Assembly (NCBI GenBank): GCA_964187785.1
Contig: OZ076421.1
Span: 49,042,001-49,106,000, forward strand
Origin: Amphiscolops sp. MND2022
Lineage: Eukaryota
Direction of reading: 5' to 3'
Length of the DNA: 64,000 bases
The position numbers were made by a program, and so were the translations under genes. Numbering within the stretch: the first letter of the stretch is position 1; each line of letters begins with the position of its first letter. The notes under the pieces are model-generated. The model was not told the DNA's origin, ran no database searches, and worked only from the letters and a program-made list of their open reading frames with translations. Shown in pieces: positions 1 to 64,000 of this stretch.

Positions 1-17
1 TAGTTGTTTTGTTTCAG

Positions 18-3000
18 GCGAACTTCTCGAAACTTATCAAAAACTGACCGCCGATGGTGCTATTAAACTATGTAAGTATTTCGTTTGTTTCGCCTCCTAC
101 AGTGCCTCACGAAATTGTAACAATAGAAACCTTCTTCTCAAAGTTTAGTTTGTGCGCTGTTGAAAAGCTTGATATTTTTTCTGAGCGAAATGTTTTTCGA
201 AAGCACACGATATGTGAAAAATTTTTGAAAGCTCGCTTGCAAAAAAGTGTTCACATTGAAGCATGAAAAATTATTCTCAAATGATTTTCTATTGTTACAA
301 TTTTGTGTGCGTGTTTTTTCGAACTGAAAAATAATCGTGAAATCAAATTTTAACATCCTCAACCTTGCTAACCTCAATAGTTCTAATTGTCAAAGGTTTA
401 TTTATGAAAATTACATAGAAATTTATGGGGTTCCAAATTTTATTGTTGCAATTTCGTGAGGCACTATCAAAATACAGTTGAATCCGCCTAATTTGTATCG
501 CTAGGGACCAAATAAATTAGTATGAATAATGAAGAATACGGAGGATATTTTTTGATCGTCTCGAAATTGCGGTTTCAGATACATACGAATTAAACCAAGA
601 TCCGAATTAACACGGCTTTAAAACTTTGTTCACAGAAAAGAGCAATGAATTCAAGGAGCGCGATTGAATGAAGTGTGATTAATTTCAGTTAGCGATTTCA
701 TAAATGAACGGGGATCTCCCAGCATTTCGGACGAAGTGTCCGCTGACAAACTCCCTAACGCTTGTGTGGACATGGACAATGAAGTAACTGTCTCGCCTTC
801 TAAAGGGTTGGTTCCATTGTTGATTCTCTCAAAACTCTGTTCACTGACTAATAATTTGATAAATTAATCTTTTAATGCATAATTATTATTCACCAAACAT
901 TTGAGTGCACTGCCTAATTTTGAATGAAACAAGATGCACAGTGGGACTGCAGTATTTTTGGTATATTGTTACAGGAAAAAGTCTCAGAAGACTTTTAAGG
1001 GTTTAAGAAAGACTTTCATAACTGAAATTTTCACAAACCCCGAATTTGTGAGTTTCTCCGAAAAAATTTTGGTCCAAAAAAGTCGCACAGGGCCAAAAAC
1101 GTGACTTTTTTACGGTCAAAAATGCGTTTAAAACAAAAATCGTCAAAGAAGGCAGCGAACTTTTAGTTTTCCTTTTTTCCTTGACAAACTGCTTCCAAAA
1201 AGCCAAAAATTGCGAAAGAAAGTGCAGTGCTGAAAAACAAACGATTTTTCGTTTCGTAAATAAATTACTCGTGAAATTTTATGGCAAGAAAATGTGTAAT
1301 TCGCGAAATGAACTTTTTCAAATTTGTTTTGAAGTTCATTATGATTGCAGAAACATAACTGATCCCCGAATGGCCGGGCCAGTCTCTAATACAAAAATAA
1401 TTGGTTGCATGACATTTCGTCAACCTTCGACAACCAGCAATTTCAACTTTCGACTATTTTAACTGCTCACAATTTCAACATATTGCATTTCAACTTTCCG
1501 CAATTTCGACCTAAACTAATTTTGGCTATTTAGTCCTCATTTCGTTGAGTTATTATTTCATTACAGTAATTAGAAATTAGTCAAACAGCCATAATTAATG
1601 GTAATTATTCACGAAGAAAACATATCAAAACTGGCGTAAAAATTAGAAATGTATGAAAATGAGAACCACCAATTTATATATTTCATCCATTATCCAAAAT
1701 GAGTTGACGTCGAAAAAACAATAGGTTGAAACTGTATAGGATCAAATGCCCTAACACCAAAAAATTATGAGGGATAACCAAATTTTGCAGGACAAGTACA
1801 GACAGATCCAGTGCATTCATGAGCATGCAGCCAGTGCTGAATGAAGAGGAGGCATTGAAAGCGGCAATTAAAGCGTCTCTGCAGCACTCAGACAAAAACC
1901 ATGATATGACGTCATCTTTCTCAAGCAGTAGTTCGAAGACAGCGGGTCTCCACGAACAGTTGAATTCTTCCGATAGCAACAGTCATCATAATCGTTAGTA
2001 GTACTAGCAATTAACTCTGATATTGATTCGACCACTGAACAAAAAACAGTTTGAAAACCAAAACCAGAGTTATCAATCAAACCCTACAGCATTTAGGTCG
2101 AAGCTAGTTTAATTTCACACACAAAAAAGTCGTTTAATTACGACATTCTCCCTTCGATTCTGTTTACGAAGGTAGTTGTTTCAAACCGACTACAAAACCA
2201 GACTTTTTTGATTGGATGCGAAATACGGATCGCATCAGTTCGATGCCGTAATTTGTCGTGTCTAATGAAATTTAAGCGCGAACATGTCAATAGCCAAGAC
2301 AAAGTCCAACTTCTCCATTATATTATGATGATTTTGGGAACCTAAAAACGGAACGTACAAAAATTTCCAACTCTCAAAGTTTCAAATATTTGTCGACAAA
2401 AGTTTCACAAAATCTTTGAACGATGCTGTCAATCATTCAAGTTGGCAACTTTACTTCGACGCGAAAGAATTTTCACGCATTAAAAGTGAGAGCGAAACGA
2501 CTTGTCAAGACGTCTAGACTTCTTATGATGCCTTTGTTGAAGATGCGATTACGTAATTAAATAGGATTTTTCAGGAGTATGCTTTCGAGGGGTAGCAGTT
2601 GATACCCCCGTCCAATCTCCCTCTCCAACGATTATCCTGGTTTATTCTGTTCGACTACACGTATCGTGAGTTGAGCAATTGATACCCCCGTCCAATCTCC
2701 CTCTCCAACGATTCTGTTCGACTACACGTATCGTGAGTCGTTTTGGAATTTAATTTGTTGGAAATACCTGTCAGCTTTCAATAGTGATGAAATACCCTTG
2801 TGGTAAGTGCAAGAAAGAATGTCGCAAAAACTGTGTGCAGTGCGACACCTGCAATGTATGGTTTCACCAGCAATGCACGTCTATCCCGGCTAGTGTAATG
2901 GCCCATCTGGGAGAAGTCAAAGGCCTTTTCTGGAAATGCGATGAATGCCTCGAAGCCAATCCGATTGACTGCCTAAAGACTTCAATCGATAAAGAGCTTC

Positions 3001-6000
3001 AAGCACTGAAAAGTTCATTTGAAGAAATGAAACACTCCATATCTGTGGCAAGTCAAGCCCCAAAACTGGAACCGAAATCCTTCGCTGACGCAGTCTCCCA
3101 TAGTTTGAAAAAATTGCCAACAGTTAAAAAGATCAAAAGCAAAGATGAATATGGAAAAGAAATCCGAATATCGGGAATACCTGAACTTATGAAACCTAAA
3201 AGCAGTGACATTGACCTCAAGCAAAATGAAAGGCCAAGCAAGTCTGATATATTTGCACACGACGAAAAATATACCCAAGAAACGCTTGGGCACATCGGAC
3301 TAACAAGCGGAGATGAAATAGCCTCGACCAATAGGCTAGGAAAATATGATCCAAAATCGAAACATCCTCGAAGCATCCTCGTGAAGCTCAAAAATGAGTA
3401 TATTGCTGAAAAAGCTTCAGCGCATGCAGCATCCCTAAAATCTTTCGAAGGAAAATATGAAGGCAACAAGTTCACAGTATACATATCCAGGTCACTCACT
3501 CCTCAGGAGCGAGACACGGAAAACGCAATTCTTAAGAAACGTCGCGAACTGATATCGAGTGGCTGTGATCCCAGTCATCTTCGAATAAAGAACCTGGAAT
3601 TATATCAGGATGGCAAAAAAGTTGACATGCCAATTTCGGTATGACTCGAAACTAAAAAACCTCTATACCTGTTTTATTTCAACATCAGAAGTCTGATTAA
3701 CATTGACAGGCGAATGGAGTTTGCAAATTTTCTGGCTATCAAAAGGCATGACATTGTTTGTGTAAGCGAAACTTGGCTAATTGATTCAATAAAAAATGAA
3801 GAGTTATTCATTGATGAATACAACATTTTTCGATCCAACAGAGATCCCAACACACAAGGAACAGCAACACATGGTGGAACGATGATATGCGTGAAATCCA
3901 AAGACCAGTCGAAGGAGATCAAAATTGAAACTCTTCCGCTCGGATGCTGCTGTGCATGTGAATGCACTGTAGGTCTCAAATCCATCTTGATTATTTGCGT
4001 TTACCTTCCACCTGATGACAGTGATTATGTATTATCCAATTCAGAATTCCAGCATCTGTTATTCATCATAGAAAATCTCAAGAAAAAGTATGATTCGACT
4101 ATCATCTGTGGTGACTTCAATTCTTCTATTAAGGGTCATCTAACAAAGATATTGAAACTAAGCTTATCGATACAGCGGACAAATTGAATTTATCCCAAAT
4201 AATAGATTTCAAAACTGCCGCATCCGGAATTCTGGATCTCATATTTTTATCCGATGAGATTGACCTCATAAATGTAGGAATAGTGGATGAAACAGTGAAC
4301 AAAATGTCAAACCACTATCCCGTGACTGCCAAAATTGATTTTCTCAATTCATCCCAAGGACGGCCTACGTCTCGAACTAAAAAACACCTCAGCTATTGTA
4401 AAGGAGACTATCAACTTCTCAACAATTTGATTGCCCAAAAACCTCTTTCCAAGGTTAATGCTGGTCGAATCAACACAATGGCTTCAATGGCTTGAGGAGC
4501 TTATCCAGATTTCTGTCCCGAAAAGGACAGCTCACAGATCTCAGTTAGCTCCGTGGATCACTTCAAGTACTTCACACATGCTGAAAAAGATGAACACTGA
4601 GAGGAAGAAATGCGATTTTCATCAAAAGTCAAGTTCGAAACTAAAAACGCTTGAGCAAACATGTGCTACTTTGGTGGAGAATGATAAAGCAAACTATCAA
4701 AATATACTTGCATCAACCCGAAAAACGGAACTACTGTTCAAATTCTACCGTAACTTCTCCAAATCGCATCTTCCCTCTACAATTCATCTTGAACAACAGT
4801 CTGCCACTACAGATGATTCTAAGGCAAATTTATTTGCCAAATTTTTCCAATCCGTATACATACAATCAACCACTTTTGACGAGTCTACAGCCCCAGATTT
4901 CTCGGTGTTACCAGTTATTAATAACTTGGATTTCTCTACTGACCGTATTGTTAGCATTTGCCTTAACCTAGACGAAAAGAAATCGCGAGGACCTGATAAC
5001 CTGCCGCCAATTGTCTTCAAGAAAACAGCGGCAGGCATTTCACATTCCCTGAATCAGCTGTTCTCCAAAATACTTCAAACTGCTCAATACCCTTGCCATT
5101 GGAAAACAGCGTATATTAGCCCCATATTCAAGAAAGGTAATAAAGAAGATGTATCCAATTACCGTCCAGTGTCACTTCTACATGTAGTGTCGAAAATTTT
5201 CGACAAATGTGTTTTTATGGACCTGTATGAGCACTATAGATCTTGGTTCCATAACTCACAATATGGATTCCGAAAACAAAGATCCATGACAGTGCAACTG
5301 CTGAAATCCTTGGACATCGTATACCAATCGCTAGATGAAAACAAAGAAGTAACAGTCGTCTACACAGATTTTGAGAAGGCCTTCGACAGGGTCGACCATG
5401 CAATACTATTGAAAAAGCTTTACTGCACTGGGATAAGAGGAAAACTCTTCAAATTAATGAAGTCGTATATCCTTGGTCGACAACAACAAGTCAGGGTAAA
5501 TGACAGCCTATCTAAACCCATCAAAGCATCTAGTGGCGTGCCCCAAGGAGCGATCTTGGCGTCTATATTATTTTTGATATACATCAATGATTTGCCAGAT
5601 GAATGCAGATTGAGCATCCCTCTATTGGCAGCCGACGATTCCAAATTCATAGGAATAGAATTGAACAGCAACGATTTTCAAGCAGATATGAACAATATAT
5701 ACAATTGGAGTGAGGTAAACTGTCAGCCTTTTAATGTCAAGAAATGTGCAGCAATAACATTTGGGAGAAGCACGTACAATCATAATCTCATGTTTAATGG
5801 TGATACAATTCCAACAGCAAACCAACAAAAGGACCTTGGAATACTTATCACGGAGAATTTAAATTGGAATGGGCACATAACTACCGCAATTGGAAAGGCT
5901 CGGAAAGTATACCAAATGGTTCGACGAAACTCGCCAATGCTCACCACCATAGCGAAGCTGAATTTATACAAAAGTATGATGTTGCCTATTCTACTCTATG

Positions 6001-6558
6001 GGTCCCATTGTTTGGCTGCCAATGTCACCCAAGCACGAAAACTTGAGCATTTCCAGACATCAGTTGTAAAATGGATTCTTCCTGGAGAAAACTACCGCTC
6101 AGCACTCATAATGCTCAATATTTTACCACTTCATCAATATATGCAAATTACAGACATTCTCCTATTACACAAAATCGTTATTGGGTATTACGACTGTGAC
6201 TTATCAGAGCACTACGCAATCAATCCCAACCTGTCAATGGCACGGAATACCAGTAATATTTTCAGGTTACATATACCAAGACTCGAGCAATGCCGGCAAA
6301 ATTTTCGGTTTCGAACAGATCGTCTTGTCAATCTTATGCCACCCGAAATACAGTTCCTGAAGACAGACGGCCTGAAGCAAAGATTGTTGAAATACAGCTG
6401 GAATTACTTTCAACAGTACTTCAACTCTGAATCGCCATGTACTTGGAAACTCTTCTGTGACTGTACACTGAATAACTGTAGAAATAAGTTAACTTATATC
6501 TCATTTTAACTTTTATACCTAGGGACAAATACTCATCCCTTGCATTGATGCTAAATCC

Positions 6559-6595
<37 letters not shown>

Positions 6596-9500
6596 TCAGG
6601 GCCAAGTTGCATTAAAATTGCTAATAATCAAGACAAGTTGCATCTTTCCGGAAAAATTATTAACCAAGTTGCAGAATTAATAAAAAGTTAATAATAATAA
6701 CAAAAAAAATAATCCAGTGCAACTTGTCCAACATTTCGCAAGTTGGCCTAATTTTTATCTCTCATTGAGCTTCATGGAAAAAATTGGCTTCCGTCCTTAA
6801 GAGCAGTTTCGGACTAAATACAAAACTAATTAAATACAATAACTGAGTGGATACATTAACTAAGTACAAAACCTGATTCAAAAATTAATTTGCAAACTTT
6901 GATTTACAAATTTACAAAAAATTATGACTAAAAACTAACTACTTCACAAAACTTTACAAACTAAACTAAGTTACCGTATTCCTCCGAATAGAAGTCACCC
7001 CCGAATAAAAACCACCCCCGAATAAGAACCGCCCCAATTAGAAAAGCCGCCCCGCACTTAGCCCAAAAGTTTTATCTTATAGGCCGCCCCTGATTAGAAA
7101 GCGACGCATGTATTTGAGTTATTCAAAAGTTTATAACCAACATGGAAAAATTTATAGGCATTTCTCATGTTACGTATTCACCAATCAAAGGTAATATAAC
7201 AGAAGCATCATCACTAGTTTCAGAAATCTCAAGAACTTGCATGGTAAATTCTTGAGCATCGCCTCGGCCTGCATTCGAAGGAATACGGTATAAAACTAAA
7301 TGAAGTTTTCTAACTAAAAACTAACTTTTTTACAGAACTAACTTGTTTACCTAAACTAATTAATATACAAAGTAATTTACAAACTAATTTGAAATCTAAT
7401 TTCCTAATTTGAAATCTAAACAAATCTAATCTACAATCTATTTTGCAACGAAGAACCAGGGCTGCAAAAAAAACGTGTTTTAAATACAAAAAATGTACTT
7501 TTTCAAAAACAAATTTATGTAACAAAAAAGTATTTTTCAGAAACATACTTTTTAAATTTAAAAAGCAACTGCCTAACTTTGACTGAAACACCCCACGTTT
7601 TTTTCTAACAGCCCTGCAAAAACTGTACAAAATTTTCTATTTACATTACTAACTAATTGATTTCCTAAATTCTAAAATTTTAAAATTATGTTTTAGGAAA
7701 TTTCCAATTGTTTGAAGACGTCGAAATTATGAAAGTATGCGAAAGAAACTTTAGTCTCATTAGTGAAAAGTATAGGGAAAATGCCATAGAAAAACCTTCA
7801 AAATTGGGGAAATATCTATGAGCGAAGAACAAATTAAGATAGTGTTAAATAATTCGACCGTTTTCAATGTTGTAACGACTTTTCGAAATGAAATTCAAGT
7901 TTTAAATAGAAAATTTTTTTAAAAAGTCTCAAAAGCGTTTGTAGTATGGGGAAATAATGTTTTTGACTAGTCTACGGTTGGGTGAAGGGGAGAGGGAGGA
8001 GGAGGCAGCGCGCGAGGAGACAGGGGACGAGGAGACAGGGGACGAGGAGACAGGGGGCGAGGAGACAGTGGTCGAGACTTCGGACGGCGAGCCAGCGGAC
8101 AGGGAGACATTTTGGAAGGATGAAGAGGAGCAGCAGTGGGACGAGGAAGAAGAGGAGGAGATGAAGGAGCAGGAGATGGGAGAACAGGATACTGGGACGA
8201 AGGCAGCAGGGGTAGAGTTTCTTTGTACAGTCGAACAGTGAGGGCAGGAGGAAGAAGACGAGGAAGAGGATATTGAGGAGCAGGAGAGGGAAGAACAGGA
8301 GACAGAGTTGAAGACTGGGGGAGAGTTACCAGGGACAGAGGAGCAGCAGTGTGAGCGGGAGGAAGAGGAGGAGGAGGAGGACGATGACGACGATGAGGAG
8401 ATGCGGGCGCAGGAAACGGAAGAGCAATTCATGTTTTCATTCGATTGTCTTCGATCACGTACCAAATAACATAAGAGCAAATACTTGAAACAAAAAAATT
8501 AAAATAGTTTCATGCAACATGAAAGCAATCGAACTCACGAAATTTTTTGTATTTAGAGAAACTAATTTAATTTTCATGTAACTTGAAACTAAATTAGTTT
8601 TTATGTCATTTGCTCTTATTTCATTTGGGAATTTACCTAATTATCTGATATGCTTTTCTGAATTGGGAGATATTTACAAGAAAGGCGTGAGGGGGAGGGA
8701 AAATTTACAGAAGGGAGAAGAGGTTGAAGAAAAGTTGAAACTGTACAGAAGGGAGAAGAGGTTGAGGAAATATGAAGGTGAATATATACAGAATTTAGAC
8801 GGGACGGAAATTGGCGATCAAAGTTAGACGGGACGGAAATTGGCAATCAAACGGCAAAATGAAATTTCACCGATTCAAACTTTGCTAGATGATACTCGCT
8901 TGTGATTGGCTGAAATTCGAAAATGCGCTTTAGGAGCCATATCTCTCTTCGAATTTTAGAAGAGTTTCATTCTAGAGCAGTGTTATTTATTGAATCTATT
9001 TCTTATTCAGATAGACTTTTCATTTCATTTTAATTGAAGTGGTGAATTCCCAAATAACATAAGAGCAAATAACAAAAACATAAACTTGAAATGAGTTTCG
9101 CTGAACATAAAAATGAAATTAGTTTTTGTTGTCAAAAGAATTCGCAATTCAAAAAATTCACTGAAAAAAGTGTGGAAATTACAGATATTATATTCTGAAT
9201 TCGATTGTTTAACCGGATTTTCGGATTTATTTTTGCTATTTGAAACTTATTTCTTTCTTGTGTTTTCGTTTTTATGTTATTTGCCCTTACGTTATTTGAT
9301 ACGTAATCAATTAAGTCCCGCATTATAGGAGCAGACGATTTCTGCTAAATGAACGGACACATTTTAAAACTAAACTAACACGAAAAGTCATAATATTAGT
9401 CATTATGGAATACATAAGTTTGCATATGACATTAAATTGCATATTTTGAGGAAAAACCCGCATATTTCTGACAGCCATGATTTAGACCTTCTAATTTTCT

Positions 9501-12500
9501 GTCAAATTAAATTTCCCGCCCCCCTTTACGAAAGAATAATTTCTAAACCTTTCTTTTTATAAAAATTCTTTCAATAACAAGAGAAAACTTTGAAATGTTG
9601 ACTGCATATGCATTGACTGCATTTGACAAGCGGAGCTAGTCTAACAAGCAGACCAACCATATGTACATGTATGTGAATCGTCATTGCGATCGAAAGACCG
9701 CGGCGTGGGTAATTACATGTAATTAGCACAGCTAATAACTATACGTGTGATTCATTCCAATTTTGATACACTGTGCATACACTGTACACTGTACTACAGT
9801 GACTGTAGTTTATAGATGTATGTTACATAGTTTGCAGCTTGTTGCATTTGTCTTCTATTATTCAATACGTGCACGATAGAATGCTTCTATCTTATAATTT
9901 TTACCCTACACATTTATTTTGTTCGCAATTGCTGAATTTCCCTCGAGAATAACCAAGCTGGCTCATCGCGCAGATGCAAGGGTGAATACTTTACTTGCTT
10001 TTATTTGAAGAAATTTGGAAACCCCATTCTCACCTGATTCACTGCAAGATACCAATCTTTTCGAGTTGCAGTTCTTTTATAGCTGACTGGGTGAAAATTA
10101 CAGGTTAGATTTTTTTTTTCAACTTTTATTCATGATTATTTGAAATTAAACGATAAAATGTTGCTGACATACATATAACTTACTACATACAACATAAGGT
10201 GGATTCCCAAATAGCATAAGAGCAAATACAGACAAATATTCGACGTTTCGGTTGTTTCCCAGGATATTTGATTTTCTTTTCATATTATACTTTCTGATTT
10301 CGTTTTTAAGTTGTTTGCTCTTATGATTTTTGGTTTTTGTTACGCAATCATAACATAATAAATCATACATAAAACATAACAAATATAAGAATAATATATT
10401 TATTATATGTTATAAATTTATATGTATACATACCACATATAACATAGTAAAATATCAATTAGGATGAAAATCTTATTTTTTGAATTTCGTAGCATTCTGC
10501 CAAGCAGTTTTAATTTTATGATAAATTTTCATTGCTGAATCGTTTGAGAGAGAGCAATCCATTTCTTTCAAAATTGCATTAACCTCTGCAAATGCAATTC
10601 CTGGGTGAGTGTTGTAAAACAATTTGCATGCCTCTTTCTCCTGCTCTGTCCAGGGAATTTTAGCTGTACGAAATTGTTTCATGCTTTTCAGAAAACGTTC
10701 CTTGACGTCTGTCGTCTCGTTACAATTCGTTCTGGCTTTTTTTGCTGCATTAAAAGCGTTTTCGTCCTGTTCAATTTCTTCGCCAATTCTGTTGTCAGAC
10801 TGGTGTCGTCTCCTTTTTTTGTTGAATTTAAATCGAAAGTTGAATTTAGCGACACACGATTCCGCGGGATTGGCCTCGGCGTTCGCTTGGGCGATTCGGG
10901 GGACTCTTGAGGAGAGGCTTCCTCTGTTGCTTCCTCCTCCACCTCCGCCTCCTTCTCGTTTTCTTCGTCGTCTTCTTCCAGTTCATCTATCTCGTCCATT
11001 CGATTAAGTTCTTCGCGATACATTTGTAGGACGGCCCTTCTGTCGGCTCCACTAACTCCTGGGAAAAATCACATTTTCTTAAAAACTGTATTGTTTTGTG
11101 TTTGGATAAATTTTGTTTTAGATGTTTTATTATCGAATGTTTTCGGATAGGACGTAAATTCCGCGAAACACATAAACCAAGAAACGTAATGACCCAGACT
11201 TACTTCGATAATGTTTTGAAGCGGTCGCTTCCGAGTGAGCAGTTTGGGCGAAATGGGCTTCGCGCTGGTTGGGCTCAAGCTGCATTTCTGACACTCGTTT
11301 TTCCCAGAACTTTCTGACTGAGTTGGCGTTGAATCGCACTTCGTCTCCTTTTTCATTGAATATTTCCGCGAAACAATCGGTTATCAAATTGGCGATTCTT
11401 GTTTCTGGTGTCATGCGGCTGTTGGAGAAGACAAATTTTGGAGTGCTGCCATATTCTCGCTCCATCCTGGATCTTAACTCCAACATGAACAGTATCTGAT
11501 CTGATTCAACGGTTATTGCCACATCGTAATACTTGCCTGAAAAGAACAAAAATTGCAAACAAATCCTGGTTCAACTTTCGTTCAGAAGATTTTTTCATTT
11601 TACTCGTATTGTGTTTAAAATCCAAGAAACAACTCACCTGTTTTATGTTCGTTTGTCTCGTACGTGTAGCCCAGCCTCAAATGTGAATCGAAAACCTCCC
11701 ATGTTAGGTTCAGTAAAGGCCCAGATCGCACGTTCAACCTGACTTGCAGCAGGAAAAAATTCAGTGCTTTGACGTGGTTCAAGGGCAAAGTTTTCTCTTC
11801 GATATCTTTCGTCAGGATATCAATGACCTGCTGCTGTCTTCTGATAACTTGACTGAGGCTGGGGACACGGTCGAATCTTTCTTTAGCTCGTTCGTTTCTT
11901 GCCTTCGACATTGCATCTGCGTACCTCCGACGGGTGTCTCTCAAAGCTTTCTGCATTGTGGATAAACTGAAGTGTTTATCCATACGCCTCGATTCATAGG
12001 CGTCGCAGAATTCGATGAAGCTTTTGAAATGATTCAGATAAACACCCACAGTGGTTGGCTCCCAATTCTTGCGCAGCTCAAGTCTAAACAAAATGGTAGT
12101 TAGTTGAATGCTAGTTTTAATGATTAAAACAAAACTGGTTTTAAAATCCTGAGACGTGTTTTTTGTCGAAAGTTGAAATTTACCTTTCGAAAGCGGGTGT
12201 CAGATTTTTCGGCTCAGTCAAGCCCAGCGTATCCCCATAAACAATTGCAAGTACGTTTTTCAAGGCTTCCTTTCCTTTGACACTGTCACTTCCTTCAAGT
12301 GTTTCACCCCGCTTGCGGAATTCGTGATTCACGAAAGATGTAACCAAGGAAAAATGTTCGTCTCTTGGCAGGGAACTGTTTCTCAGTTTCATTCTGAGCT
12401 CAATGGGAAGTGACCTGTAAAAATCATCTAACTGTGAATGTCATCAATAAAATAATTTGTAACGAGACAAAGTCACAAATGCAACTTGGTATATTGTCAT

Positions 12501-15500
12501 TTCCATTTTTCGCTGTCCTATAAACGACAACAAACTTCATGATTGACACTTGCAAATTATCTTTTTAAACTATCAAAGGGGGATTTTGTTTTAACTCGAA
12601 ATCAATTTCAAACTTGAATCGTTTTCATATTAAAATGTCTCTCAAAAAACGAAAGAACGAGAAAACCACAACAAACCTTTTACTTTGGAAGTTGGGCACA
12701 ATTCTTATTTGTTCCATGTTGCAATTCTTGTGCCTTTTGTGGGCAGCTTTGTCGCTGAAGAGACGATTATGCTCCTCGCAGTAAAACACTTTTGTGTTGG
12801 CATGTAACTTCTGCATCCTCAAGAAGTCTTTGAGAAGGACGATATCTTCTTCTTTTAATTCGGGATGATGCGATTTGAAATGCTTGTCAATCCGTTTGGC
12901 CGCCTTTTCGCAAATCAAGCACTGCGTTATTTCGTCATACTTCGCTTTCTTTTCTGTCTTTTTTGGTGTTGATGGAGGGGCAGTTTCGTTTGGCAGCAGC
13001 GAGGTAGATGGGTCTGATGGTGGTTCCAAGCCTGGTAGCGACAAAGTGGAGTCAAGTTGAGATGAGGGGGAAGCAGCTGCTGATGAGGGCTCATGCGAAT
13101 CAACATCAAGCGACAAAGAGACGACTTCTGGTGATGGTGGTAGTGTTGGTGGCGCAAAAATTCGTTGAAGACAAATTTCACAGCGGCAATCTTGGTTCTG
13201 TGGGCCGAAGTAGTCGGGACCATAATACACAAAAATTTCCTCGTCAGCTTCTATTTGCCTCAGAGTTTGGATTCTCACTATAGTCGAGTTTCGAGTTTCT
13301 CCCCCGCATGCGTATTCTGCGTTGGGTTTGCAGCAGTGATTAATGAAACTAGCTGGTCCCAACATTATTCTCTCCTTTCCGTTTGATTTCGAACCAAACA
13401 GCGAAAAATCCGGAGCATTTGCGGGAGCGTCGGCCAGATATCCGTCGATTCCTGGAATTATAACTTTTTTCGGTAGTTTCTTTCTGGCTTTCAGTGCAAA
13501 TTCGAAATTGGTGCCTGAATAACTGTCTATTTCTGTATATTTAACATACTCGAATGACTGGGCGTATGATTTGGTCATTTCTTTGTGCAGTTTTCTGGCT
13601 CTTGCGTTCGGGCTGATTATATCGTAAATATCGCAGTCAAGATTGGTGTATTTGTGCGACTTACGGAACTCAGAATCAATGAACGTTGCAGTCAAATCTG
13701 CATCATTGCACCCCAAAATAAAATCTGGTCCCAAATTGTTACTTAGATTTGCATCAGTTGGATCTGGATCCTGAGAAGTGTCTTCGTTTTCCTCACTTGT
13801 GGCTACTGCATCAGTTTGTTTTGGATCCTCGTTTTCGTCATTTGCTACTGCATGAATTCGAGCTGGCAGGACTACAGGGGAAGTTGTCTCCATATCGTCA
13901 ATTTTCGCTAGCGCGTCATTTGTAAATTGAGTTGGCGGGACACCATGCGAACTCGTCTTTTCATCGTCATTTGTTGCTTCATCGTCATTTCTTGCTTCAT
14001 CATCATTTGACGCTTCATCGTCATATGTATTTGGATCCTCGGTACTCTTCTCGTTTTCGTCATTTGCTACGGAATGAAGTTGAGTTGGGGGGACATCATG
14101 AGAACTCGTCTCTTCATCGTCAATTGTTGCTTCGTCGACATTTGTTTTTGGATCCTCGGGACTCTTCTCGTTATCTTCATTTGCCACTGGATTAACTTGC
14201 ACTGGCGGGACATCATGAGATCTTGTATCCTTATCGTCGATGATTGCTGCTTCCGCATGTTTTTCATTTTTTCCTTCAGGACCCTCTTCAATCTCATCAT
14301 TTGCTACTGTATAAAACTGGGTTGGATCATGGGAAGTCTTTTCGTTTTCGTTTGACTTTAACGTATCAGAGCAAGTAAATTTCCTCCTGTTGCGACTTTC
14401 TAACCGAGTGTTTTGAAACTCCTTGTTTTCAACGTTTTTTGTTGCTTTCAAATCTTTCCGAGTGTTATGACTTTCCAACTCAGTCTTTTTATTCTGTTTT
14501 TTTTTCCGATAGGTGCTGTAAAACCTGTGGTTGTCCTCGTTTGCCGGGTAACTCTGCCATTGACGGAAGCTTGCGACCGTAGTGTTGGCATTGCGATATA
14601 AACGGAATTGACGAGGAGTTAAAATCAGAAGCTGTTAATTAGTATGAAAAATGAAGACTGAATATATAAGCTGAATCGAGGATTTTTATAAGACTGATAT
14701 GTAGGGCAGTTTTAAACTTTATGATTTGACCAGTTGGTTGTTGTGAGCTTGAATGGAAATAATGAAGTGCAAAATGGACTGGAAGTTATTGCATTTTAGC
14801 AAATGAAAACCAAATTAACTGATGAAGAATCAAGTAAAAAATACAAAGTGCAAGTTGGATTTAATTAGTTGTTGCAAGGTAACAGATTTGTTAATGCTTC
14901 CTAAATGCAAGTCGGATTCAGTTTTTGCATCTAGTTAATTATTGTCACATGAGACTTGAAGAACATTATCTATTCACTACTTAAATGAGTCGGAAACTGG
15001 TAGACTCAATTTAGCTGATGATGAAGGTGTGAAAATGTTTGCACGTTTAACATGGTAGGTCACCTCTCACGTGACTGGGCTCTACTCTCAACTGCTTTTC
15101 ATTCAGCAAGGTCAATTGTTCATAATTTTTCAAATTAATTTATTTAACTTATAAGGATAAAAGTTGCACAACTCTTCTTCTCATAGAATATGATGAGAAT
15201 GACATAATCATCAGCAGACTTGAAGACCTGCCACGTTGAGAAGCAATCGAAGTAAACAAACGAGATATGATCTAAACACCGATTCATTTTTGCAAATGAA
15301 CAATTTTTGGAAAAATTAAGGTTTTTGCTCAACAAAAACGAGACACAAAACGGGATGAAAATCAAACATAAGGTTAGAAACTTTGCAAGTTTAATAAAGG
15401 AATCAATCTAGAATATACAAATATGAACTTTATATTGATGACATAAATATATAATACTAGCAATAAAGTTCGCTAAAACTATAGATCCAATCGCGGGTTA

Positions 15501-16996
15501 TATTCTCAAGTAAAAATTTGCTTCAGCATAAATTGACATAACAAAAGTTACATTTGCAGCTGCTATGGCATAGTGGATGAATCTCTGCCCGGCATGACTT
15601 TGACGCGAGTTCAAATCCCGTAGGCGGGTGTTTTTTAGTTTTTGAATTGGGTTTTGATTCCTAAATATATATAAATTTTAAATAGATTTTATATATAGAG
15701 TTTTTTTTTTAATATATCTTTAGATAAGTAAATCTTAAAATCACAAATCATAATTACATGAAACTAGTTTGTACATTATACTTTTAACTCTCTATATTCC
15801 AAGACAGCATCAGAGCAAATAACAAAATATGAATGCTCTTTCTACTAAACAAGTTGAATTACTTCACCAAATGATTCGAACGGAAACCTTTTTGTACCTT
15901 TGTAGCAATTCCTGAGCTACTTTTTTTTCTCATTGGTTTTACTTTGCATGAATGTTCCTAAGGATACTAAACTAGGCTAAATTCATAAAATTATCACAGT
16001 TTTGGATTGGGAGGGTTTGTTTGAAAGTTGAGTTTGCCTCAAAACAATCTAATGTGATTGACCAAACGGGTTAATAACAACAATTCGACAAAAGCCGTTG
16101 TTCCTCAAGGGGTTCAGTTGGATTGCATTAGCCGGTGGACATGTGCAAAACCGAAACTTGGGCATGTATTAACGAAGCCTTTGCTCTGTTTTTGATATTC
16201 ATTCCGTGTATAAATCTAATTAACGCAGCTGATATTCAATTGAAGAAGAATTAGAATGTTTCATTTCAACTTGTTTTCATTTGTGTATTCGCATTTTAAA
16301 GATTTTTAAGAACGTCACTAGTGGAGCTTTGAAATGGAGTTTATCGCCATGAAACCCTGCAGAGGCCACGTTCTCGTCGTGGGTTTCGTTTTTGGTGACA
16401 CTATGTGTTCACCTAACTGAGAGCCTCTTTAAAATTACAACATACTGGGATTCGTGACACAAATTTGTGAATTGTCTTCGCAAATCTCACCTATGCCCGA
16501 CAAATTATTATAAATTTGCGCCATGTTGCATGTCTTCGATCAACTTGCAGCATTTTTAATAAAGTTCGAGTTACTAAATTTTTGAAAGAAAATGAAAATT
16601 CAATCAATTGATGAAACGTGTGAAAGTAACCTAACTAAAGCACCCTTTGAAATAATCAAGCTTCCCTCGAGTGCAATAGCAAAAAAATCTTCATCAAAAT
16701 TTTTCGAAAAAATTCGGCCATCTTGCAAAATTTAGTGCAAATTGTCATGACATGCCCATGCATCTTGGTAAAAAAATATTTTTTTTCAATTTTTTTTCTC
16801 TTGATGGGGATTTTTCCTTTTTAGCACCAAACGACTAGAACAGCTTCCAGAAGCACTCACTGTAAAAATTGTCTGCAAAATGTCACGGGAAAGTTTCTTT
16901 CGTAGGCCTTCCATCTTGCATACCAACTTGCACTGGTGATTTAGCAACTTGGCCTAATTTTTATTCAAATCACCCTTGCAACTTGGCACCAATTTT

Positions 16997-17077
<81 letters not shown>

Positions 17078-20000
17078 TGGAGTTTCATTTTAAATGACTG
17101 ACAAAAAACTGAAAGATTATCTGTCTGTTCCGTTTTTTTGGTTCACCTAGTATTTGGTGAAACGAAAGAATAGAACCCACAGAATATTACTCAATCTTCA
17201 AAGTCGTAATATTTGTAAACAAGACTGATAATCAATCACTCCTCTGTTCATCATCCTCTCGTTACGTGGTCAAATCTTCAAAGAATAATCCGAACCTAAA
17301 GGAAAAGTATAGACGTCTTAGCCAGTCATTCGTTCACGCTTTTGATGTTTCTTAGTTCTTTTTGCTTCGGAGAGAAGACTTCAAATTGGATGTCTGATAA
17401 GCTGAATAGCAATGTTCTGAGTTGTTTTCAAACCTTGTTGACGACAAGTATTTGAAACTTTGAGAGCTCAAAAATTTCCATGGGTTCCGTTTTTTCATGG
17501 GTTGCCTAGTAGCATCAGACTTCTTTCTGTCCAAGGAAACATTCTAGGTGCGCTTTTTGGGGGGAAAAATCGCAGACTTTCAGTTTTTTTGTTGAGTCCC
17601 ACACAGAAAGGTGTTTTTGTTAAATTTTTTAGCAGTTGGATTGTATCGTCTTTTTAATAAGCTTTTTATTAGCTTAAAGCATCGAAAAAACCCAGAGGTC
17701 CCTTAGGTGAAATGATTTATGTGCCACAGTGCCGAAATAGTCTTACGTGGACCTTTTGGTCTCTTGTAGTTCTATAGATTAGCTAAAATGGATCAGGTAA
17801 ACAAGAACCTTAATATTTTTACTTATCTGTTGAATGATATGTGCAGAACAACTTCAATAAAAAAAATTACATTCCGCAACTTTAACAAAAAACTTCCAAA
17901 GGCACCAGCCCACTTGATGGAAGCCTTATTACACGCAATAGAGAATGAGTTGTGCAATGAGAAATACATTTTTACTTTTTTTCCTGAATGATCCAAGTTT
18001 CTTGCAATGCAGTGTAGCCTGAGAAAACAATACCCTGAGTTCTTAAGAAAACCAGGGACCGAATCGAGAAGCGACAGTAACTGTTCGTATGAGTCACCCC
18101 TAGTCTTCGAGCGACGTGGTTAAGGACTAGTGAATACTCAAGTAAGTAAAGAGAGAAAAACTCATGCTTGGATGTAACCTCTTGTAAACAAACGATTTTT
18201 TAACTGTTTAATGGAAAAATTAGTACTGAAGTCTAGTTGAAACATGATGGAAGGTTTTCATCCCTATTTGAACTTTTTGATTGTTCTCGAGATTTTAGAC
18301 AAAAAGTCTGTTTAAAACTTCAAGCCCGTGTTCAAATTCACTGTTTTTGGTGACTCAAAACAGGAAGTCCTTGAATTTCTCATTAGGACGGTGTGAATTC
18401 ACAAAGAAAAATAGTGTGAACAACGTTTGTATCTGGCTTCTGAACTGCCATCCTGAAAAATTGAAATCGTATGTTTCTGGTTAGGTTTCCACTATTTTCA
18501 CTAATATTCCAAATAAAATTTAGGCGGTGAGGTAAAACAAAAGTACCATATTTATCATTTAAACTACCTATTTTATTCACAATCTACAGTCTGTTAAGTC
18601 AAAATTGACAACAATTGTAAACTTTCTCATTAAAGTTTTACCAACACAACAGGAACAATTTCTTTCACATTGACAACAATTTGGAAACTTTTTTAACGTT
18701 TTACCAACACAACAGAAACAATTTTTTTACATTGTACGAGAAATCAACAACACGGCTAAGTCTTAATCAGCAGAAATTAGGTACAAACATCAACATACTT
18801 ACATACATCTGAGTTTCGGGAAATCAGAGCTTTCGGTTGGTATGAAAAAAGCTGAAATTCAGTCACTTGTTTTTCGTAAAACTTGATTTGAAAAATGTTG
18901 TCAATTTTGCCGTAACAGACTGTATTATTCTCATAAAATAGATATTCTTGACTTCGAGTATCAAACAACATCTTTTTAGCGGTCATTCTCAGTGACGATG
19001 AAGATGATGATGACATTGACCTGGGCGACTGCTTCGAGGTCACTCGCTATGACGTCAAAGGGGTCAATCAGAAGACAACAGGTCAAGACGAAGATGATAA
19101 TGATGATACTAGTTCAGCTGCGAGCAGTATTCTGTCTGAAGACAGCGACTCCGGTTGGAAACCATTCCCGAAATCTTTTTGAACCACCGTTTGAATTATC
19201 ATGAATGACGAAAAAAATTTAAATGTTTTAAATATGTATTTTCACAAGTTTTGATCCGAACTTATGACAAACTGATCATTCTGAAAACAAGACGCCCTCT
19301 ACGCACCGGGATATTTTCCGCCTTCAATTGGCTAACAATAGACGTCTAATCGAAAATTTACCTCCTCCGTGGTAAAACGCAATTGACTTCGGATATATTG
19401 TCAATTGTCAAAAGTTCCGGTATAGCGTGCTGGGACAAATGGGAGCGCTTGTTTTCGAACCTCTCCTTCCTTCTCCTTAGTAAAACGCAATATTAAATAT
19501 AAAGTGGAGATTTGGCAAAATTAGGAAAAGATACGCAACACAGATTATGATTTTCCACCCCCATACGCAAATAAATTCGTGGGGGCGGAAAATGAAAAAA
19601 TTCGAAGTCCTGTTTTTATGCCTTGGAAGTGTGTTGTTGGTGTAAGTGAACCCTAAATTCAACCTTCAATTTTAACTGCTGTCAATTGTTGAGGTCTTTC
19701 AAAAAACTATACTTTAGTTCGCTCCTTTCTATGAAAGCGCCTATTGAAAATGAACACCGTGGTAATCCGGATTCTAATTCTTCGAATTGATTCGTGATAA
19801 AATTGAATTGTGACAAGGTTGTTAAGGTGTTTTATTCATCAATAACACAAGAAAAAACATGAATAAACCAATTTTTAAAGTTTTTTCAGACACTTTTCAA
19901 TTGAAAAAATTCAATGAAGTGAATAACTTTCATGCTTCATATTCCTTCGGGCAATGAAATATTTGAAAACAAATGAAAAGCCGTTTTGCATAACACATTG

Positions 20001-23000
20001 TTTTCCACGGTAGTTTTCCCAAGATGAAAAAATAAATTACAAAAAAAACAATATATTTCGTTCAAAAACCAGTTCAACCCATTTTTCGTGAAAAAACTGT
20101 ATATTTAACAACCTTGAATTGTGATGGAATTCATCGAATTATTCCTGCATCTGAGTGGTTAACAAAACGAGGCTGTTGTGAAATGTTGTCTGTTCAGGTC
20201 TGTTTTTCTCCCCGTCCAAGAACCGGAAGCGGAAACTGAAGCGAGGAGGAGAAAACAAGAAACAGAAAAAGAGCGGCGGCCACTTGACAGGCACCTTAAA
20301 GCGACTCAAGCTGGACAAAATGGCCGCGTCATCAGCAGCCACAGCAGAGCAGACTAATTTGGGGCGCAAATGTACTCTGTCCACACTTCTGGGCCACAGC
20401 AATCACAGGTGAGAAAGAAAAGATTGATTTTCCATTCCTTTCGATTTTCCACTCTTTTCAGAATTTTTACAAGAGAATGAGTCATTATGAAAGGGCCTCG
20501 CTTTCCTTCTATTTCTTTTGGTGCAAGAATTTTCGGCCTGTTAGACACTAATTTTATTACTATTTTTAAAGGTTTCTTCAAAATAATGCGAGTTATCATA
20601 AATATGATAAACGAAAAAGTGGCAACGTTGATGGGTTTCCGATACCTAGGGGATAGTGTGCCAGTCTCAACGGATCCTTACCTCGGAAACTCAGATTGAT
20701 TTTTTGAGACTATTCCTCCAAAAGAGAGAAGAAAACAGCTAATGGCTTGCATGGTTTCCTATGGATGGGGCCTTAGCTTGGTGGTTTCTGAACGCTCTAA
20801 ACGAAACAAAGGCTTTCCACTTCAAACAAAACTTCACCTAGGAGTTCAGATTAGAAAGTAACAATGATTGAAATTTTTCCTCAAATTCAGACAGACAGTG
20901 AACTATTAGTTCTACGTAATTTTTTCTCTTCGTCTTCAGTATAATTTTGTGGTTGTTCAATGTTCGCCCCAACCGGGGCTATAAAGCCACGAGTTTTAAT
21001 CGAAATTGAGAAATAAAGGAAAACACTAATTCCAAGAATGGTGAAAAACCGAGGGATGTCAGTTGAAGGATGCGTAAACCCACATGGGGTCCTTCGTACT
21101 AAAATTCTTGAGCATCAATCAACAAGACAACCCATGGTTTCTTCAACATTATCCAAGTCGTTTTTATCTGGAAACAAGATTCCAAAATACGTTTCATATA
21201 ATTTTTCAACTGTTTATGCACAATCAACACAGGCTCAACAGAGGTTCACGCGCCGTGAAATGGTGTGATCGCGTGAATTATTTACCAATCAGCGTATCTC
21301 CAAGATAAAAGCGTGAAATAACTCGGTTTTTGTTCAAAATCTCGTGAAATTGAGCTAAAAGTACCAAATGTAATCAATAAAAATTCTCACTGAGGAGTGT
21401 CAGAATTTGTATTTTGAAACTCATTTGAGACAAGACGCCCGCTAAGCACCGGGATTTTTTCCGCTAAAAATGTAACGCATCAGCCCGGGTTCGAACCCAC
21501 GACCTCGTGTCTGCCAGGCAGACGCACTACCAACTGCCCCATGGTGGAGATTTGGCAAGTGGAGAAATAAAGTGAGTTCAAGTAGTAGTAGAGTTCAAGT
21601 ATCTATATAAAAGTCAAGTAGTGGATGGAGATCGTGGATATTTGGCAGAATTTGGAAAAAAACGCAACACAGATCATGATTTTCCTCCCCAATTGTTATT
21701 CTTGGTGCATGCCAGCCAGTGCCAAACTTTAGTATTGTCTAAATTTGGCAGAAAAGAATGAAATTGTACTGAAATCAGCGGGACAGTGAATTTTTCATCC
21801 AGCGTGATTTTCGGGGAGCCTGATGATCACAGTAATTCATACCAATTAAGGCATCGGAATTTTGTCAGCGTTTTTGTTTGAAAGAATGTTTTGGAACTTT
21901 CCATGTGAGTCCTATTAAATCTTGAAAATCTGCTTGCTATTTTTGTTTTTATTAAGTTTCGAGAACGTTTGCGCAAAAACTGCCTCGCGAATTTCAAATT
22001 TTTAAAAACAGACCTGAGAAATAATGTTCATGCATTCCGAGTTTAATCCTTCGTTCACAAAATTGATAATTTTGTCAAAAATTTGTTTATTTTTTTCGGA
22101 GGAGATTAAAACAAAATAGTTCTAGCTTTTGTTTGTTGACAGTAGTAGCAGTTCAAATGAAGAAAATGCCGACCAAAGATGCAATAAATCTTCCTCTCCT
22201 TCCAAACTGAAGACTTCCTCCTCAAGGACCCTGGAAGTGCAAAACATAGGACCCCTGGTGCCCCCACCCGACTGTCCTCCCGAGTCTTTTCCCAACGAGG
22301 TGTCCCTCTTGAAAGGTCAGGAACCCCCTCCCCCTTACCTGATATAATTTAGTACTACAGTCAAACTCGGATAACAGAAACTCAAAGGGCGGTAAGAGTT
22401 TCTTTTATCCATAGTTTCTTTTATCAGTTGTCCTGTTGACGTCTATGAACATAGAAAATTTGTCTCGCATGAAAGCAGAGGAGTGAAAAGGTTTTTTATA
22501 TCCACGTGTTTCTTTTATCCGAGTTCGACTGTAATAATTTATTTTGTCTGGTATCTACTAAATAGATTATCTTGGATAAACTACAAAGGCGTCACAATGT
22601 ACCAGAAAAGACTTTCATATGCGTAATGTCCGATTAACGAGAGCCTTGAATTAGGTTTCAGAATGAGGAGTGTTGCTGATAAAATATACAAAACCGGGAA
22701 ATTACATTTAATTAACTGTTTGGAAAACAGTATCGTCGCGGTGTTTTAGTGGCATTTCGTCGGAGCACATTCGACGCTCATACCATGAAGGCCCAAGAAG
22801 ATCTTTTCATATCTGAAAGTCATTCATTTTCTCTTCCACTGTTTCAGCATAAAATAAATATGAATAATATCCGGTTGAAACTGGACCGGCCGGATGTTTG
22901 TTTTGTTGATGTAATTTAAGTTGTTTCCGATAGAATTTCCATTTCAGCCTTTGTTTTTTTTGACATTCGTAGGCTGGTATACTTATAAAAGTGTTCTTAC

Positions 23001-24196
23001 CGTATATTCCGGCGTATAATCCCCCTCCCCAATTTTGAAAGGGAAATAGTTGATTTACCGTATGCCCCCCTAAATCAAAATGAAAGTTTAATAAGTGTAA
23101 ATTAATGAATTTTCGAGGTATAAATTTTCAATACTCAGGGACTAAAATCGGAGTCATCATCTGTCATTTCCTCTGGCTCTGAAATTTCTTCGAAGAGAAA
23201 ATCAACTGCAACGTCATTCAACTCGTCATAATATGGGTGAATAGTGCCTTCTTCAGAGATTCAAAAGTCATGCCAAAATTTTGATTCTGAAAAAACTGTC
23301 TTCGTTTTATGTTAGTTGTATAAGCCCCCTCCCCAAACTTTTGACCACCGATAATTAAAAAAGGGGGGCTTATACGCCAGCATATACGGTATATAAAAAA
23401 CTGGGTGTAAGTCTCCTTTCTTTTTCCAGATTCTTCTTTGACCAAACAATTTGCTCACAGTGGGGTAACAACAACGAACAAGATTGGCACCAATAGTGTT
23501 TCATCGTCTTGTTCCAAAGGAATTGGAGACATGGCGGGAGAAAACAGTCTCAAAATTCTGCTCAAATGTCCCAATGGCGAGCGAAGGACTATCAACATCG
23601 CCGCATCCGCATCGCTCAAGGTTACAGTCATAGATGACCTCGTTATTGTTAGAAAAAAAAAGATTTTCCGGCATTTTCAGCCAAAAACGACATGCTTGAA
23701 AACCGCTGAAAAGCAACTATTTCAATACAAACTTCCTTTATGGAAAAAAATTGACCGAAGATACTTGGAATATTTTTATCAATGACACCTGAAAATCCCG
23801 TCAATCCATTTTCTTAACCCTAAATGGACAATGGGACGATTTCGTATCAATTAGTTCCTCGTGGGAAAATTATTGAGTTACAGTTCTAGATGAGAATACC
23901 TTTTTAGGGTTAATAGCGCTCATTATATACAGAGCAAATGCTTTGTGACAAAGTAACTGAATCCATGTGTCATTGAGCATTAAGAAAAGAGGTTTATTCA
24001 ATTCATGTGTTAATGTTTCATTGTTGTTTTGCAGCTCTTCTTCTGTGGGTGTGGCAGTCTGGGCTACTCTGACGTGCTGTACGAGTTCTCCACCCACTTC
24101 CCCAAGAGGGTGCTCAACTGTCTCGACAGGGCCACCTCTCTCTCCGCCCTGGGCATCACTGCCAACTGCATCATATTCGTCGAGTCCAAACTCTAA
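18..24196 (+). CDS. UBXN7: UBX-domain protein, UBXN7-like (UAS C-terminus, UIM, UBX); 5' part lies upstream of the window. Proposed exons: 18-71, 689-783, 1791-1993, 18980-19153, 20198-20408, 22143-22315, 23430-23620, 24035-24196
   Basis: GT-AG exons translated by hand: (G)ELLETYQKLTADGAIKLFSDFINERGSP (UAS tail-like), EEEALKAAIKASLQ (UIM), an acidic/basic linker, and KILLKCPNGERRTINIAASASLK|LFFCGCGSLGYSDVLYEFSTHFPKRVLNCLDRATSLSALGITANCIIFVESKL* (UBX). Six of seven junctions are phase-compatible. The 783->1791 junction is not, so a small exon is missing or a boundary is wrong. Confidence 0.75.
100..466. mobile_element. Tc1/mariner-type MITE
   Basis: Inverted repeat CAGTGCCTCACGAAATTGTAACAATA at 100 and its near-perfect complement ending at 466; TA on the left side only. 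Confidence 0.55.
1791..1993 (+). CDS. UBXN7: UBXN7-like exon with ubiquitin-interacting motif
   Basis: ttttgcag acceptor; NEEEALKAAIKASLQ; phase-1 donor gttagt is compatible with the exon at 18980 (C+CG=Pro). Confidence 0.75.
2594..2738 (+). repeat. Two-copy tandem repeat (~80 and ~65 bp) in the LINE 5' UTR
   Basis: AGCA(G/A)TTGATACCCCCGTCCAATCTCCCTCTCCAACGATT...CTGTTCGACTACACGTATCGTGAGT occurs at 2594 and 2674. Confidence 0.85.
2784..3644 (+). CDS. LINE ORF1 protein (PHD finger, coiled coil, RRM-like C-terminus)
   Basis: CGKC..CVQCDTC..WFHQQC..FWKCDEC; EIRISGIPE and RLGKY..RSILVKL motifs typical of CR1-group ORF1. Confidence 0.9.
   Translation: MMKYPCGKCKKECRKNCVQCDTCNVWFHQQCTSIPASVMAHLGEVKGLFWKCDECLEANPIDCLKTSIDKELQALKSSFEEMKHSISVASQAPKLEPKSFADAVSHSLKKLPTVKKIKSKDEYGKEIRISGIPELMKPKSSDIDLKQNERPSKSDIFAHDEKYTQETLGHIGLTSGDEIASTNRLGKYDPKSKHPRSILVKLKNEYIAEKASAHAASLKSFEGKYEGNKFTVYISRSLTPQERDTENAILKKRRELISSGCDPSHLRIKNLELYQDGKKVDMPISV
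3645..6509 (+). pseudogene. LINE ORF2 (AP endonuclease + reverse transcriptase), frameshifted near 4140-4190 and 4440-4495
   Basis: FNIRSL, VSETW, GDFN, LDLIF, NHYPV (APE); GPDNLP, NYRPVSLL, QYGFR, DFEKAFDRVDH, GVPQG, AADD, KDLG (RT). Confidence 0.9.
6559..6590 (+). repeat. (AAT)n microsatellite, LINE 3' tail
   Basis: About 10 perfect AAT units directly after the LINE 3' UTR. Confidence 0.95.
6974..7288. mobile_element. pogo/Tigger-type MITE, 315 bp
   Basis: TA + CCGTATTCCT(C/T)CGAAT inverted repeats + TA. Confidence 0.85.
7929..8480. other. GA-rich low-complexity tract (Ser-rich 183-aa ORF on -, Glu-rich frame with one stop on +)
   Basis: 15-bp repeats GAGGAGACAGGGGAC and (GAG)n runs; no recognisable domain. 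Confidence 0.4.
10473..14591 (-). CDS. Spliced SET (Suv4-20/KMT5B-like) - C2H2 finger - tyrosine recombinase - SANT/Myb-like protein. Exons 14591-12677, 12414-12184, 12083-11638, 11536-11204, 11058-10473
   Basis: DFSLFGS..IMLGPASFINHCCKPN..EEIFVYYGPDYFGPQNQDCRCEIC; CLICEK..HFKSHH; YR motifs VRSGPL (R), HKTG (K), NSVRK (R), AHS (H), KHY (Y); PWTEQEKEAC tail. Four phase-compatible GT-AG introns (262, 100, 101, 145 bp). Apparent frameshifts in an A9 run near 14500 and in the last exon. Confidence 0.85.
15557..15636 (+). ncRNA. tRNA-derived Pol III unit (SINE head or pseudo-tRNA)
   Basis: A box TGGCATAGTGG, B box GAGTTCAAATCC, T6 terminator; no convincing cloverleaf. Confidence 0.5.
16998..17076 (+). 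repeat. (AAT)n microsatellite, ~26 units
   Basis: Perfect trinucleotide run. Confidence 0.97.
21477..21549 (-). pseudogene. tRNA-like sequence (tRNA pseudogene or SINE head)
   Basis: GGGGCAGTTGGTAG D-loop/A box and GGTTCGAACCC T-loop/B box; the acceptor stem and a canonical 5-bp/7-nt anticodon arm do not form. Confidence 0.6.
22358..22531. mobile_element. Tigger/pogo-type MITE, 174 bp
   Basis: TA + CAGTC(A/G)AACTCGGATAA inverted repeats + TA. Confidence 0.85.
23000..23389 (-). mobile_element. pogo-type non-autonomous element, 390 bp, with a transposase C-terminal remnant
   Basis: TA + CCGTATAT(TCC/GCT)GGCGTATAA inverted repeats + TA; the minus strand reads LFEEISEPEEMTDDDSDFSP*. Confidence 0.85.
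23430..23620 (+). CDS. UBXN7: UBXN7-like exon, N-terminal half of UBX domain
   Basis: Polypyrimidine tract + CAG acceptor; KILLKCPNGERRTINI; phase-0 donor. Confidence 0.8.
24035..24196 (+). CDS. UBXN7: UBXN7-like last coding exon, C-terminal half of UBX domain
   Basis: ttttgcag acceptor; 53 codons including YEFSTHFPKRVL (UBX FPR-type loop) ending in TAA. Confidence 0.85.
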   Translation, partial: LFFCGCGSLGYSDVLYEFSTHFPKRVLNCLDRATSLSALGITANCIIFVESKL

Positions 24197-25539
24197 ACAA
24201 CCCCACACCCCCACTCCACCCCTCCCTCATCAGTGAATTATACCACCCCTCCCCCCCCCCCATTCATTCATTGTGTGAGGTACATGCATAAAAGCGTGTT
24301 ATACTCTGTCGACCTTAAGTTGTTGTCCTTCTGTGTTAGGCCAGAGAGGTTGGCTGCTATTCAAAGTCGGAACCTCAATCCAGTCCGAGACCATCGCATT
24401 GCGAACGGTCACATCCACATCCGGATGTTGAACTTTTGAATTGTACTCCTGCATCAGGTACATATCCAAAGATGGCAGTTGACAAAGTAACGTATCGGGT
24501 GCCCTATGACGGTTCACGGGTTCCTTCTTTAGACATAACGTAAATAATAGCCGAAACAAATAGCATCAAGTTGAAGTCATTATTCACTGAAATATCTGGC
24601 CAAAAATGGATGATTTGTCTTCGACATAATCATGAAAGTTACGGGTCTAATTTATTTGCGTCTACTTTTGAAATGACGAGTTGTATCTCAATCTGGCTGC
24701 TTCTAAAATTAGTTGCTCCTAAAACTACTGGTCAAAAAAATCCAGATCAGCGACTTTTTTCGAGTTATTATTTGAAGAGTTTAGCATATTTGCTGTATGG
24801 CTCGGTCGCTGCGCTCCCTTCGCCAAGTCGCTCCTGCCTTTAGGGCACTAGGAGTAATTGAACATAGCTGACTACGTCATCGTAATTTGCTATCGTAACA
24901 TGTCGATAAATTAGAAGCAACTAGCAATTGAAGAAATTTAATTAGAAATAACTCGAATTTTCTATTAGAAGCAAATAAATTATTTATATACTACAAGTAT
25001 TTGATAGAGATAGATTTGATCAAAGTGTAGATAAAACCGTGTAATCACGTTTTGAAAGTTCGACATCATCAGTCAATTATCGAAAAAGATCAACTCACCA
25101 AGCTGTTTTTATTCTCTGCCATTCCAATTGTAATGAACTTCTTGAACTTTATGAAATCAAAATTCTTTGTACAATTGCATTCATTCACGAGTAACGGAAT
25201 TTCAATCAAAAAGCAGAAACGGAAGGTTTGGCCCAGCGGAAGAGATGTTGGGTATAGCTTTTAACCTAATATTATACTGTATATAACTATATCTTATAAT
25301 TATATATTTACTGTATGTATAAATTGTGAATAATTATATACAGTTTATATAAAAACTTTTTCTCTTATTCATAATTACACTAAAATAAGGACCGCGCGTA
25401 CTGAAACCGTGATATGTTGTAAAGAGATATAAAACTTTTTGCCCTTAGTACATGGAGGGCGTGCCAGTGAAAACAGTTTGGGTGTCAGTAGGCTGCAAGC
25501 TGCAGAGCCTCCTTACAGTGTCAATAGCGGTCCCATAAA

Positions 25540-25870
25540 ATAAATTTGGAAAACATCGGTAAGTGGAGGGTAATTTATAAATTAGGACAGTGTATCTCAA
25601 ATTTTATTGATCGTCGGAAAATATATGGTTTCATGGTAAGCACCCGAGGGATTGTCAGATTTATGACAGCCCTCCCTCGTGAACTATAGCACTGATGGAT
25701 GACTCTACTGTTGCTTGTTGGCGGCGTGTCGCTCTGCAGCCTCTGAGACAGAGGACGGAACTACGTAGAAGGGCAAAACTTATCTTGGTTCTAATGTAGC
25801 TAATCGCGTCGGCGTAGCTTTCTGATCCTTTTTCGTTGATTTTTGCTGCTAGTCGGGTAATTACTTTTGT
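25540..25870 (-). mobile_element. 5'-truncated CRE-clade (RLE-type) non-LTR retrotransposon 3' end
   Basis: ITRLAAKINEKGSESYADAISYIRTKISFALLRSSVLCLRGCR matches the conserved CRE ORF C-terminus; 3' UTR extent is approximate. Confidence 0.7.
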
Positions 25871-26059
25871 GGCTGATAAAAACTGTATATAAATGAACTG
25901 CATCTACAAATATTTTTTAACCTTGGAAAATATATGTTGCTTTTCTTCATCGATTCCACGATGCGATGAACATACCAGCACAGAGTTCGAATGCTGCTTG
26001 TCTCTTGGCTCCCCAAATCAAGGAAATCAAAACTATATTTCATTAATATTAATATTAAC

Positions 26060-26760
26060 TGTACTTAGCTAATACCTTATTTTTACACTGTTCCATTTAT
26101 GTTTTTAAATTTTGTGCCGTGAAAAACCTTGACACCATAGATTCTGCGATTCGGCGAGAATTATCTTTTGTTTGGGCAATCTTCAGACATGTCGTGTCGA
26201 ATCGTCATTGATCTTAGCAGAAGCTTGTACGAATCACAAATGAAAGATTTAAAACTCGTTGACTCTTGTAACGCTACATTTGGCACAATTACTATAAACT
26301 ATGCCTCGATGCAAGCGGCCATGCAAAATGATCGGAATAAACGCAAGCGTTTTTCGTCACCAATGTCAAGAGCGAAACGTCTAGTGACTATGACCTAATT
26401 CACCCTATGACGCACCAGTTGCATTCCAAGATTCCATGTATGGCGTTACCATGTCTCAGTCAGCTTCTGATATGTTATCCATTTTTGACGAAAATGAAAT
26501 TCTCACATGTTTGTAAGCGTCCGAAGTTTTACAATTTGTAGGTTTCTTGACACCAACTTGAAAATTGTTTTCGGCCCGAACGTCCTGAACGATTTCAAGA
26601 ACTGGCGAAATAGTGCTAGGATGAAAGAAGTAGGAAGTTCGAGACGAATGTTTGTACAACAGAGCCTTCTGCAGAGAAAATAGTGAGTTTGGCCAAAGTT
26701 CACAAAACATGGCCTATATGTGGAAAGAATGGGGATACTGAGCTGTTAAAAATGCAGTGT
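26060..26760 (+). pseudogene. Relic related to array cassette A and to the Tudor-like region at 57.9 kb
   Basis: 26060-26250 aligns by eye with the array segment GTACTTACCTAATACC...GAAAAACCTTGACACCATAG...ATCGTCATTGATCT..CACAAATGAAGATTT; 26690-26745 matches 57930-57985. Confidence 0.7.
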
Positions 26761-28199
26761 GTTATTCTTTTTAGAACCTTTACTACAGACATAAGAAGTC
26801 TAAGATTTTAACAGCAAAGTCGTCTTTATTTCAAGTCCGTTTAGCTAGCTAGTTCTAAGTCTAATCTCGCTGAGATCTCAGTTAGTTCTTTTTCGAGAGG
26901 AAGACCGTATAGTAGATTAGATTCTAATTTTCTCCGAGCAGATATATTCTATCAAACTAGGGAAGATTATAATCATTTACATTAATAAGAAATGACAGTA
27001 ACAGGATGGATCTGAGAAGCTTGTAACAGGATATATTAAGTGAAGTTTCTTCTAAGTTAATTAGTTTTCAAATAGAATTACATCCATTAATTACTTGGGC
27101 TAAGAGTTCAGGTCTATATCAAGATTATAGAATCTTTGAGGACATGCGCCATGGCATCACAATCAACCGGGAATTTGAAGAATTAAAAATTACATATATG
27201 CACTTTGGGTTTGAGGAGTTCTAAAGTTTTGTTTCAGATGTTATATGCATGGGTTTGTTTCATATGTGGTATTCATGAGTTTCGTTCTGAAATGTACTAT
27301 ACTTAAGGAGTGAGAACAACCTGAGACGATTTGACTTCTTACTTCATAGACGATTCAATTGGTGCAAAAGGATTCAGTTTCTTTCAGTTATGTTGACTGA
27401 CAGTTTTGTTCAAGTTATTATTGACAACTTGTTCACTATTTCATGTTCTTTTTTTGTATCAGCCATCGGCTTGTTTGAAAAAGAAAGTTCATCAACATGA
27501 GTTAGTCAGAATTGAAAACTTTCTCAAGATGAAGAATTAAAGCGTGATGTTGTCAATGAGTTGTGAACCAACAGTGGCGGGTGTTTGAACCAAAAGTGAA
27601 GAAGTTTTGAAAAGTCAAGGTTCTAGTGAGAGTTCATTTTCAACAAAAGTGACGAGTAGAGCGGAAGCAAAATCTTAGAAGTTGTTCGACATGGAACTTG
27701 TTCATTTTTGAAGTGTTTCAAACTCAAAAATGTTGACCATGAGTTGACCAAAAAAAAAACATTCCTCTTTTACGTTTTTTGAAGAAAATGTTTTTGTACT
27801 ATAAGAAGTTTTGTACTGAAAAAAAGTGCAATAAAAATGGAATATGCTCAATTTTTTGGGGAAGAAAATTCTTAGGATTTTTACATGATTATACCCAGCA
27901 TGAAATACAATTGATATTTTCAAAGATTAAGTTAGATTACAAATTTTGGGTATGAGATAATTACAATGTTGTGATTACAAGTTGGTGTTAAAATAAATTA
28001 TACTATAATACGTTGTGGTTAGATAGAAGTTAATAGCATCGTGGGGGGTGGGGTTTAAAAGATTATACGAGAGATAATTACTATGGTTGTTAGAAAGTAA
28101 AATTGTGGTTATGCGAAGATAAAGTTATTACAAAGTTTATATTTAGTTACAAGTTATTAGTTCAGTTTGAAATACTTTTATTGACGGGTGTTGGAACTG

Positions 28200-31100
28200 T
28201 TGACTGGTAGTTAGAAAGTCGATCAGGAGTGAAACAGTGTGGGCTGTCGACCAGAGTGGCGATGGTGACGGGTAGTGTTGACCAGAGATGGAGCAAAGTG
28301 ACGATGGTGACCAGAATTGTTGACCATAGTGATGAGGCGATGGATGATGTTGACCATCAAAAGAAGTGCATGAGGCAGTGAAGTGTTTCAGTTGTATAGA
28401 AGCTCAGGAGGAGTCATCAATGGAAAACATCTGCAAGCATCATCAAAGAAAGATGAAGGAATGAGAAGAGATGTATCCAGAGAGTGATGATAGGTAATCA
28501 TGAGTGAAAGTGCGAAAGTTTTTTTTTAATTATTGATAGAAAGGATGTTGTTGCGGAGGATGTTTTTGATGGGCATGTGCGTCGTAATACGCAAGTGTCT
28601 GTGTATATCCAAATTCTTGCAATGTGTTATTAAAAGCAGTCATTGCTTCGGCGATTGCAGCGCGGAAGTAGTGATCTTTTGAGGTAAAGGAAGAATTGAG
28701 AACGAAAACAACGTTCGATGAAGTCTCACAGATGGCTATTTTAGGTCCATCTAAATGTAGGCGGGAATATTGTTCGAACGTAATTTTCTTCTTTTTTATT
28801 TTGGTGATATTATGAAGAACTTTGAGAAAAACAAAAAGTGATTTATGTGTGACTTTATTTTTGTTGATCTCCAATGAAACTCTGAATGCCATTGTATGGA
28901 ATATGGCGGCCTTTAAGCTATGAACTTTGGAGAGGTTCGATGTTACTGTGACAATATCTTCTGTTTCAGAGTCGGGGGCCAACATTTTGACGAAAGTCTT
29001 GATAGTATGGCGAAATAGAAGTGGGTGTGTTCTTGAGGAATGTGGATGGAGGAAGAAGAAGAAAGTTTCTAAAACAAAAGAAGTATAAGAAAATTGACAG
29101 CGACGAGGCAATATTTGTACTATAAAAGTGGTGCTAAAATGTAACATGTTTTGGTGTTAGTATAGATTGTTTCTAAGACGTCTTGTATCATAGTTTATAT
29201 GTATGATTGGCAAAGAAATGTTAATGTTTTCATGTACTATAGTAAGAAGAAAGGATATGTAAGGTAGTTCAAAAGATGTACCATAATGTACTAGAGGGAT
29301 GAAAATTAAGAAATTTGTATTACCTGTATAGGGTTTTAATGGAGATCAATTGAGTTAATAAGAGTAGTTATGGATTCTGAAGCAGATTGTATTGCTTGGG
29401 ATGATTGCGTGATGCGTTGAGAGTCGAGATCAAGTGTTTGTAGGAGTTTGCTTGTTCTGTCATAGCAGTGGAGTATGTGTGTAAGTGTGGTGATAGGTGT
29501 TCCAGAAGGATGTCGTTTAAATGGGTCTAATAAGTTAGTAATATCACGAAGTGTTCGATGATCTCAGCTTTTTGAGATAGAGAGAAAGGACGGATCAGAT
29601 TCGTCTGTTTTTAAATCGTAGATAGACGGGCGAAGAAAGTTGAATTGCAGAGAAAAGATTTTGACGCCATTGTCAAGCCAATATTGGCATGGACCCATGA
29701 TTTTGAAGCTATAGATGTAAGAAAGTCTTGATTTTTGTCATATAGGCGGAATGAATATTCAGTAGGGTGCATATAGAGAGAAGTTAGTTGTGCTTTGAAG
29801 ATGAAATCATCGTGAGAAAGAAGTGGGATCAAATGATCATCAGGATATATTGGCGTCATCATCACCAAAAGAGGATATATTGGCGAGGAAAGAAAGACAG
29901 GTTCTTTCATAATTTCATATCGTTTTTTCGGAGGTGGTGTTGCGTGTGTGCGATCAGTATCATCAAGTGGAGCAGGAACTTTGAAGTATCGTGTTCGATT
30001 TTAGCTTGTTCCATTTGTTCTAGAGATTTGGTAGTCATTGGTTCAGAAGTATCGATATATAAAACAGGAGAATCATTTAAAAGAGGTCTTGTTGTGAGAT
30101 CGGCTGTAGCCTGTTCAAGTTGATTTTGTAGGTCAATTTGTGCTTGTGTCATTTTGTTTGTGATTAGAGAGAAAACATCAACAATCACAGTGGTATCTAT
30201 TTCAGGAAGCCTTATCACTTTGAAAGTACTATAAAATACACTAACGAGTCGATTTGTCAACTTTAGAAGGAGAGTTTTTGAGGACTGTGATAATCACAGG
30301 TGGACTGTTTACTTGAGGAATATGAACCTCGACAGGGGTTTCAAGAGAGGAAGGAGTTGCAATCGTGACAAGATTTATTTTTGAAGAAGTAAAAGAAGAT
30401 ATTTGTAAAGGAGTGAGTAGAGAAGTGTTGAAGAGGAGAGTTGGCAAGCAGACTGAAATGGAGTTCAAGAGGATGGTGGAGGAAAAGGATAATTTACCCG
30501 TGAATAGATTTTAATAGGTGTATCCGTATTAGAGGTGACAGGAGCATTAGTTAAGGTGTCACGTGGAGTGGCTAAATTGTCATTCGGATGTGAGTTTTTA
30601 TGAAAATAATTAGGAAGTGAAGGATGTTGTTCAGAAGGAAGTGTAGATGTTTGAAGAGTAATTTTGGGGTGAGGAAAGTGATGTCTTTTCGGACATAATT
30701 TGAATTTGGACATCTGGAGTTTATTAGGAGGTTTAGTATACATTGACCATTTCTGCAGTAAGAATGTTGAAAAAACCTTGTGCTATAGAACTGAAAAAGG
30801 TAATATTGTGTTTGAGGTGATATTTAATGGAAATTGTTTTGTAGAGTTTGATAAGTGTTATTGTTGCTTGTACGAAAAGAAATGTAGAATATTATATTCC
30901 ACATTGAGTAAGAATACAACAAGGCTATCCAAAAGTGTAATAAAAGCATCGGAAAACCATGTAGGTGTAAAAAGAGGAGTTAGATTTATCAGTTTATCTT
31001 GTAAACCAATACGTAATGTATTGTATGGATTATCTTGAGGTGAATTTGCATCATAATCAGGAGTATTAGATGAAATGAAAGAATAACTTAGAGCTTTGCC

Positions 31101-32125
31101 GAGTAGTTGAAGTGTAGAATCAGAATGTTTCGAAAATAAAATTCTGTTCCAAAATTGATCAAGTTCCGCATTAGAATATATACCAGCATCTTGGGCTGTG
31201 AAAGTGTTAGGGTGTATTGTAGTTTTAATTTGTGTGAACATTAGTGGAGGTTTGCGTTTAATAGGTTCAGGTCCAAGAATGTAAAAATGTCATCAGAATC
31301 AGGATCTAGTTCAATACTGTTTCTTGGATTATTATCACATGTAATTGGAGTGGCATAGTCATAAGTTTGTCGTGCAATGGGGTCGACGTACATAAGAGTA
31401 TCTTTAAAATGTATAGGTATACGATCAAAGCAACGATCAGCTTTGTATAAAGGAGAAAGAAAATGAGGACAATCATAGAGCCAGGCGGTAGAGCCTTCGA
31501 CGTATAAAAAGTTACTACGATTTCCTGTTGGAAGGAAGTCATCAAGTTGAGGGTTTTGTACTGACATTGCGAGTATTGTAAGAAGTTGATTTCTTTCTAA
31601 TTCACATATTGTATGAAGAGTATTAAGTTCTTGTACAGTCACAGAACGAAAAAAGTGATTAATAGTGTAATCAATTTTGGTCATTATGTGTGCGTCATAG
31701 TCAATTATAGCAAAGTTGTTTGAAACGTTTAATGCAGGAAATACGAATTTGTTATTTGAATTGTCTAATACTATTTTGCCAGAAATATATTCATCAATCA
31801 CAGAGTGAGGATTATGTTGTCCTGTATGCATATTGAAACCATCAGTGTATGTAACAAAAAGATCTGAATATTGTGTAGAATAAAGTGGATCTGGTTTACC
31901 ACAGAATGTTCGAGCTGTAGGATATACTTCAAAACGTGAGAGACTGAGGTTGTTAGGATGTTGTGTATAGGGAGCATAAACATATGGATGTTTTGTACCT
32001 TTAATTCCAGAAGTGGTTTTGGGTTTTTTGAATATGGGGAATGGACAAAAGAATCAGTCAGTTTCAATCCAATATCGATCTTCGATTTTGGTCATACGTC
32101 CGAGGAAGTCTTGTAGTGTAAAAAA
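28200..32125 (-). mobile_element. Decayed 3' part of an env-bearing retroelement (env plus downstream ORF fragments)
   Basis: gB/chuvirus-G-like env fragment followed by several co-oriented broken ORFs and an AATAAA-containing repetitive end; no gag/pol or LTR pair seen. Confidence 0.55.
30858..32125 (-). pseudogene. Envelope glycoprotein fragment, chuvirus-G / herpes gB-like (class III fusogen)
   Basis: FCGKPDPLYSTQYSDLFV, ICELERNQLLTILAMS, WLYDC..CFDRIPI..YVDPI..TPITC, AGIYSNAELDQFWNRILF and a hydrophobic C-terminal stretch; one stop and frameshifts. Confidence 0.7.
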
Positions 32126-32589
32126 TTAAGCAAAAATTTTCGCTAAACCAAACAAGAGTAAGAGGGGTTAGGGTTAGGGTTATTTTTATGATCCTTCATA
32201 TTATCCTTCAATTGTACAGCACCTGCAAACGTTTAAATGCAAAAAGTCAATTTTCAATTTTCATTGTAAAGGGAAGGTTTTTAATTTCAGTTGAGCCACG
32301 AACTAAAAAGAAAATGAAAAGCACATCTTGTAAACTTTTTTTAGTTCACAATAATGATGAGTGGAACCAGTTAGAAAACATCCAGCTGAAGCTCAATAGG
32401 TAACAAATCCAAAGGGTACGCACGTTGCAATAAGTAGAAATCAAAAATAACATTCCATAAAACAAAAAGTGCTGTTTGAAAGTTAACTATTTCTATCGTC
32501 AGTACATTTGATTTTTTCTACACGACTTGTGTACCAATGTAACACTCCCCCATTCTATCGCTTATGCAATATAAAAACTCAAAAGCACA

Positions 32590-35500
32590 TGTCTCGAAAA
32601 AAGTTCACTGTCTGTAAAAACTTCTGAAGAATGTTTTTCTTCACCCATTCACTCACCTTATAATACTGTACTTACCTAATACCCTATCATTAAAATGTTT
32701 CCTTTATGTTTTTTAAATTTTGGTGCGTGAAAAACCTTGACGCCATAGTTTCTGTGATTCGGCAAATCGTCATTGATCTGAGTAGAAGCCTATACGAGTC
32801 ACAAATGAAGATTTAAAAACCAGAAGTTGAAGAAACATGGCCTATATGTGGAAACAATGCAGTTACTATAAAAAACACAGAATCCCAAACAACACATGGT
32901 GCAGTTGTTTGTGAAGATTTTCTATGGACCATAACAACCAACTTGATTTTATGTCTTTATATCATTTGAATTTTTATCTATAATAAATTATGTGAAGACA
33001 ATCCCCCCTTTGACACCAACAAAGTTACCAACATTGGAGGGTAAAAATGCTCTGTTCTCAAAAGTTCTCCAAAAAAATCCTATCTTGGTTTGTTCTTCGA
33101 ACTCACTCAACTCCAGATTATTGAAGAAACACGACTTAGTTCTCTATACAAACCTGGTGCCCAAACAACACATGATGAAGCTGTTCGTGGAGATTTTATT
33201 GGAAGGAAGTGAAGACGACAAGAACAATGGCTGATGACCCAAGAGCAAAGGGAGTACCCAAGACCAAAGCCTAAAGAGTTGGGGAGAAGTGTTACATTCC
33301 TAAAAAATGTTTCCAAAACTTGGACAGCGATGAACGTCAAAACCAGAGGTCGATTGTGTTGGCAATATTGAGCAAACTGAGCCAAAGGTTCCTCTAAGGA
33401 ACAATTTGGGTGCCTCAACTGTGATTTGGGAACCAGAAATGAAAAGTTGAAGGAATGCACCGGATGTCACGCTGTTTATAAACTTTGCCTGATGGCGGGA
33501 AACCGAATATTGCCCATGCGAGAGGCCATGCAAAAGAATTTGAATGTATGCAAGCTGTTCTTATTCCTCCCCACGGAGCTCCTCACCCCCTCCCCCAACT
33601 TTTCCCTTCATCATGAGCATCAAGAGGAAGAGAGTACCCAAGGCCAAGGCCTAAAAAGCTGGGCGAGAAGTATTACATTCTTGAAAAATGTCTGCATAAC
33701 TTGGGCAGCGATGAACGTCAATACCAACACTTGTAGCAAAAAGTGCAGTGGTCGAGGAACCAGACTCTGTTATAAACTTTCACAGTACGACAATCCTGGG
33801 AATGGAAGGGATCCACATCATTGATAAACCGAGCAAGATAATAAGGAGAGTCGGCTGCATCCACAACGAGTAATTCACGAGGACCAGTCTCAATACTATA
33901 CAACTTTTATCAGAATTGACCTAGAGACCATGGAGCGACTTAATTTTATATCTTTATATCATTTAAATTTTATTCATTAATAAATTATGTGAAGACAATC
34001 CCCCTTTAACACCAACAAAGCTACCAACATTGGAGGGTAAAAATGCTCTGTTCTCAAAAGTTCTCCAAAAAAACTCGCTCAACTCCAGATTATTGAAGAA
34101 ACACGACCTAGTTCTCTATACAAACCTGGTGCCCAAACAACACATAATGAAGCTGTTCGTGGAGATTTTATTGGAAGGCAGTGAAGACGACAAGAACAAT
34201 GGCGTCAACTCCAGCTTTAGCTGGCTTCCCATCCCTCCAAGTGTGCAGGGATCTGAGCAGAAGCCCTCACGAATCACAGATGAAGATTTGAAACTGGCAA
34301 CCAAACAGTTTATTGTCTGTACAAAAAAAGATACTGGAGAGGCTTCTTTATGACGAAAATGATTGACGCAGAGTGCTTTGTGAGACTGCCTGATCTTGGA
34401 TTAATTGTTCAAGTGAAGAAGTGGCGATTGAACAATGCCTTTTTCATAGGACCTGAACTTGAATTGATGTTTTTTCGACCCAGAAAGTGGTGTACACTTT
34501 TCAAAGATAATTCACTTCAGCAATACAAAACGATGACAATAGAGCATTCGAAGAATTTGCTGTACGATATTCAGAGGAAACCAATCAACTTCACGGTCAG
34601 AAAGTGAAAAGTTCGAGACGAAAAGAGCAATGGCGTCAACTACAGCTTTAGCTGGCTTTCCACCCCTCCAAGTGTGCAGGGTTTTCACTGTCTCGAACAA
34701 AGTTCACTGTCTGTAAAAACTTCTCAAGAATGTTTTTCTTCACCCATTCACTCACCTTATAATACTGTACTTACCTAATACCCTATTATTGAAATGTTTC
34801 CCTTATGTTTAAATTTTGTTGCGTGAAAAACCTTGACACCATAGTTTCTGCGATTCGGCAAATCGTCATTGATCTGAGCAGAAGCCTATACGAGTCACAA
34901 ATGAAGATTTGAAAACCAGAAGTTGAAGAAACATGGCCTATAAGTGGAAAGAATGCGGATACTGTAAAAAACACAGAATCCCAAACAACACATGGTGCAG
35001 TTGTTCGTGAAGATTTTCTATGGACCATAATCAACTAAATTTTATATCTTTATATCATTTAAATTTTATTCATTAATAAATTATGTGAAGACAATCCCCC
35101 CTTTAACACCAACAAAGTTACCAACATTGGAGGGTCAAAATGCTCTGTTCTCAAAAGTTCTCCAAAAAATCCTATCTTTGTTTGTGCTTTGAACTCACTC
35201 AACTCCAGAATATTGAAGAAACACGACCTAGTTCTCTATACAAACCTTGTGCCCAAACAACACATGATAAAGCTGTTCGTGGAGATTTTATTGGAAGGCA
35301 GTGAAGACGACAAGAACAAAGGCGTCAAATCCAGCTTAAGCTGGCTTCCCATCCCTCCAAGTGTGCAGGGATCTGAGCAGAATCCCTCACGAATAACAAA
35401 TGAAGATTTGAAATTGACAACCAAAAAGTTTGTGTGTACAAAAAAAGATACTGGAGAGGCTTCATTATGACGAAAATGACTGACGCAGAGTACCTTGTGA

Positions 35501-38500
35501 GACTGCCTGATCTTGGAATAATTGTTCAAGTGAAGAAGTGGCGATTAAGCATTGCCTTTTTCATAGGACCTGAACTTGAATTGATCAAGTTTTTTGGACT
35601 CAGAAAGTGGTGTACACTTTTCGAAGATAATTCACTTCAGCAATACAAAACGATGACAATAGAGCATTTGAAGAATTTGCTGTACGATATTCAGAGGAAA
35701 CCAATCAACTTCTTCACGGTCAGAAAGTGAGAAGTTCGAGACGAAAAGAGCAATGGCGTCAACTACAGCTTTAGCTGGCTTCCCACCCCTCCCAGTGTGC
35801 AGGGTTTTCACTGTCTCGAAAAAAGTTTACTGTCTCTAAAAACTTCTCAAGAATGTTTTTCTTCACCCATTCACTCAACTTATAATACTGTACTTACCTA
35901 ATACCCTATTATTGAAATGTTTCCCTTATGTTTTTAAAATTTTGTTGCGTGAAAAACCTTGACACCATAGTTTCTGCGATTCGGCAAATCGTCATTGATC
36001 TGAGCAGAAGCCTATACGAGTCACAAATGAAGATTTGAAAACCAGAAGTTGAAGAAAAATGGCCTATAAGTGGAAGGAATGCGGATACTGTAAAAAACAC
36101 AGAATCCCAAACAACACATGGTGCAGTTGTTCGTGAAGATTTTCTATGGACCATAATCAACTAAATTTTATATCTTTATATCATTTAAGTTTTATTCATT
36201 AATAAATTATGTGAAGACAATCCCCCCTTTAACACCAACAAAGTTACCAACATTGGAGGGTCAAAATGCTCTGTTCTCAAAAGTTCTCCAAAAAATCCTA
36301 TCTTTGTTTGTGCTTTGAACTCACTCAACTCCTGAATATTGAAGAAACACGACCTAGTTCTCTATACAAACCTTGTGCCCGAACAACACATGATAAAGCT
36401 GTTCGTGGAGATTTTATTGGAAGGCAGTGAAGACGACAAGAACAAAGGCGTCAGCTCCAGCTTAAGCTGGCTTCCCATCCCTCCAATTGTGCAGGGATCT
36501 GAGCAGAATCCCTCACGAATCACAAATGAAGATTTGAAATTGACAACCAGAAAGTTTGTTTGTACAAAAAAAAGATACTGGAGAGGCTTCGTTATGACGA
36601 AAATGACTGACGCAGAGTACCTTGTGAGACTGCCTGATCTTGGATTAATTGTTCAAGTGAAGAAGTGGCGATTAAGCAATGCCTTTTTCATAGGACCTGA
36701 ACTTGAATTGATCAAGTTTTTTGGACTCAGAAAGTGGTGTACACTTTTCAAAGATAATTCACTTCAGCAATACAAAACGACGACAATAGAGCTTTTGAAG
36801 AATTTGCTGTACGATATTCAGAGGAAACCAATCAACTTCTTCACGGTCAGAAAGTGAGAAGTTCGAGACGAAAAGAGCAATGGCGTCAACTACAGTTTTA
36901 GCTGGCTTCCCACCCCTCCAAGTGTGCAGGGTTTTCACTGTCTCGAAAAAAGTTTACTGTCTGTAAAAACTTCTCAAGAATGTTTTTCTTCACCCATTCA
37001 CTCAACTTATAGTACTGTACTTACCTAATACCCTATTATTGAAATGTTTCCCTTATGTTTTTTAAATTTTGTTGCGTGAAAAACCTTGACACCATAGTTT
37101 CTGCGATTCGGCAAATCGTCATTGATCTGAGCAGAAGCCTATACGAGTCACAAATGAAGATTTGAAAACCAGAAGTTGAAGAAACATGGCCTATAAGTGG
37201 AAAGAATGCGGATACTGTAAAAAACACAGAATCCCAAACAACACATGGTGCAGTTGTTCGTGAAGATTTTCTATGGACCATAATCAACTAAATTTTATAT
37301 CTTTATATCATTTAAATTTTATTCATTAATAAATTATGTGAAGACAATCCCCCCTTTAACACCAACAAAGTTACCAACATTGGAGGGTCAAAATGCTCTG
37401 TTCTCAAAAGTTCTCCAAAAAATCCTATCTTTGTTTGTGCTTTGAACTCACTCAACTCCAGAATATTGAAGAAACACGACCTAGTTCTCTATACAAACCT
37501 TGTGCCCAAACAACACATGATAAAGCTGTTCGTGGAGATTTTATTGGAAGGCAGTGAAGACGACAAGAACAAAGGCGTCAAATCCAGCTTAAGCTGGCTT
37601 CCCATCCCTCCAAGTGTGCAGGGATCTGAGCAGAATCCCTCACGAATAACAAATGAAGATTTGAAATTGACAACCAAAAAGTTTGTCTGTACAAAAAAAG
37701 ATACTGGAGAGGCTTCATTATGACGAAAATGACTGACGCAGAGTACCTTGTGAGACTGCCTGATCTTGGAATAATTGTTCAAGTGAAGAAGTGGCGATTA
37801 AGCAATGCCTTTTTCATAGGACCTGAACTTGAATTGATCAAGTTTTTTGGACTCAGAAAGTGGTGTACACTTTTCGAAGATAATTCACTTCAGCAATACA
37901 AAACGATGACAATAGAGCATTTGAAGAATTTGCTGTACGATATTCAGAGGTAACCAATCAACTCCTTCACGGTCAGAAAGTGAGAAGTTCGAGACGAAAA
38001 GAGCAATGGCGTCAACTACAGCTTTAGCTGGCTTCCCACCCCTCCAAGTGTGCAGGGTTTTCACTGTCTCGAAAAAAGTTTACTGTCTCTAAAAACTTCT
38101 CAAGAATGTTTTTCTTCACCCATTCACTCAACTTAAAATACTGTACTTACCTAATACCCTATTATTGAAATGTTTCCCTTATGTTTTTAAAATTTTGTAG
38201 CGTGAAAAACCTTGACACCATAGTTTCTGCGATTCGGCAAATCGTCATTGATCTGAGCAGAAGCCTATACGAGTCACAAATGAAGATTTGAAAACCAGAA
38301 GTTGAAGAAAAATGGCCTATAAGTGGAAGGAATGCGGATACTGTAAAAAACACAGAATCCCAAACAACACATGGTGCAGTTGTTCGTGAAGATTTTCTAT
38401 GGACCATAATCAACTAAATTTTATATCTTTATATCATTTAAGTTTTATTCATTAATAAATTATGTGAAGACAATCCCCCCTTTAACACCAACAAAGTTAC

Positions 38501-41500
38501 TAACATTGGAGGGTCAAAATGCTCTGTTCTCAAAAGTTCTCCAAAAAATCCTATCTTTGTTTGTGCTTTGAACTCACTCAACTCCTGAATATTGAATAAA
38601 CACGACCTAGTTCTCTATACAAACCTTGTGCCCAAACAACACATGATAAAGCTGTTCGTGGAGATTTTATTGGAAGGCAGTGAAGACGACAAGAACAAAG
38701 GCGTCAGCTCCAGCTTAAGCTGGCTTCCCATCCCTCCAAGTGTGCAGGGATCTGAGCAGAATCCCTCACGAATCACAAATGAAGATTTGAAATTGACAAC
38801 CAGAAAGTTTGTTTGTACAAAAAAAAGATACTGGAGAGGCTTCGTTATGACGAAAATGACTGACGCAGAGTACCTTGTGAGACTGCCTGATCTTGGATTA
38901 ATTGTTCAAGTGAAGAAGTGGCGATTAAGCAATGCCTTTTTCATAGGACCTGAACTTGAATTGATCAAGTTTTTTGGACTCAGAAAGTGGTGTACACTTT
39001 TCAAAGATAATTCACTTCAGCAATACAAAACGACGACAATAGAGCTTTTGAAGAATTTGCTGTACGATATTCAGAGGAAACCAATCAACTTCTTCACGGT
39101 CAGAAAGTGAGAAGTTCGAGACGAAAAGAGCAATGGCGTCAACTACAGTTTTAGCTGGCTTCCCACCCCTCCAAGTGTGCAGGGTTTTCACTGTCTCGAA
39201 AAAAGTTTACTGTCTGTAAAAACTTCTCAAGAATGTTTTTCTTCACCCATTCACTCAACTTATAGTACTGTACTTACCTAATACCCTATTATTGAAATGT
39301 TTCCCTTATGTTTTTTAAATTTTGTTGCGTGAAAAACCTTGACACCATAGTTTCTGCGATTCGGCAAATCGTCATTGATCTGAGCAGAAGCCTATACGAG
39401 TCACAAATGAAGATTTGAAAACCAGAAGTTGAAGAAAAATGGCCTATAAGTGGAAAGAATGCGGATACTGTAAAAAACACAGAATCCCAAACAACACATG
39501 GTGCAGTTGTTCGTGAAGATTTTCTATGGACCATAATCAACTAAATTTTATATCTTTATATCATTTAATATTTATTCATTAATAAATTATGTGAAGACAA
39601 TCCCCTCTTTAACACCAGCAAAGTTACCTACATTGGAGGGTCAAAATGCTCTGTTCTCAAAAGTTCTCCAAAAAATCCTATCTTTGTGCTTTGAACTCAC
39701 TCAACTCCAGAATATCGAAGAAACACGACCTAGTTCTCTATACAAACCTTGTGCCCAAACAACACATGATAAAGCTGTTCGTGGAGATTTTATTGGAAGG
39801 CAGTGAAGACGACAAGAACAAAGGCGTCAACTCCAGCTTAAGCTGGCTTCCCATCCCTCCAAGTGTGCAGGGATCTGAGCAGAATCCCTCACGAATCACA
39901 AATGAAGATTTGAAACTGACAACCAAAAAGTTTGTCTGTACAAAAAAAAGATACTGGAGAGGCTTCGTTATGACGAAAATGACTGACGCAGAGTACCTTG
40001 TGAGACTGCCTGATCTTGGATTAATTGTTCAAGTGAAGAAGTGGCGATTAAGCAATGCCTTTTTCATAGGACCTGAACTTGAATTGATCAAGTTTTTTGG
40101 ACTCAGAAATCGGTGTACACTTTTCAAAGATAATTCACTTCAGCAATACAAAACGACGACAATAGAGCATTTGAAGAATTTGCTGTACGATATTCAGAGG
40201 AAACCAATCAACTTCTTCACGGTCAGAAAGTGAGAAGTTCGAGACGAAAAGAGCAATGGCGTCAACTACAGTTTTAGCTGGCTTCCCACCCCTCCAAGTG
40301 TGCAGGGTTTTCACTGTCTCGAAAAAAGTTTACTGTCTGTAAAAACTTCTCAAGAATGTTTTTCTTCACCCATTCACTCAACTTATAGTACTGTACTTAC
40401 CTAATACCCTATTATTGAAATGTTTCCCTTATGTTTTTTTAATTTTGTTGCGTGAAAAACCTTGACACCATAGTTTCTGCGATTCGGCAAATCGTCATTG
40501 ATCTGAGCAGAAGCCTATACGAGTCACAAATGAAGATTTGAAAACCAGAAGTTGAAGAAAAATGGCCTATAAGTGGAAAGAATGCGGATACTGTAAAAAA
40601 CACAGAATCCCAAACAACACATGGTGCAGTTGTTCGTGAAGATTTTCTATGGACCATAATCAACTAAATTTTATATCTTTATATCATTTAAATTTTATTC
40701 ATTAATAAATTATGTGAAGACAATCCCCCCTTTAACACCAACAAAGTTACCAACATTGGAGGGTCAAAATGCTCTGTTCTCAAAAGTTCTCCAAAAAATC
40801 CTATCTTTGTTTGTGCTTTGAACTCACTCAACTCCAGAATATCGAAGAAACACGACCTAGTTCTCTATACAAACGTTGTGCCCAAACAACACATGATAAA
40901 GCTGTTCGTGGAGATTTTATTGGAAGGCAGTGAAGACGACAAGAACAAAGGCGTCAACTCCAGCTTAAGCTGGCTTCCCATCCCTCCAAGTGTGCAGGGA
41001 TCTGAGCAGAATCCCTCACGAATCACAAATGAAGATTTGAAACTGACAACCAAAAAGTTTGTCTGTACAAAAAAAAGATACTGGAGAGGCTTCGTTATGA
41101 CGAAAATGACTGACGCAGAGTACCTTGTGAGACTGCCTGATCTTGGATTAATTGTTCAAGTGAAGAAGTGGCGATTAAGCAATGCCTTTTTCATAGGACC
41201 TGAACTTGAATTGATCAAGTTTTTTGGACTCAGAAAGTGGTGTACACTTTTCGAAGATAATTCACTTCAGCAATACAAAACGATGACAATAGAGCATTTG
41301 AAGAATTTGCTGTACGATATTCAGAGGAAACCAATCAACTTCTTCACGGTCAGAAAGTGAGAAGTTCGAGACGAAAAGAGCAATGGCGTCAACTACAGCT
41401 TTAGCTGGCTTCCCACCCCTCCAAGTGTGCAGGGTTTTCACTGTCTCGAAAAAAGTTTTCTGTCTGTAAAAACTTCTCAAGAATGTTTTTCTTCACCCAT

Positions 41501-44500
41501 TCACTCAACTTATAATACTGTACTTACCTAATACCCTATTATTAAAATGTTTCCCTTATGTTTTTTAAATTTTGTTGCGTGAAAAACCTTGACACCATAG
41601 TTTCTGCGATTCGGCAAATCGTCATTGTTCTGAGCAGAAGCCTATACGAGTCACAAATGAAGATTTGAAAACCAGAAGTTGAAGAAACATGGCCTATATG
41701 TGGAAACAATGCAGTTACTATAAAAAACACAGAATCCCAAACAACACATGGTGCAGTTGTTTGTGAAGATTTTCTATGGACCATAACAACAAACTTAATT
41801 TTATATCTTTATAACATTTAAATTTTATTCATTAACAAATTATGTGAAGACAATCTCCCCTTTAACACCAACAAAGTTACCAACATTGGAGGGTAAAAAT
41901 GCTCTGTTCTCAAAAGTTCTCCAAAAAAATCCTATCTTTGTTCGTGCTTCGAACTCACTCAACTCCAGATTATCGAAGAAACACGACTTAGTTCTCTATA
42001 CAAACCTGGTGCCCAAACAACACATGATAAAGCTGTTCGTGGAGAGTTTATTGGAAGGAAGTGAAGACGACAATAACAATGGCTGATGACCCAAGAGCAA
42101 AGGGAGTACCCAAGACCAAGGCCTAAAGAATTGGGGAGAAGTGTTACATTCCTAAAAAATGTCTCCATAACTTGGACAGCGATGAACGTCAAAACCAGAG
42201 GTCGATTGTGTTGGCAATATTGAGCAAACTGAGTCAAAGGTTCCTCTAAGGAACAATTTGGGTACCTCAAAAGTGATTTGGAAACCAGAAATGAAAAGTT
42301 GAAGGAATGCACCGGATGTCACGCTGTTTATAAACTTTGCCTCGATGGCGGGAAACCGAATATTGCCCATGCAAGAGGCCATGCAAAAGAATTGGAATAA
42401 ATGCAAGCTGTTCTTATTCCTCCCCACGGAGCTCCTCACCCCCTCCCCCAACTCTCCCTTCATCATGGGCATCAAGAGGAAGGGAGTACCCAAGGCCAAG
42501 GCCTAAAAAGTTGAGCGAGAAGTATTACATTCTTGAAAATGTCTGCATAACTTGGGCTGCGATGAACGTCAATACCAACACTCGTAGCAAAAAGCGCAGT
42601 GGTCGAGGAACTAGACTCTTTGTTATAAACTTTCACAGGACGACAATCCTGGGAAAGGAAGGGATCCACATCATTGATAAACCGCGCAAGACAATGAGGA
42701 GAGTCGGTTGCATCCACAACGAGTGATTCACGAGGACCAGGCTCAGTACTATACAACTTTTATCAGAATTGACCTAGAGACCATGGAGCGACTTAATTTT
42801 ATATCTTTATATCATTTAGATTTTATTCATTAATTATGTGACGACAATCCCCCTTAAACACCAACAAAGTTAACAACATTGGAGGGTAAAAATGCTCTGT
42901 TCTCAAAAGTTCTCCAAAAAAATCCTATCTTTGTTTGTGCTTCGAACTCACTCAACTCCAGATTATTGAAGAAACACGACTCAGTTCTCTATACAAACCC
43001 GGTGCCCAAACAACACATGATAAAGCTGTTCGTGGAGATTTTATTGGAAGGCAGTGAAGACGACAAGAACAAAGGCGTCAACTCCAGCTTAAGCTGGCTT
43101 CCCATCCCTCCAAGTGTGCAGGGATCTGAGCAGAATCCCTCACGAATCACAAATGAAGATTTGAAACTGACAACCAAAAAGTTTGTCTGTACAAAAAAAA
43201 AGATACTGGAGAGGCTTCGTTATGACGAAAATGACTGACGCAGAGTACCTTGTGAGACTGCCTGATCTTGGATTAATTGTTCAAGTGAAGAAGTGGCGAT
43301 TAAGCAATGCCTTTTTCATAGGACCTGAACTTGAATTGATCAAGTTTTTTGGACTCAGAAAGTGGTGTACACTTTTCGAAGATAATTCACTTCAGCAATA
43401 CAAAACGATGACAATAGAGCATTTGAAGAATTTGCTGTACGATATTCAGAGGAAACCAATCAACTTCTTCACGGTCAGAAAGTGAGAAGTTCGAGACGAA
43501 AAGAGCAATGGCGTCAACTACAGCTTTAGCTGGCTTCCCACCCCTCCAAGTGTGCAGGGTTTTCACTGTCTCGAAAAAAGTTTTCTGTCTGTAAAAACTT
43601 CTCAAGAATGTTTTTCTTCACCCATTCACTCAACTTATAATACTGTACTTACCTAATACCCTATTATTAAAATGTTTCCCTTATGTTTTTTAAATTTTGT
43701 TGCGTGAAAAACCTTGACACCATAGTTTCTGCGATTCGGCAAATCGTCATTGTTCTGAGCAGAAGCCTATACGAGTCACAAATGAAGATTTGAAAACCAG
43801 AAGTTGAAGAAACATGGCCTATATGTGGAAACAATGCAGTTACTATAAAAAACACAGAATCCCAAACAACACATGGTGCAGTTGTTTGTGAAGATTTTCT
43901 ATGGACCATAACAACAAACTTAATTTTATATCTTTATAACATTTAAATTTTATTCATCAACAAATTATGTGAAGACAATCTCCCCTTTAACACCAACAAA
44001 GTTACCAACATTGGAGGGTAAAAATGCTCTGTTCTCAAAAGTTCTCCAAAAAAATCCTATCTTTGTTCGTGCTTCGAACTCACTCAACTCCAGATTATTG
44101 AAGAAACACGACTTAGTTCTCTATACAAACCTGGTGCCCAAACAACACATGATAAAGCTGTTCGTGGAGAGTTTATTGGAAGGAAGTGAAGACGACAATA
44201 ACAATGGCTGATGACCCAAGAGCAAAGGGAGTACCCAAGACCAAGGCCTAAAGAATTGGGGAGGAGTGTTACATTCCTAAAAAATGTCTCCATAACTTGG
44301 ACAGCGATGAACGTCAAAACCAGAGGTCGATTGTGTTGGCAATATTGAGCAAACTGAGTCAAAGGTTCCTCTAAGGAACAATTTGGGTACCTCAAAAGTG
44401 ATTTGGAAACCAGAAATGAAAAGTTGAAGGAATGCACCGGATGTCACGCTGTTTATAAACTTTGCCTCGATGGCGGGAAACCGAATATTGCCCATGCAAG

Positions 44501-47500
44501 AGGCCATGCAAAAGAATTGGAATAAATGAAAGCTGTTCTTATTCCTCCCCACGGAGCTCCTCACCCCCTCCCCCAACTCTCCCTTCATCATGGGCATCAA
44601 GAGGAAGGGAGTACCCAAGGCCAAGGCCTAAAAAGTTGGGCGAGAAGTATTACATTCTTGAAAATGTCTGCATAACTTGGGCAGCGATGAACGTCAAAAC
44701 CAGAGGTCGATTGTGTTGGCAATATTGAGCAAACTGAGTCAAAGGTTCCTCTAAGGAACAATTTGGGTACCTCAAAAGTGATTTGGAAACCAGAAATGAA
44801 AAGTTGAAGGAATGCACCGGATGTCACGCTGTTTATAAACTTTGCCTCGATGGCGGGAAACTGAATATTGCCCATGCAAGAGGCCATGCAAAAGAATTGG
44901 AATAAATGCAAGCTGTTCTTATTCCTCCCCACGGAGCTCCTCACCCCCTCCCCCAACTCTCCCTTCATCATGGGCATCAAGAGGAAGGGAGTACCCAAGG
45001 CCAAGGCCTAAAAAGTTGGGCGAGAAGTATTACATTCTTGAAAATGTCTGCATAACTTGGGCAGCGATGAACGTCAATACCAACACTCGTAGCAAAAAGC
45101 GCAGTGGTCGAGGAACTGGACTCTTTGTTATAAACTTTCACAGGACGACAATCCTGGGAAAGGAAGGGATCCACATCATTGATAAACCGAGCAAGACAAT
45201 GAGGAGAGTCGGTTGCATCCACAACGAGTGATTCACGAGGACCAGGCTCAGTACTATACAACTTTTATCAGAATTGACCTAGAGACCATGGAGCGACTTA
45301 ATTTTATATCTTTATTTCATTTAGATTTTATTCATTAATTATGTGACGACAATCCCCCTTTAACACCAACAAAGTTACCAACATTGGAGGGTAAAAATGC
45401 TCTGTTCTCAAAAGTTCTCCAAAAAATCCTATCTTTGTTTGTGCTTCGAACTCGCTCAGCTCCAGATTATCGAAGAAACACGACCTAGTTCTCTATACAA
45501 ACCTGGTGCCCAAACAACACATAATAAAGCTGTTCGTGGAGATTTTATTGGAAGGCAGTGAAGACGACAAGAACAATGGCGTCAACTCCAGCTTTAGCTA
45601 ACTTCCCATCCCTCCAAGTGTGCAGGGATCTGAGCAGAAGCCCTCACGAATCACAAATGAAGATTTTGAAACTGACAACCAAAAAGTTTGTCTGTACAAA
45701 AAAGATACTGGAGAGGCTTCGTTATGACGAAAATGACTGACACAGAGTACCTTGTGAGACTGCCTGATCTTGGATTAATTGTTCAAGTGAAGAAGTGGCG
45801 ATTAAGCAATGCCTTTTTCATAGGACCTGAACTTGAATTGATCAAGTTTTTTGGACTCAGAAAGTGGTGTACACTTTTCAAAGATAATTCACTTCAGCAA
45901 TACAAAACGACGACAATAGAGCATTTGAAGAATTTGCTGTACGATATTCAGAGGAAACCAATCAACTTCTTCACGGTCAGAAAGTGAGAAGTTCGAGACG
46001 AAAAGAGCAATGGCGTCAACTACAGCTTTAGCTGGCTTCCCACCCCTCCAAGTGTGCAGGGTTTTCACTGTCTCGAAAAAAGTTCACTGTCTCTAAAAAC
46101 TTCTGAAGAATGTTTTTCTTCACCCATTCACTCAACTTATAATACTGTACTTACCTAATACCCTATTATTAAAATGTTTCCCTTTTGTTTTTTAAATTTT
46201 GTTGCGTGAAAAACTTTGACACCATAGTTTCTGCTAATCGGCAAATCGTCATTGATCTGAGCAGAAGCCTATACGAGTCACAAATGAAGATTTGGAAACC
46301 AGAAGTTGAAGAAACATGGCCTATATGTGGAAACAATGCAGTTACTATAAAAAACACAGAATCCCAAACAACACATGGTGCAGTTGTTTGTGAAGATTTT
46401 CTGTGGACCATAATCATTATTTTATATCTTTATATCATTTGAATTTTATTCATTAATAAATTATGTGAAGACAATCCCCCCTTTGACACCAACAAAGTTA
46501 CCAACATTGTAGGGTAAAAATGCTCTGTTCTCAAAAGTTCTCCAAAAAAATCCTATCTTGGTTTGTTCTTCGAACTCACTCAACTCCAGATTATTGAAGA
46601 AACACGACTTAGTTCTCTATACAAACCTGGTGACCAAACAACACATGATAAAGCTGTTCGTGGAGATTTTATTGGAAGGCAGTAAAGACGACAAGAACAA
46701 TGGCGTCAACTCCAGCTTTAGCTGGCTTCCCATACCTCCAAGTGTGCAGGGATCTGAGCAGAAGCCCTCACGAATCACAAATGAAGATTTGAAACTCACA
46801 ACCAAAAAGTTTATTGTCTGTACAAAAAAAGATACTGGAGAGGCTTCGTTATGACGAAAAATGATTGACCACATAGTACTTTGTGAGACTGCCTGATCTT
46901 GGATTAATTGTTCAAGTGAAGAAGTGGCGATTAAGCAATGCCTTTTTCATAGGACCTGAACTTGAATTAATCAAGTTTTTTCGACCCAGAAAGTGGTGTA
47001 CACTTTTCGAAGATAATTCACTTCAGCAATACAAAACGATGACAATAGAGCAATTGAAGAGTTTGCTGTACGATATTCAGAGGAAACCAATCAACTTCTT
47101 CACGGTCAGAAAGTGAGAAGTTCGAGACGAAAAGAGCAATGGCGTCAACTACAGCATTAGCTGGCTTCCCACCCCTCCAAGTGTACAGGGTTTTCACTGT
47201 CTCGAAAAAAGTTCACTGTCTGTAAAAACTTCTCAAGAATGTTTTTCTTCACCCATTCACTCACCTTATAATACTGTACTTACCTAATACCCTATTATTG
47301 AAATGTTTCCCTTATGTTTTTTAAATTTTGTTGCGTGAAAAACCTTGACACCATAGTTTCTGCGATTCGGCAAATCGTCATTGATCTGAGCAGAAGCCTA
47401 TACGAGTCACAAATGAAGATTTGAAAACCAGAAGTTGAAGAAACATGGCCTATAAGTGGAAAGAATGCGGATACTGTGAAAAACACAGAATCCCAAACAA

Positions 47501-50500
47501 CACATGGTGCAGTTGTTCGTGAAGATTTTCAATGGACCATAATCATAATTTTATATCTTTATATCATTTAAATTTTATTCATTAATAAATTATGTGAAGA
47601 CAATCCCCCCTTTAACACCGACAAAGTTACCAACATTGGAGGGTAAAAATGCTCTGTTCTCAAAAGTTCTCCAAAAAATCCTATCCTTGTTTGTGCTTCG
47701 AACTCACTCAACTCCAGATTCTCGAAGAAACACGACCTAGTTCTCTATACAAACCTGGTGCCCAAACAACACATAATAAAGCTGTTCGTGGAGATTTTAT
47801 TGGAAGGCAGTGAAGACGACAAGAACAATGGCGTCAACTCCAGCTTTAGCTGGCTTCCCATCCCTCCAAGTGTGCAGGGATCTGAGCAGAAGCTCTCACG
47901 AATCACAAATGAAGATTTGAAACTGACAACCAAAAAGTTTATTGTGTGTACAAAAAAAAGATACTGGAGAGGCTTCGGTATGACGAAAATGATTGACGCA
48001 GAGTACTTTGTGAGACTGCCTGATCTTGGATTAATTGTTCAAGTGAAGAAGTGGCGATTAAGCAATGCCTTTTTCATAGGACCTGAACTTGAATTAATCA
48101 AGTTTTTTCGACCCAGAAAGTGGTGTACACTTTTCGAAGATAATTCACTTCAGCAATACAAAACGATGACAATAGAGCAATTGAAGAGTTTGCTGTACGA
48201 TATTCAGAGGAAACCAATCAACTTCTTCACGGTCAGAAAGTGAGAAGTTCGAGACGAAAAGAGCAATGGCGTCAACTACAGCATTAGCTGGCTTCCCACC
48301 CCTCCAAGTGTACAGGGTTTTCACTGTCTCGAAAAAAGTTCACTGTCTGTAAAAACTTCTCAAGAATGTTTTTCTTCACCCATTCACTCACCCTATAATA
48401 CTGTACTTAACCTAATACCCTATTATTGAAATGTTTCCCTTATGTTTTTTTTTAAAATTTTGTTGCGTGAAAAACCTTGACACCATAGTTTCTGCGATTC
48501 GGCAAGTCGTCATTGATCTGAGCAGAAGCCTATACGAGTCACAAATGAAGATTTGAAAACCAGAAGATGAAGAAACATGGCCTATAAGTGGAAAGAATGC
48601 GGATACTGTGAAAAACACAGAATCCCAAACAACACATGGTGCAGTTGTTCGTGAAGATTTTCAATGGACCATAATCATTATTTTATATCTTCATATCATT
48701 TAAATTCTATTCATTAATAAATTATGTGAAGACAATCCCCCCTTTAACACCAACAAAGTTACCAACATTGGAGGGTAAAAATGCTCTGTTCTCAAAAGTT
48801 CTCCAAAAAATCCTATCTTTGTTTGTGCTTCGAACTCACTCAACTCCAGATTATTGAAGAAACACGACCTAGTTCTCTATACAAACCTTGTGCCCAAACA
48901 ACACATGATAAAGCTGTTCGTGGAGATTTTATTGGAAGGCAGTGAAGACGACAAGAACAATGGCGTCAACTCCAGCTTAAGCTGGCTTCCCATCCCTCCA
49001 AGTGTGCAGGGATCTGAGCAGAAGCCCTTACGAATCACAAATGAAGATTTGAAACTGACAACCAAAAAGTTTGTCTGTACAAAAAAAAGATACTGGAGAG
49101 GCTTCGTTATGACGAAAATGGCTGACGCAGAGTACCTTGTGAGACTGCCTGATCTTTGATTAATTGTTCAAGTGAAGAAGTGGCGATTAAGCAATGCCTT
49201 TTTCATAGGACCTGAACTTGAATTGATGAAGTTTTTTGGACTCAGAAAAAGGTGTACACTTTTCAAAGATAATTCACTTCAGCAATACAAAAGGATGACA
49301 ATAGAGCATTTGAAGAATTTGCTCTACGATATTCAGAGGAAAGCAATCAACTTCTTCACGGTCAGAAAGTGAGAAGTTCGAGACGAAAAGAGCAATGGCG
49401 TCAACTACAGCTTTAGCTGGCTTCCCACCCCTCCAAGTGTGCAGGGTTTTCACTGTCTCGAAAAAAGTTCACTGTCTCTAAAAACTTCTGAAGAATGTTT
49501 TTCTCCACCCATTCACTCACCTTATAATACTGTACTTACCTAATACCCTATTATTAAAATGTTTCCCTTATGTCTTTTAAATTTTGTTGCGTGAAAAACT
49601 TTGACACCATAGTTTCTGCGATTCGGCAAATCGTCATTGACCTGAGCAGAAGCCCATACGAGTCACAAATGAAGATTTGAAAACCAGAAGTTGAAGAAAC
49701 ATGGCCTATATGTGGAAACAATGCAGTTACTATAAAAAACACAGAATCCCAAACAACACATGGTGCAGTTGTTTGTGAAGATTTTCAATGGACCATAACA
49801 ACCAACTTGCTTTTATGTCTTTATATCATTTAAATTTTATTCATTAATAAATTATGTGAAGACAATCCCCCCTTCGACACCAACAAAGTTACCAACATTG
49901 GAGGGTAAAAATGCTCTGTTCTCAAAAGTTCTCCAAAAAAATCCTATCTTTGTTTGTGCTTCGAACTCACTCAACTCCAGATTATTGAAGAAACACGACT
50001 TAGTTCTCTATACAAACCTGGTGCCCAAACAACACATGATGAAGCTGTTCGTGGAGATTTTGTTAGGAAGGAAGTGAAGACGACAAGAACAATGGCTGAT
50101 GACCCAAGAGCAAAGGGAGTACCCAAGGCCAAGGCCTGAAGAGTTGGAGAAGTGTTACATTCCTAAAAAATGTCTCCATAACTTGTGCAGCGATGAACGT
50201 CAAAACCAGAGGTCGATTGTGTTGGCAATATTGAGCAAACTGAGCCAAAGGTTCCTCTAAGGAACAATTTGGGTGCCTCAACTGTGATTTGGAACCCAGA
50301 AATGAAAAAATGAAGGAATGCACCGGATGTCACGCTGTTTATAAACTTTGCCTCGATGGCGGGAAACCGAATATTGCCCATGCAAGAGGCCATGCAAAAG
50401 AATTAGAATAAATGCAAGCTGTTCTTATTCCTCCCCACGGAGCTCCTCACCCGCTCCCCCAACTCTCCCTTCATCATGGGCGACAAGAGGAAGGGAGTAC

Positions 50501-52923
50501 CCAAGCCCAAGGCCTAAAAAGTTGGGCGAGAAGTATTACATTCTTGAAAAATGTCTGCATAACTTGGGCAGCGATGATCGTCAATACCAACACTTGTAGC
50601 AAAAAGTGCAATGGTCGAGGAACCAGACTCTTTGTTATAAACTTTCACAGGACGACAATCCTGGGAATGGAAGGGATCCACATCATTGATAAACCGAGCA
50701 AGACAATGAGGAGAGTCGGTTGCATCCACAACGAGTAATTCACGAGGACCAGTCTCAATACTATACAACTTTTATCAGAATTGACCTAGAGACCATGAAG
50801 CGACTTATTTTTATCTTTACATCATTTAAATTTTATTCATTAATAAATTATGTGAAGACAATCCCCCTTTAACACCAAAGTTACCAACATTGGAGGGTAA
50901 AAATGCTCTGTTCTCAAAAGTTCTCCAAAAAAATCCTATCTTTGTTTGTGCTTCGAACTCACTCAACTCCAGATTATTGAAGAAACACGACTTAGTTCTC
51001 TATACAAACCTGGTGCCCAATTAACACATGATGAAGCTGTTCGTGGAGATTTTGTTAGGAAGGAAGTGAAGACGACAAGAACAATGGCTGATGACCCAAG
51101 AGCAAAGGGAGTACCCAAGGCCAAGGCCTAAAGAGTTGGAGAAGTGTTACATTCCTAAAAAATGTCTCCATAACTTGTGCAGCGATGAACGTCAAAACCA
51201 GAGGTCGATTGTGTTGGCAATATTGAGCAAACTGAGCCAAAGGTTCCTCTCAGGAACAATTTGGGTGCCTCAACTGTGATTTGGAACCCAGAAATGAAAA
51301 AACGAAGGAATGCACCGGATGTCACGCTGTTTATAAACTTTGCCTCGATGGCGGGAAACCGAATATTGCCCATGCAAGAGGCCATGCAAAAGAATTAGAA
51401 TAAATGCAAGCTGTTCTTATTCCTCCCCACGGAGCTCCTCACCCGCTCCCCCAACTCTCCCTTCATCATGGGCGACAAGAGAAAGGGAGTACCCAAGCCC
51501 AAGGCCTAAAAAGTTGGGCGAGAAGTATTACATTCTTGAAAAATGTCTGCATAACTTGGGCAGCGATGATCGTCAATACCAACACTTGTAGCAAAAAGTG
51601 CAGTGGTCGAGGAACCAGACTCTTTGTTATAAACTTTCACAGGACGACAATCCTGGGAATGGAAGGGATCCACATCATTGATAAACCGAGCAAGACAATG
51701 AGGAGAGTCGGTTGCATCCACAACGAGTAATTCACGAGGACCAGTCTCAATACTATACAACTTTTATCAGAATTGACCTAGAGACCATGAAGCGACTTAT
51801 TTTTATCTTTACATCATTTAAATTTTATTCATTAATAAATTATGTGAAGACAATCCCCTTTTAACACCAAAGTTACCAACAATGGAGGGTAAAAATGCTC
51901 TGTTCTCAAAAGTTCTCCAAAAAAATCTTTGTTTGTGCTTCGAACTCGCTCAACTCCAGATTATCGAAAAAACACGACCTAGTTCTCTATACAAACTTGG
52001 TGCCCAAACAACACATAATAAAGCTGTTCATGGAGATTTTATTGGAAGGCAGTAAAGACGACAAGAACAATGGCGTCAACTCCAGCTTTAGCTGGCTTCC
52101 CATCCCTCCAAGTGTGCAGGGATCTGAGCAGAATCCCTCACGAATCACAAATGAAGATTTGAAACTGACAACCAAAAAGTTTGTCTGTACAAAAAAAGAT
52201 ACTGGAGAGGCTTCGTTATGACGAAAATGACTGACGCAGAGTACCTTGTGAGACTGCCTGATCTTGGATTAATTGTTCAAGTGAAGAAGTGGCGATTAAG
52301 CAATGCCTTTTTCATAGGACCTGAACTTGAATTGATCAAGTTTTTTGGACTCAGAAAGTGGTGTACACTTTTCAAAGATAATTCACTTCAGCAATACAAA
52401 ACGATGACAATAGAGCATTTGAAGAATTTGCTGTACGATATTCAGAGGAAACCAATCAACTTCTTCACGGTCAGAAAGTGAGAAGTTCGAGACGAAAAGA
52501 GCAATGGCGTCAACTACAGCTTTAGCTGGCTTCCCACCCCTCCAAGTGTGCAGGGTTTTCACTGTCTCGAAAAAAGTTTACTGTCTGTAAAAACTTCTCA
52601 AGAATGTTTTTCTTCACCCATTCACTCACCTTATAATACTGTACTTACCTAATACCCTATTATTGAAATGTTTCCCTTATGTTTTTTAAATTTTGTTGCG
52701 TGAAAAACCTTGACACCATAGTTTCTGCGATTCGGCAAATCGTCATTGTTCTGAGCAGAAGCCTATACGAGTCACAAATGAAGATTTGAAAACCAGAAGT
52801 TGACGAAACATGGCCTATAAGTGGAATGAATGCGGATACTGTAAAAAACACCGAATCCCAACCAAAATGGTGCAGTTGTTCGTGAAGATTTTCTATGGAC
52901 CATAATCAACTTAATTTTATATC
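32590..52923 (+). repeat. 20.3-kb tandem array: partial unit + 18 units (13 type A ~1.10-1.13 kb, 5 type B ~0.99 kb, one B with a 380-bp internal duplication)
   Basis: Anchor TGTGA(A/C)GACAATC at 32991(B), 33988, 35084, 36210, 37337, 38463, 39590, 40713, 41843(B), 42837, 43968(B*), 45342, 46464, 47593, 48725, 49855(B), 50851(B), 51843; near-identical ORFs recur in the ORF track with the same spacing. Confidence 0.97.
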
Positions 52924-53616
52924 GGACTTGGTTATAGATGACGACTTGGTTGCAGCGAGGGACTTGGTTTTAGTTGAGGGGCGTCCCGACGCTGTTGCTT
53001 TCAATGTTTTTTGATAGAAATCACTTTCTGTTTCTTTTGGAACAATGTAGTTTTTGGCAGCAGTTTCTTTGGTGTGGGACGACTGAATTGCGTGGAAAGC
53101 ACGAGCCTCGGTGGGAATTTCATCAGAATGATAATGAAAATTTGTGTCCCACATTTTTCGAATGGATGTCCCGTTGTAGTCTTTCTCCAGAACCTCGTCG
53201 TCAAAAAACTTGCTGAGGACCTTTCGAATAGTTGCGGGCATAGAATGATCTTTTTTGTCTTTTGAAGTGGCAAAAACTAGTTTCAGGCGAAAACCACACT
53301 TCTTGAATTCGGACATCAAACGCTGAAGCCAAGGGAATTGTTCTTCGCTAATTTTGATCTCTTGATCGTAGTAATGACCCGTTTTATGTTTGTCAGATGT
53401 GCGTTTCCCATGCTTCTTGATTCTCTTCACATCGTCATAGGTCAAATCCATTAAGGGTCCAACACGTCCATTCATTGTACTTGACAGAGTTATGAAATTG
53501 AAAACTTTCAGCTCTTCAAATGACAAGTTTTCCTCGGCGAGATCTTGGTTGCAAAGTTCTTCAATTCTTTTCACAACGAATGTCACTCCTTCCATCTCCG
53601 GTACTTTTGTGAACAA
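52906..53616 (-). CDS. Tyrosine recombinase catalytic domain (R-K-R-H-Y retained), 236-aa open segment
   Basis: Motif-by-motif alignment with the YR at 12083-11204; the last codons run into array DNA. Confidence 0.85.
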   Translation of the reverse strand: MFTKVPEMEGVTFVVKRIEELCNQDLAEENLSFEELKVFNFITLSSTMNGRVGPLMDLTYDDVKRIKKHGKRTSDKHKTGHYYDQEIKISEEQFPWLQRLMSEFKKCGFRLKLVFATSKDKKDHSMPATIRKVLSKFFDDEVLEKDYNGTSIRKMWDTNFHYHSDEIPTEARAFHAIQSSHTKETAAKNYIVPKETESDFYQKTLKATASGRPSTKTKSLAATKSSSITKSDIKLS

Positions 53617-54657
53617 TTCTCGCTTCGAACGCTTCTTCTCCTTCAGGGAACTTTTCTGATACTTCCTTCTGACATCTTAAATGATTTGTTGCGAATCATT
53701 TTCCATAATCGCAGGAATCGCGGTTCTTTTGTAGGCCTTAATGAATTCTACCATCTTCTCGAAGAGAATCAGATAATTCACCATTGTCGACCGGGTGATG
53801 TATCTTTCGCTGAGGTAAGTTTTAACGAAAACAGCTAAACTGGTTGGTTCTGCAAAACTGTTGGAGGCATCGATTGCTCGACAGAGAAAAGAAAACTGGG
53901 TTGTTGAAACGTTCCACTTTCCTGAGACATCCCCATCCTCAAAGAGACCTTTTTCATGTTTGACAAGTTTCCACGAGTTCTTTGTGAGGCAAGAGAAATT
54001 GGGTCCGGAACTGGTTAACAGCAATTTTGATATTCTGAGGAAACAAATCAACTTCTTCACGGTCATGAATACGTTCAATTGGATGGTTTTTTGGGTGCTT
54101 TCCTCGATCGCCGAATTTAACTGAACAATTATCACACTGGTAACATCGATGCGTTTTGAGGGTGGAATGGTATTAGGAGATGAACTTCAGCAGCTTGTCC
54201 TCGGATCCAATGGAGTGTTTGTTGGTCAAATGGTCCCTCATTTTCTTCACTTCTTTGTGACACAGCAGACACGTCTCCACCTCTGGTCGCTTCGGTTTGT
54301 TGTTTTTAGACACTACTGTGATACGAAAGTCAATCTCTGAGCTGTGGCTTTCATTGGAACTTGTGTCGTTGGAGTCTGATTCTCTTTGTTCTACATACTC
54401 ACTTTCTGACTGTCCCATAAAATCAAATTCAACAGTTTGTGCTACTTCCACAATTTCTGTAGCTCCAACAGGAGGAAGATCGACTAAGTCCAATGACGTG
54501 CCTTCTCGAATAAACTTCGACTCAATGACGGTTCACCAGCAAAATTCATCATTGCAGCTTCATTCTCAGGACTTTCATTTTGTTCCCATGTTTGATGGTC
54601 ATCAGACGAAGAGGGTAAATGTTGGTTTCTTTGTTGCGTTTGAGTTCTTAGTTGGGT

Positions 54658-54790
54658 AGGTTCTTGGTTACTTTGTTGTGTTGGTTCGCGGTTACTTTGT
54701 TGTGTTGGTTCTTGGTTACTTTGTTGGGTTGGTTCTTAGTTACTTCGTTGTGTTGGTTCTTGGTTACTTTGTTGGGTTGGTTCTTGGTTT
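54658..54790 (-). repeat. 24-bp minisatellite (~5-6 copies) encoding (NQEPTQQS)n within the SET-YR linker
   Basis: GTTCTTGGTTACTTTGTTG(T/G)GTTG repeats; one copy has CAA->TAA. Confidence 0.85.
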
Positions 54791-54814
54791 CTCGTCATTG
54801 ATACTTGGTTACCT

Positions 54815-56461
54815 CAGGGTGACCACTTCGTCAGAAATTTCTGACCAGTCAGAAATGGTCAGAAATCGAACCTAGGTCAGAAAACGTTTCTGACCAACGA
54901 AGAATAGCTAACTATTTATTGTGATATTTATTAGGAGTTTTCTAACATTGAAGTTATGTTTAATTAAAAATTTTTTTTTCAGATTCATGGGGATCTGTAA
55001 GTTCCAAGATTTTTGGAAGACTTTATTCAGCTGGGTATTACCCGTTCCTGAAAATGCACATAAGGCCAAATGCAAGCATTGCCCTGGAAAATTAATTGAC
55101 ATAAGATGTGGCAGTCAAGCACTGAAGCGTCACGAAGCTTGCAGTATTCATATGAAAGCGGTAACTTCTGTAGCTGGTTCAAATATTGTGGCCCAAATGC
55201 AGGCAGGTACCTCTGTGGAAGAAGGAAAAGTTGTTTTACTTCATTGCCTCAAACTTGTTCTAGACGGGCATTCTCTACGGTCTAGCGATTGTTGTTCCCG
55301 TTCAAGAGTTGTTCCCTGACTCCAAATACGCGGATATTAACTGCGGTCGTACCAAAGCTGGTTACATTGTCAAATTTGCACTTGGTTCATATTGCAAGGA
55401 ACTCATTATTTGTGAAATGGCTGACAAGCCGTTCGCAATACACGTGGACGAGTCGATGTATCATAGTAAAGTGCGCCTGGAGTTTTGGGTAATTCATTTT
55501 GTGAAACAAATTCGCAGTGTCCGATACCTGACTACCATCGAGTTGAAGACAAATTTTGATGTGAGCGTTTCAATGAGTATCTTATTAAACGATTATTAAT
55601 TCGGTTTAATAAATTTCTTGGATCACAAATTGTGAGGAAAATGTATATCATTTTCCAAAGTTCGCTGGTTTATTCGGATGTGACAATTCGACATTTGAAA
55701 GACCTTTCGCAGAGATTTAATTTATCCCCCACTGACGTTGCGGACGACTATGCGAAACTCAGGGTCAAAATAACAACGGAATTCAAGTTATTAAATCTTT
55801 TTCTTGAAAACGAGTTGACAGAATTTCCTTGCATCTCCAAATTAGTGGAGTGTTGTTCAGTGCTCTGTCCGCATAATATGATGGTAGAGTCAGGTTTCAT
55901 TAAAATGAAGTTCTTCGAAGATAATTATCAAGCTAACTTCAGTGTTGATATGTACAACAGCTTCCGACTTGTGGCGGATAATTTTTCCCGGGATGCTTTC
56001 GAAGATTTCAAGCCGACGGAACCACTTCTAAAATTGGCCCAATCAGCATCAAAAATGTACAAAGATGAACAGAGCAGTCTTCAAGAAGTCGAAAAAAGTG
56101 ATAACAAAAAACATGTCGAAGTTCTGGTTTTTAAGCGGAAAGCAGATAAAGCGTTGGACAGAGCTCCAAGAAGCAGGAAAAGAACTCGCCGAAGCAGAGA
56201 TTGCATTTGTTCAAGCTAAAAAACGCAAACAAGAACTGGAAGCGATGAAAAGTGGTGTAATTGCCCGACGAGACAATGTATCTGATGAAATAATTTCTTC
56301 TATGTTCAGTTGAATTTCATTTTTCATCCATATATGTTTTCATTCAGAATGTTGGAACGATGCGGGACGATAATTTTTGAATTCATATTGTTCTTTTTCA
56401 GATCAGAACTTGTAGATTTTTGGTAGGTCAGAAATTTGAGTTGATCGAAGTGGTCACCCTG
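54815..56461 (+). mobile_element. hAT-superfamily DNA transposon, internally deleted, 1647 bp
   Basis: 16-bp perfect TIR CAGGGTGACCACTTCG; 8-bp TSD GGTTACCT at 54807-54814 and 56462-56469; BED finger (CKHC..LKRHEACSIH), FPDS..CGRTK, AIHVDES and a dimerisation-domain remnant. Confidence 0.93.
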
Positions 56462-57519
56462 GGTTACCTTGAGTTTTTTGTTGGCTTGAATCTTGGTTGC
56501 TCATTGTTTCTTCTCGTTCTATATCATTGTTGTGAGCTTGACACATGTTGTCAAACTCCCGCAATGTTCCAGGTGAGTACCCGCACATCAACGCTTCAAC
56601 TCTGATGAGGTTTCATGGGGACCACTTTGTTTAACTTTCGTTGGGACGCAGTTGAAGTAGAACTTGCAGTCTCCTCCTCACTCGCAACTGTTTTCTTCTC
56701 TTTTTCACAACGATGTCTTTCAACGACGACATCCAATCGAGAACACGGCTGTTTCTTCGTCTGCTTGGATGTTTCAGCTTTTCTCCAGAATTTCATGACA
56801 CGCCAAGGCGCTTCTTTTGTGCCGTAGCTGTAGCGCAGCTCCTCGTTCTCATCGATGACCCTTGTAGCAAAAGGTGCAATTGTCCAGGGACCAGTCTCTT
56901 TGTTGTAAACTTTCACAGGACGACAATTCTGGGAATGAAAGGGATCCACATCATTGATAAAAACTAGCAACACAATGAGGAGAGTCCGTTGCATCCAGAA
57001 CGAGTAATTCAGGGGCACCAGTCTCAATACTAAAAATGTTGTCAGAACATTCCGCCTGGGTCTTCACTTGCCCACGATAGTTCAGAAGAAACTCGTCTTT
57101 TCTGAATGAACGCAAAACGAACAAACCACGGCCAGCTCTGGGTACATCCCTGACTTCGACGTGAGGGGGTCTGACTCGAGAAAGGCAAAGGGATCATTGG
57201 CAGAAGTGCATGAATCGTGCCTTAAACACGCCTTTTGTCGCAAGGAGGGCATCTTCAAAACTGAACAAATTGACAGACGAACAGAATTGGAAAAGTGGCA
57301 GACGTAGAATAGAAGAGACTAGAATATAAAACTGACAGACTTGAAGGATAAATTAAAAGAAACTGGATTGGACTGAGACAAAAATAGATGTTTCAAAAGA
57401 CTGAAGGAGGACTGTTTTAAAGGGCTGACTGAATGAGGTGGATGACTGGATTGAACTTCTGAAGAGGAAGAAATGAACTGACGTTGACTGCTGAATGTCT
57501 GAATGATTGGACTGAAAGA

Positions 57520-57770
57520 TGATGTTTTGAACTGGAACTGAACTGGGATTGACAAACGGAACTGTGACAAAAATTGACTGTATTGATTGATAGACTTTCG
57601 ATTCAGATGGATTGACAAATGGAACTGTGACAAAAATTGACTGTATTCAAATGACTGGACTGAAAGATGAAGTTTTGAATTGGAACTTAACTGGGATTGA
57701 CAAACGGAACTGTGACAAAAGTTGACTGTGATGGACCTTCGATTCAGATGAATTTCGAAGTGCAAACGAT
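57520..57770. repeat. Degenerate tandem repeats upstream of SET2
   Basis: GGATTGACAAA(C/T)GGAACTGTGACAAAA(A/G)TTGACTGT occurs three times. Confidence 0.7.
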
Positions 57771-57919
57771 AAAATTGATCTGAAAAACGCAAAACATTTT
57801 GAATACTGGACTATTTGATAGATTGAGTAATCGGTAACGGTAGCTGTAGCAGTCAAACCCTTGATTTAGATATTATACGAGAATGTTTGTTGGTATATTT
57901 TACTGATTTGAGGGGATTA

Positions 57920-58471
57920 GAGAGAATATTCAGTTTGGCCGAAGTTGACAAAACATGGCCTCTATGTGGGAAGAATGCGGATACTATTTAAAACACGCAG
58001 AATTCCAAACACTACATGGTAGAGTTGTTCGATGGTAACCGCTGTGCAAGGTCATTCCGGAACATTCGGGTCATGGAAAATATGGAAATGCTAGCACAAG
58101 ATGTTTCGGATCTACGATACTCGTTGATGCCAGACCCTGTTCTTGGAAAAGCAGCACGTCCCGCAAAGTTGATGTTGAAGAATCCTGACTTACTGGAGAA
58201 GGTAAAGACCAAATTGGGTTCTTACGAGATCGATTGTAATGGCACTATGCAGCAAACTGAGCCAAAGGTTCTTAAGGAACCATTTGGGTGCCTCAACTGT
58301 GGTGTGATAACCAGAAAAGAGAAGTTGAAGAAATGCATCGGATGTCACGCTGTTTATTACTTCTTCAGTGATTGTTTCAAAAAAGACTGGAAAAAAACCA
58401 GCCGATTCCAGCAGCGTGAACACGGTGATTGCCTTTTTCTCAGACAAACATGGACCCGAGTTACAATCTAA
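57920..58471 (+). pseudogene. Tudor-like + MYND-type zinc finger gene, degenerate, divergent from SET-YR2
   Basis: MYND-like CLNC..KLKKCIGCHAVYY..SDC.KKDW (one Cys lost). A Tudor-like SLAEVDKTW/YVGRMRIL/KHYMVELFDGNRCARSFRNIRV is assembled across frameshifts and is the weaker call. Confidence 0.55.
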
Positions 58472-58496
58472 AGAGTTGGGCGAGAAGTATTCCATT

Positions 58497-58742
58497 TGTA
58501 CAATCTAAACATGCATAATTTGACTTAAATTTGATTCATAATCTTCTCTCAATTTTGCTTGCCGCGCTTGTGAAGAAAGTTGGATGAATTTGTAGAATTT
58601 ATTCACACTTGTTCACATTTATTCATCATATCACTCTTTTGTTAATAAAAGTTGAAAGACAGTCAGCTTTGTCAGCTCAGCCAGCTTTGTTTGTTGAGTA
58701 AACAAACAAATTCTCAAGTACCTTTCAAGGATCGTAGCATCA
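58497..58742 (+). repeat. BEL/Pao LTR 1 (246 bp)
   Basis: TG...CA, internal AATAAA, followed by putative PBS TTTTGGTGGCCATAGAGAGG; repeated 4027 bp downstream. Confidence 0.9.
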
Positions 58743-58786
58743 TTTTGGTGGCCATAGAGAGGCATACACTGCTCTAACTCATAAAG

Positions 58787-61700
58787 ATGACAGACATTGC
58801 TCGTCAATACAGACTTCAAAAACGTCATTTGCAACAGCAATTGAAAGAATGGAACGACATGAAAACAGATTCAACTACAGTGCATTCACTCAAGGAACTA
58901 CAAATTCGTTCAGACTTGTTAATTCGTCTGCAAAAGGAACAGAAAGAACTAAGTGAAAAATTGTTGAAAGAAACTACTGAAGAAAACTACGATGCCGTTG
59001 GCGATGAAATGTTCACATTGGATTGTGACGTACAGCGAATAATAACAGAAATCAATTGGGAATATAATCAACTAAGTTCAGCTAACCAATCGAATGTTGT
59101 GTTGTGACAAGCAGTACTCATCCAACTCCAACAATCAACACAGAGAATTCCGTTGCTAAATTACCACAAATTGAATTACCTAAATTTAATGGCAATTATT
59201 CTGATTGGCTCGCTTTTTACGATCAATTCAGCAGCTCTGTTGATAAAAATCCAAAGTTATCAAACGTTCAAAAATTGATTTATCTTAAACGTTGTTTAAT
59301 TGGACCAGCTGAGCGATTAATAAAAAATCTTGAAACAACAGAAGCTAATTATGACAACGCAGTCAAAATATTGACTGATCGATATCATAACGAAAGAATT
59401 ATTGTTCGTAATTTGCTAACTCGAATTATTGAATTCCGACCTGTACGAACAGAAAATGCTTTCCAATTACGATTACTTCATAACACTTTCCACGAAACAG
59501 CTCTTGCCTTAGAGTCAATGAATCAACTGGTCGACAACATCATGTGGTATCAATTGGTGTTCTCCAAAATGGATCCTGAATCACAGAAGGCATGGGAACT
59601 AGCAAATCCTGGAACAAAGTGTCTGGAATACACAAACTTGATGAAATTCCTGGACTTGAGAACCCGCTCCATGGAAACTTGTCAACCAAAGGAGAATTCA
59701 ATGAAGATGAAGGAAACCAAGCAACTATTCACAACTGAAACAGAGAGAGCTTCAACACAGCACTGTCCCGTTCCAACTTGCAAAGCTAAACATGCTATTT
59801 GGAAATGCCCTGTATTTCAAGCTCAATCGCCTACTGAACGGAAAGAAACTGTCATACAAGGTAAACTTTGCTTCAATTGTCTCAGATCAGGCCATGTCCT
59901 AGCAAAATGCACTTCACAGTCAAAATGCAAGACTTGTCAGTCCAAGCATCATTCCTTTTTGCATGAGAGTAGCAGCAAACCAGTCAATAATTCTGCCGAA
60001 ATTCATAGTACGTTAGCTATCGAATCGAATCATGAAAAGTCAGGAAAAATCTCACTTTTACCAACTGCTCAAGTCGAAGTTCTAGATAAAAGAGGTAATA
60101 AGGTGAAACTTAGAGCTCTTCTAGATACTTGTGCTCACATTAGCGCCATTACAACAACTGCTTGTAAAAAGTTAGGCCTACAAGTTGAAAACTCCGATGA
60201 AAGAATTATCGGAGTGAATCAGACATCTTCGCAACCAGTGGAAGGAAATGTCAAAATTTCTGTTAAACCTAAGCATGGAAAAGTGTTCAACATAAAATGT
60301 GTCGTGTTGAATAATATAACAAAAAGTGAGAATCCGAAATGCAAAATTGCCAATGAAGATGTTGAGCATGCCAAACACTATGATTTAGCAGACCCGACTT
60401 TTAATTCTCCAGGTCACATTGATCTATTACTTGGAATCACTGTATACACACACATACTTCGAGACAAAGCTATCAAAATAGGCACACTTGCCTTAGTCGA
60501 AACAGCATTAGGCTGGACAGTTTCAGGAATAGCTACTCAAGAATCGCCAAATTTTTATCAGGACTCCTATAGTATTAATTTTGTGGAAAATGATGACAGT
60601 AAGTTTGAGAATTTTTGGAAAATAGAAGATGTCCCAACTTTCCCGGAATCTAAGATGAATTCAGAGGAAATTTCTTGTTCGCAACACTATGAGCAAACCA
60701 CTACATATGGTCACGATGGTAGAGTCATAGTTCGACTTCCTTTCAAGGAATCTCACTTAACAATTGCATCAAATGGGTCTGATTTGGTGCCCGATATTGG
60801 ACATTCAGCAAAAAATGCTCTCAGACAATTTATTCGCAATGAAAATAAACTCAAAAATAATGTTATTGCAAAACAGCAATATCATGAATTTTTCCAAGAA
60901 ATGATTGACACAGGTCATATTGAACGCGTTCCACCGGATGAGCAGCATCTGGAACCAGGCAAATACTTCGTGATGCCTCATCACGCTGTTTGGAAAGAAT
61001 CCACAACCACAAAATGTCGTGCAGTGTTCAATGCATCGGCTAAAACATCAAATGGTAAAAGTTTGAATGATTGTATCATGGTAGGATCCAAGCAACAACC
61101 AGATTTGATTGAAATTCTGATTAGATTACGCTTTTATCCAATAGTTTTATCGGGAGATGTAACGAAAATGTACAGACAATTGATTTTGAATGAATTGGAC
61201 AGAAATTTGCATCAGTTATATTGGAGATCAGATCCTAGCGAACCAATAACAAAATGGCGATTAACACGAGTAATTTACGGAGTAGCATCGAGTTCATATC
61301 ATGCAATACGGGCTTTGCGTGAATCAGTTGATAAAGCACCAAATCAAACTTGCAGAGACGCAATTTTGAATTCATTTTATGTCGATGATTTTCTTGGTGG
61401 TGCATCATCCCCTGATGAAGCAGTATCACTTTTTAAGGACATAACCACCACATTAGCTAGTCGTGGAATGCCTATTCGCAAATGGGCAAGTAATTCGAAA
61501 CAAGTTATGAATGAAATTCCAGTTGAACTACACGAAAACAAAGATTTTTTACTTCTCAAAGATGACCATAGCATCAAGACCCTTGGTCTCAATTGGACAC
61601 CTCAAACGGACACTTTCTTTTTTCGTGCATTCGAAAAAACCGATTCAGAGCACTCCACAGCCTTGCCCCATGCTGTCAAGACAGAAAATTCCACTAAATT

Positions 61701-62535
61701 CGATGAAAAACACAAGTTTCACGATTTCAGTATTTCAGCACAAGTTGATCCAATGGTCAACTTTCAGGATGAAAATGACCAAGTTAAAATTGGCGCTGAA
61801 GGTCAAAAACGGTTTCGTTCGCATCCCCAGGCTTGCCCCTTGCAAACTAGACAACAGAAAAAGCAAAAATACAAAAAATGTAATTTTTCACCAATCACGA
61901 AAAATGGACCTATGGTCAACATTCCCATCACTTTTGACAAAGAAAAATTGAAATTACACACCCAAACCTTCGATAAACCACACGAAAATGGTTGCCCCAT
62001 TGATTTGCGACCAAAACAAGCATCATACAGTGACTTAACACAAAATTATGACACGTCCGAAAATCACTCCGATGGTCATCTTCGCACTAACTTTTCTAAC
62101 ACAAATCAGCAAAATATCGTTGCAAACGATACCCCCACCGCTTCTCCACTTGTGCCCCATGCAAAAACGTCAAAAATAACACGCAGGATCATTTCCAGTT
62201 CCCTTGGAAAGGTCTTTGATCCTCTAGGTTTGGTCACACCAGTGACATTACTTCCGAAAATTTTATTTCAAAAAACATGGGATGGTACTTTAAATTGGGA
62301 TGATGACGTTGGGGCAACTACAACGAGTCAGTTTTTATACTGGATGGAATCGTTGAAGGATTTGAGTCAACTCCACATTCCTCGTTTAGTGACCTCTGTG
62401 GTCACATTCAAGCCAAAAAATTTCAAACTTCATTTATTCGTAGATGCTTCTGAAAAGGCCTACGGAGCAGCCATATATGCCCCATCAATTTGGGACTCTA
62501 CTAGGGGTGGTGGCTTGCTCCAATGTACAATCTAA
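58787..62535 (+). pseudogene. BEL gag-pro-RT polyprotein, copy 1: frameshift at ~59100, RNase H truncated, integrase deleted
   Basis: KLPQIELPKFNG (DUF1759-like), three Cys/His knuckles, LLDTCAHIS protease, FYVDD RT, HLFVDASEKAYG RNase H start, then an abrupt end. Confidence 0.92.
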
Positions 62536-62769
62536 ACATGCATAATTTGACTTAAATTTGATTCATAATCTTCTCTCAATTTTGCTTGCCGCGCTTGTGA
62601 AGAAAGTTGGATGAATTTGTAGAATTTATTCACACTTGTTCACATTTATTCATCATATCACTCTTTTGTTAATAAAAGTTGAAAGACAGTCAGCTTTGTC
62701 AGCTCAGCCAGCTTTGTTTGTTGAGTAAACAAACAAATTCTCAAGTACCTTTCAAGGATCGTAGCATCA
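62524..62769 (+). repeat. BEL/Pao LTR 2 (shared between tandem copies)
   Basis: Identical by eye to LTR 1 and followed by the same PBS. Confidence 0.9.
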
Positions 62770-62813
62770 TTTTGGTGGCCATAGAGAGGCATACACTGCT
62801 CTAACTCATAAAG

Positions 62814-64000
62814 ATGACAGACATTGCTCGTCAATACAGACTTCAAAAACGTCATTTGCAACAGCAATTGAAAGAATGGAACGACATGAAAACAGATTCA
62901 ACTACAGTGCATTCACTCAAGGAACTACAAATTCGTTCAGACTTGTTAATTCGTCTGCAAAAGGAACAGAAAGAACTAAGTGAAAAATTGTTGAAAGAAA
63001 CTACTGAAGAAAACTACGATGCCGTTGGCGATGAAATGTTCACATTGGATTGTGACGTACAGCGAATAATAACAGAAATCAATTGGGAATATAATCAACT
63101 AAGTTCAGCTAACCAATCGAATGTTGTGACAAGCAGTACTCATCCAACTCCAACAATCAACACAGAGAATTCCGTTGCTAAATTACCACAAATTGAATTA
63201 CCTAAATTTAATGGCAATTATTCTGATTGGCTCGCTTTTTACGATCAATTCAGCAGCTCTGTTGATAAAAATCCAAAGTTATCAAACGTTCAAAAATTGA
63301 TTTATCTTAAACGTTGTTTAATTGGACCAGCTGAGCGATTAATAAAAAATCTTGAAACAACAGAAGCTAATTATGACAACGCAGTCAAAATATTGACTGA
63401 TCGATATCATAACGAAAGAATTATTGTTCGTAATTTGCTAACTCGAATTATTGAATTCCGACCTGTACGAACAGAAAATGCTTTCCAATTACGATTACTT
63501 CATAACACTTTCCACGAAACAGCTCTTGCCTTAGAGTCAATGAATCAACTGGTCGACAACATCATGTGGTATCAATTGGTGTTCTCCAAAATGGATCCTG
63601 AATCACAGAAGGCATGGGAACTAGCAAATCCTGGAACAAAGTGTCTGGAATACACAAACTTGATGAAATTCCTGGACTTGAGAACCCGCTCCATGGAAAC
63701 TTGTCAACCAAAGGAGAATTCAATGAAGATGAAGGAAACCAAGCAACTATTCACAACTGAAACAGAGAGAGCTTCAACACAGCACTGTCCCGTTCCAACT
63801 TGCAAAGCTAAACATGCTATTTGGAAATGCCCTGTATTTCAAGCTCAATCGCCTACTGAACGGAAAGAAACTGTCATACAAGGTAAACTTTGCTTCAATT
63901 GTCTCAGATCAGGCCATGTCCTAGCAAAATGCACTTCACAGTCAAAATGCAAGACTTGTCAGTCCAAGCATCATTCCTTTTTGCATGAGAGTAGCAGCAA
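62814..64000 (+). CDS. BEL gag, copy 2, open to the window edge
   Basis: Lacks the 5-bp GTTGT duplication, so MTDIARQY..QSNVVTSSTHPTP.. reads continuously. Confidence 0.88.
   Translation, partial: MTDIARQYRLQKRHLQQQLKEWNDMKTDSTTVHSLKELQIRSDLLIRLQKEQKELSEKLLKETTEENYDAVGDEMFTLDCDVQRIITEINWEYNQLSSANQSNVVTSSTHPTPTINTENSVAKLPQIELPKFNGNYSDWLAFYDQFSSSVDKNPKLSNVQKLIYLKRCLIGPAERLIKNLETTEANYDNAVKILTDRYHNERIIVRNLLTRIIEFRPVRTENAFQLRLLHNTFHETALALESMNQLVDNIMWYQLVFSKMDPESQKAWELANPGTKCLEYTNLMKFLDLRTRSMETCQPKENSMKMKETKQLFTTETERASTQHCPVPTCKAKHAIWKCPVFQAQSPTERKETVIQGKLCFNCLRSGHVLAKCTSQSKCKTCQSKHHSFLHESSS

Follow-up and report, generated by a model that had tools for sequence, protein, structure and literature searches.

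One family of probable Crypton-like tyrosine recombinase transposons bearing two types of SET domain in Amphiscolops sp.

The window analysed here is a stretch of 64,000 nucleotides from Amphiscolops sp. MND2022 (contig OZ076421.1, positions 49,042,001 to 49,106,000 of the forward strand). It harbors two loci, elements 1 and 2, that share the same domain order on the minus strand: a SET domain, two C2H2-like fingers and a tyrosine recombinase (YR). All of the motifs quoted in a preliminary description of this DNA were found in minus-strand frames where it had placed them. Element 1 comprises the following features:

6559–17086, minus strand: mobile or duplicated unit of about 10.5 kb including the flanking microsatellites, delimited by comparison with locus L001
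6559–6593: (ATA/AAT)n microsatellite bounding the element on the left, read directly; same repeat in L001
6603–6758: CAAGTTGC repeats near the left end, candidate sites for binding of the recombinase, from a repeat search
10473–11058, minus strand: exon 5, encoding the acidic linker and a helical domain, conserved, at the C-terminus
11204–11536, minus strand: exon 4, YR Arg II (11324–11301) and His...Tyr (11240–11208)
11638–12083, minus strand: exon 3, N-terminal half of the YR with Arg I (11731–11699) and HKTG (11647–11636)
12184–12414, minus strand: exon 2, with GT-AG junctions consistent with the homologues P0002 and P0003
12677–14591, minus strand: exon 1, N-terminus, acidic repeats, predicted KMT5B/C-type SET domain and two C2H2-like fingers
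12921–12865 and 12783–12730, minus strand: the two C2H2-like fingers in exon 1
about 13730–13150, minus strand: SET domain in exon 1, by Pfam SET and the KMT5B/C profile
13410–13393, 13347–13321 and 13188–13171, minus strand: FS, NH and CxCxxC motifs of this SET domain
16921–16985: CAAGTTGC repeats near the right end, in inverted orientation to the outermost copies on the left
16999–17076: (AAT)n microsatellite bounding the element on the right, read directly; same repeat in L001

The copy of the gene in the window is disrupted by a frameshift in exon 1 (A9 versus A7, near 14505) and by the loss of one base from an A-run near 10821, which shifts the frame of exon 5. L001, which lies on another contig of the same assembly, carries exon 5 as an uninterrupted exon of 183 amino acids, and its spliced model yields an intact protein of 1236 amino acids. 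The HKTG|KYYD motif of element 1 is split by a GT-AG intron. Over the whole unit, element 1 and L001 (5497–16282) are 98.2–98.4% identical, while the window shows no similarity to L001 beyond 6559 and 17086, and the outer flanks of the two copies differ at both microsatellite ends. Exon 1 is on record in at least 10 distinct copies with 90% identity or more, many of them frameshifted. The 10.5-kb unit contains no reverse transcriptase (RT), LTRs or further ORF, only the SET-YR gene. The lineage to which element 1 belongs is young and multi-copy; its gene has five exons, and an (AAT)n tract lies at either end of the unit. Between young SET-YR copies, omega of the SET domain was 0.8 and 1.4, values that come from 6–8 changes and give no sign of selection.

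The ends of the unit are marked by the CAAGTTGC repeats. The window holds seven CAAGTTGC matches against 2.8 expected, a number reached in none of 100 shuffles, and six of the seven are no more than about 170 bp from one or other end of element 1. An 11-bp inverted core is the only inverted repeat near these ends, and long TIRs are absent there. The (AAT)n flanks could reflect a target preference or could be part of the element itself; neither an empty insertion site nor a circle junction was seen. Head-to-tail tandem copies of SET-YR elements occur at L005, L014, L008 and L009.

Element 2 and its surroundings comprise the following features:

32586–52923, minus strand: tandem array of about 20 kb made of pieces of the element 2 family (the 3' region plus fragments of SET and of the MYND ORF)
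52383–52562, minus strand: C-terminal domain exon within the first satellite unit; WRGGKPAKAV... resembles the C-terminus of L007
52909–53979, minus strand: YR with Arg I (53469–53437), HKTG (53388–53365), Arg II (53169–53146) and His...Tyr (53079–53047)
54095–54271, minus strand: two C2H2-like fingers separated by an in-frame TAA (54175–54173)
54900–56600, plus strand: foreign insert in the linker, opposite in strand to element 2, a putative hAT-like transposase remnant
56599–57252, minus strand: SET domain of type 2 (SET2) with the NDVD motif (56961–56923); intact paralogues match Pfam SET
58016–58471, plus strand: ORF with a predicted degenerate MYND-type zinc finger, ending 26 bp before the start of a BEL/Pao element at 58497

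Element 2, which represents a second lineage, is dead: the copy has two in-frame stops and three frameshifts. The frameshifts lie in the SET domain near 57190 and, in a T-run, near 56965, and in the YR near 53960; the second stop is an in-frame TAA in the YR (53679–53677). The BEL/Pao element that starts at 58497 cuts off the 5' side of element 2, whose 3' side passes into the satellite of about 20 kb. The insert in the linker has no counterpart in L004, L005 or L007, and 93 of 100 Atlas hits of its ORF at 55632–56219 belong to the hAT dimerisation family, a lead that points to a hAT-like transposase remnant. Both copies in the window, elements 1 and 2, are thus damaged.

Homology between the YR regions of the two elements was confirmed by tblastn (E 1e-10 to 1e-14, identity about 27%), in line with the shared YR of the preliminary description, and the finger regions match weakly (E 0.008). 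Because sequence searches of PDB and Pfam gave no YR family (no match of the YR profile to PDB at E<=10, and none of the YR to Pfam Phage_integrase or to DUF3504 of CryptonA at E<=1), the fold was shown through structure. In the AF2 model (pLDDT 93.2) the tyrosine recombinase fold was confirmed: with Foldseek, the top 50 PDB matches were all tyrosine recombinases and the top 30 Swiss-Prot matches were all XerC/D, with a probability of 1.0. The best matches among solved structures were XerH, XerA, Cre and Tn1549 integrase, with Z of 11–14 (VIA-align Z over about 250 residues: XerH 13.7, Cre 11.8, Tn1549 Int 11.5). Of 52 sequences, 46–48 retain each of the residues Arg I, Lys, Arg II, His II and Tyr. 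The canonical R-H-R-Y tetrad is incomplete, as the first His (three positions before Arg II) is replaced by N (27 sequences) or T (20 sequences) and is never H.

The SET domain of element 1 (SET1) matches Pfam SET at 2.4e-7. The best matches of its profile A4 are KMT5B (7.9e-25) and KMT5C (2.4e-21), whereas the next family, KMT2C, follows at 8e-8. With single sequences, KMT5B/C was found at 2.5e-13 versus 0.016 for the next family, and for P0072 the corresponding values were 1.9e-8 versus 0.0035. SET1 can be aligned to KMT5B/KMT5C all the way from the N-flank to the post-SET region, over about 160 positions (91 bits), and it retains the FS motif (Ser161), NH, the SET-C tyrosine and CxCxxC, all of which are invariant columns in A4. 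Judged from these profiles, SET1 is clearly of the KMT5B/C (Suv4-20) type and is predicted to belong to the H4K20 class, as the preliminary description had proposed. An active-site role has been reported for Ser161 of Suv4-20 (PMC3874154), and a Phe-to-Tyr change at Phe191 is reported to cripple Suv4-20h1 (PMC3874154). With equivalences to both residues mapped by alignment only, the counterpart of Phe191 is Tyr in element 1 and L001, a difference from KMT5B/KMT5C, and Phe or Tyr across the SET1 family. SET1 further differs from KMT5B/KMT5C in being joined to fingers and a recombinase in a transposon.

SET2 is another matter. SET1 and SET2 align with an hhalign probability of 18% over only 44 columns, which bears out the earlier view that the two SET domains differ in subfamily. 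Intact SET2 paralogues match Pfam SET at 7e-9 and 2e-11, and the motif NHS is replaced by NDVD in all SET2 members (FINDVD in the window, L004, L005, L007 and the satellite fragments). The SET2 family profile ranks KMT2A first (2.8e-8, 36 bits), followed by EZH2 (1.5e-6, 31 bits) and KMT5A (3.8e-5, 26 bits), with no family-specific gap. As a single sequence, the SET of L004 is closest to KMT2A (0.0011), ahead of SETD2 (0.0027) and KMT5A (0.01), while the pieces of SET2 in the window have NSD3 as their sole match (E 0.018). The profile is shallow because the database contains few members of the family: a sequence search with the SET of L004 found no relatives, and that with the SET of L005 found three proteins only. 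The AF2 model of SET2, built from a five-row alignment, has a pLDDT of 35. As far as these comparisons reach, SET2 is a small SET domain that is different from SET1 and for which KMT5A is neither the best nor a specific match.

PR-Set7 writes H4K20me1 and Suv4-20 writes H4K20me2/3. The idea that two lineages independently took up the PR-Set7 and Suv4-20 enzymes of one pathway, with element 2 adding a methyl-lysine reader, agrees with the KMT5B/C type of SET1, with the significant match of the SET2 profile to KMT5A (PR-Set7/SETD8) and with the short form of SET2, which resembles KMT5A in having no cysteine-rich pre- or post-SET modules. By eye, its 'YSYG...APW' tail also recalls KMT5A, and one Atlas neighbour cluster of SET2 carries the name 'set-1-like'. 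However, the label 'PR-Set7-like', given to this domain in the preliminary description, is unsupported because the profile fits KMT2A and EZH2 better than KMT5A; every SET2 member has NDVD in place of NHS, and the C-flank of KMT5A is unmatched because the alignment ends at the YSYG glycine. The ORF at 58016–58471, described earlier as a reader gene, gives a borderline zf-MYND match (Pfam E 2e-4, under the curated cut-off), while its Atlas neighbours are nearly all zf-MYND and its Atlas features likewise point to MYND. A Tudor domain was not found in it (at E<=1 Pfam gives zf-MYND alone), nor was a counterpart of the ORF beside L004, L005 or L007, and its sequence is that of a predicted MYND-finger remnant only. 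The H4K20-pathway idea is therefore unlikely, and the suggested convergence on one histone mark is unsupported: SET1 alone appears to be H4K20-type, and SET2, which is without NHS, gives better scores with H3K4/H3K27 writers than with KMT5A. The two-step pathway, striking as it was, finds no support in the second SET domain.

Dense nesting of repeats at the locus (BEL/Pao, hAT and satellite) and the calling of SET and YR as separate ORFs in most loci might suggest that the two are neighbouring or nested repeats brought together by accident rather than one gene. Yet SET, fingers and YR lie within one ORF in P0072 and in a common frame, broken by one stop, in L014, and the L001 gene splices cleanly into its 1236 amino acids. 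The same domain order was found in L002, L004, L005, L007 and L013, and order and orientation are constant in at least eight loci from at least four samples. On these grounds chance adjacency was rejected as extremely improbable. A domesticated host gene, comparable to the Crypton-derived ZMYM or KCTD1, would account for the spliceosomal introns and the missing first catalytic histidine, and a chromatin-writer domain would fit a host regulator. Such a recombinase-SET fusion in host service is nevertheless very improbable and was likewise rejected: the 10.5-kb copies are near-identical and sharp-ended at unrelated loci, frameshifts mar many of the ten or more copies, element 2 is full of stops, the YR keeps its Arg, Lys, Arg, His and Tyr, and head-to-tail tandems exist.

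The evidence supports the assignment of both loci to one YR family bearing two unrelated SET types. L014 and L005, two other loci of this genome, have SET2 modules that are 98% identical in DNA but YRs that are just 30% identical, and the 5' module is all that they have in common. In the YR tree, the KMT5B-type SET appears at two distant positions with SET-less members in between. These patterns support the view that SET modules move between YR lineages, and the capture or swapping of SET domains envisaged earlier thus finds backing, as far as exchange is concerned. The reading preferred here, proposed mechanism included, is that of one Crypton-like animal transposon family with two SET types and exchangeable modules, and it is probably correct.

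In this reading the family has a single gene, which encodes a SET domain at the N-terminus, followed by a linker of acidic repeats, the pair of C2H2-like fingers, a YR of two domains and a small helical domain at the C-terminus. The recombinase, led by the fingers, by the CAAGTTGC repeats near the ends or by both, would cut out the element as a circle that retains one (AAT)n tract. Site-specific recombination between the circle and an (AAT)n tract of the genome would bring the element back in, and the head-to-tail tandems would arise where the circle recombines with a copy already in place. The tethered SET would methylate nucleosomes at the element or its target (for SET1, H4K20me1 to me2), and recombinase lineages would have exchanged SET modules. 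A bolder version, which we consider quite unlikely, is that of a 'chromatin-writing' transposon in which the KMT5B-type SET puts H4K20me2 on the circle or insertion site and is swapped as a cassette between lineages (KMT5B-type, NDVD-type or none). If true, H4K20me2 could recruit binders such as ORC1 or 53BP1, so that the circle is replicated or tolerated, and this could account for the gain of copies by Cryptons.

Crypton DNA transposons were reportedly described by Goodwin in 2003. The SET-YR elements resemble them (Kojima and Jurka 2011, PMC3212892; active CryptonF-1_cRei, PMC9977147) in having a YR as the sole mobility enzyme, no RT, LTRs or long TIRs, possible introns in the gene, accessory domains that differ by lineage and for which shuffling has been proposed, and an identical short sequence at both ends, as circle-by-target recombination predicts; the likeness is one of enzyme type, architecture and ends. 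Cryptons insert through a short terminal repeat (PMC3212892, PMC9977147), which is 4–6 bp long, whereas a whole (AAT)n microsatellite is found here. The accessory domains reported for Cryptons are GCR1_C, C48 peptidase, DDE and HTH rather than SET, and the elements differ further in the N or T at the first His of R-H-R-Y and in lacking a DUF3504 match.

No SET-YR transposons were found in the searchable literature. Transposons normally undergo histone methylation and do not normally supply the enzymes for it. In SETMAR, too, one polypeptide joins SET methyltransferase to the recombination enzyme of a transposon, but SETMAR is a single-copy primate host gene that arose by capture of mariner, with a DDE transposase, whereas the fusion described here is the transposon's own multi-copy gene and involves a tyrosine recombinase. 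What sets the family apart is a recombinase fused to a Suv4-20-type SET domain, present in many lineages and apparently module-swapped; if the proposed writing activity is true, it would be a natural example of a mobile element that writes chromatin marks on its own DNA. The family is a source of compact natural fusions of recombinase and writer, and it offers testable handles on microsatellite-directed site-specific integration in an animal and on copy gain by Cryptons. In endogenous nimaviruses, a tyrosine recombinase has been tied to integration in telomere-motif microsatellites (PMC10871703). The association of a YR with integration in simple tandem repeats is common to both, although the nimaviruses have giant viral genomes, and their YR family is unrelated and without a SET fusion.

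Minus-strand regions at 14.6-10.5 kb and 57.3-52.9 kb of the window carry the same parts in identical order: a SET domain, fingers (a C-x2-C...H-x4-H finger, then a second finger) and a recombinase-like region. Every motif listed in the preliminary description is present, and the recombinase parts of these two copies, elements 1 and 2, are homologous, with ~27% identity (tblastn, E 1e-10 to 1e-14). Both loci are real copies of a SET-recombinase transposon, each of them damaged. The host genome is eukaryotic, with spliceosomal introns. One contig of the ENA assembly ERZ25074608 is 100% identical to window 42906-63595, so that L001, L004, L005 and L014, loci on other contigs of the same assembly, are paralogous loci of one genome.

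Repeated sequences delimited in the window
6559-17086: element 1 unit, 98.2-98.4% identical to L001; similarity ends abruptly on both sides
32586-52923: tandem array of ~20 kb; unit of ~1.13 kb plus larger higher-order units
58497-64000: BEL/Pao retrotransposon sequence, part of it duplicated in tandem (period 4027 bp)

The recombinase region has no match in Pfam, nor in PDB by sequence-profile search. An AlphaFold model built from a 52-row alignment (mean pLDDT 93) retrieved tyrosine recombinases as all 50 best Foldseek matches in PDB and XerC/D as all 30 best matches among Swiss-Prot structures (probability 1.0, TM ~0.5). Alignment with VIA-align gave Z-scores of 13.7 for XerH, 12.8 for XerA, 11.8 for Cre, 11.5 for the Tn1549 integrase and 10.7 for lambda Int, over ~250 residues that include both domains. 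Of the 52 tyrosine recombinase (YR) sequences, 46-48 retain each of five residues: Arg I, the lysine of HKTG, Arg II, His II and the tyrosine. Where the classical tetrad has its first histidine, the family always has N or T. Cryptons, which are YR-only DNA transposons, have the same short sequence at each end and are thought to move via a circle (PMC3212892); active Cryptons of Chlamydomonas insert through a match between a 5-bp terminal motif and the target and gain copies by an unexplained route (PMC9977147). The accessory domains described for Cryptons are GCR1_C, C48 peptidase, DDE and HTH, with no mention of SET (PMC3212892), whereas the window elements carry SET. Full-text searches of the literature recovered no account of such a SET-recombinase fusion.

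The Suv4-20 label proposed earlier for the SET domain of element 1 (SET1) is well supported by sequence, and SET1 is classed as a genuine Suv4-20-type SET. The window sequence matched SUV420H1/2 chains at 2.5e-13 and anything else at only 0.016, while the family profile reached KMT5B at 7.9e-25 over ~160 positions and KMT5C at 2.4e-21, followed by KMT2C as the next family at 8e-8, a family-specific gap of 56 bits. Among the invariant columns are those of the FS motif, of MLGP..F.NH.C..N, of the SET-C tyrosine and of C.C..C. In Suv4-20h2, the FS-motif serine (Ser161) forms a bond with the target lysine and determines product specificity (PMC3874154); the match is qualified by the position aligned with Phe191, which is Tyr in the window copy.

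The SET domain of the element 2 type (SET2) shares only the generic core with SET1 (hhalign probability 18%). Intact paralogues match Pfam SET at 7e-9 and 2e-11, the window pieces by themselves match only NSD3 (E 0.018), and the L004 domain matches KMT2A (0.0011), SETD2 (0.0027) and KMT5A (0.01). The SET2 family profile ranks KMT2A (2.8e-8, 36 bits), EZH2 (1.5e-6), KMT2B and EZH1 ahead of KMT5A (3.8e-5, 26 bits), with NSD1, SUV39H2 and SETD2 close behind and, unlike SET1, no family-specific gap. PR-Set7, to which SET2 had been likened, is thus a possible relative but not the best-supported one. In all members FINDVD replaces the NHS of SET enzymes, the histidine of which is reportedly required in SUV39H1. 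SET2 is a small SET that lacks cysteine-rich flanks, and its matches do not assign a specificity. The plus-strand ORF at 58016-58471, previously proposed as a putative reader gene, scores slightly under the Pfam cut-off for zf-MYND and has nearly exclusively zf-MYND Atlas neighbours; its CxxC...CxxC half is conserved in satellite copies and its second half is degenerate. It lacks a Tudor domain, and the surroundings of L004, L005 and L007 contain no homologue. MYND fingers are protein-interaction modules and are not known as methyl-lysine readers. The proposal that the elements bring together two writers of a single pathway and a reader is not supported.

The swapping of SET modules, also suggested previously, is supported, with direct evidence in the pair L014 and L005. 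Over 150 codons of SET2 these two loci are 98% identical at the DNA level and 96% at the protein level, and the ~450 bp immediately upstream, overlapping the first SET codons, are 97% identical, yet their in-frame YRs share only 30% identity; the nearest YR to that of L014 is P0041 (57%), in the sister clade. This amounts to a recent transfer that carried the 5' module from one lineage to another. A maximum-likelihood tree of 38 YR rows, of which a minority have a known SET state and which is midpoint-rooted solely for display, places the four labelled SET2 elements within one starred six-row clade (100/99) and KMT5B-type SETs in two distant positions: the L001/L002 clade and P0072, a SET-finger-YR protein in a single ORF with a KMT5B-specific SET match. 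The SET-less proteins P0061, P0084 and P0092 are interspersed among SET-bearing rows, and a search for SET in L008-L012 found none.

(AAT)n tracts bracket the element 1 unit in both the window and L001 copies, and the outer flanks are unrelated. The sequence CAAGTTGC occurs seven times in the window (2.8 expected; seven reached by no shuffle), six of them within ~170 bp of the two ends of element 1, and its outermost copies there form an inverted pair. The gene model has four GT-AG introns that fit the homologues exactly, and in L001 its five exons give an uninterrupted protein of 1236 aa. The window copy is frameshifted near 14505 (A9 in place of A7) and near 10821 (an A-run 1 bp shorter). 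These differences could be assembly errors, but the ORF is truncated in the same way in P0176, a second copy that differs at five amino acids, and this favours a real mutation. The 90% cluster of exon 1 comprises 10 distinct proteins from ~9 contigs, four with the intact MPTLRSQ start, and other assemblies hold additional clusters of 6-24 members each. The unit contains no other coding-like sequence; a Glu/Gly-rich repetitive ORF in its non-coding 3' part (7957-8440, plus strand) matches no family and probably represents low-complexity repeat.

Element 2 is a fossil. Its SET2 is disrupted by frameshifts near 57190 and, in a T-run, near 56965; its finger-YR part is interrupted in frame by TAA at 54175-54173 and 53679-53677 and is frameshifted near 53960. 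Homology to full-length relatives stops at ~52912-52924, where the tandem array begins, and the BEL/Pao element bounds the 5' side from 58497. Intact or near-intact relatives are found at L004, where the SET ORF adjoins P0030 (1065 aa); L005, with two head-to-tail copies; L007, from a different sample, with ORFs of 285, 744 and 114 aa; and L014, a single frame with one stop. A foreign insert of ~1.7 kb at 54.9-56.6 kb, with plus-strand ORFs, has no counterpart in the relatives. These ORFs (54900-56600, plus strand) lie antisense within the element 2 linker and combine a BED-like CxxC...H...H motif with a C-terminus resembling hAT dimerisation sequence; as a lead only, the insert looks like a hAT transposase remnant.

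The L005 copies lie 4.6 kb apart, the SET-less L008 and L009 repeat head to tail with periods of 3.5-4.2 kb, and L014 has a second SET-bearing ORF 8.9 kb downstream of its first SET in unchanged orientation. Circle integration into resident copies would give such tandems. L008 and L009 (sample ERZ25067548, contigs tagged '_c') carry finger-YR genes of 711-721 aa at low coverage and are flagged as if circular; they could represent either concatemers or the element in the form of extrachromosomal circles, low-coverage 'circular' contigs being open to concatemer artefacts. In the window, tandems of the family take satellite form: the array, beginning 17 bp inside the YR ORF end, contains in permuted order the C-terminal exon of the element 2 family (52562-52383) with its 3' region, repeated SET2 fragments and MYND-ORF fragments, and may be a satellite born of tandem, deleted transposon copies. 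GC skew is strong (+0.38 to +0.43) at 28000-32000, the ~4 kb immediately before it. Within the BEL/Pao sequence, 58497-59978 and 62524-64000 are 99.5% identical; the first-unit polyprotein (59104-62535) extends no further than the RT and Peptidase_A17 part before a full-length polyprotein restarts. At L014, a perfect (AGT)62 microsatellite (5831-6017) lies 2 kb upstream of the SET2-YR gene, in keeping with an association of a second lineage with microsatellites, here of a repeat unit different from the (AAT)n of element 1.

Follow-up and report, generated by a model that had tools for sequence, protein, structure and literature searches.

A tandem array of mosaic two-cassette units beside a SET-ZnF-tyrosine-recombinase element as a probable element-derived complex satellite

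Several classes of mobile element take up host sequence: Pack-MULE, Helitron and CACTA transduplication joins fragments of unlinked host genes to element sequence in chimeric, non-functional mosaics, and mosaics of that kind are found at the locus described here. Such captures are enclosed by well-defined termini of the element and seldom occur in tandem, whereas the present mosaic is a tandem array beside an element without defined ends. We know of no report of gene-fragment capture by a tyrosine-recombinase element. In bacterial integrons, as here, a tyrosine-recombinase gene lies beside head-to-tail alternative cassettes; unlike an integron, the present locus shows no conserved recombination site at its unit and cassette borders, its array ends are out of phase, its cassettes are decayed, and the array lies 3' of the recombinase gene rather than upstream.

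TE-derived satellites, such as the oyster Helentron-borne arrays and the Tetris/DINE-type repeats of Drosophila (PMC9659126, PMC7492417), resemble the locus in having head-to-tail monomers with mobile-element pieces, in lying beside element copies at more than one locus, and in showing higher-order duplicates and neutral drift. The monomer described here differs in being long (1.0-1.1 kb), in having two alternative cassettes, in being a many-piece patchwork that includes coding fragments of both the element and an unlinked host gene, and in accompanying an element of the SET-ZnF-tyrosine-recombinase type. Su(Ste) and AT-chX of Drosophila melanogaster, in the portions of their accounts drawn on here (PMC6486647, PMC7874207), are also non-coding tandem repeats with a fragment of a host protein-coding gene, which for AT-chX is the germline gene vasa and for the present array a Tudor-like gene. 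Abundant piRNAs were shown for those loci, whereas the array described here is known from DNA alone and its host is not Drosophila. The neighbouring element has a tyrosine recombinase and neither reverse transcriptase nor obvious terminal inverted repeats, as do Cryptons; the part of the Crypton account used here (PMC3212892) describes those elements without a SET domain, satellite or associated tandem array.

Architecture, read support and drift of the array

We analysed a 64,000-nucleotide stretch of contig OZ076421.1 of Amphiscolops sp. MND2022 (the window, whose positions are used throughout). Self-BLASTN and mapping of the leader delimited a head-to-tail tandem array of 18 units and one partial unit (Table 1). 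Each unit comprises a leader of ~291 bp followed by cassette A or cassette B, giving A units of ~1127 bp (13 copies, 95-99.6% identical to one another by self-BLASTN) and B units of ~998 bp (5 copies, 95-99%). The order is partial A, then B A A A A A A A B A B' A A A A B B A, where B' contains an internal 380-bp duplication that is also detected by TRF. Higher-order duplications are superimposed on this pattern: two units are duplicated within the run of seven A units (those starting at 35034 and 37287 are 99.4% identical, those at 36160 and 38413 99.6%), and an A unit with most of the next B unit (40663-42577) recurs at 42791-44702 with 98.5% identity. The two ends of the array differ in phase, the left one starting at about position 779 of A and the right one stopping about 14 nt into a leader. 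The left end (32586) is an exact module junction, immediately past the YR 3'-flank piece, and may be secondarily truncated.

Table 1. Positions of the array, its reference pieces and related features in the window
Feature	Position	Strand	Remarks
Whole array	32586..52923	+	self-BLASTN, leader mapping, read word depth
Partial A unit, consensus ~779-1127	32586..32940	+	
B unit 1	32941..33937	+	
Seven A units	33938..41792	+	starts 33938, 35034, 36160, 37287, 38413, 39540, 40663
B unit 2, the reference B unit	41793..42790	+	
A unit	42791..43917	+	
B' unit, internal 380-bp duplication	43918..45295	+	
Four A units	45296..49804	+	starts 45296, 46414, 47543, 48675
Two B units	49805..51794	+	starts 49805 and 50803; mutual identity 98.6%
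Last A unit and ~14 nt of following leader	51795..52923	+	abuts truncated 3' end of SET-YR2
Leader, reference copy, ~291 bp	40663..40953	+	common to A and B units
P0003 fragment, codons ~51-146	41036..41311	+, sense on +	exact runs up to 73 nt
SET-YR2 gene piece, 41 bp, ZnF/YR reading-frame boundary	41316..41355	+	92.7% to both element copies
Native YR 3'-flank piece	41372..41440	+	97% to L002 12945-13013
Dispersed non-coding modules	41444..41761	+	common to window 26058-26740, window 57941-58031 and L006 ~17990-18143
MYND-like piece	42198..42331	+	84-87% to 58226-58357
SET-domain core fragment	42578..42768	coding sense -	B consensus 92% to intact L002 SET gene
222-codon relic frame, fully open	40692..41357	+	open in this A copy only; others with frameshifts or stops
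Array-family relic, isolated, diverged	26058..26755	+	module order like L002-type units
Array-family relic, diverged	57917..58496	+	A tail, then B cassette modules
Adjacent SET-ZnF-YR2 copy	52924..57916	-	3'-truncated, frameshifted, interrupted by insertion; 94% to L002 13173-16520
High-copy insertion, ~1.65 kb	54815..56458	+	splits SET-YR2 copy; L002 without insertion

Four public sequencing runs, identified as DNA by their contigs of up to 163 kb, gave a word depth that, as a rough guide, was higher over the array than over the unique SET-YR2 flank by a factor of ~11-15. Joints from A to leader-A and from A to leader-B were both present in these reads. The read depth agrees with the assembled copy number, consistent with an array that has not been inflated by assembly.

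Variable sites in the relic frame are distributed 28/28/24 over the three codon positions, and their density is equal inside and outside the frame. This lack of codon-position bias, with frameshifts or stops in most copies, indicates that the array drifts neutrally; judged from their sequence, the units are thus shown to evolve neutrally and to encode nothing functional. We infer a wider absence of function from the drift of the relic frame only, and a role at the level of RNA would need no reading frame. Intact frames under purifying selection, as in a tandem protein-coding gene family, were not found. A word-based homologue search returned only the window's own product for the A frame and nothing for a B frame, and the protein P0007 (6519 aa), considered as a relative of the leader frame, was rejected as a low-identity repeat match. 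Scans of the window with Rfam and for tRNAs yielded no family and no tRNA.

Sources of the pieces and the neighbouring element

The initial annotation had described each unit as a patchwork, made of short stretches that resemble the adjacent SET-YR element and keep its strand. BLASTN within the window bore this out, with all listed pieces matching their partners plus/plus at E values of 1e-8 to 1e-58. B units carry a MYND piece (33346-33479 against 58226-58357, 87%), a SET piece (33727-33915 against 56858-57047, 84%, rising to 88% in other B units) and a short motif (44628-44656 against 58468-58496, 93%). A units carry a YR2 coding piece (35686-35725 against 54029-54069, 38/41 identical), a Tudor-like piece (34919-35007 against 57941-58031, 83.5%) and stretches related at 86-89% to 26058-26155 and 26200-26255. 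The order of the pieces was also correctly described as shuffled: it differs from that of the neighbour and from that of the intact copy at a second locus (L002), even when circular permutation is allowed for. That the adjacent copy was not the donor, as had been suspected, is supported by the SET piece, which is 92% identical to the intact L002 relative and 83-88% to the decayed neighbour. The common strand of pieces and sources is likewise real, but it counts for less as evidence than it seems to: only the SET, YR and YR 3'-flank pieces have one oriented source, and three such pieces would be co-oriented by chance in about 1 of 4 cases.

Two of the proposed sources proved to be relics of the array family, diverged in sequence, rather than source genes: the 'Tudor-MYND gene' at 57.9-58.5 kb and the stretch at 26 kb. 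Both lie outside the block common to the two SET-YR2 copies (52924-57916). The 58-kb relic is cut by a BEL/Pao element at 58497, and the MYND match of its ORF falls below the curated Pfam cut-off; a source gene for the MYND-like piece was not found in our searches. Among the sequences compared, no source was identified for the leader or for ~60% of the B unit. The YR 3'-flank piece has a 90% internal duplicate at 40937-40999. In total, array-family sequence was found as two arrays (window and L002) and as relics at 26 kb and 58 kb of the window and at 18 kb of a third locus, L006, which itself contains two SET-ZnF-YR genes arranged head to tail.

Not visible from the window itself was the origin of the largest piece that could be identified, which derives from a host gene that is unlinked and present in single copy. 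This piece is a 279-bp fragment within the A unit, 95.3% identical to P0003, a Tudor-like host gene that lacks introns and comes from another assembly. P0003 is represented by two ~98-99% alleles with shared flanks, and a 51% identical homologue is present in another assembly; the gene therefore behaves as a single-copy conserved gene. Its designation as 'Tudor-like' comes only from a prediction of five strands and from language-model features, with values of 0.87 in P0003 and 0.72 in the unit frame, and the AlphaFold2 model of P0003 has a mean pLDDT of 44, with the putative Tudor region at low confidence. A PDB sequence search with P0003 gave no match, and Pfam gave nothing at threshold for the unit ORFs, P0003 or a further protein, P0004.

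The L002/L004 locus holds a second SET-YR2 copy, accompanied by an array of the same modules in a different order. That array lies on the same (3') side of the recombinase gene and in the same orientation as the array in the window, and both contain the same junction between module tail and P0003 fragment. In a tree, the SET pieces of the two arrays group together to the exclusion of the two SET genes (UFboot 95 / aLRT 93), which implies a single origin of the mosaic and its spread along with the element; in the same tree, one L002 array piece is nested within the diversity of the window B units. Short terminal direct repeats of the kind that define the ends of Cryptons (PMC3212892) could not be established for this element: a 6-bp GGGGAC repeat is present at the ends of the L002 block, but only 3 bp in the window. 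The joint of SET-YR2 that lacks the insertion was also seen in the DNA runs.

In the window the array begins at most 18 bp from the YR stop codon, and its junction with the element looks like a secondary truncation within the YR C-terminal repeat. A simple insertion of SET-YR2 into an older array was rejected, as its two flanks are contiguous in no unit type, and so was the 41-bp ZnF/YR piece as an attachment site, since the array/element junction lies elsewhere. A literature search found no description of a SET-ZnF-tyrosine-recombinase element, a type that appears to be undescribed so far.

Origin of the mosaic and possible roles

We consider the array to be an element-derived complex satellite, a reading to which we assign a probability of roughly 0.6. 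As in TE-derived satellites, similar monomers containing mobile-element sequence are arranged head to tail, and they are neutral, non-coding and homogenised, as the higher-order duplicates at 98.5-99.6% signal. A chimeric segment of ~1-2 kb would have formed once, presumably downstream of the SET-ZnF-YR2 recombinase gene, from the components now present in the units: the SET core, the 41-bp ZnF/YR piece, the YR 3' flank, the 279-bp P0003 fragment, the MYND-like fragment and the non-coding modules. Duplication and internal deletion in direct configuration, to which the module pattern points, may then have re-used and re-ordered these modules, leaving a common leader with two alternative cassettes. 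Unequal crossing-over, in keeping with standard satellite dynamics, would have amplified and partly homogenised the 18 units and their higher-order duplicates. The spread of the mosaic in company with the SET-YR2 element, to at least two loci, is shown by the window and L002. The host-gene fragment that Pack-type transduplication needs is present within the mosaic, and the true ends of SET-YR2 are undefined, so the array may either lie inside the mobile unit or have spread by segmental duplication. If so formed, the locus would show, base by base, how pieces of a mobile element and of an unlinked host gene can come together in a long-monomer satellite that then travels with the element.

The scrambled order, to judge from the module sequences, does not require template switching or circles. 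Modules are re-used within the A unit (A219-380 against A1074-1118, A707-772 and A965-1008), and this re-use keeps the collinearity that deletions in a head-to-tail template would leave. The head-to-tail pair of SET-ZnF-YR genes in L006 also fits such a template. Given enough copies of a tandem template, any co-oriented order could arise, so the deletion model is favoured by parsimony without being proven.

It is conceivable, if rather unlikely, that the array is a source of small RNAs, which would be compatible with a satellite origin. The array would be transcribed, for instance by minus-strand read-through from SET-YR2, and processed to piRNA- or siRNA-type RNAs acting on the SET-YR2 family and/or on P0003, whose fragment is repeated 13 times. 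Because the array begins so close to the YR stop codon, such a read-through would carry the P0003 fragment in antisense and the SET and YR pieces in sense. The longest exact run is 73 nt for P0003, of which 225 nt fall within runs of at least 23 nt, and 47 nt for the intact SET-YR2 gene of L002; this complementarity is long enough for small RNAs, which speaks to feasibility only. Precedents are Su(Ste) and the vasa-related AT-chX, tandem repeats that contain fragments of host genes and give rise to piRNAs (PMC6486647). Against this, no exact run in common with the adjacent element copy exceeds 23 nt, the surrounding TEs are in mixed orientation, and the window has no Rfam family or tRNA. It seems quite improbable that the array is a working part of SET-YR2, with read-through RNA antisense to P0003 giving small RNAs; in that case either the element would use them to weaken a reader of chromatin or small RNAs in its host, or the locus would serve the host as a trap for the element family. 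An array that makes small RNAs would be a counterpart of Su(Ste) and AT-chX in an animal other than a fly, its possible target being a Tudor-like gene; one that makes none would illustrate plainly how a neutral satellite is born next to a recombinase element.

Unlikely as a substitute for the satellite reading is FoSTeS/MMBIR-type template switching, or repair with templated filler DNA, by which the mosaic would have formed in one or a few complex events. The many short pieces (40-280 bp), one of them from an unlinked gene, would fit, as would the imperfect microhomology of 0 to ~10 bp at junctions (for example between module tail and P0003) and donor flanks that lack splice signals, except for AG/GT around the P0003 piece. 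However, such events usually leave mixed orientations and here every piece of definable orientation is direct; deletions in tandem templates account for most of the re-ordering, and the junctions compared come from few donors. A splicing origin of the pieces was rejected, with AG/GT at the P0003 piece only and a 44-bp gap (26156-26199) that is not an intron; nor do the pieces form a processed chimeric retrocopy, the SET piece being antisense to the P0003 piece.

Likewise unlikely, and slightly less favoured, is a route through circles, in which non-autonomous deletion derivatives would have been excised as circles, with either rolling-circle copying or a tyrosine recombinase that re-integrated units beside its own gene and stacked them head to tail as in an integron-like cassette array. 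Cryptons are thought to move as circles, according to the part of the account drawn on (PMC3212892). The grammar of a leader with alternative cassettes fits this route, the array adjoins a YR gene at each of the two known SET-YR2 loci, with no difference in side or orientation, and an L002 array piece falls among the window B units. However, the 23 module junctions share no motif, and no k-mer is enriched over random positions; the inverted repeats found are small and at chance level. The out-of-phase array ends (A ~779 against leader ~14), the apparent secondary truncation at the array/element junction and the decayed cassette frames further argue against it.

There is only a negligible chance that the array is an artefact of assembly or a tandem family of functional genes: the units do contain open frames of 70-222 codons, but codon-position bias is absent, most copies have frameshifts or stops, and searches gave no homologues beyond P0003, and, high as the risk of mis-assembly is for very similar repeats, depth and unit-to-unit joints in the four DNA runs match the assembly.

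Array structure and read support

Self-comparison of the window revealed a head-to-tail array (32586-52923), and mapping of its ~291-bp leader divided it into one partial unit followed by 18 units, in which the leader is joined to either cassette A (13 units, ~1127 bp, 95-99.6% identical to each other) or cassette B (five units, ~998 bp, 95-99% identical). One B unit (B') contains an internal 380-bp duplication that is also found by TRF. The pieces enumerated in the initial annotation, which had described the array as a mosaic of neighbouring sequence, all match their partners on the same strand (E 1e-8 to 1e-58 in the 64-kb search); together with the self-comparison and leader mapping, these matches confirm the array as observed there.

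The array was found in four public runs from the same organism, which contigs of up to 163 kb indicate to be DNA. Joints of A to leader-A and of A to leader-B both occur in these runs, and array words reach ~11-15 times the depth of the unique flank in the adjoining SET-ZnF-tyrosine-recombinase element (SET-YR2); word depth is not itself a copy number, and read depth is in rough agreement with the assembled copy number.

Features of the window and of related contigs (coordinates without a prefix are those of the window)
Feature	Position	Size or identity	Remarks
Unit order			partial A, then B A A A A A A A B A B' A A A A B B A
Higher-order duplicate	units 35034/37287	99.4%	
Higher-order duplicate	units 36160/38413	99.6%	
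Higher-order duplicate	40663-42577, again at 42791-44702	98.5%	
SET-ZnF-tyrosine-recombinase gene (SET-YR2)	52924-57916		minus strand
High-copy insertion in SET-YR2	54815-56458	~1.65 kb	within 24-bp repeat tract of SET-YR2
Array-family relic	57917-58496		A tail, then B modules
Array-family relic	26058-26755		non-coding; module order resembles L002-type units
BEL/Pao retroelement	58497-64000		DUF1759, Peptidase_A17, RT
P0003/P0004 gene	L001 10001-11275; L008 4978-6252; L003 10001-11194	~400-424 aa	conserved, intronless, unannotated
Apparently intact SET-ZnF-YR2 gene	L002 13011-15857 (= L004 11056-13902)		
Copia-type LTR element	L002 4155-9133		inserted in L002 array
Tandem repeats downstream of YR gene	L005 14831-15902; L006 11563-11932, 13503-13958; L007 11347-12818		

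Sources of the unit pieces

The 222-codon frame is intact in a single A unit (40692-41357); used as the query in an exhaustive profile-free search, it identified P0003, a protein of 424 residues that is 90% identical to the A frame across residues 58-146; the A consensus and the P0003 DNA are 95.3% identical over 279 bp. The corresponding gene occupies one open frame in its ENA contig (L001), has a ~98-99% identical allele (L008) with the same flanks except for a polymorphic ~7.8-kb insertion, and has a 51% identical homologue, P0004, in another assembly. P0003 therefore behaves like a conserved single-copy host gene. Language-model features (0.87) offer a lead, and only that, towards a Tudor-like identity for P0003; none of Pfam, a PDB sequence search and AlphaFold2 supported it with confidence. 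P0003 and P0004 match no Pfam family; their N-terminal region is Tudor-like, and their C-terminal domain is predicted with confidence to be helical (pLDDT 73-87, residues ~250-360).

A second locus (L002/L004), in the same assembly as L001, was reached through P0005, a short ORF resembling the array units. Its SET-YR2 copy is uninterrupted, with a 485-residue SET-ZnF frame (Pfam SET, E 4e-8) and a 421-residue YR frame; this copy is a candidate reference for the element family. The L002 block is 94% identical to that of the window, where the copy is decayed by the ~1.65-kb insertion, frameshifts in the SET part and a truncated 3' end. The insertion-free joint is present in DNA reads, and a word depth roughly 10-140 times that of unique flank in the DNA runs marks the insertion as a high-copy element; its plus-strand ORFs carry a Cys/His motif and have no Pfam match. 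The SET piece of B units matches the L002 SET gene at 92% identity and the adjacent copy at only 83-88%, A710-778 (consensus unit positions) matches the native 3' flank of the L002 YR gene at 97%, and a 41-bp piece maps to the boundary between the ZnF and YR frames.

The two donors first proposed, at 26 and 58 kb, were not borne out. The block common to both SET-YR2 copies stops cleanly at 57916, and the right flank at L002 is unrelated, host-like sequence, so the presumed 'Tudor-MYND gene' beyond that point lies outside the element and represents diverged array-family sequence. The 26-kb stretch is likewise a relic.

Origin and assembly of the mosaic

The L002 array comprises the same modules in a different order, with a period of ~1244 bp and a length of ~3.9 kb net of its copia insertion. 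Like the window array, it sits 3' of the YR gene, and its orientation is the same. In a maximum-likelihood phylogeny of the SET piece, the copies from all five window B units group with that of the L002 array in one clade (UFboot 95, aLRT 93), with the L002 piece nested within window array diversity and both SET genes outside; the tree of the P0003 fragment is unresolved. The junction between module tail and P0003 fragment is common to both loci. This junction and the SET-piece clade indicate a single origin of the mosaic, which spread along with the element, either through segmental duplication or as part of a larger transposing unit; the two arrays then turned over independently.

All pieces of definable orientation are direct. 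Only the SET, YR and 3'-flank pieces share one oriented source, making co-orientation weak evidence (chance ~1 in 4); re-use of modules carries more weight. Within the A unit, A1074-1118, A707-772 and A965-1008 recur as A219-262, A272-337 and A337-380, respectively, in an order that corresponds to a collinear reading over two tandem units with deletions, and B300-405 recurs at B681-786, after which the MYND-like or SET piece begins at the same nucleotide. The element-derived order in the unit (YR, 3' flank, SET, versus 3' flank, YR, SET in the element) is derivable from two head-to-tail element copies with deletions, and a head-to-tail SET-ZnF-YR gene pair does exist (contig L006). No k-mer exceeded chance among 23 module junctions, donor flanks carried no splice signals except around the P0003 piece, and the few readable junctions displayed imperfect microhomology of 0 to ~10 bp. 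Module re-use and the absence of a junction k-mer and of general splice signals favour a mosaic made by repeated duplication and deletion among direct repeats, together with at least one capture of sequence from another locus. Circles or template switching, as originally suggested, or rolling-circle copying may have been involved, and the original suggestion is supported only in part: the same-strand, element-related pieces on which it drew stand, while its 26-kb and 58-kb donors are relics.

Among known systems, the array comes nearest to satellite DNA that originates from mobile elements or is carried by them (PMC9659126, PMC7492417), from which it differs in its two-cassette, many-piece monomer, its host-gene fragment and its linkage to a SET-bearing tyrosine-recombinase element. 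Our literature search found no description of such an element.

Sequence drift and neighbouring elements

In an alignment of 12 full-length A units, the relic frame has 28, 28 and 24 variable sites at codon positions 1, 2 and 3, at the same density as in the rest of the unit; the full frame is open in one of 13 A units, and the window contains no Rfam families or tRNAs. The array thus drifts neutrally as DNA. The longest exact run shared with P0003 is 73 nt and that shared with intact SET-YR2 is 47 nt; since 18 bp separate the YR stop codon from the start of the array, a read-through transcript would run antisense to the P0003 fragment. From these matches, an RNA role such as the small-RNA memory envisaged initially would be feasible in principle; if small RNAs exist here, Su(Ste) and AT-chX (PMC6486647) would be functional look-alikes.

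SET-YR2 and the intact SET-YR1 gene (10.4-14.6 kb) are distant relatives (25-30% amino acid identity); TRF places (ATA)n tracts (6559-6596 and 16998-17076) on either side of the SET-YR1 region. Another array-module copy occurs in L006. This contig carries two SET-ZnF-YR genes of different subfamilies (8357-11152 and 12880-15926) in head-to-tail arrangement with ~1.7 kb between them, and beyond the pair come short tandem repeats and modules of the array family. Other SET-YR members, including those of a second assembly, also have tandem repeats a short distance 3' of the YR gene; one of them (L007) has a weak match to the 3'-flank module (A714-777) directly after the gene.

Bordering the array on the left, 28001-32585 has very strong GC skew (+0.38 to +0.43), almost no AT skew and broken minus-strand ORFs, one matching a Monjiviricetes-type viral fusion glycoprotein (PF24664, E 2e-9); it is probably a decayed env-bearing retroelement. 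The BEL/Pao element contains a 1482-bp direct repeat (58497-59978 and 62524-64000, 99.7% identical) that takes in the gag start, which suggests two partial tandem copies rather than ordinary LTRs.
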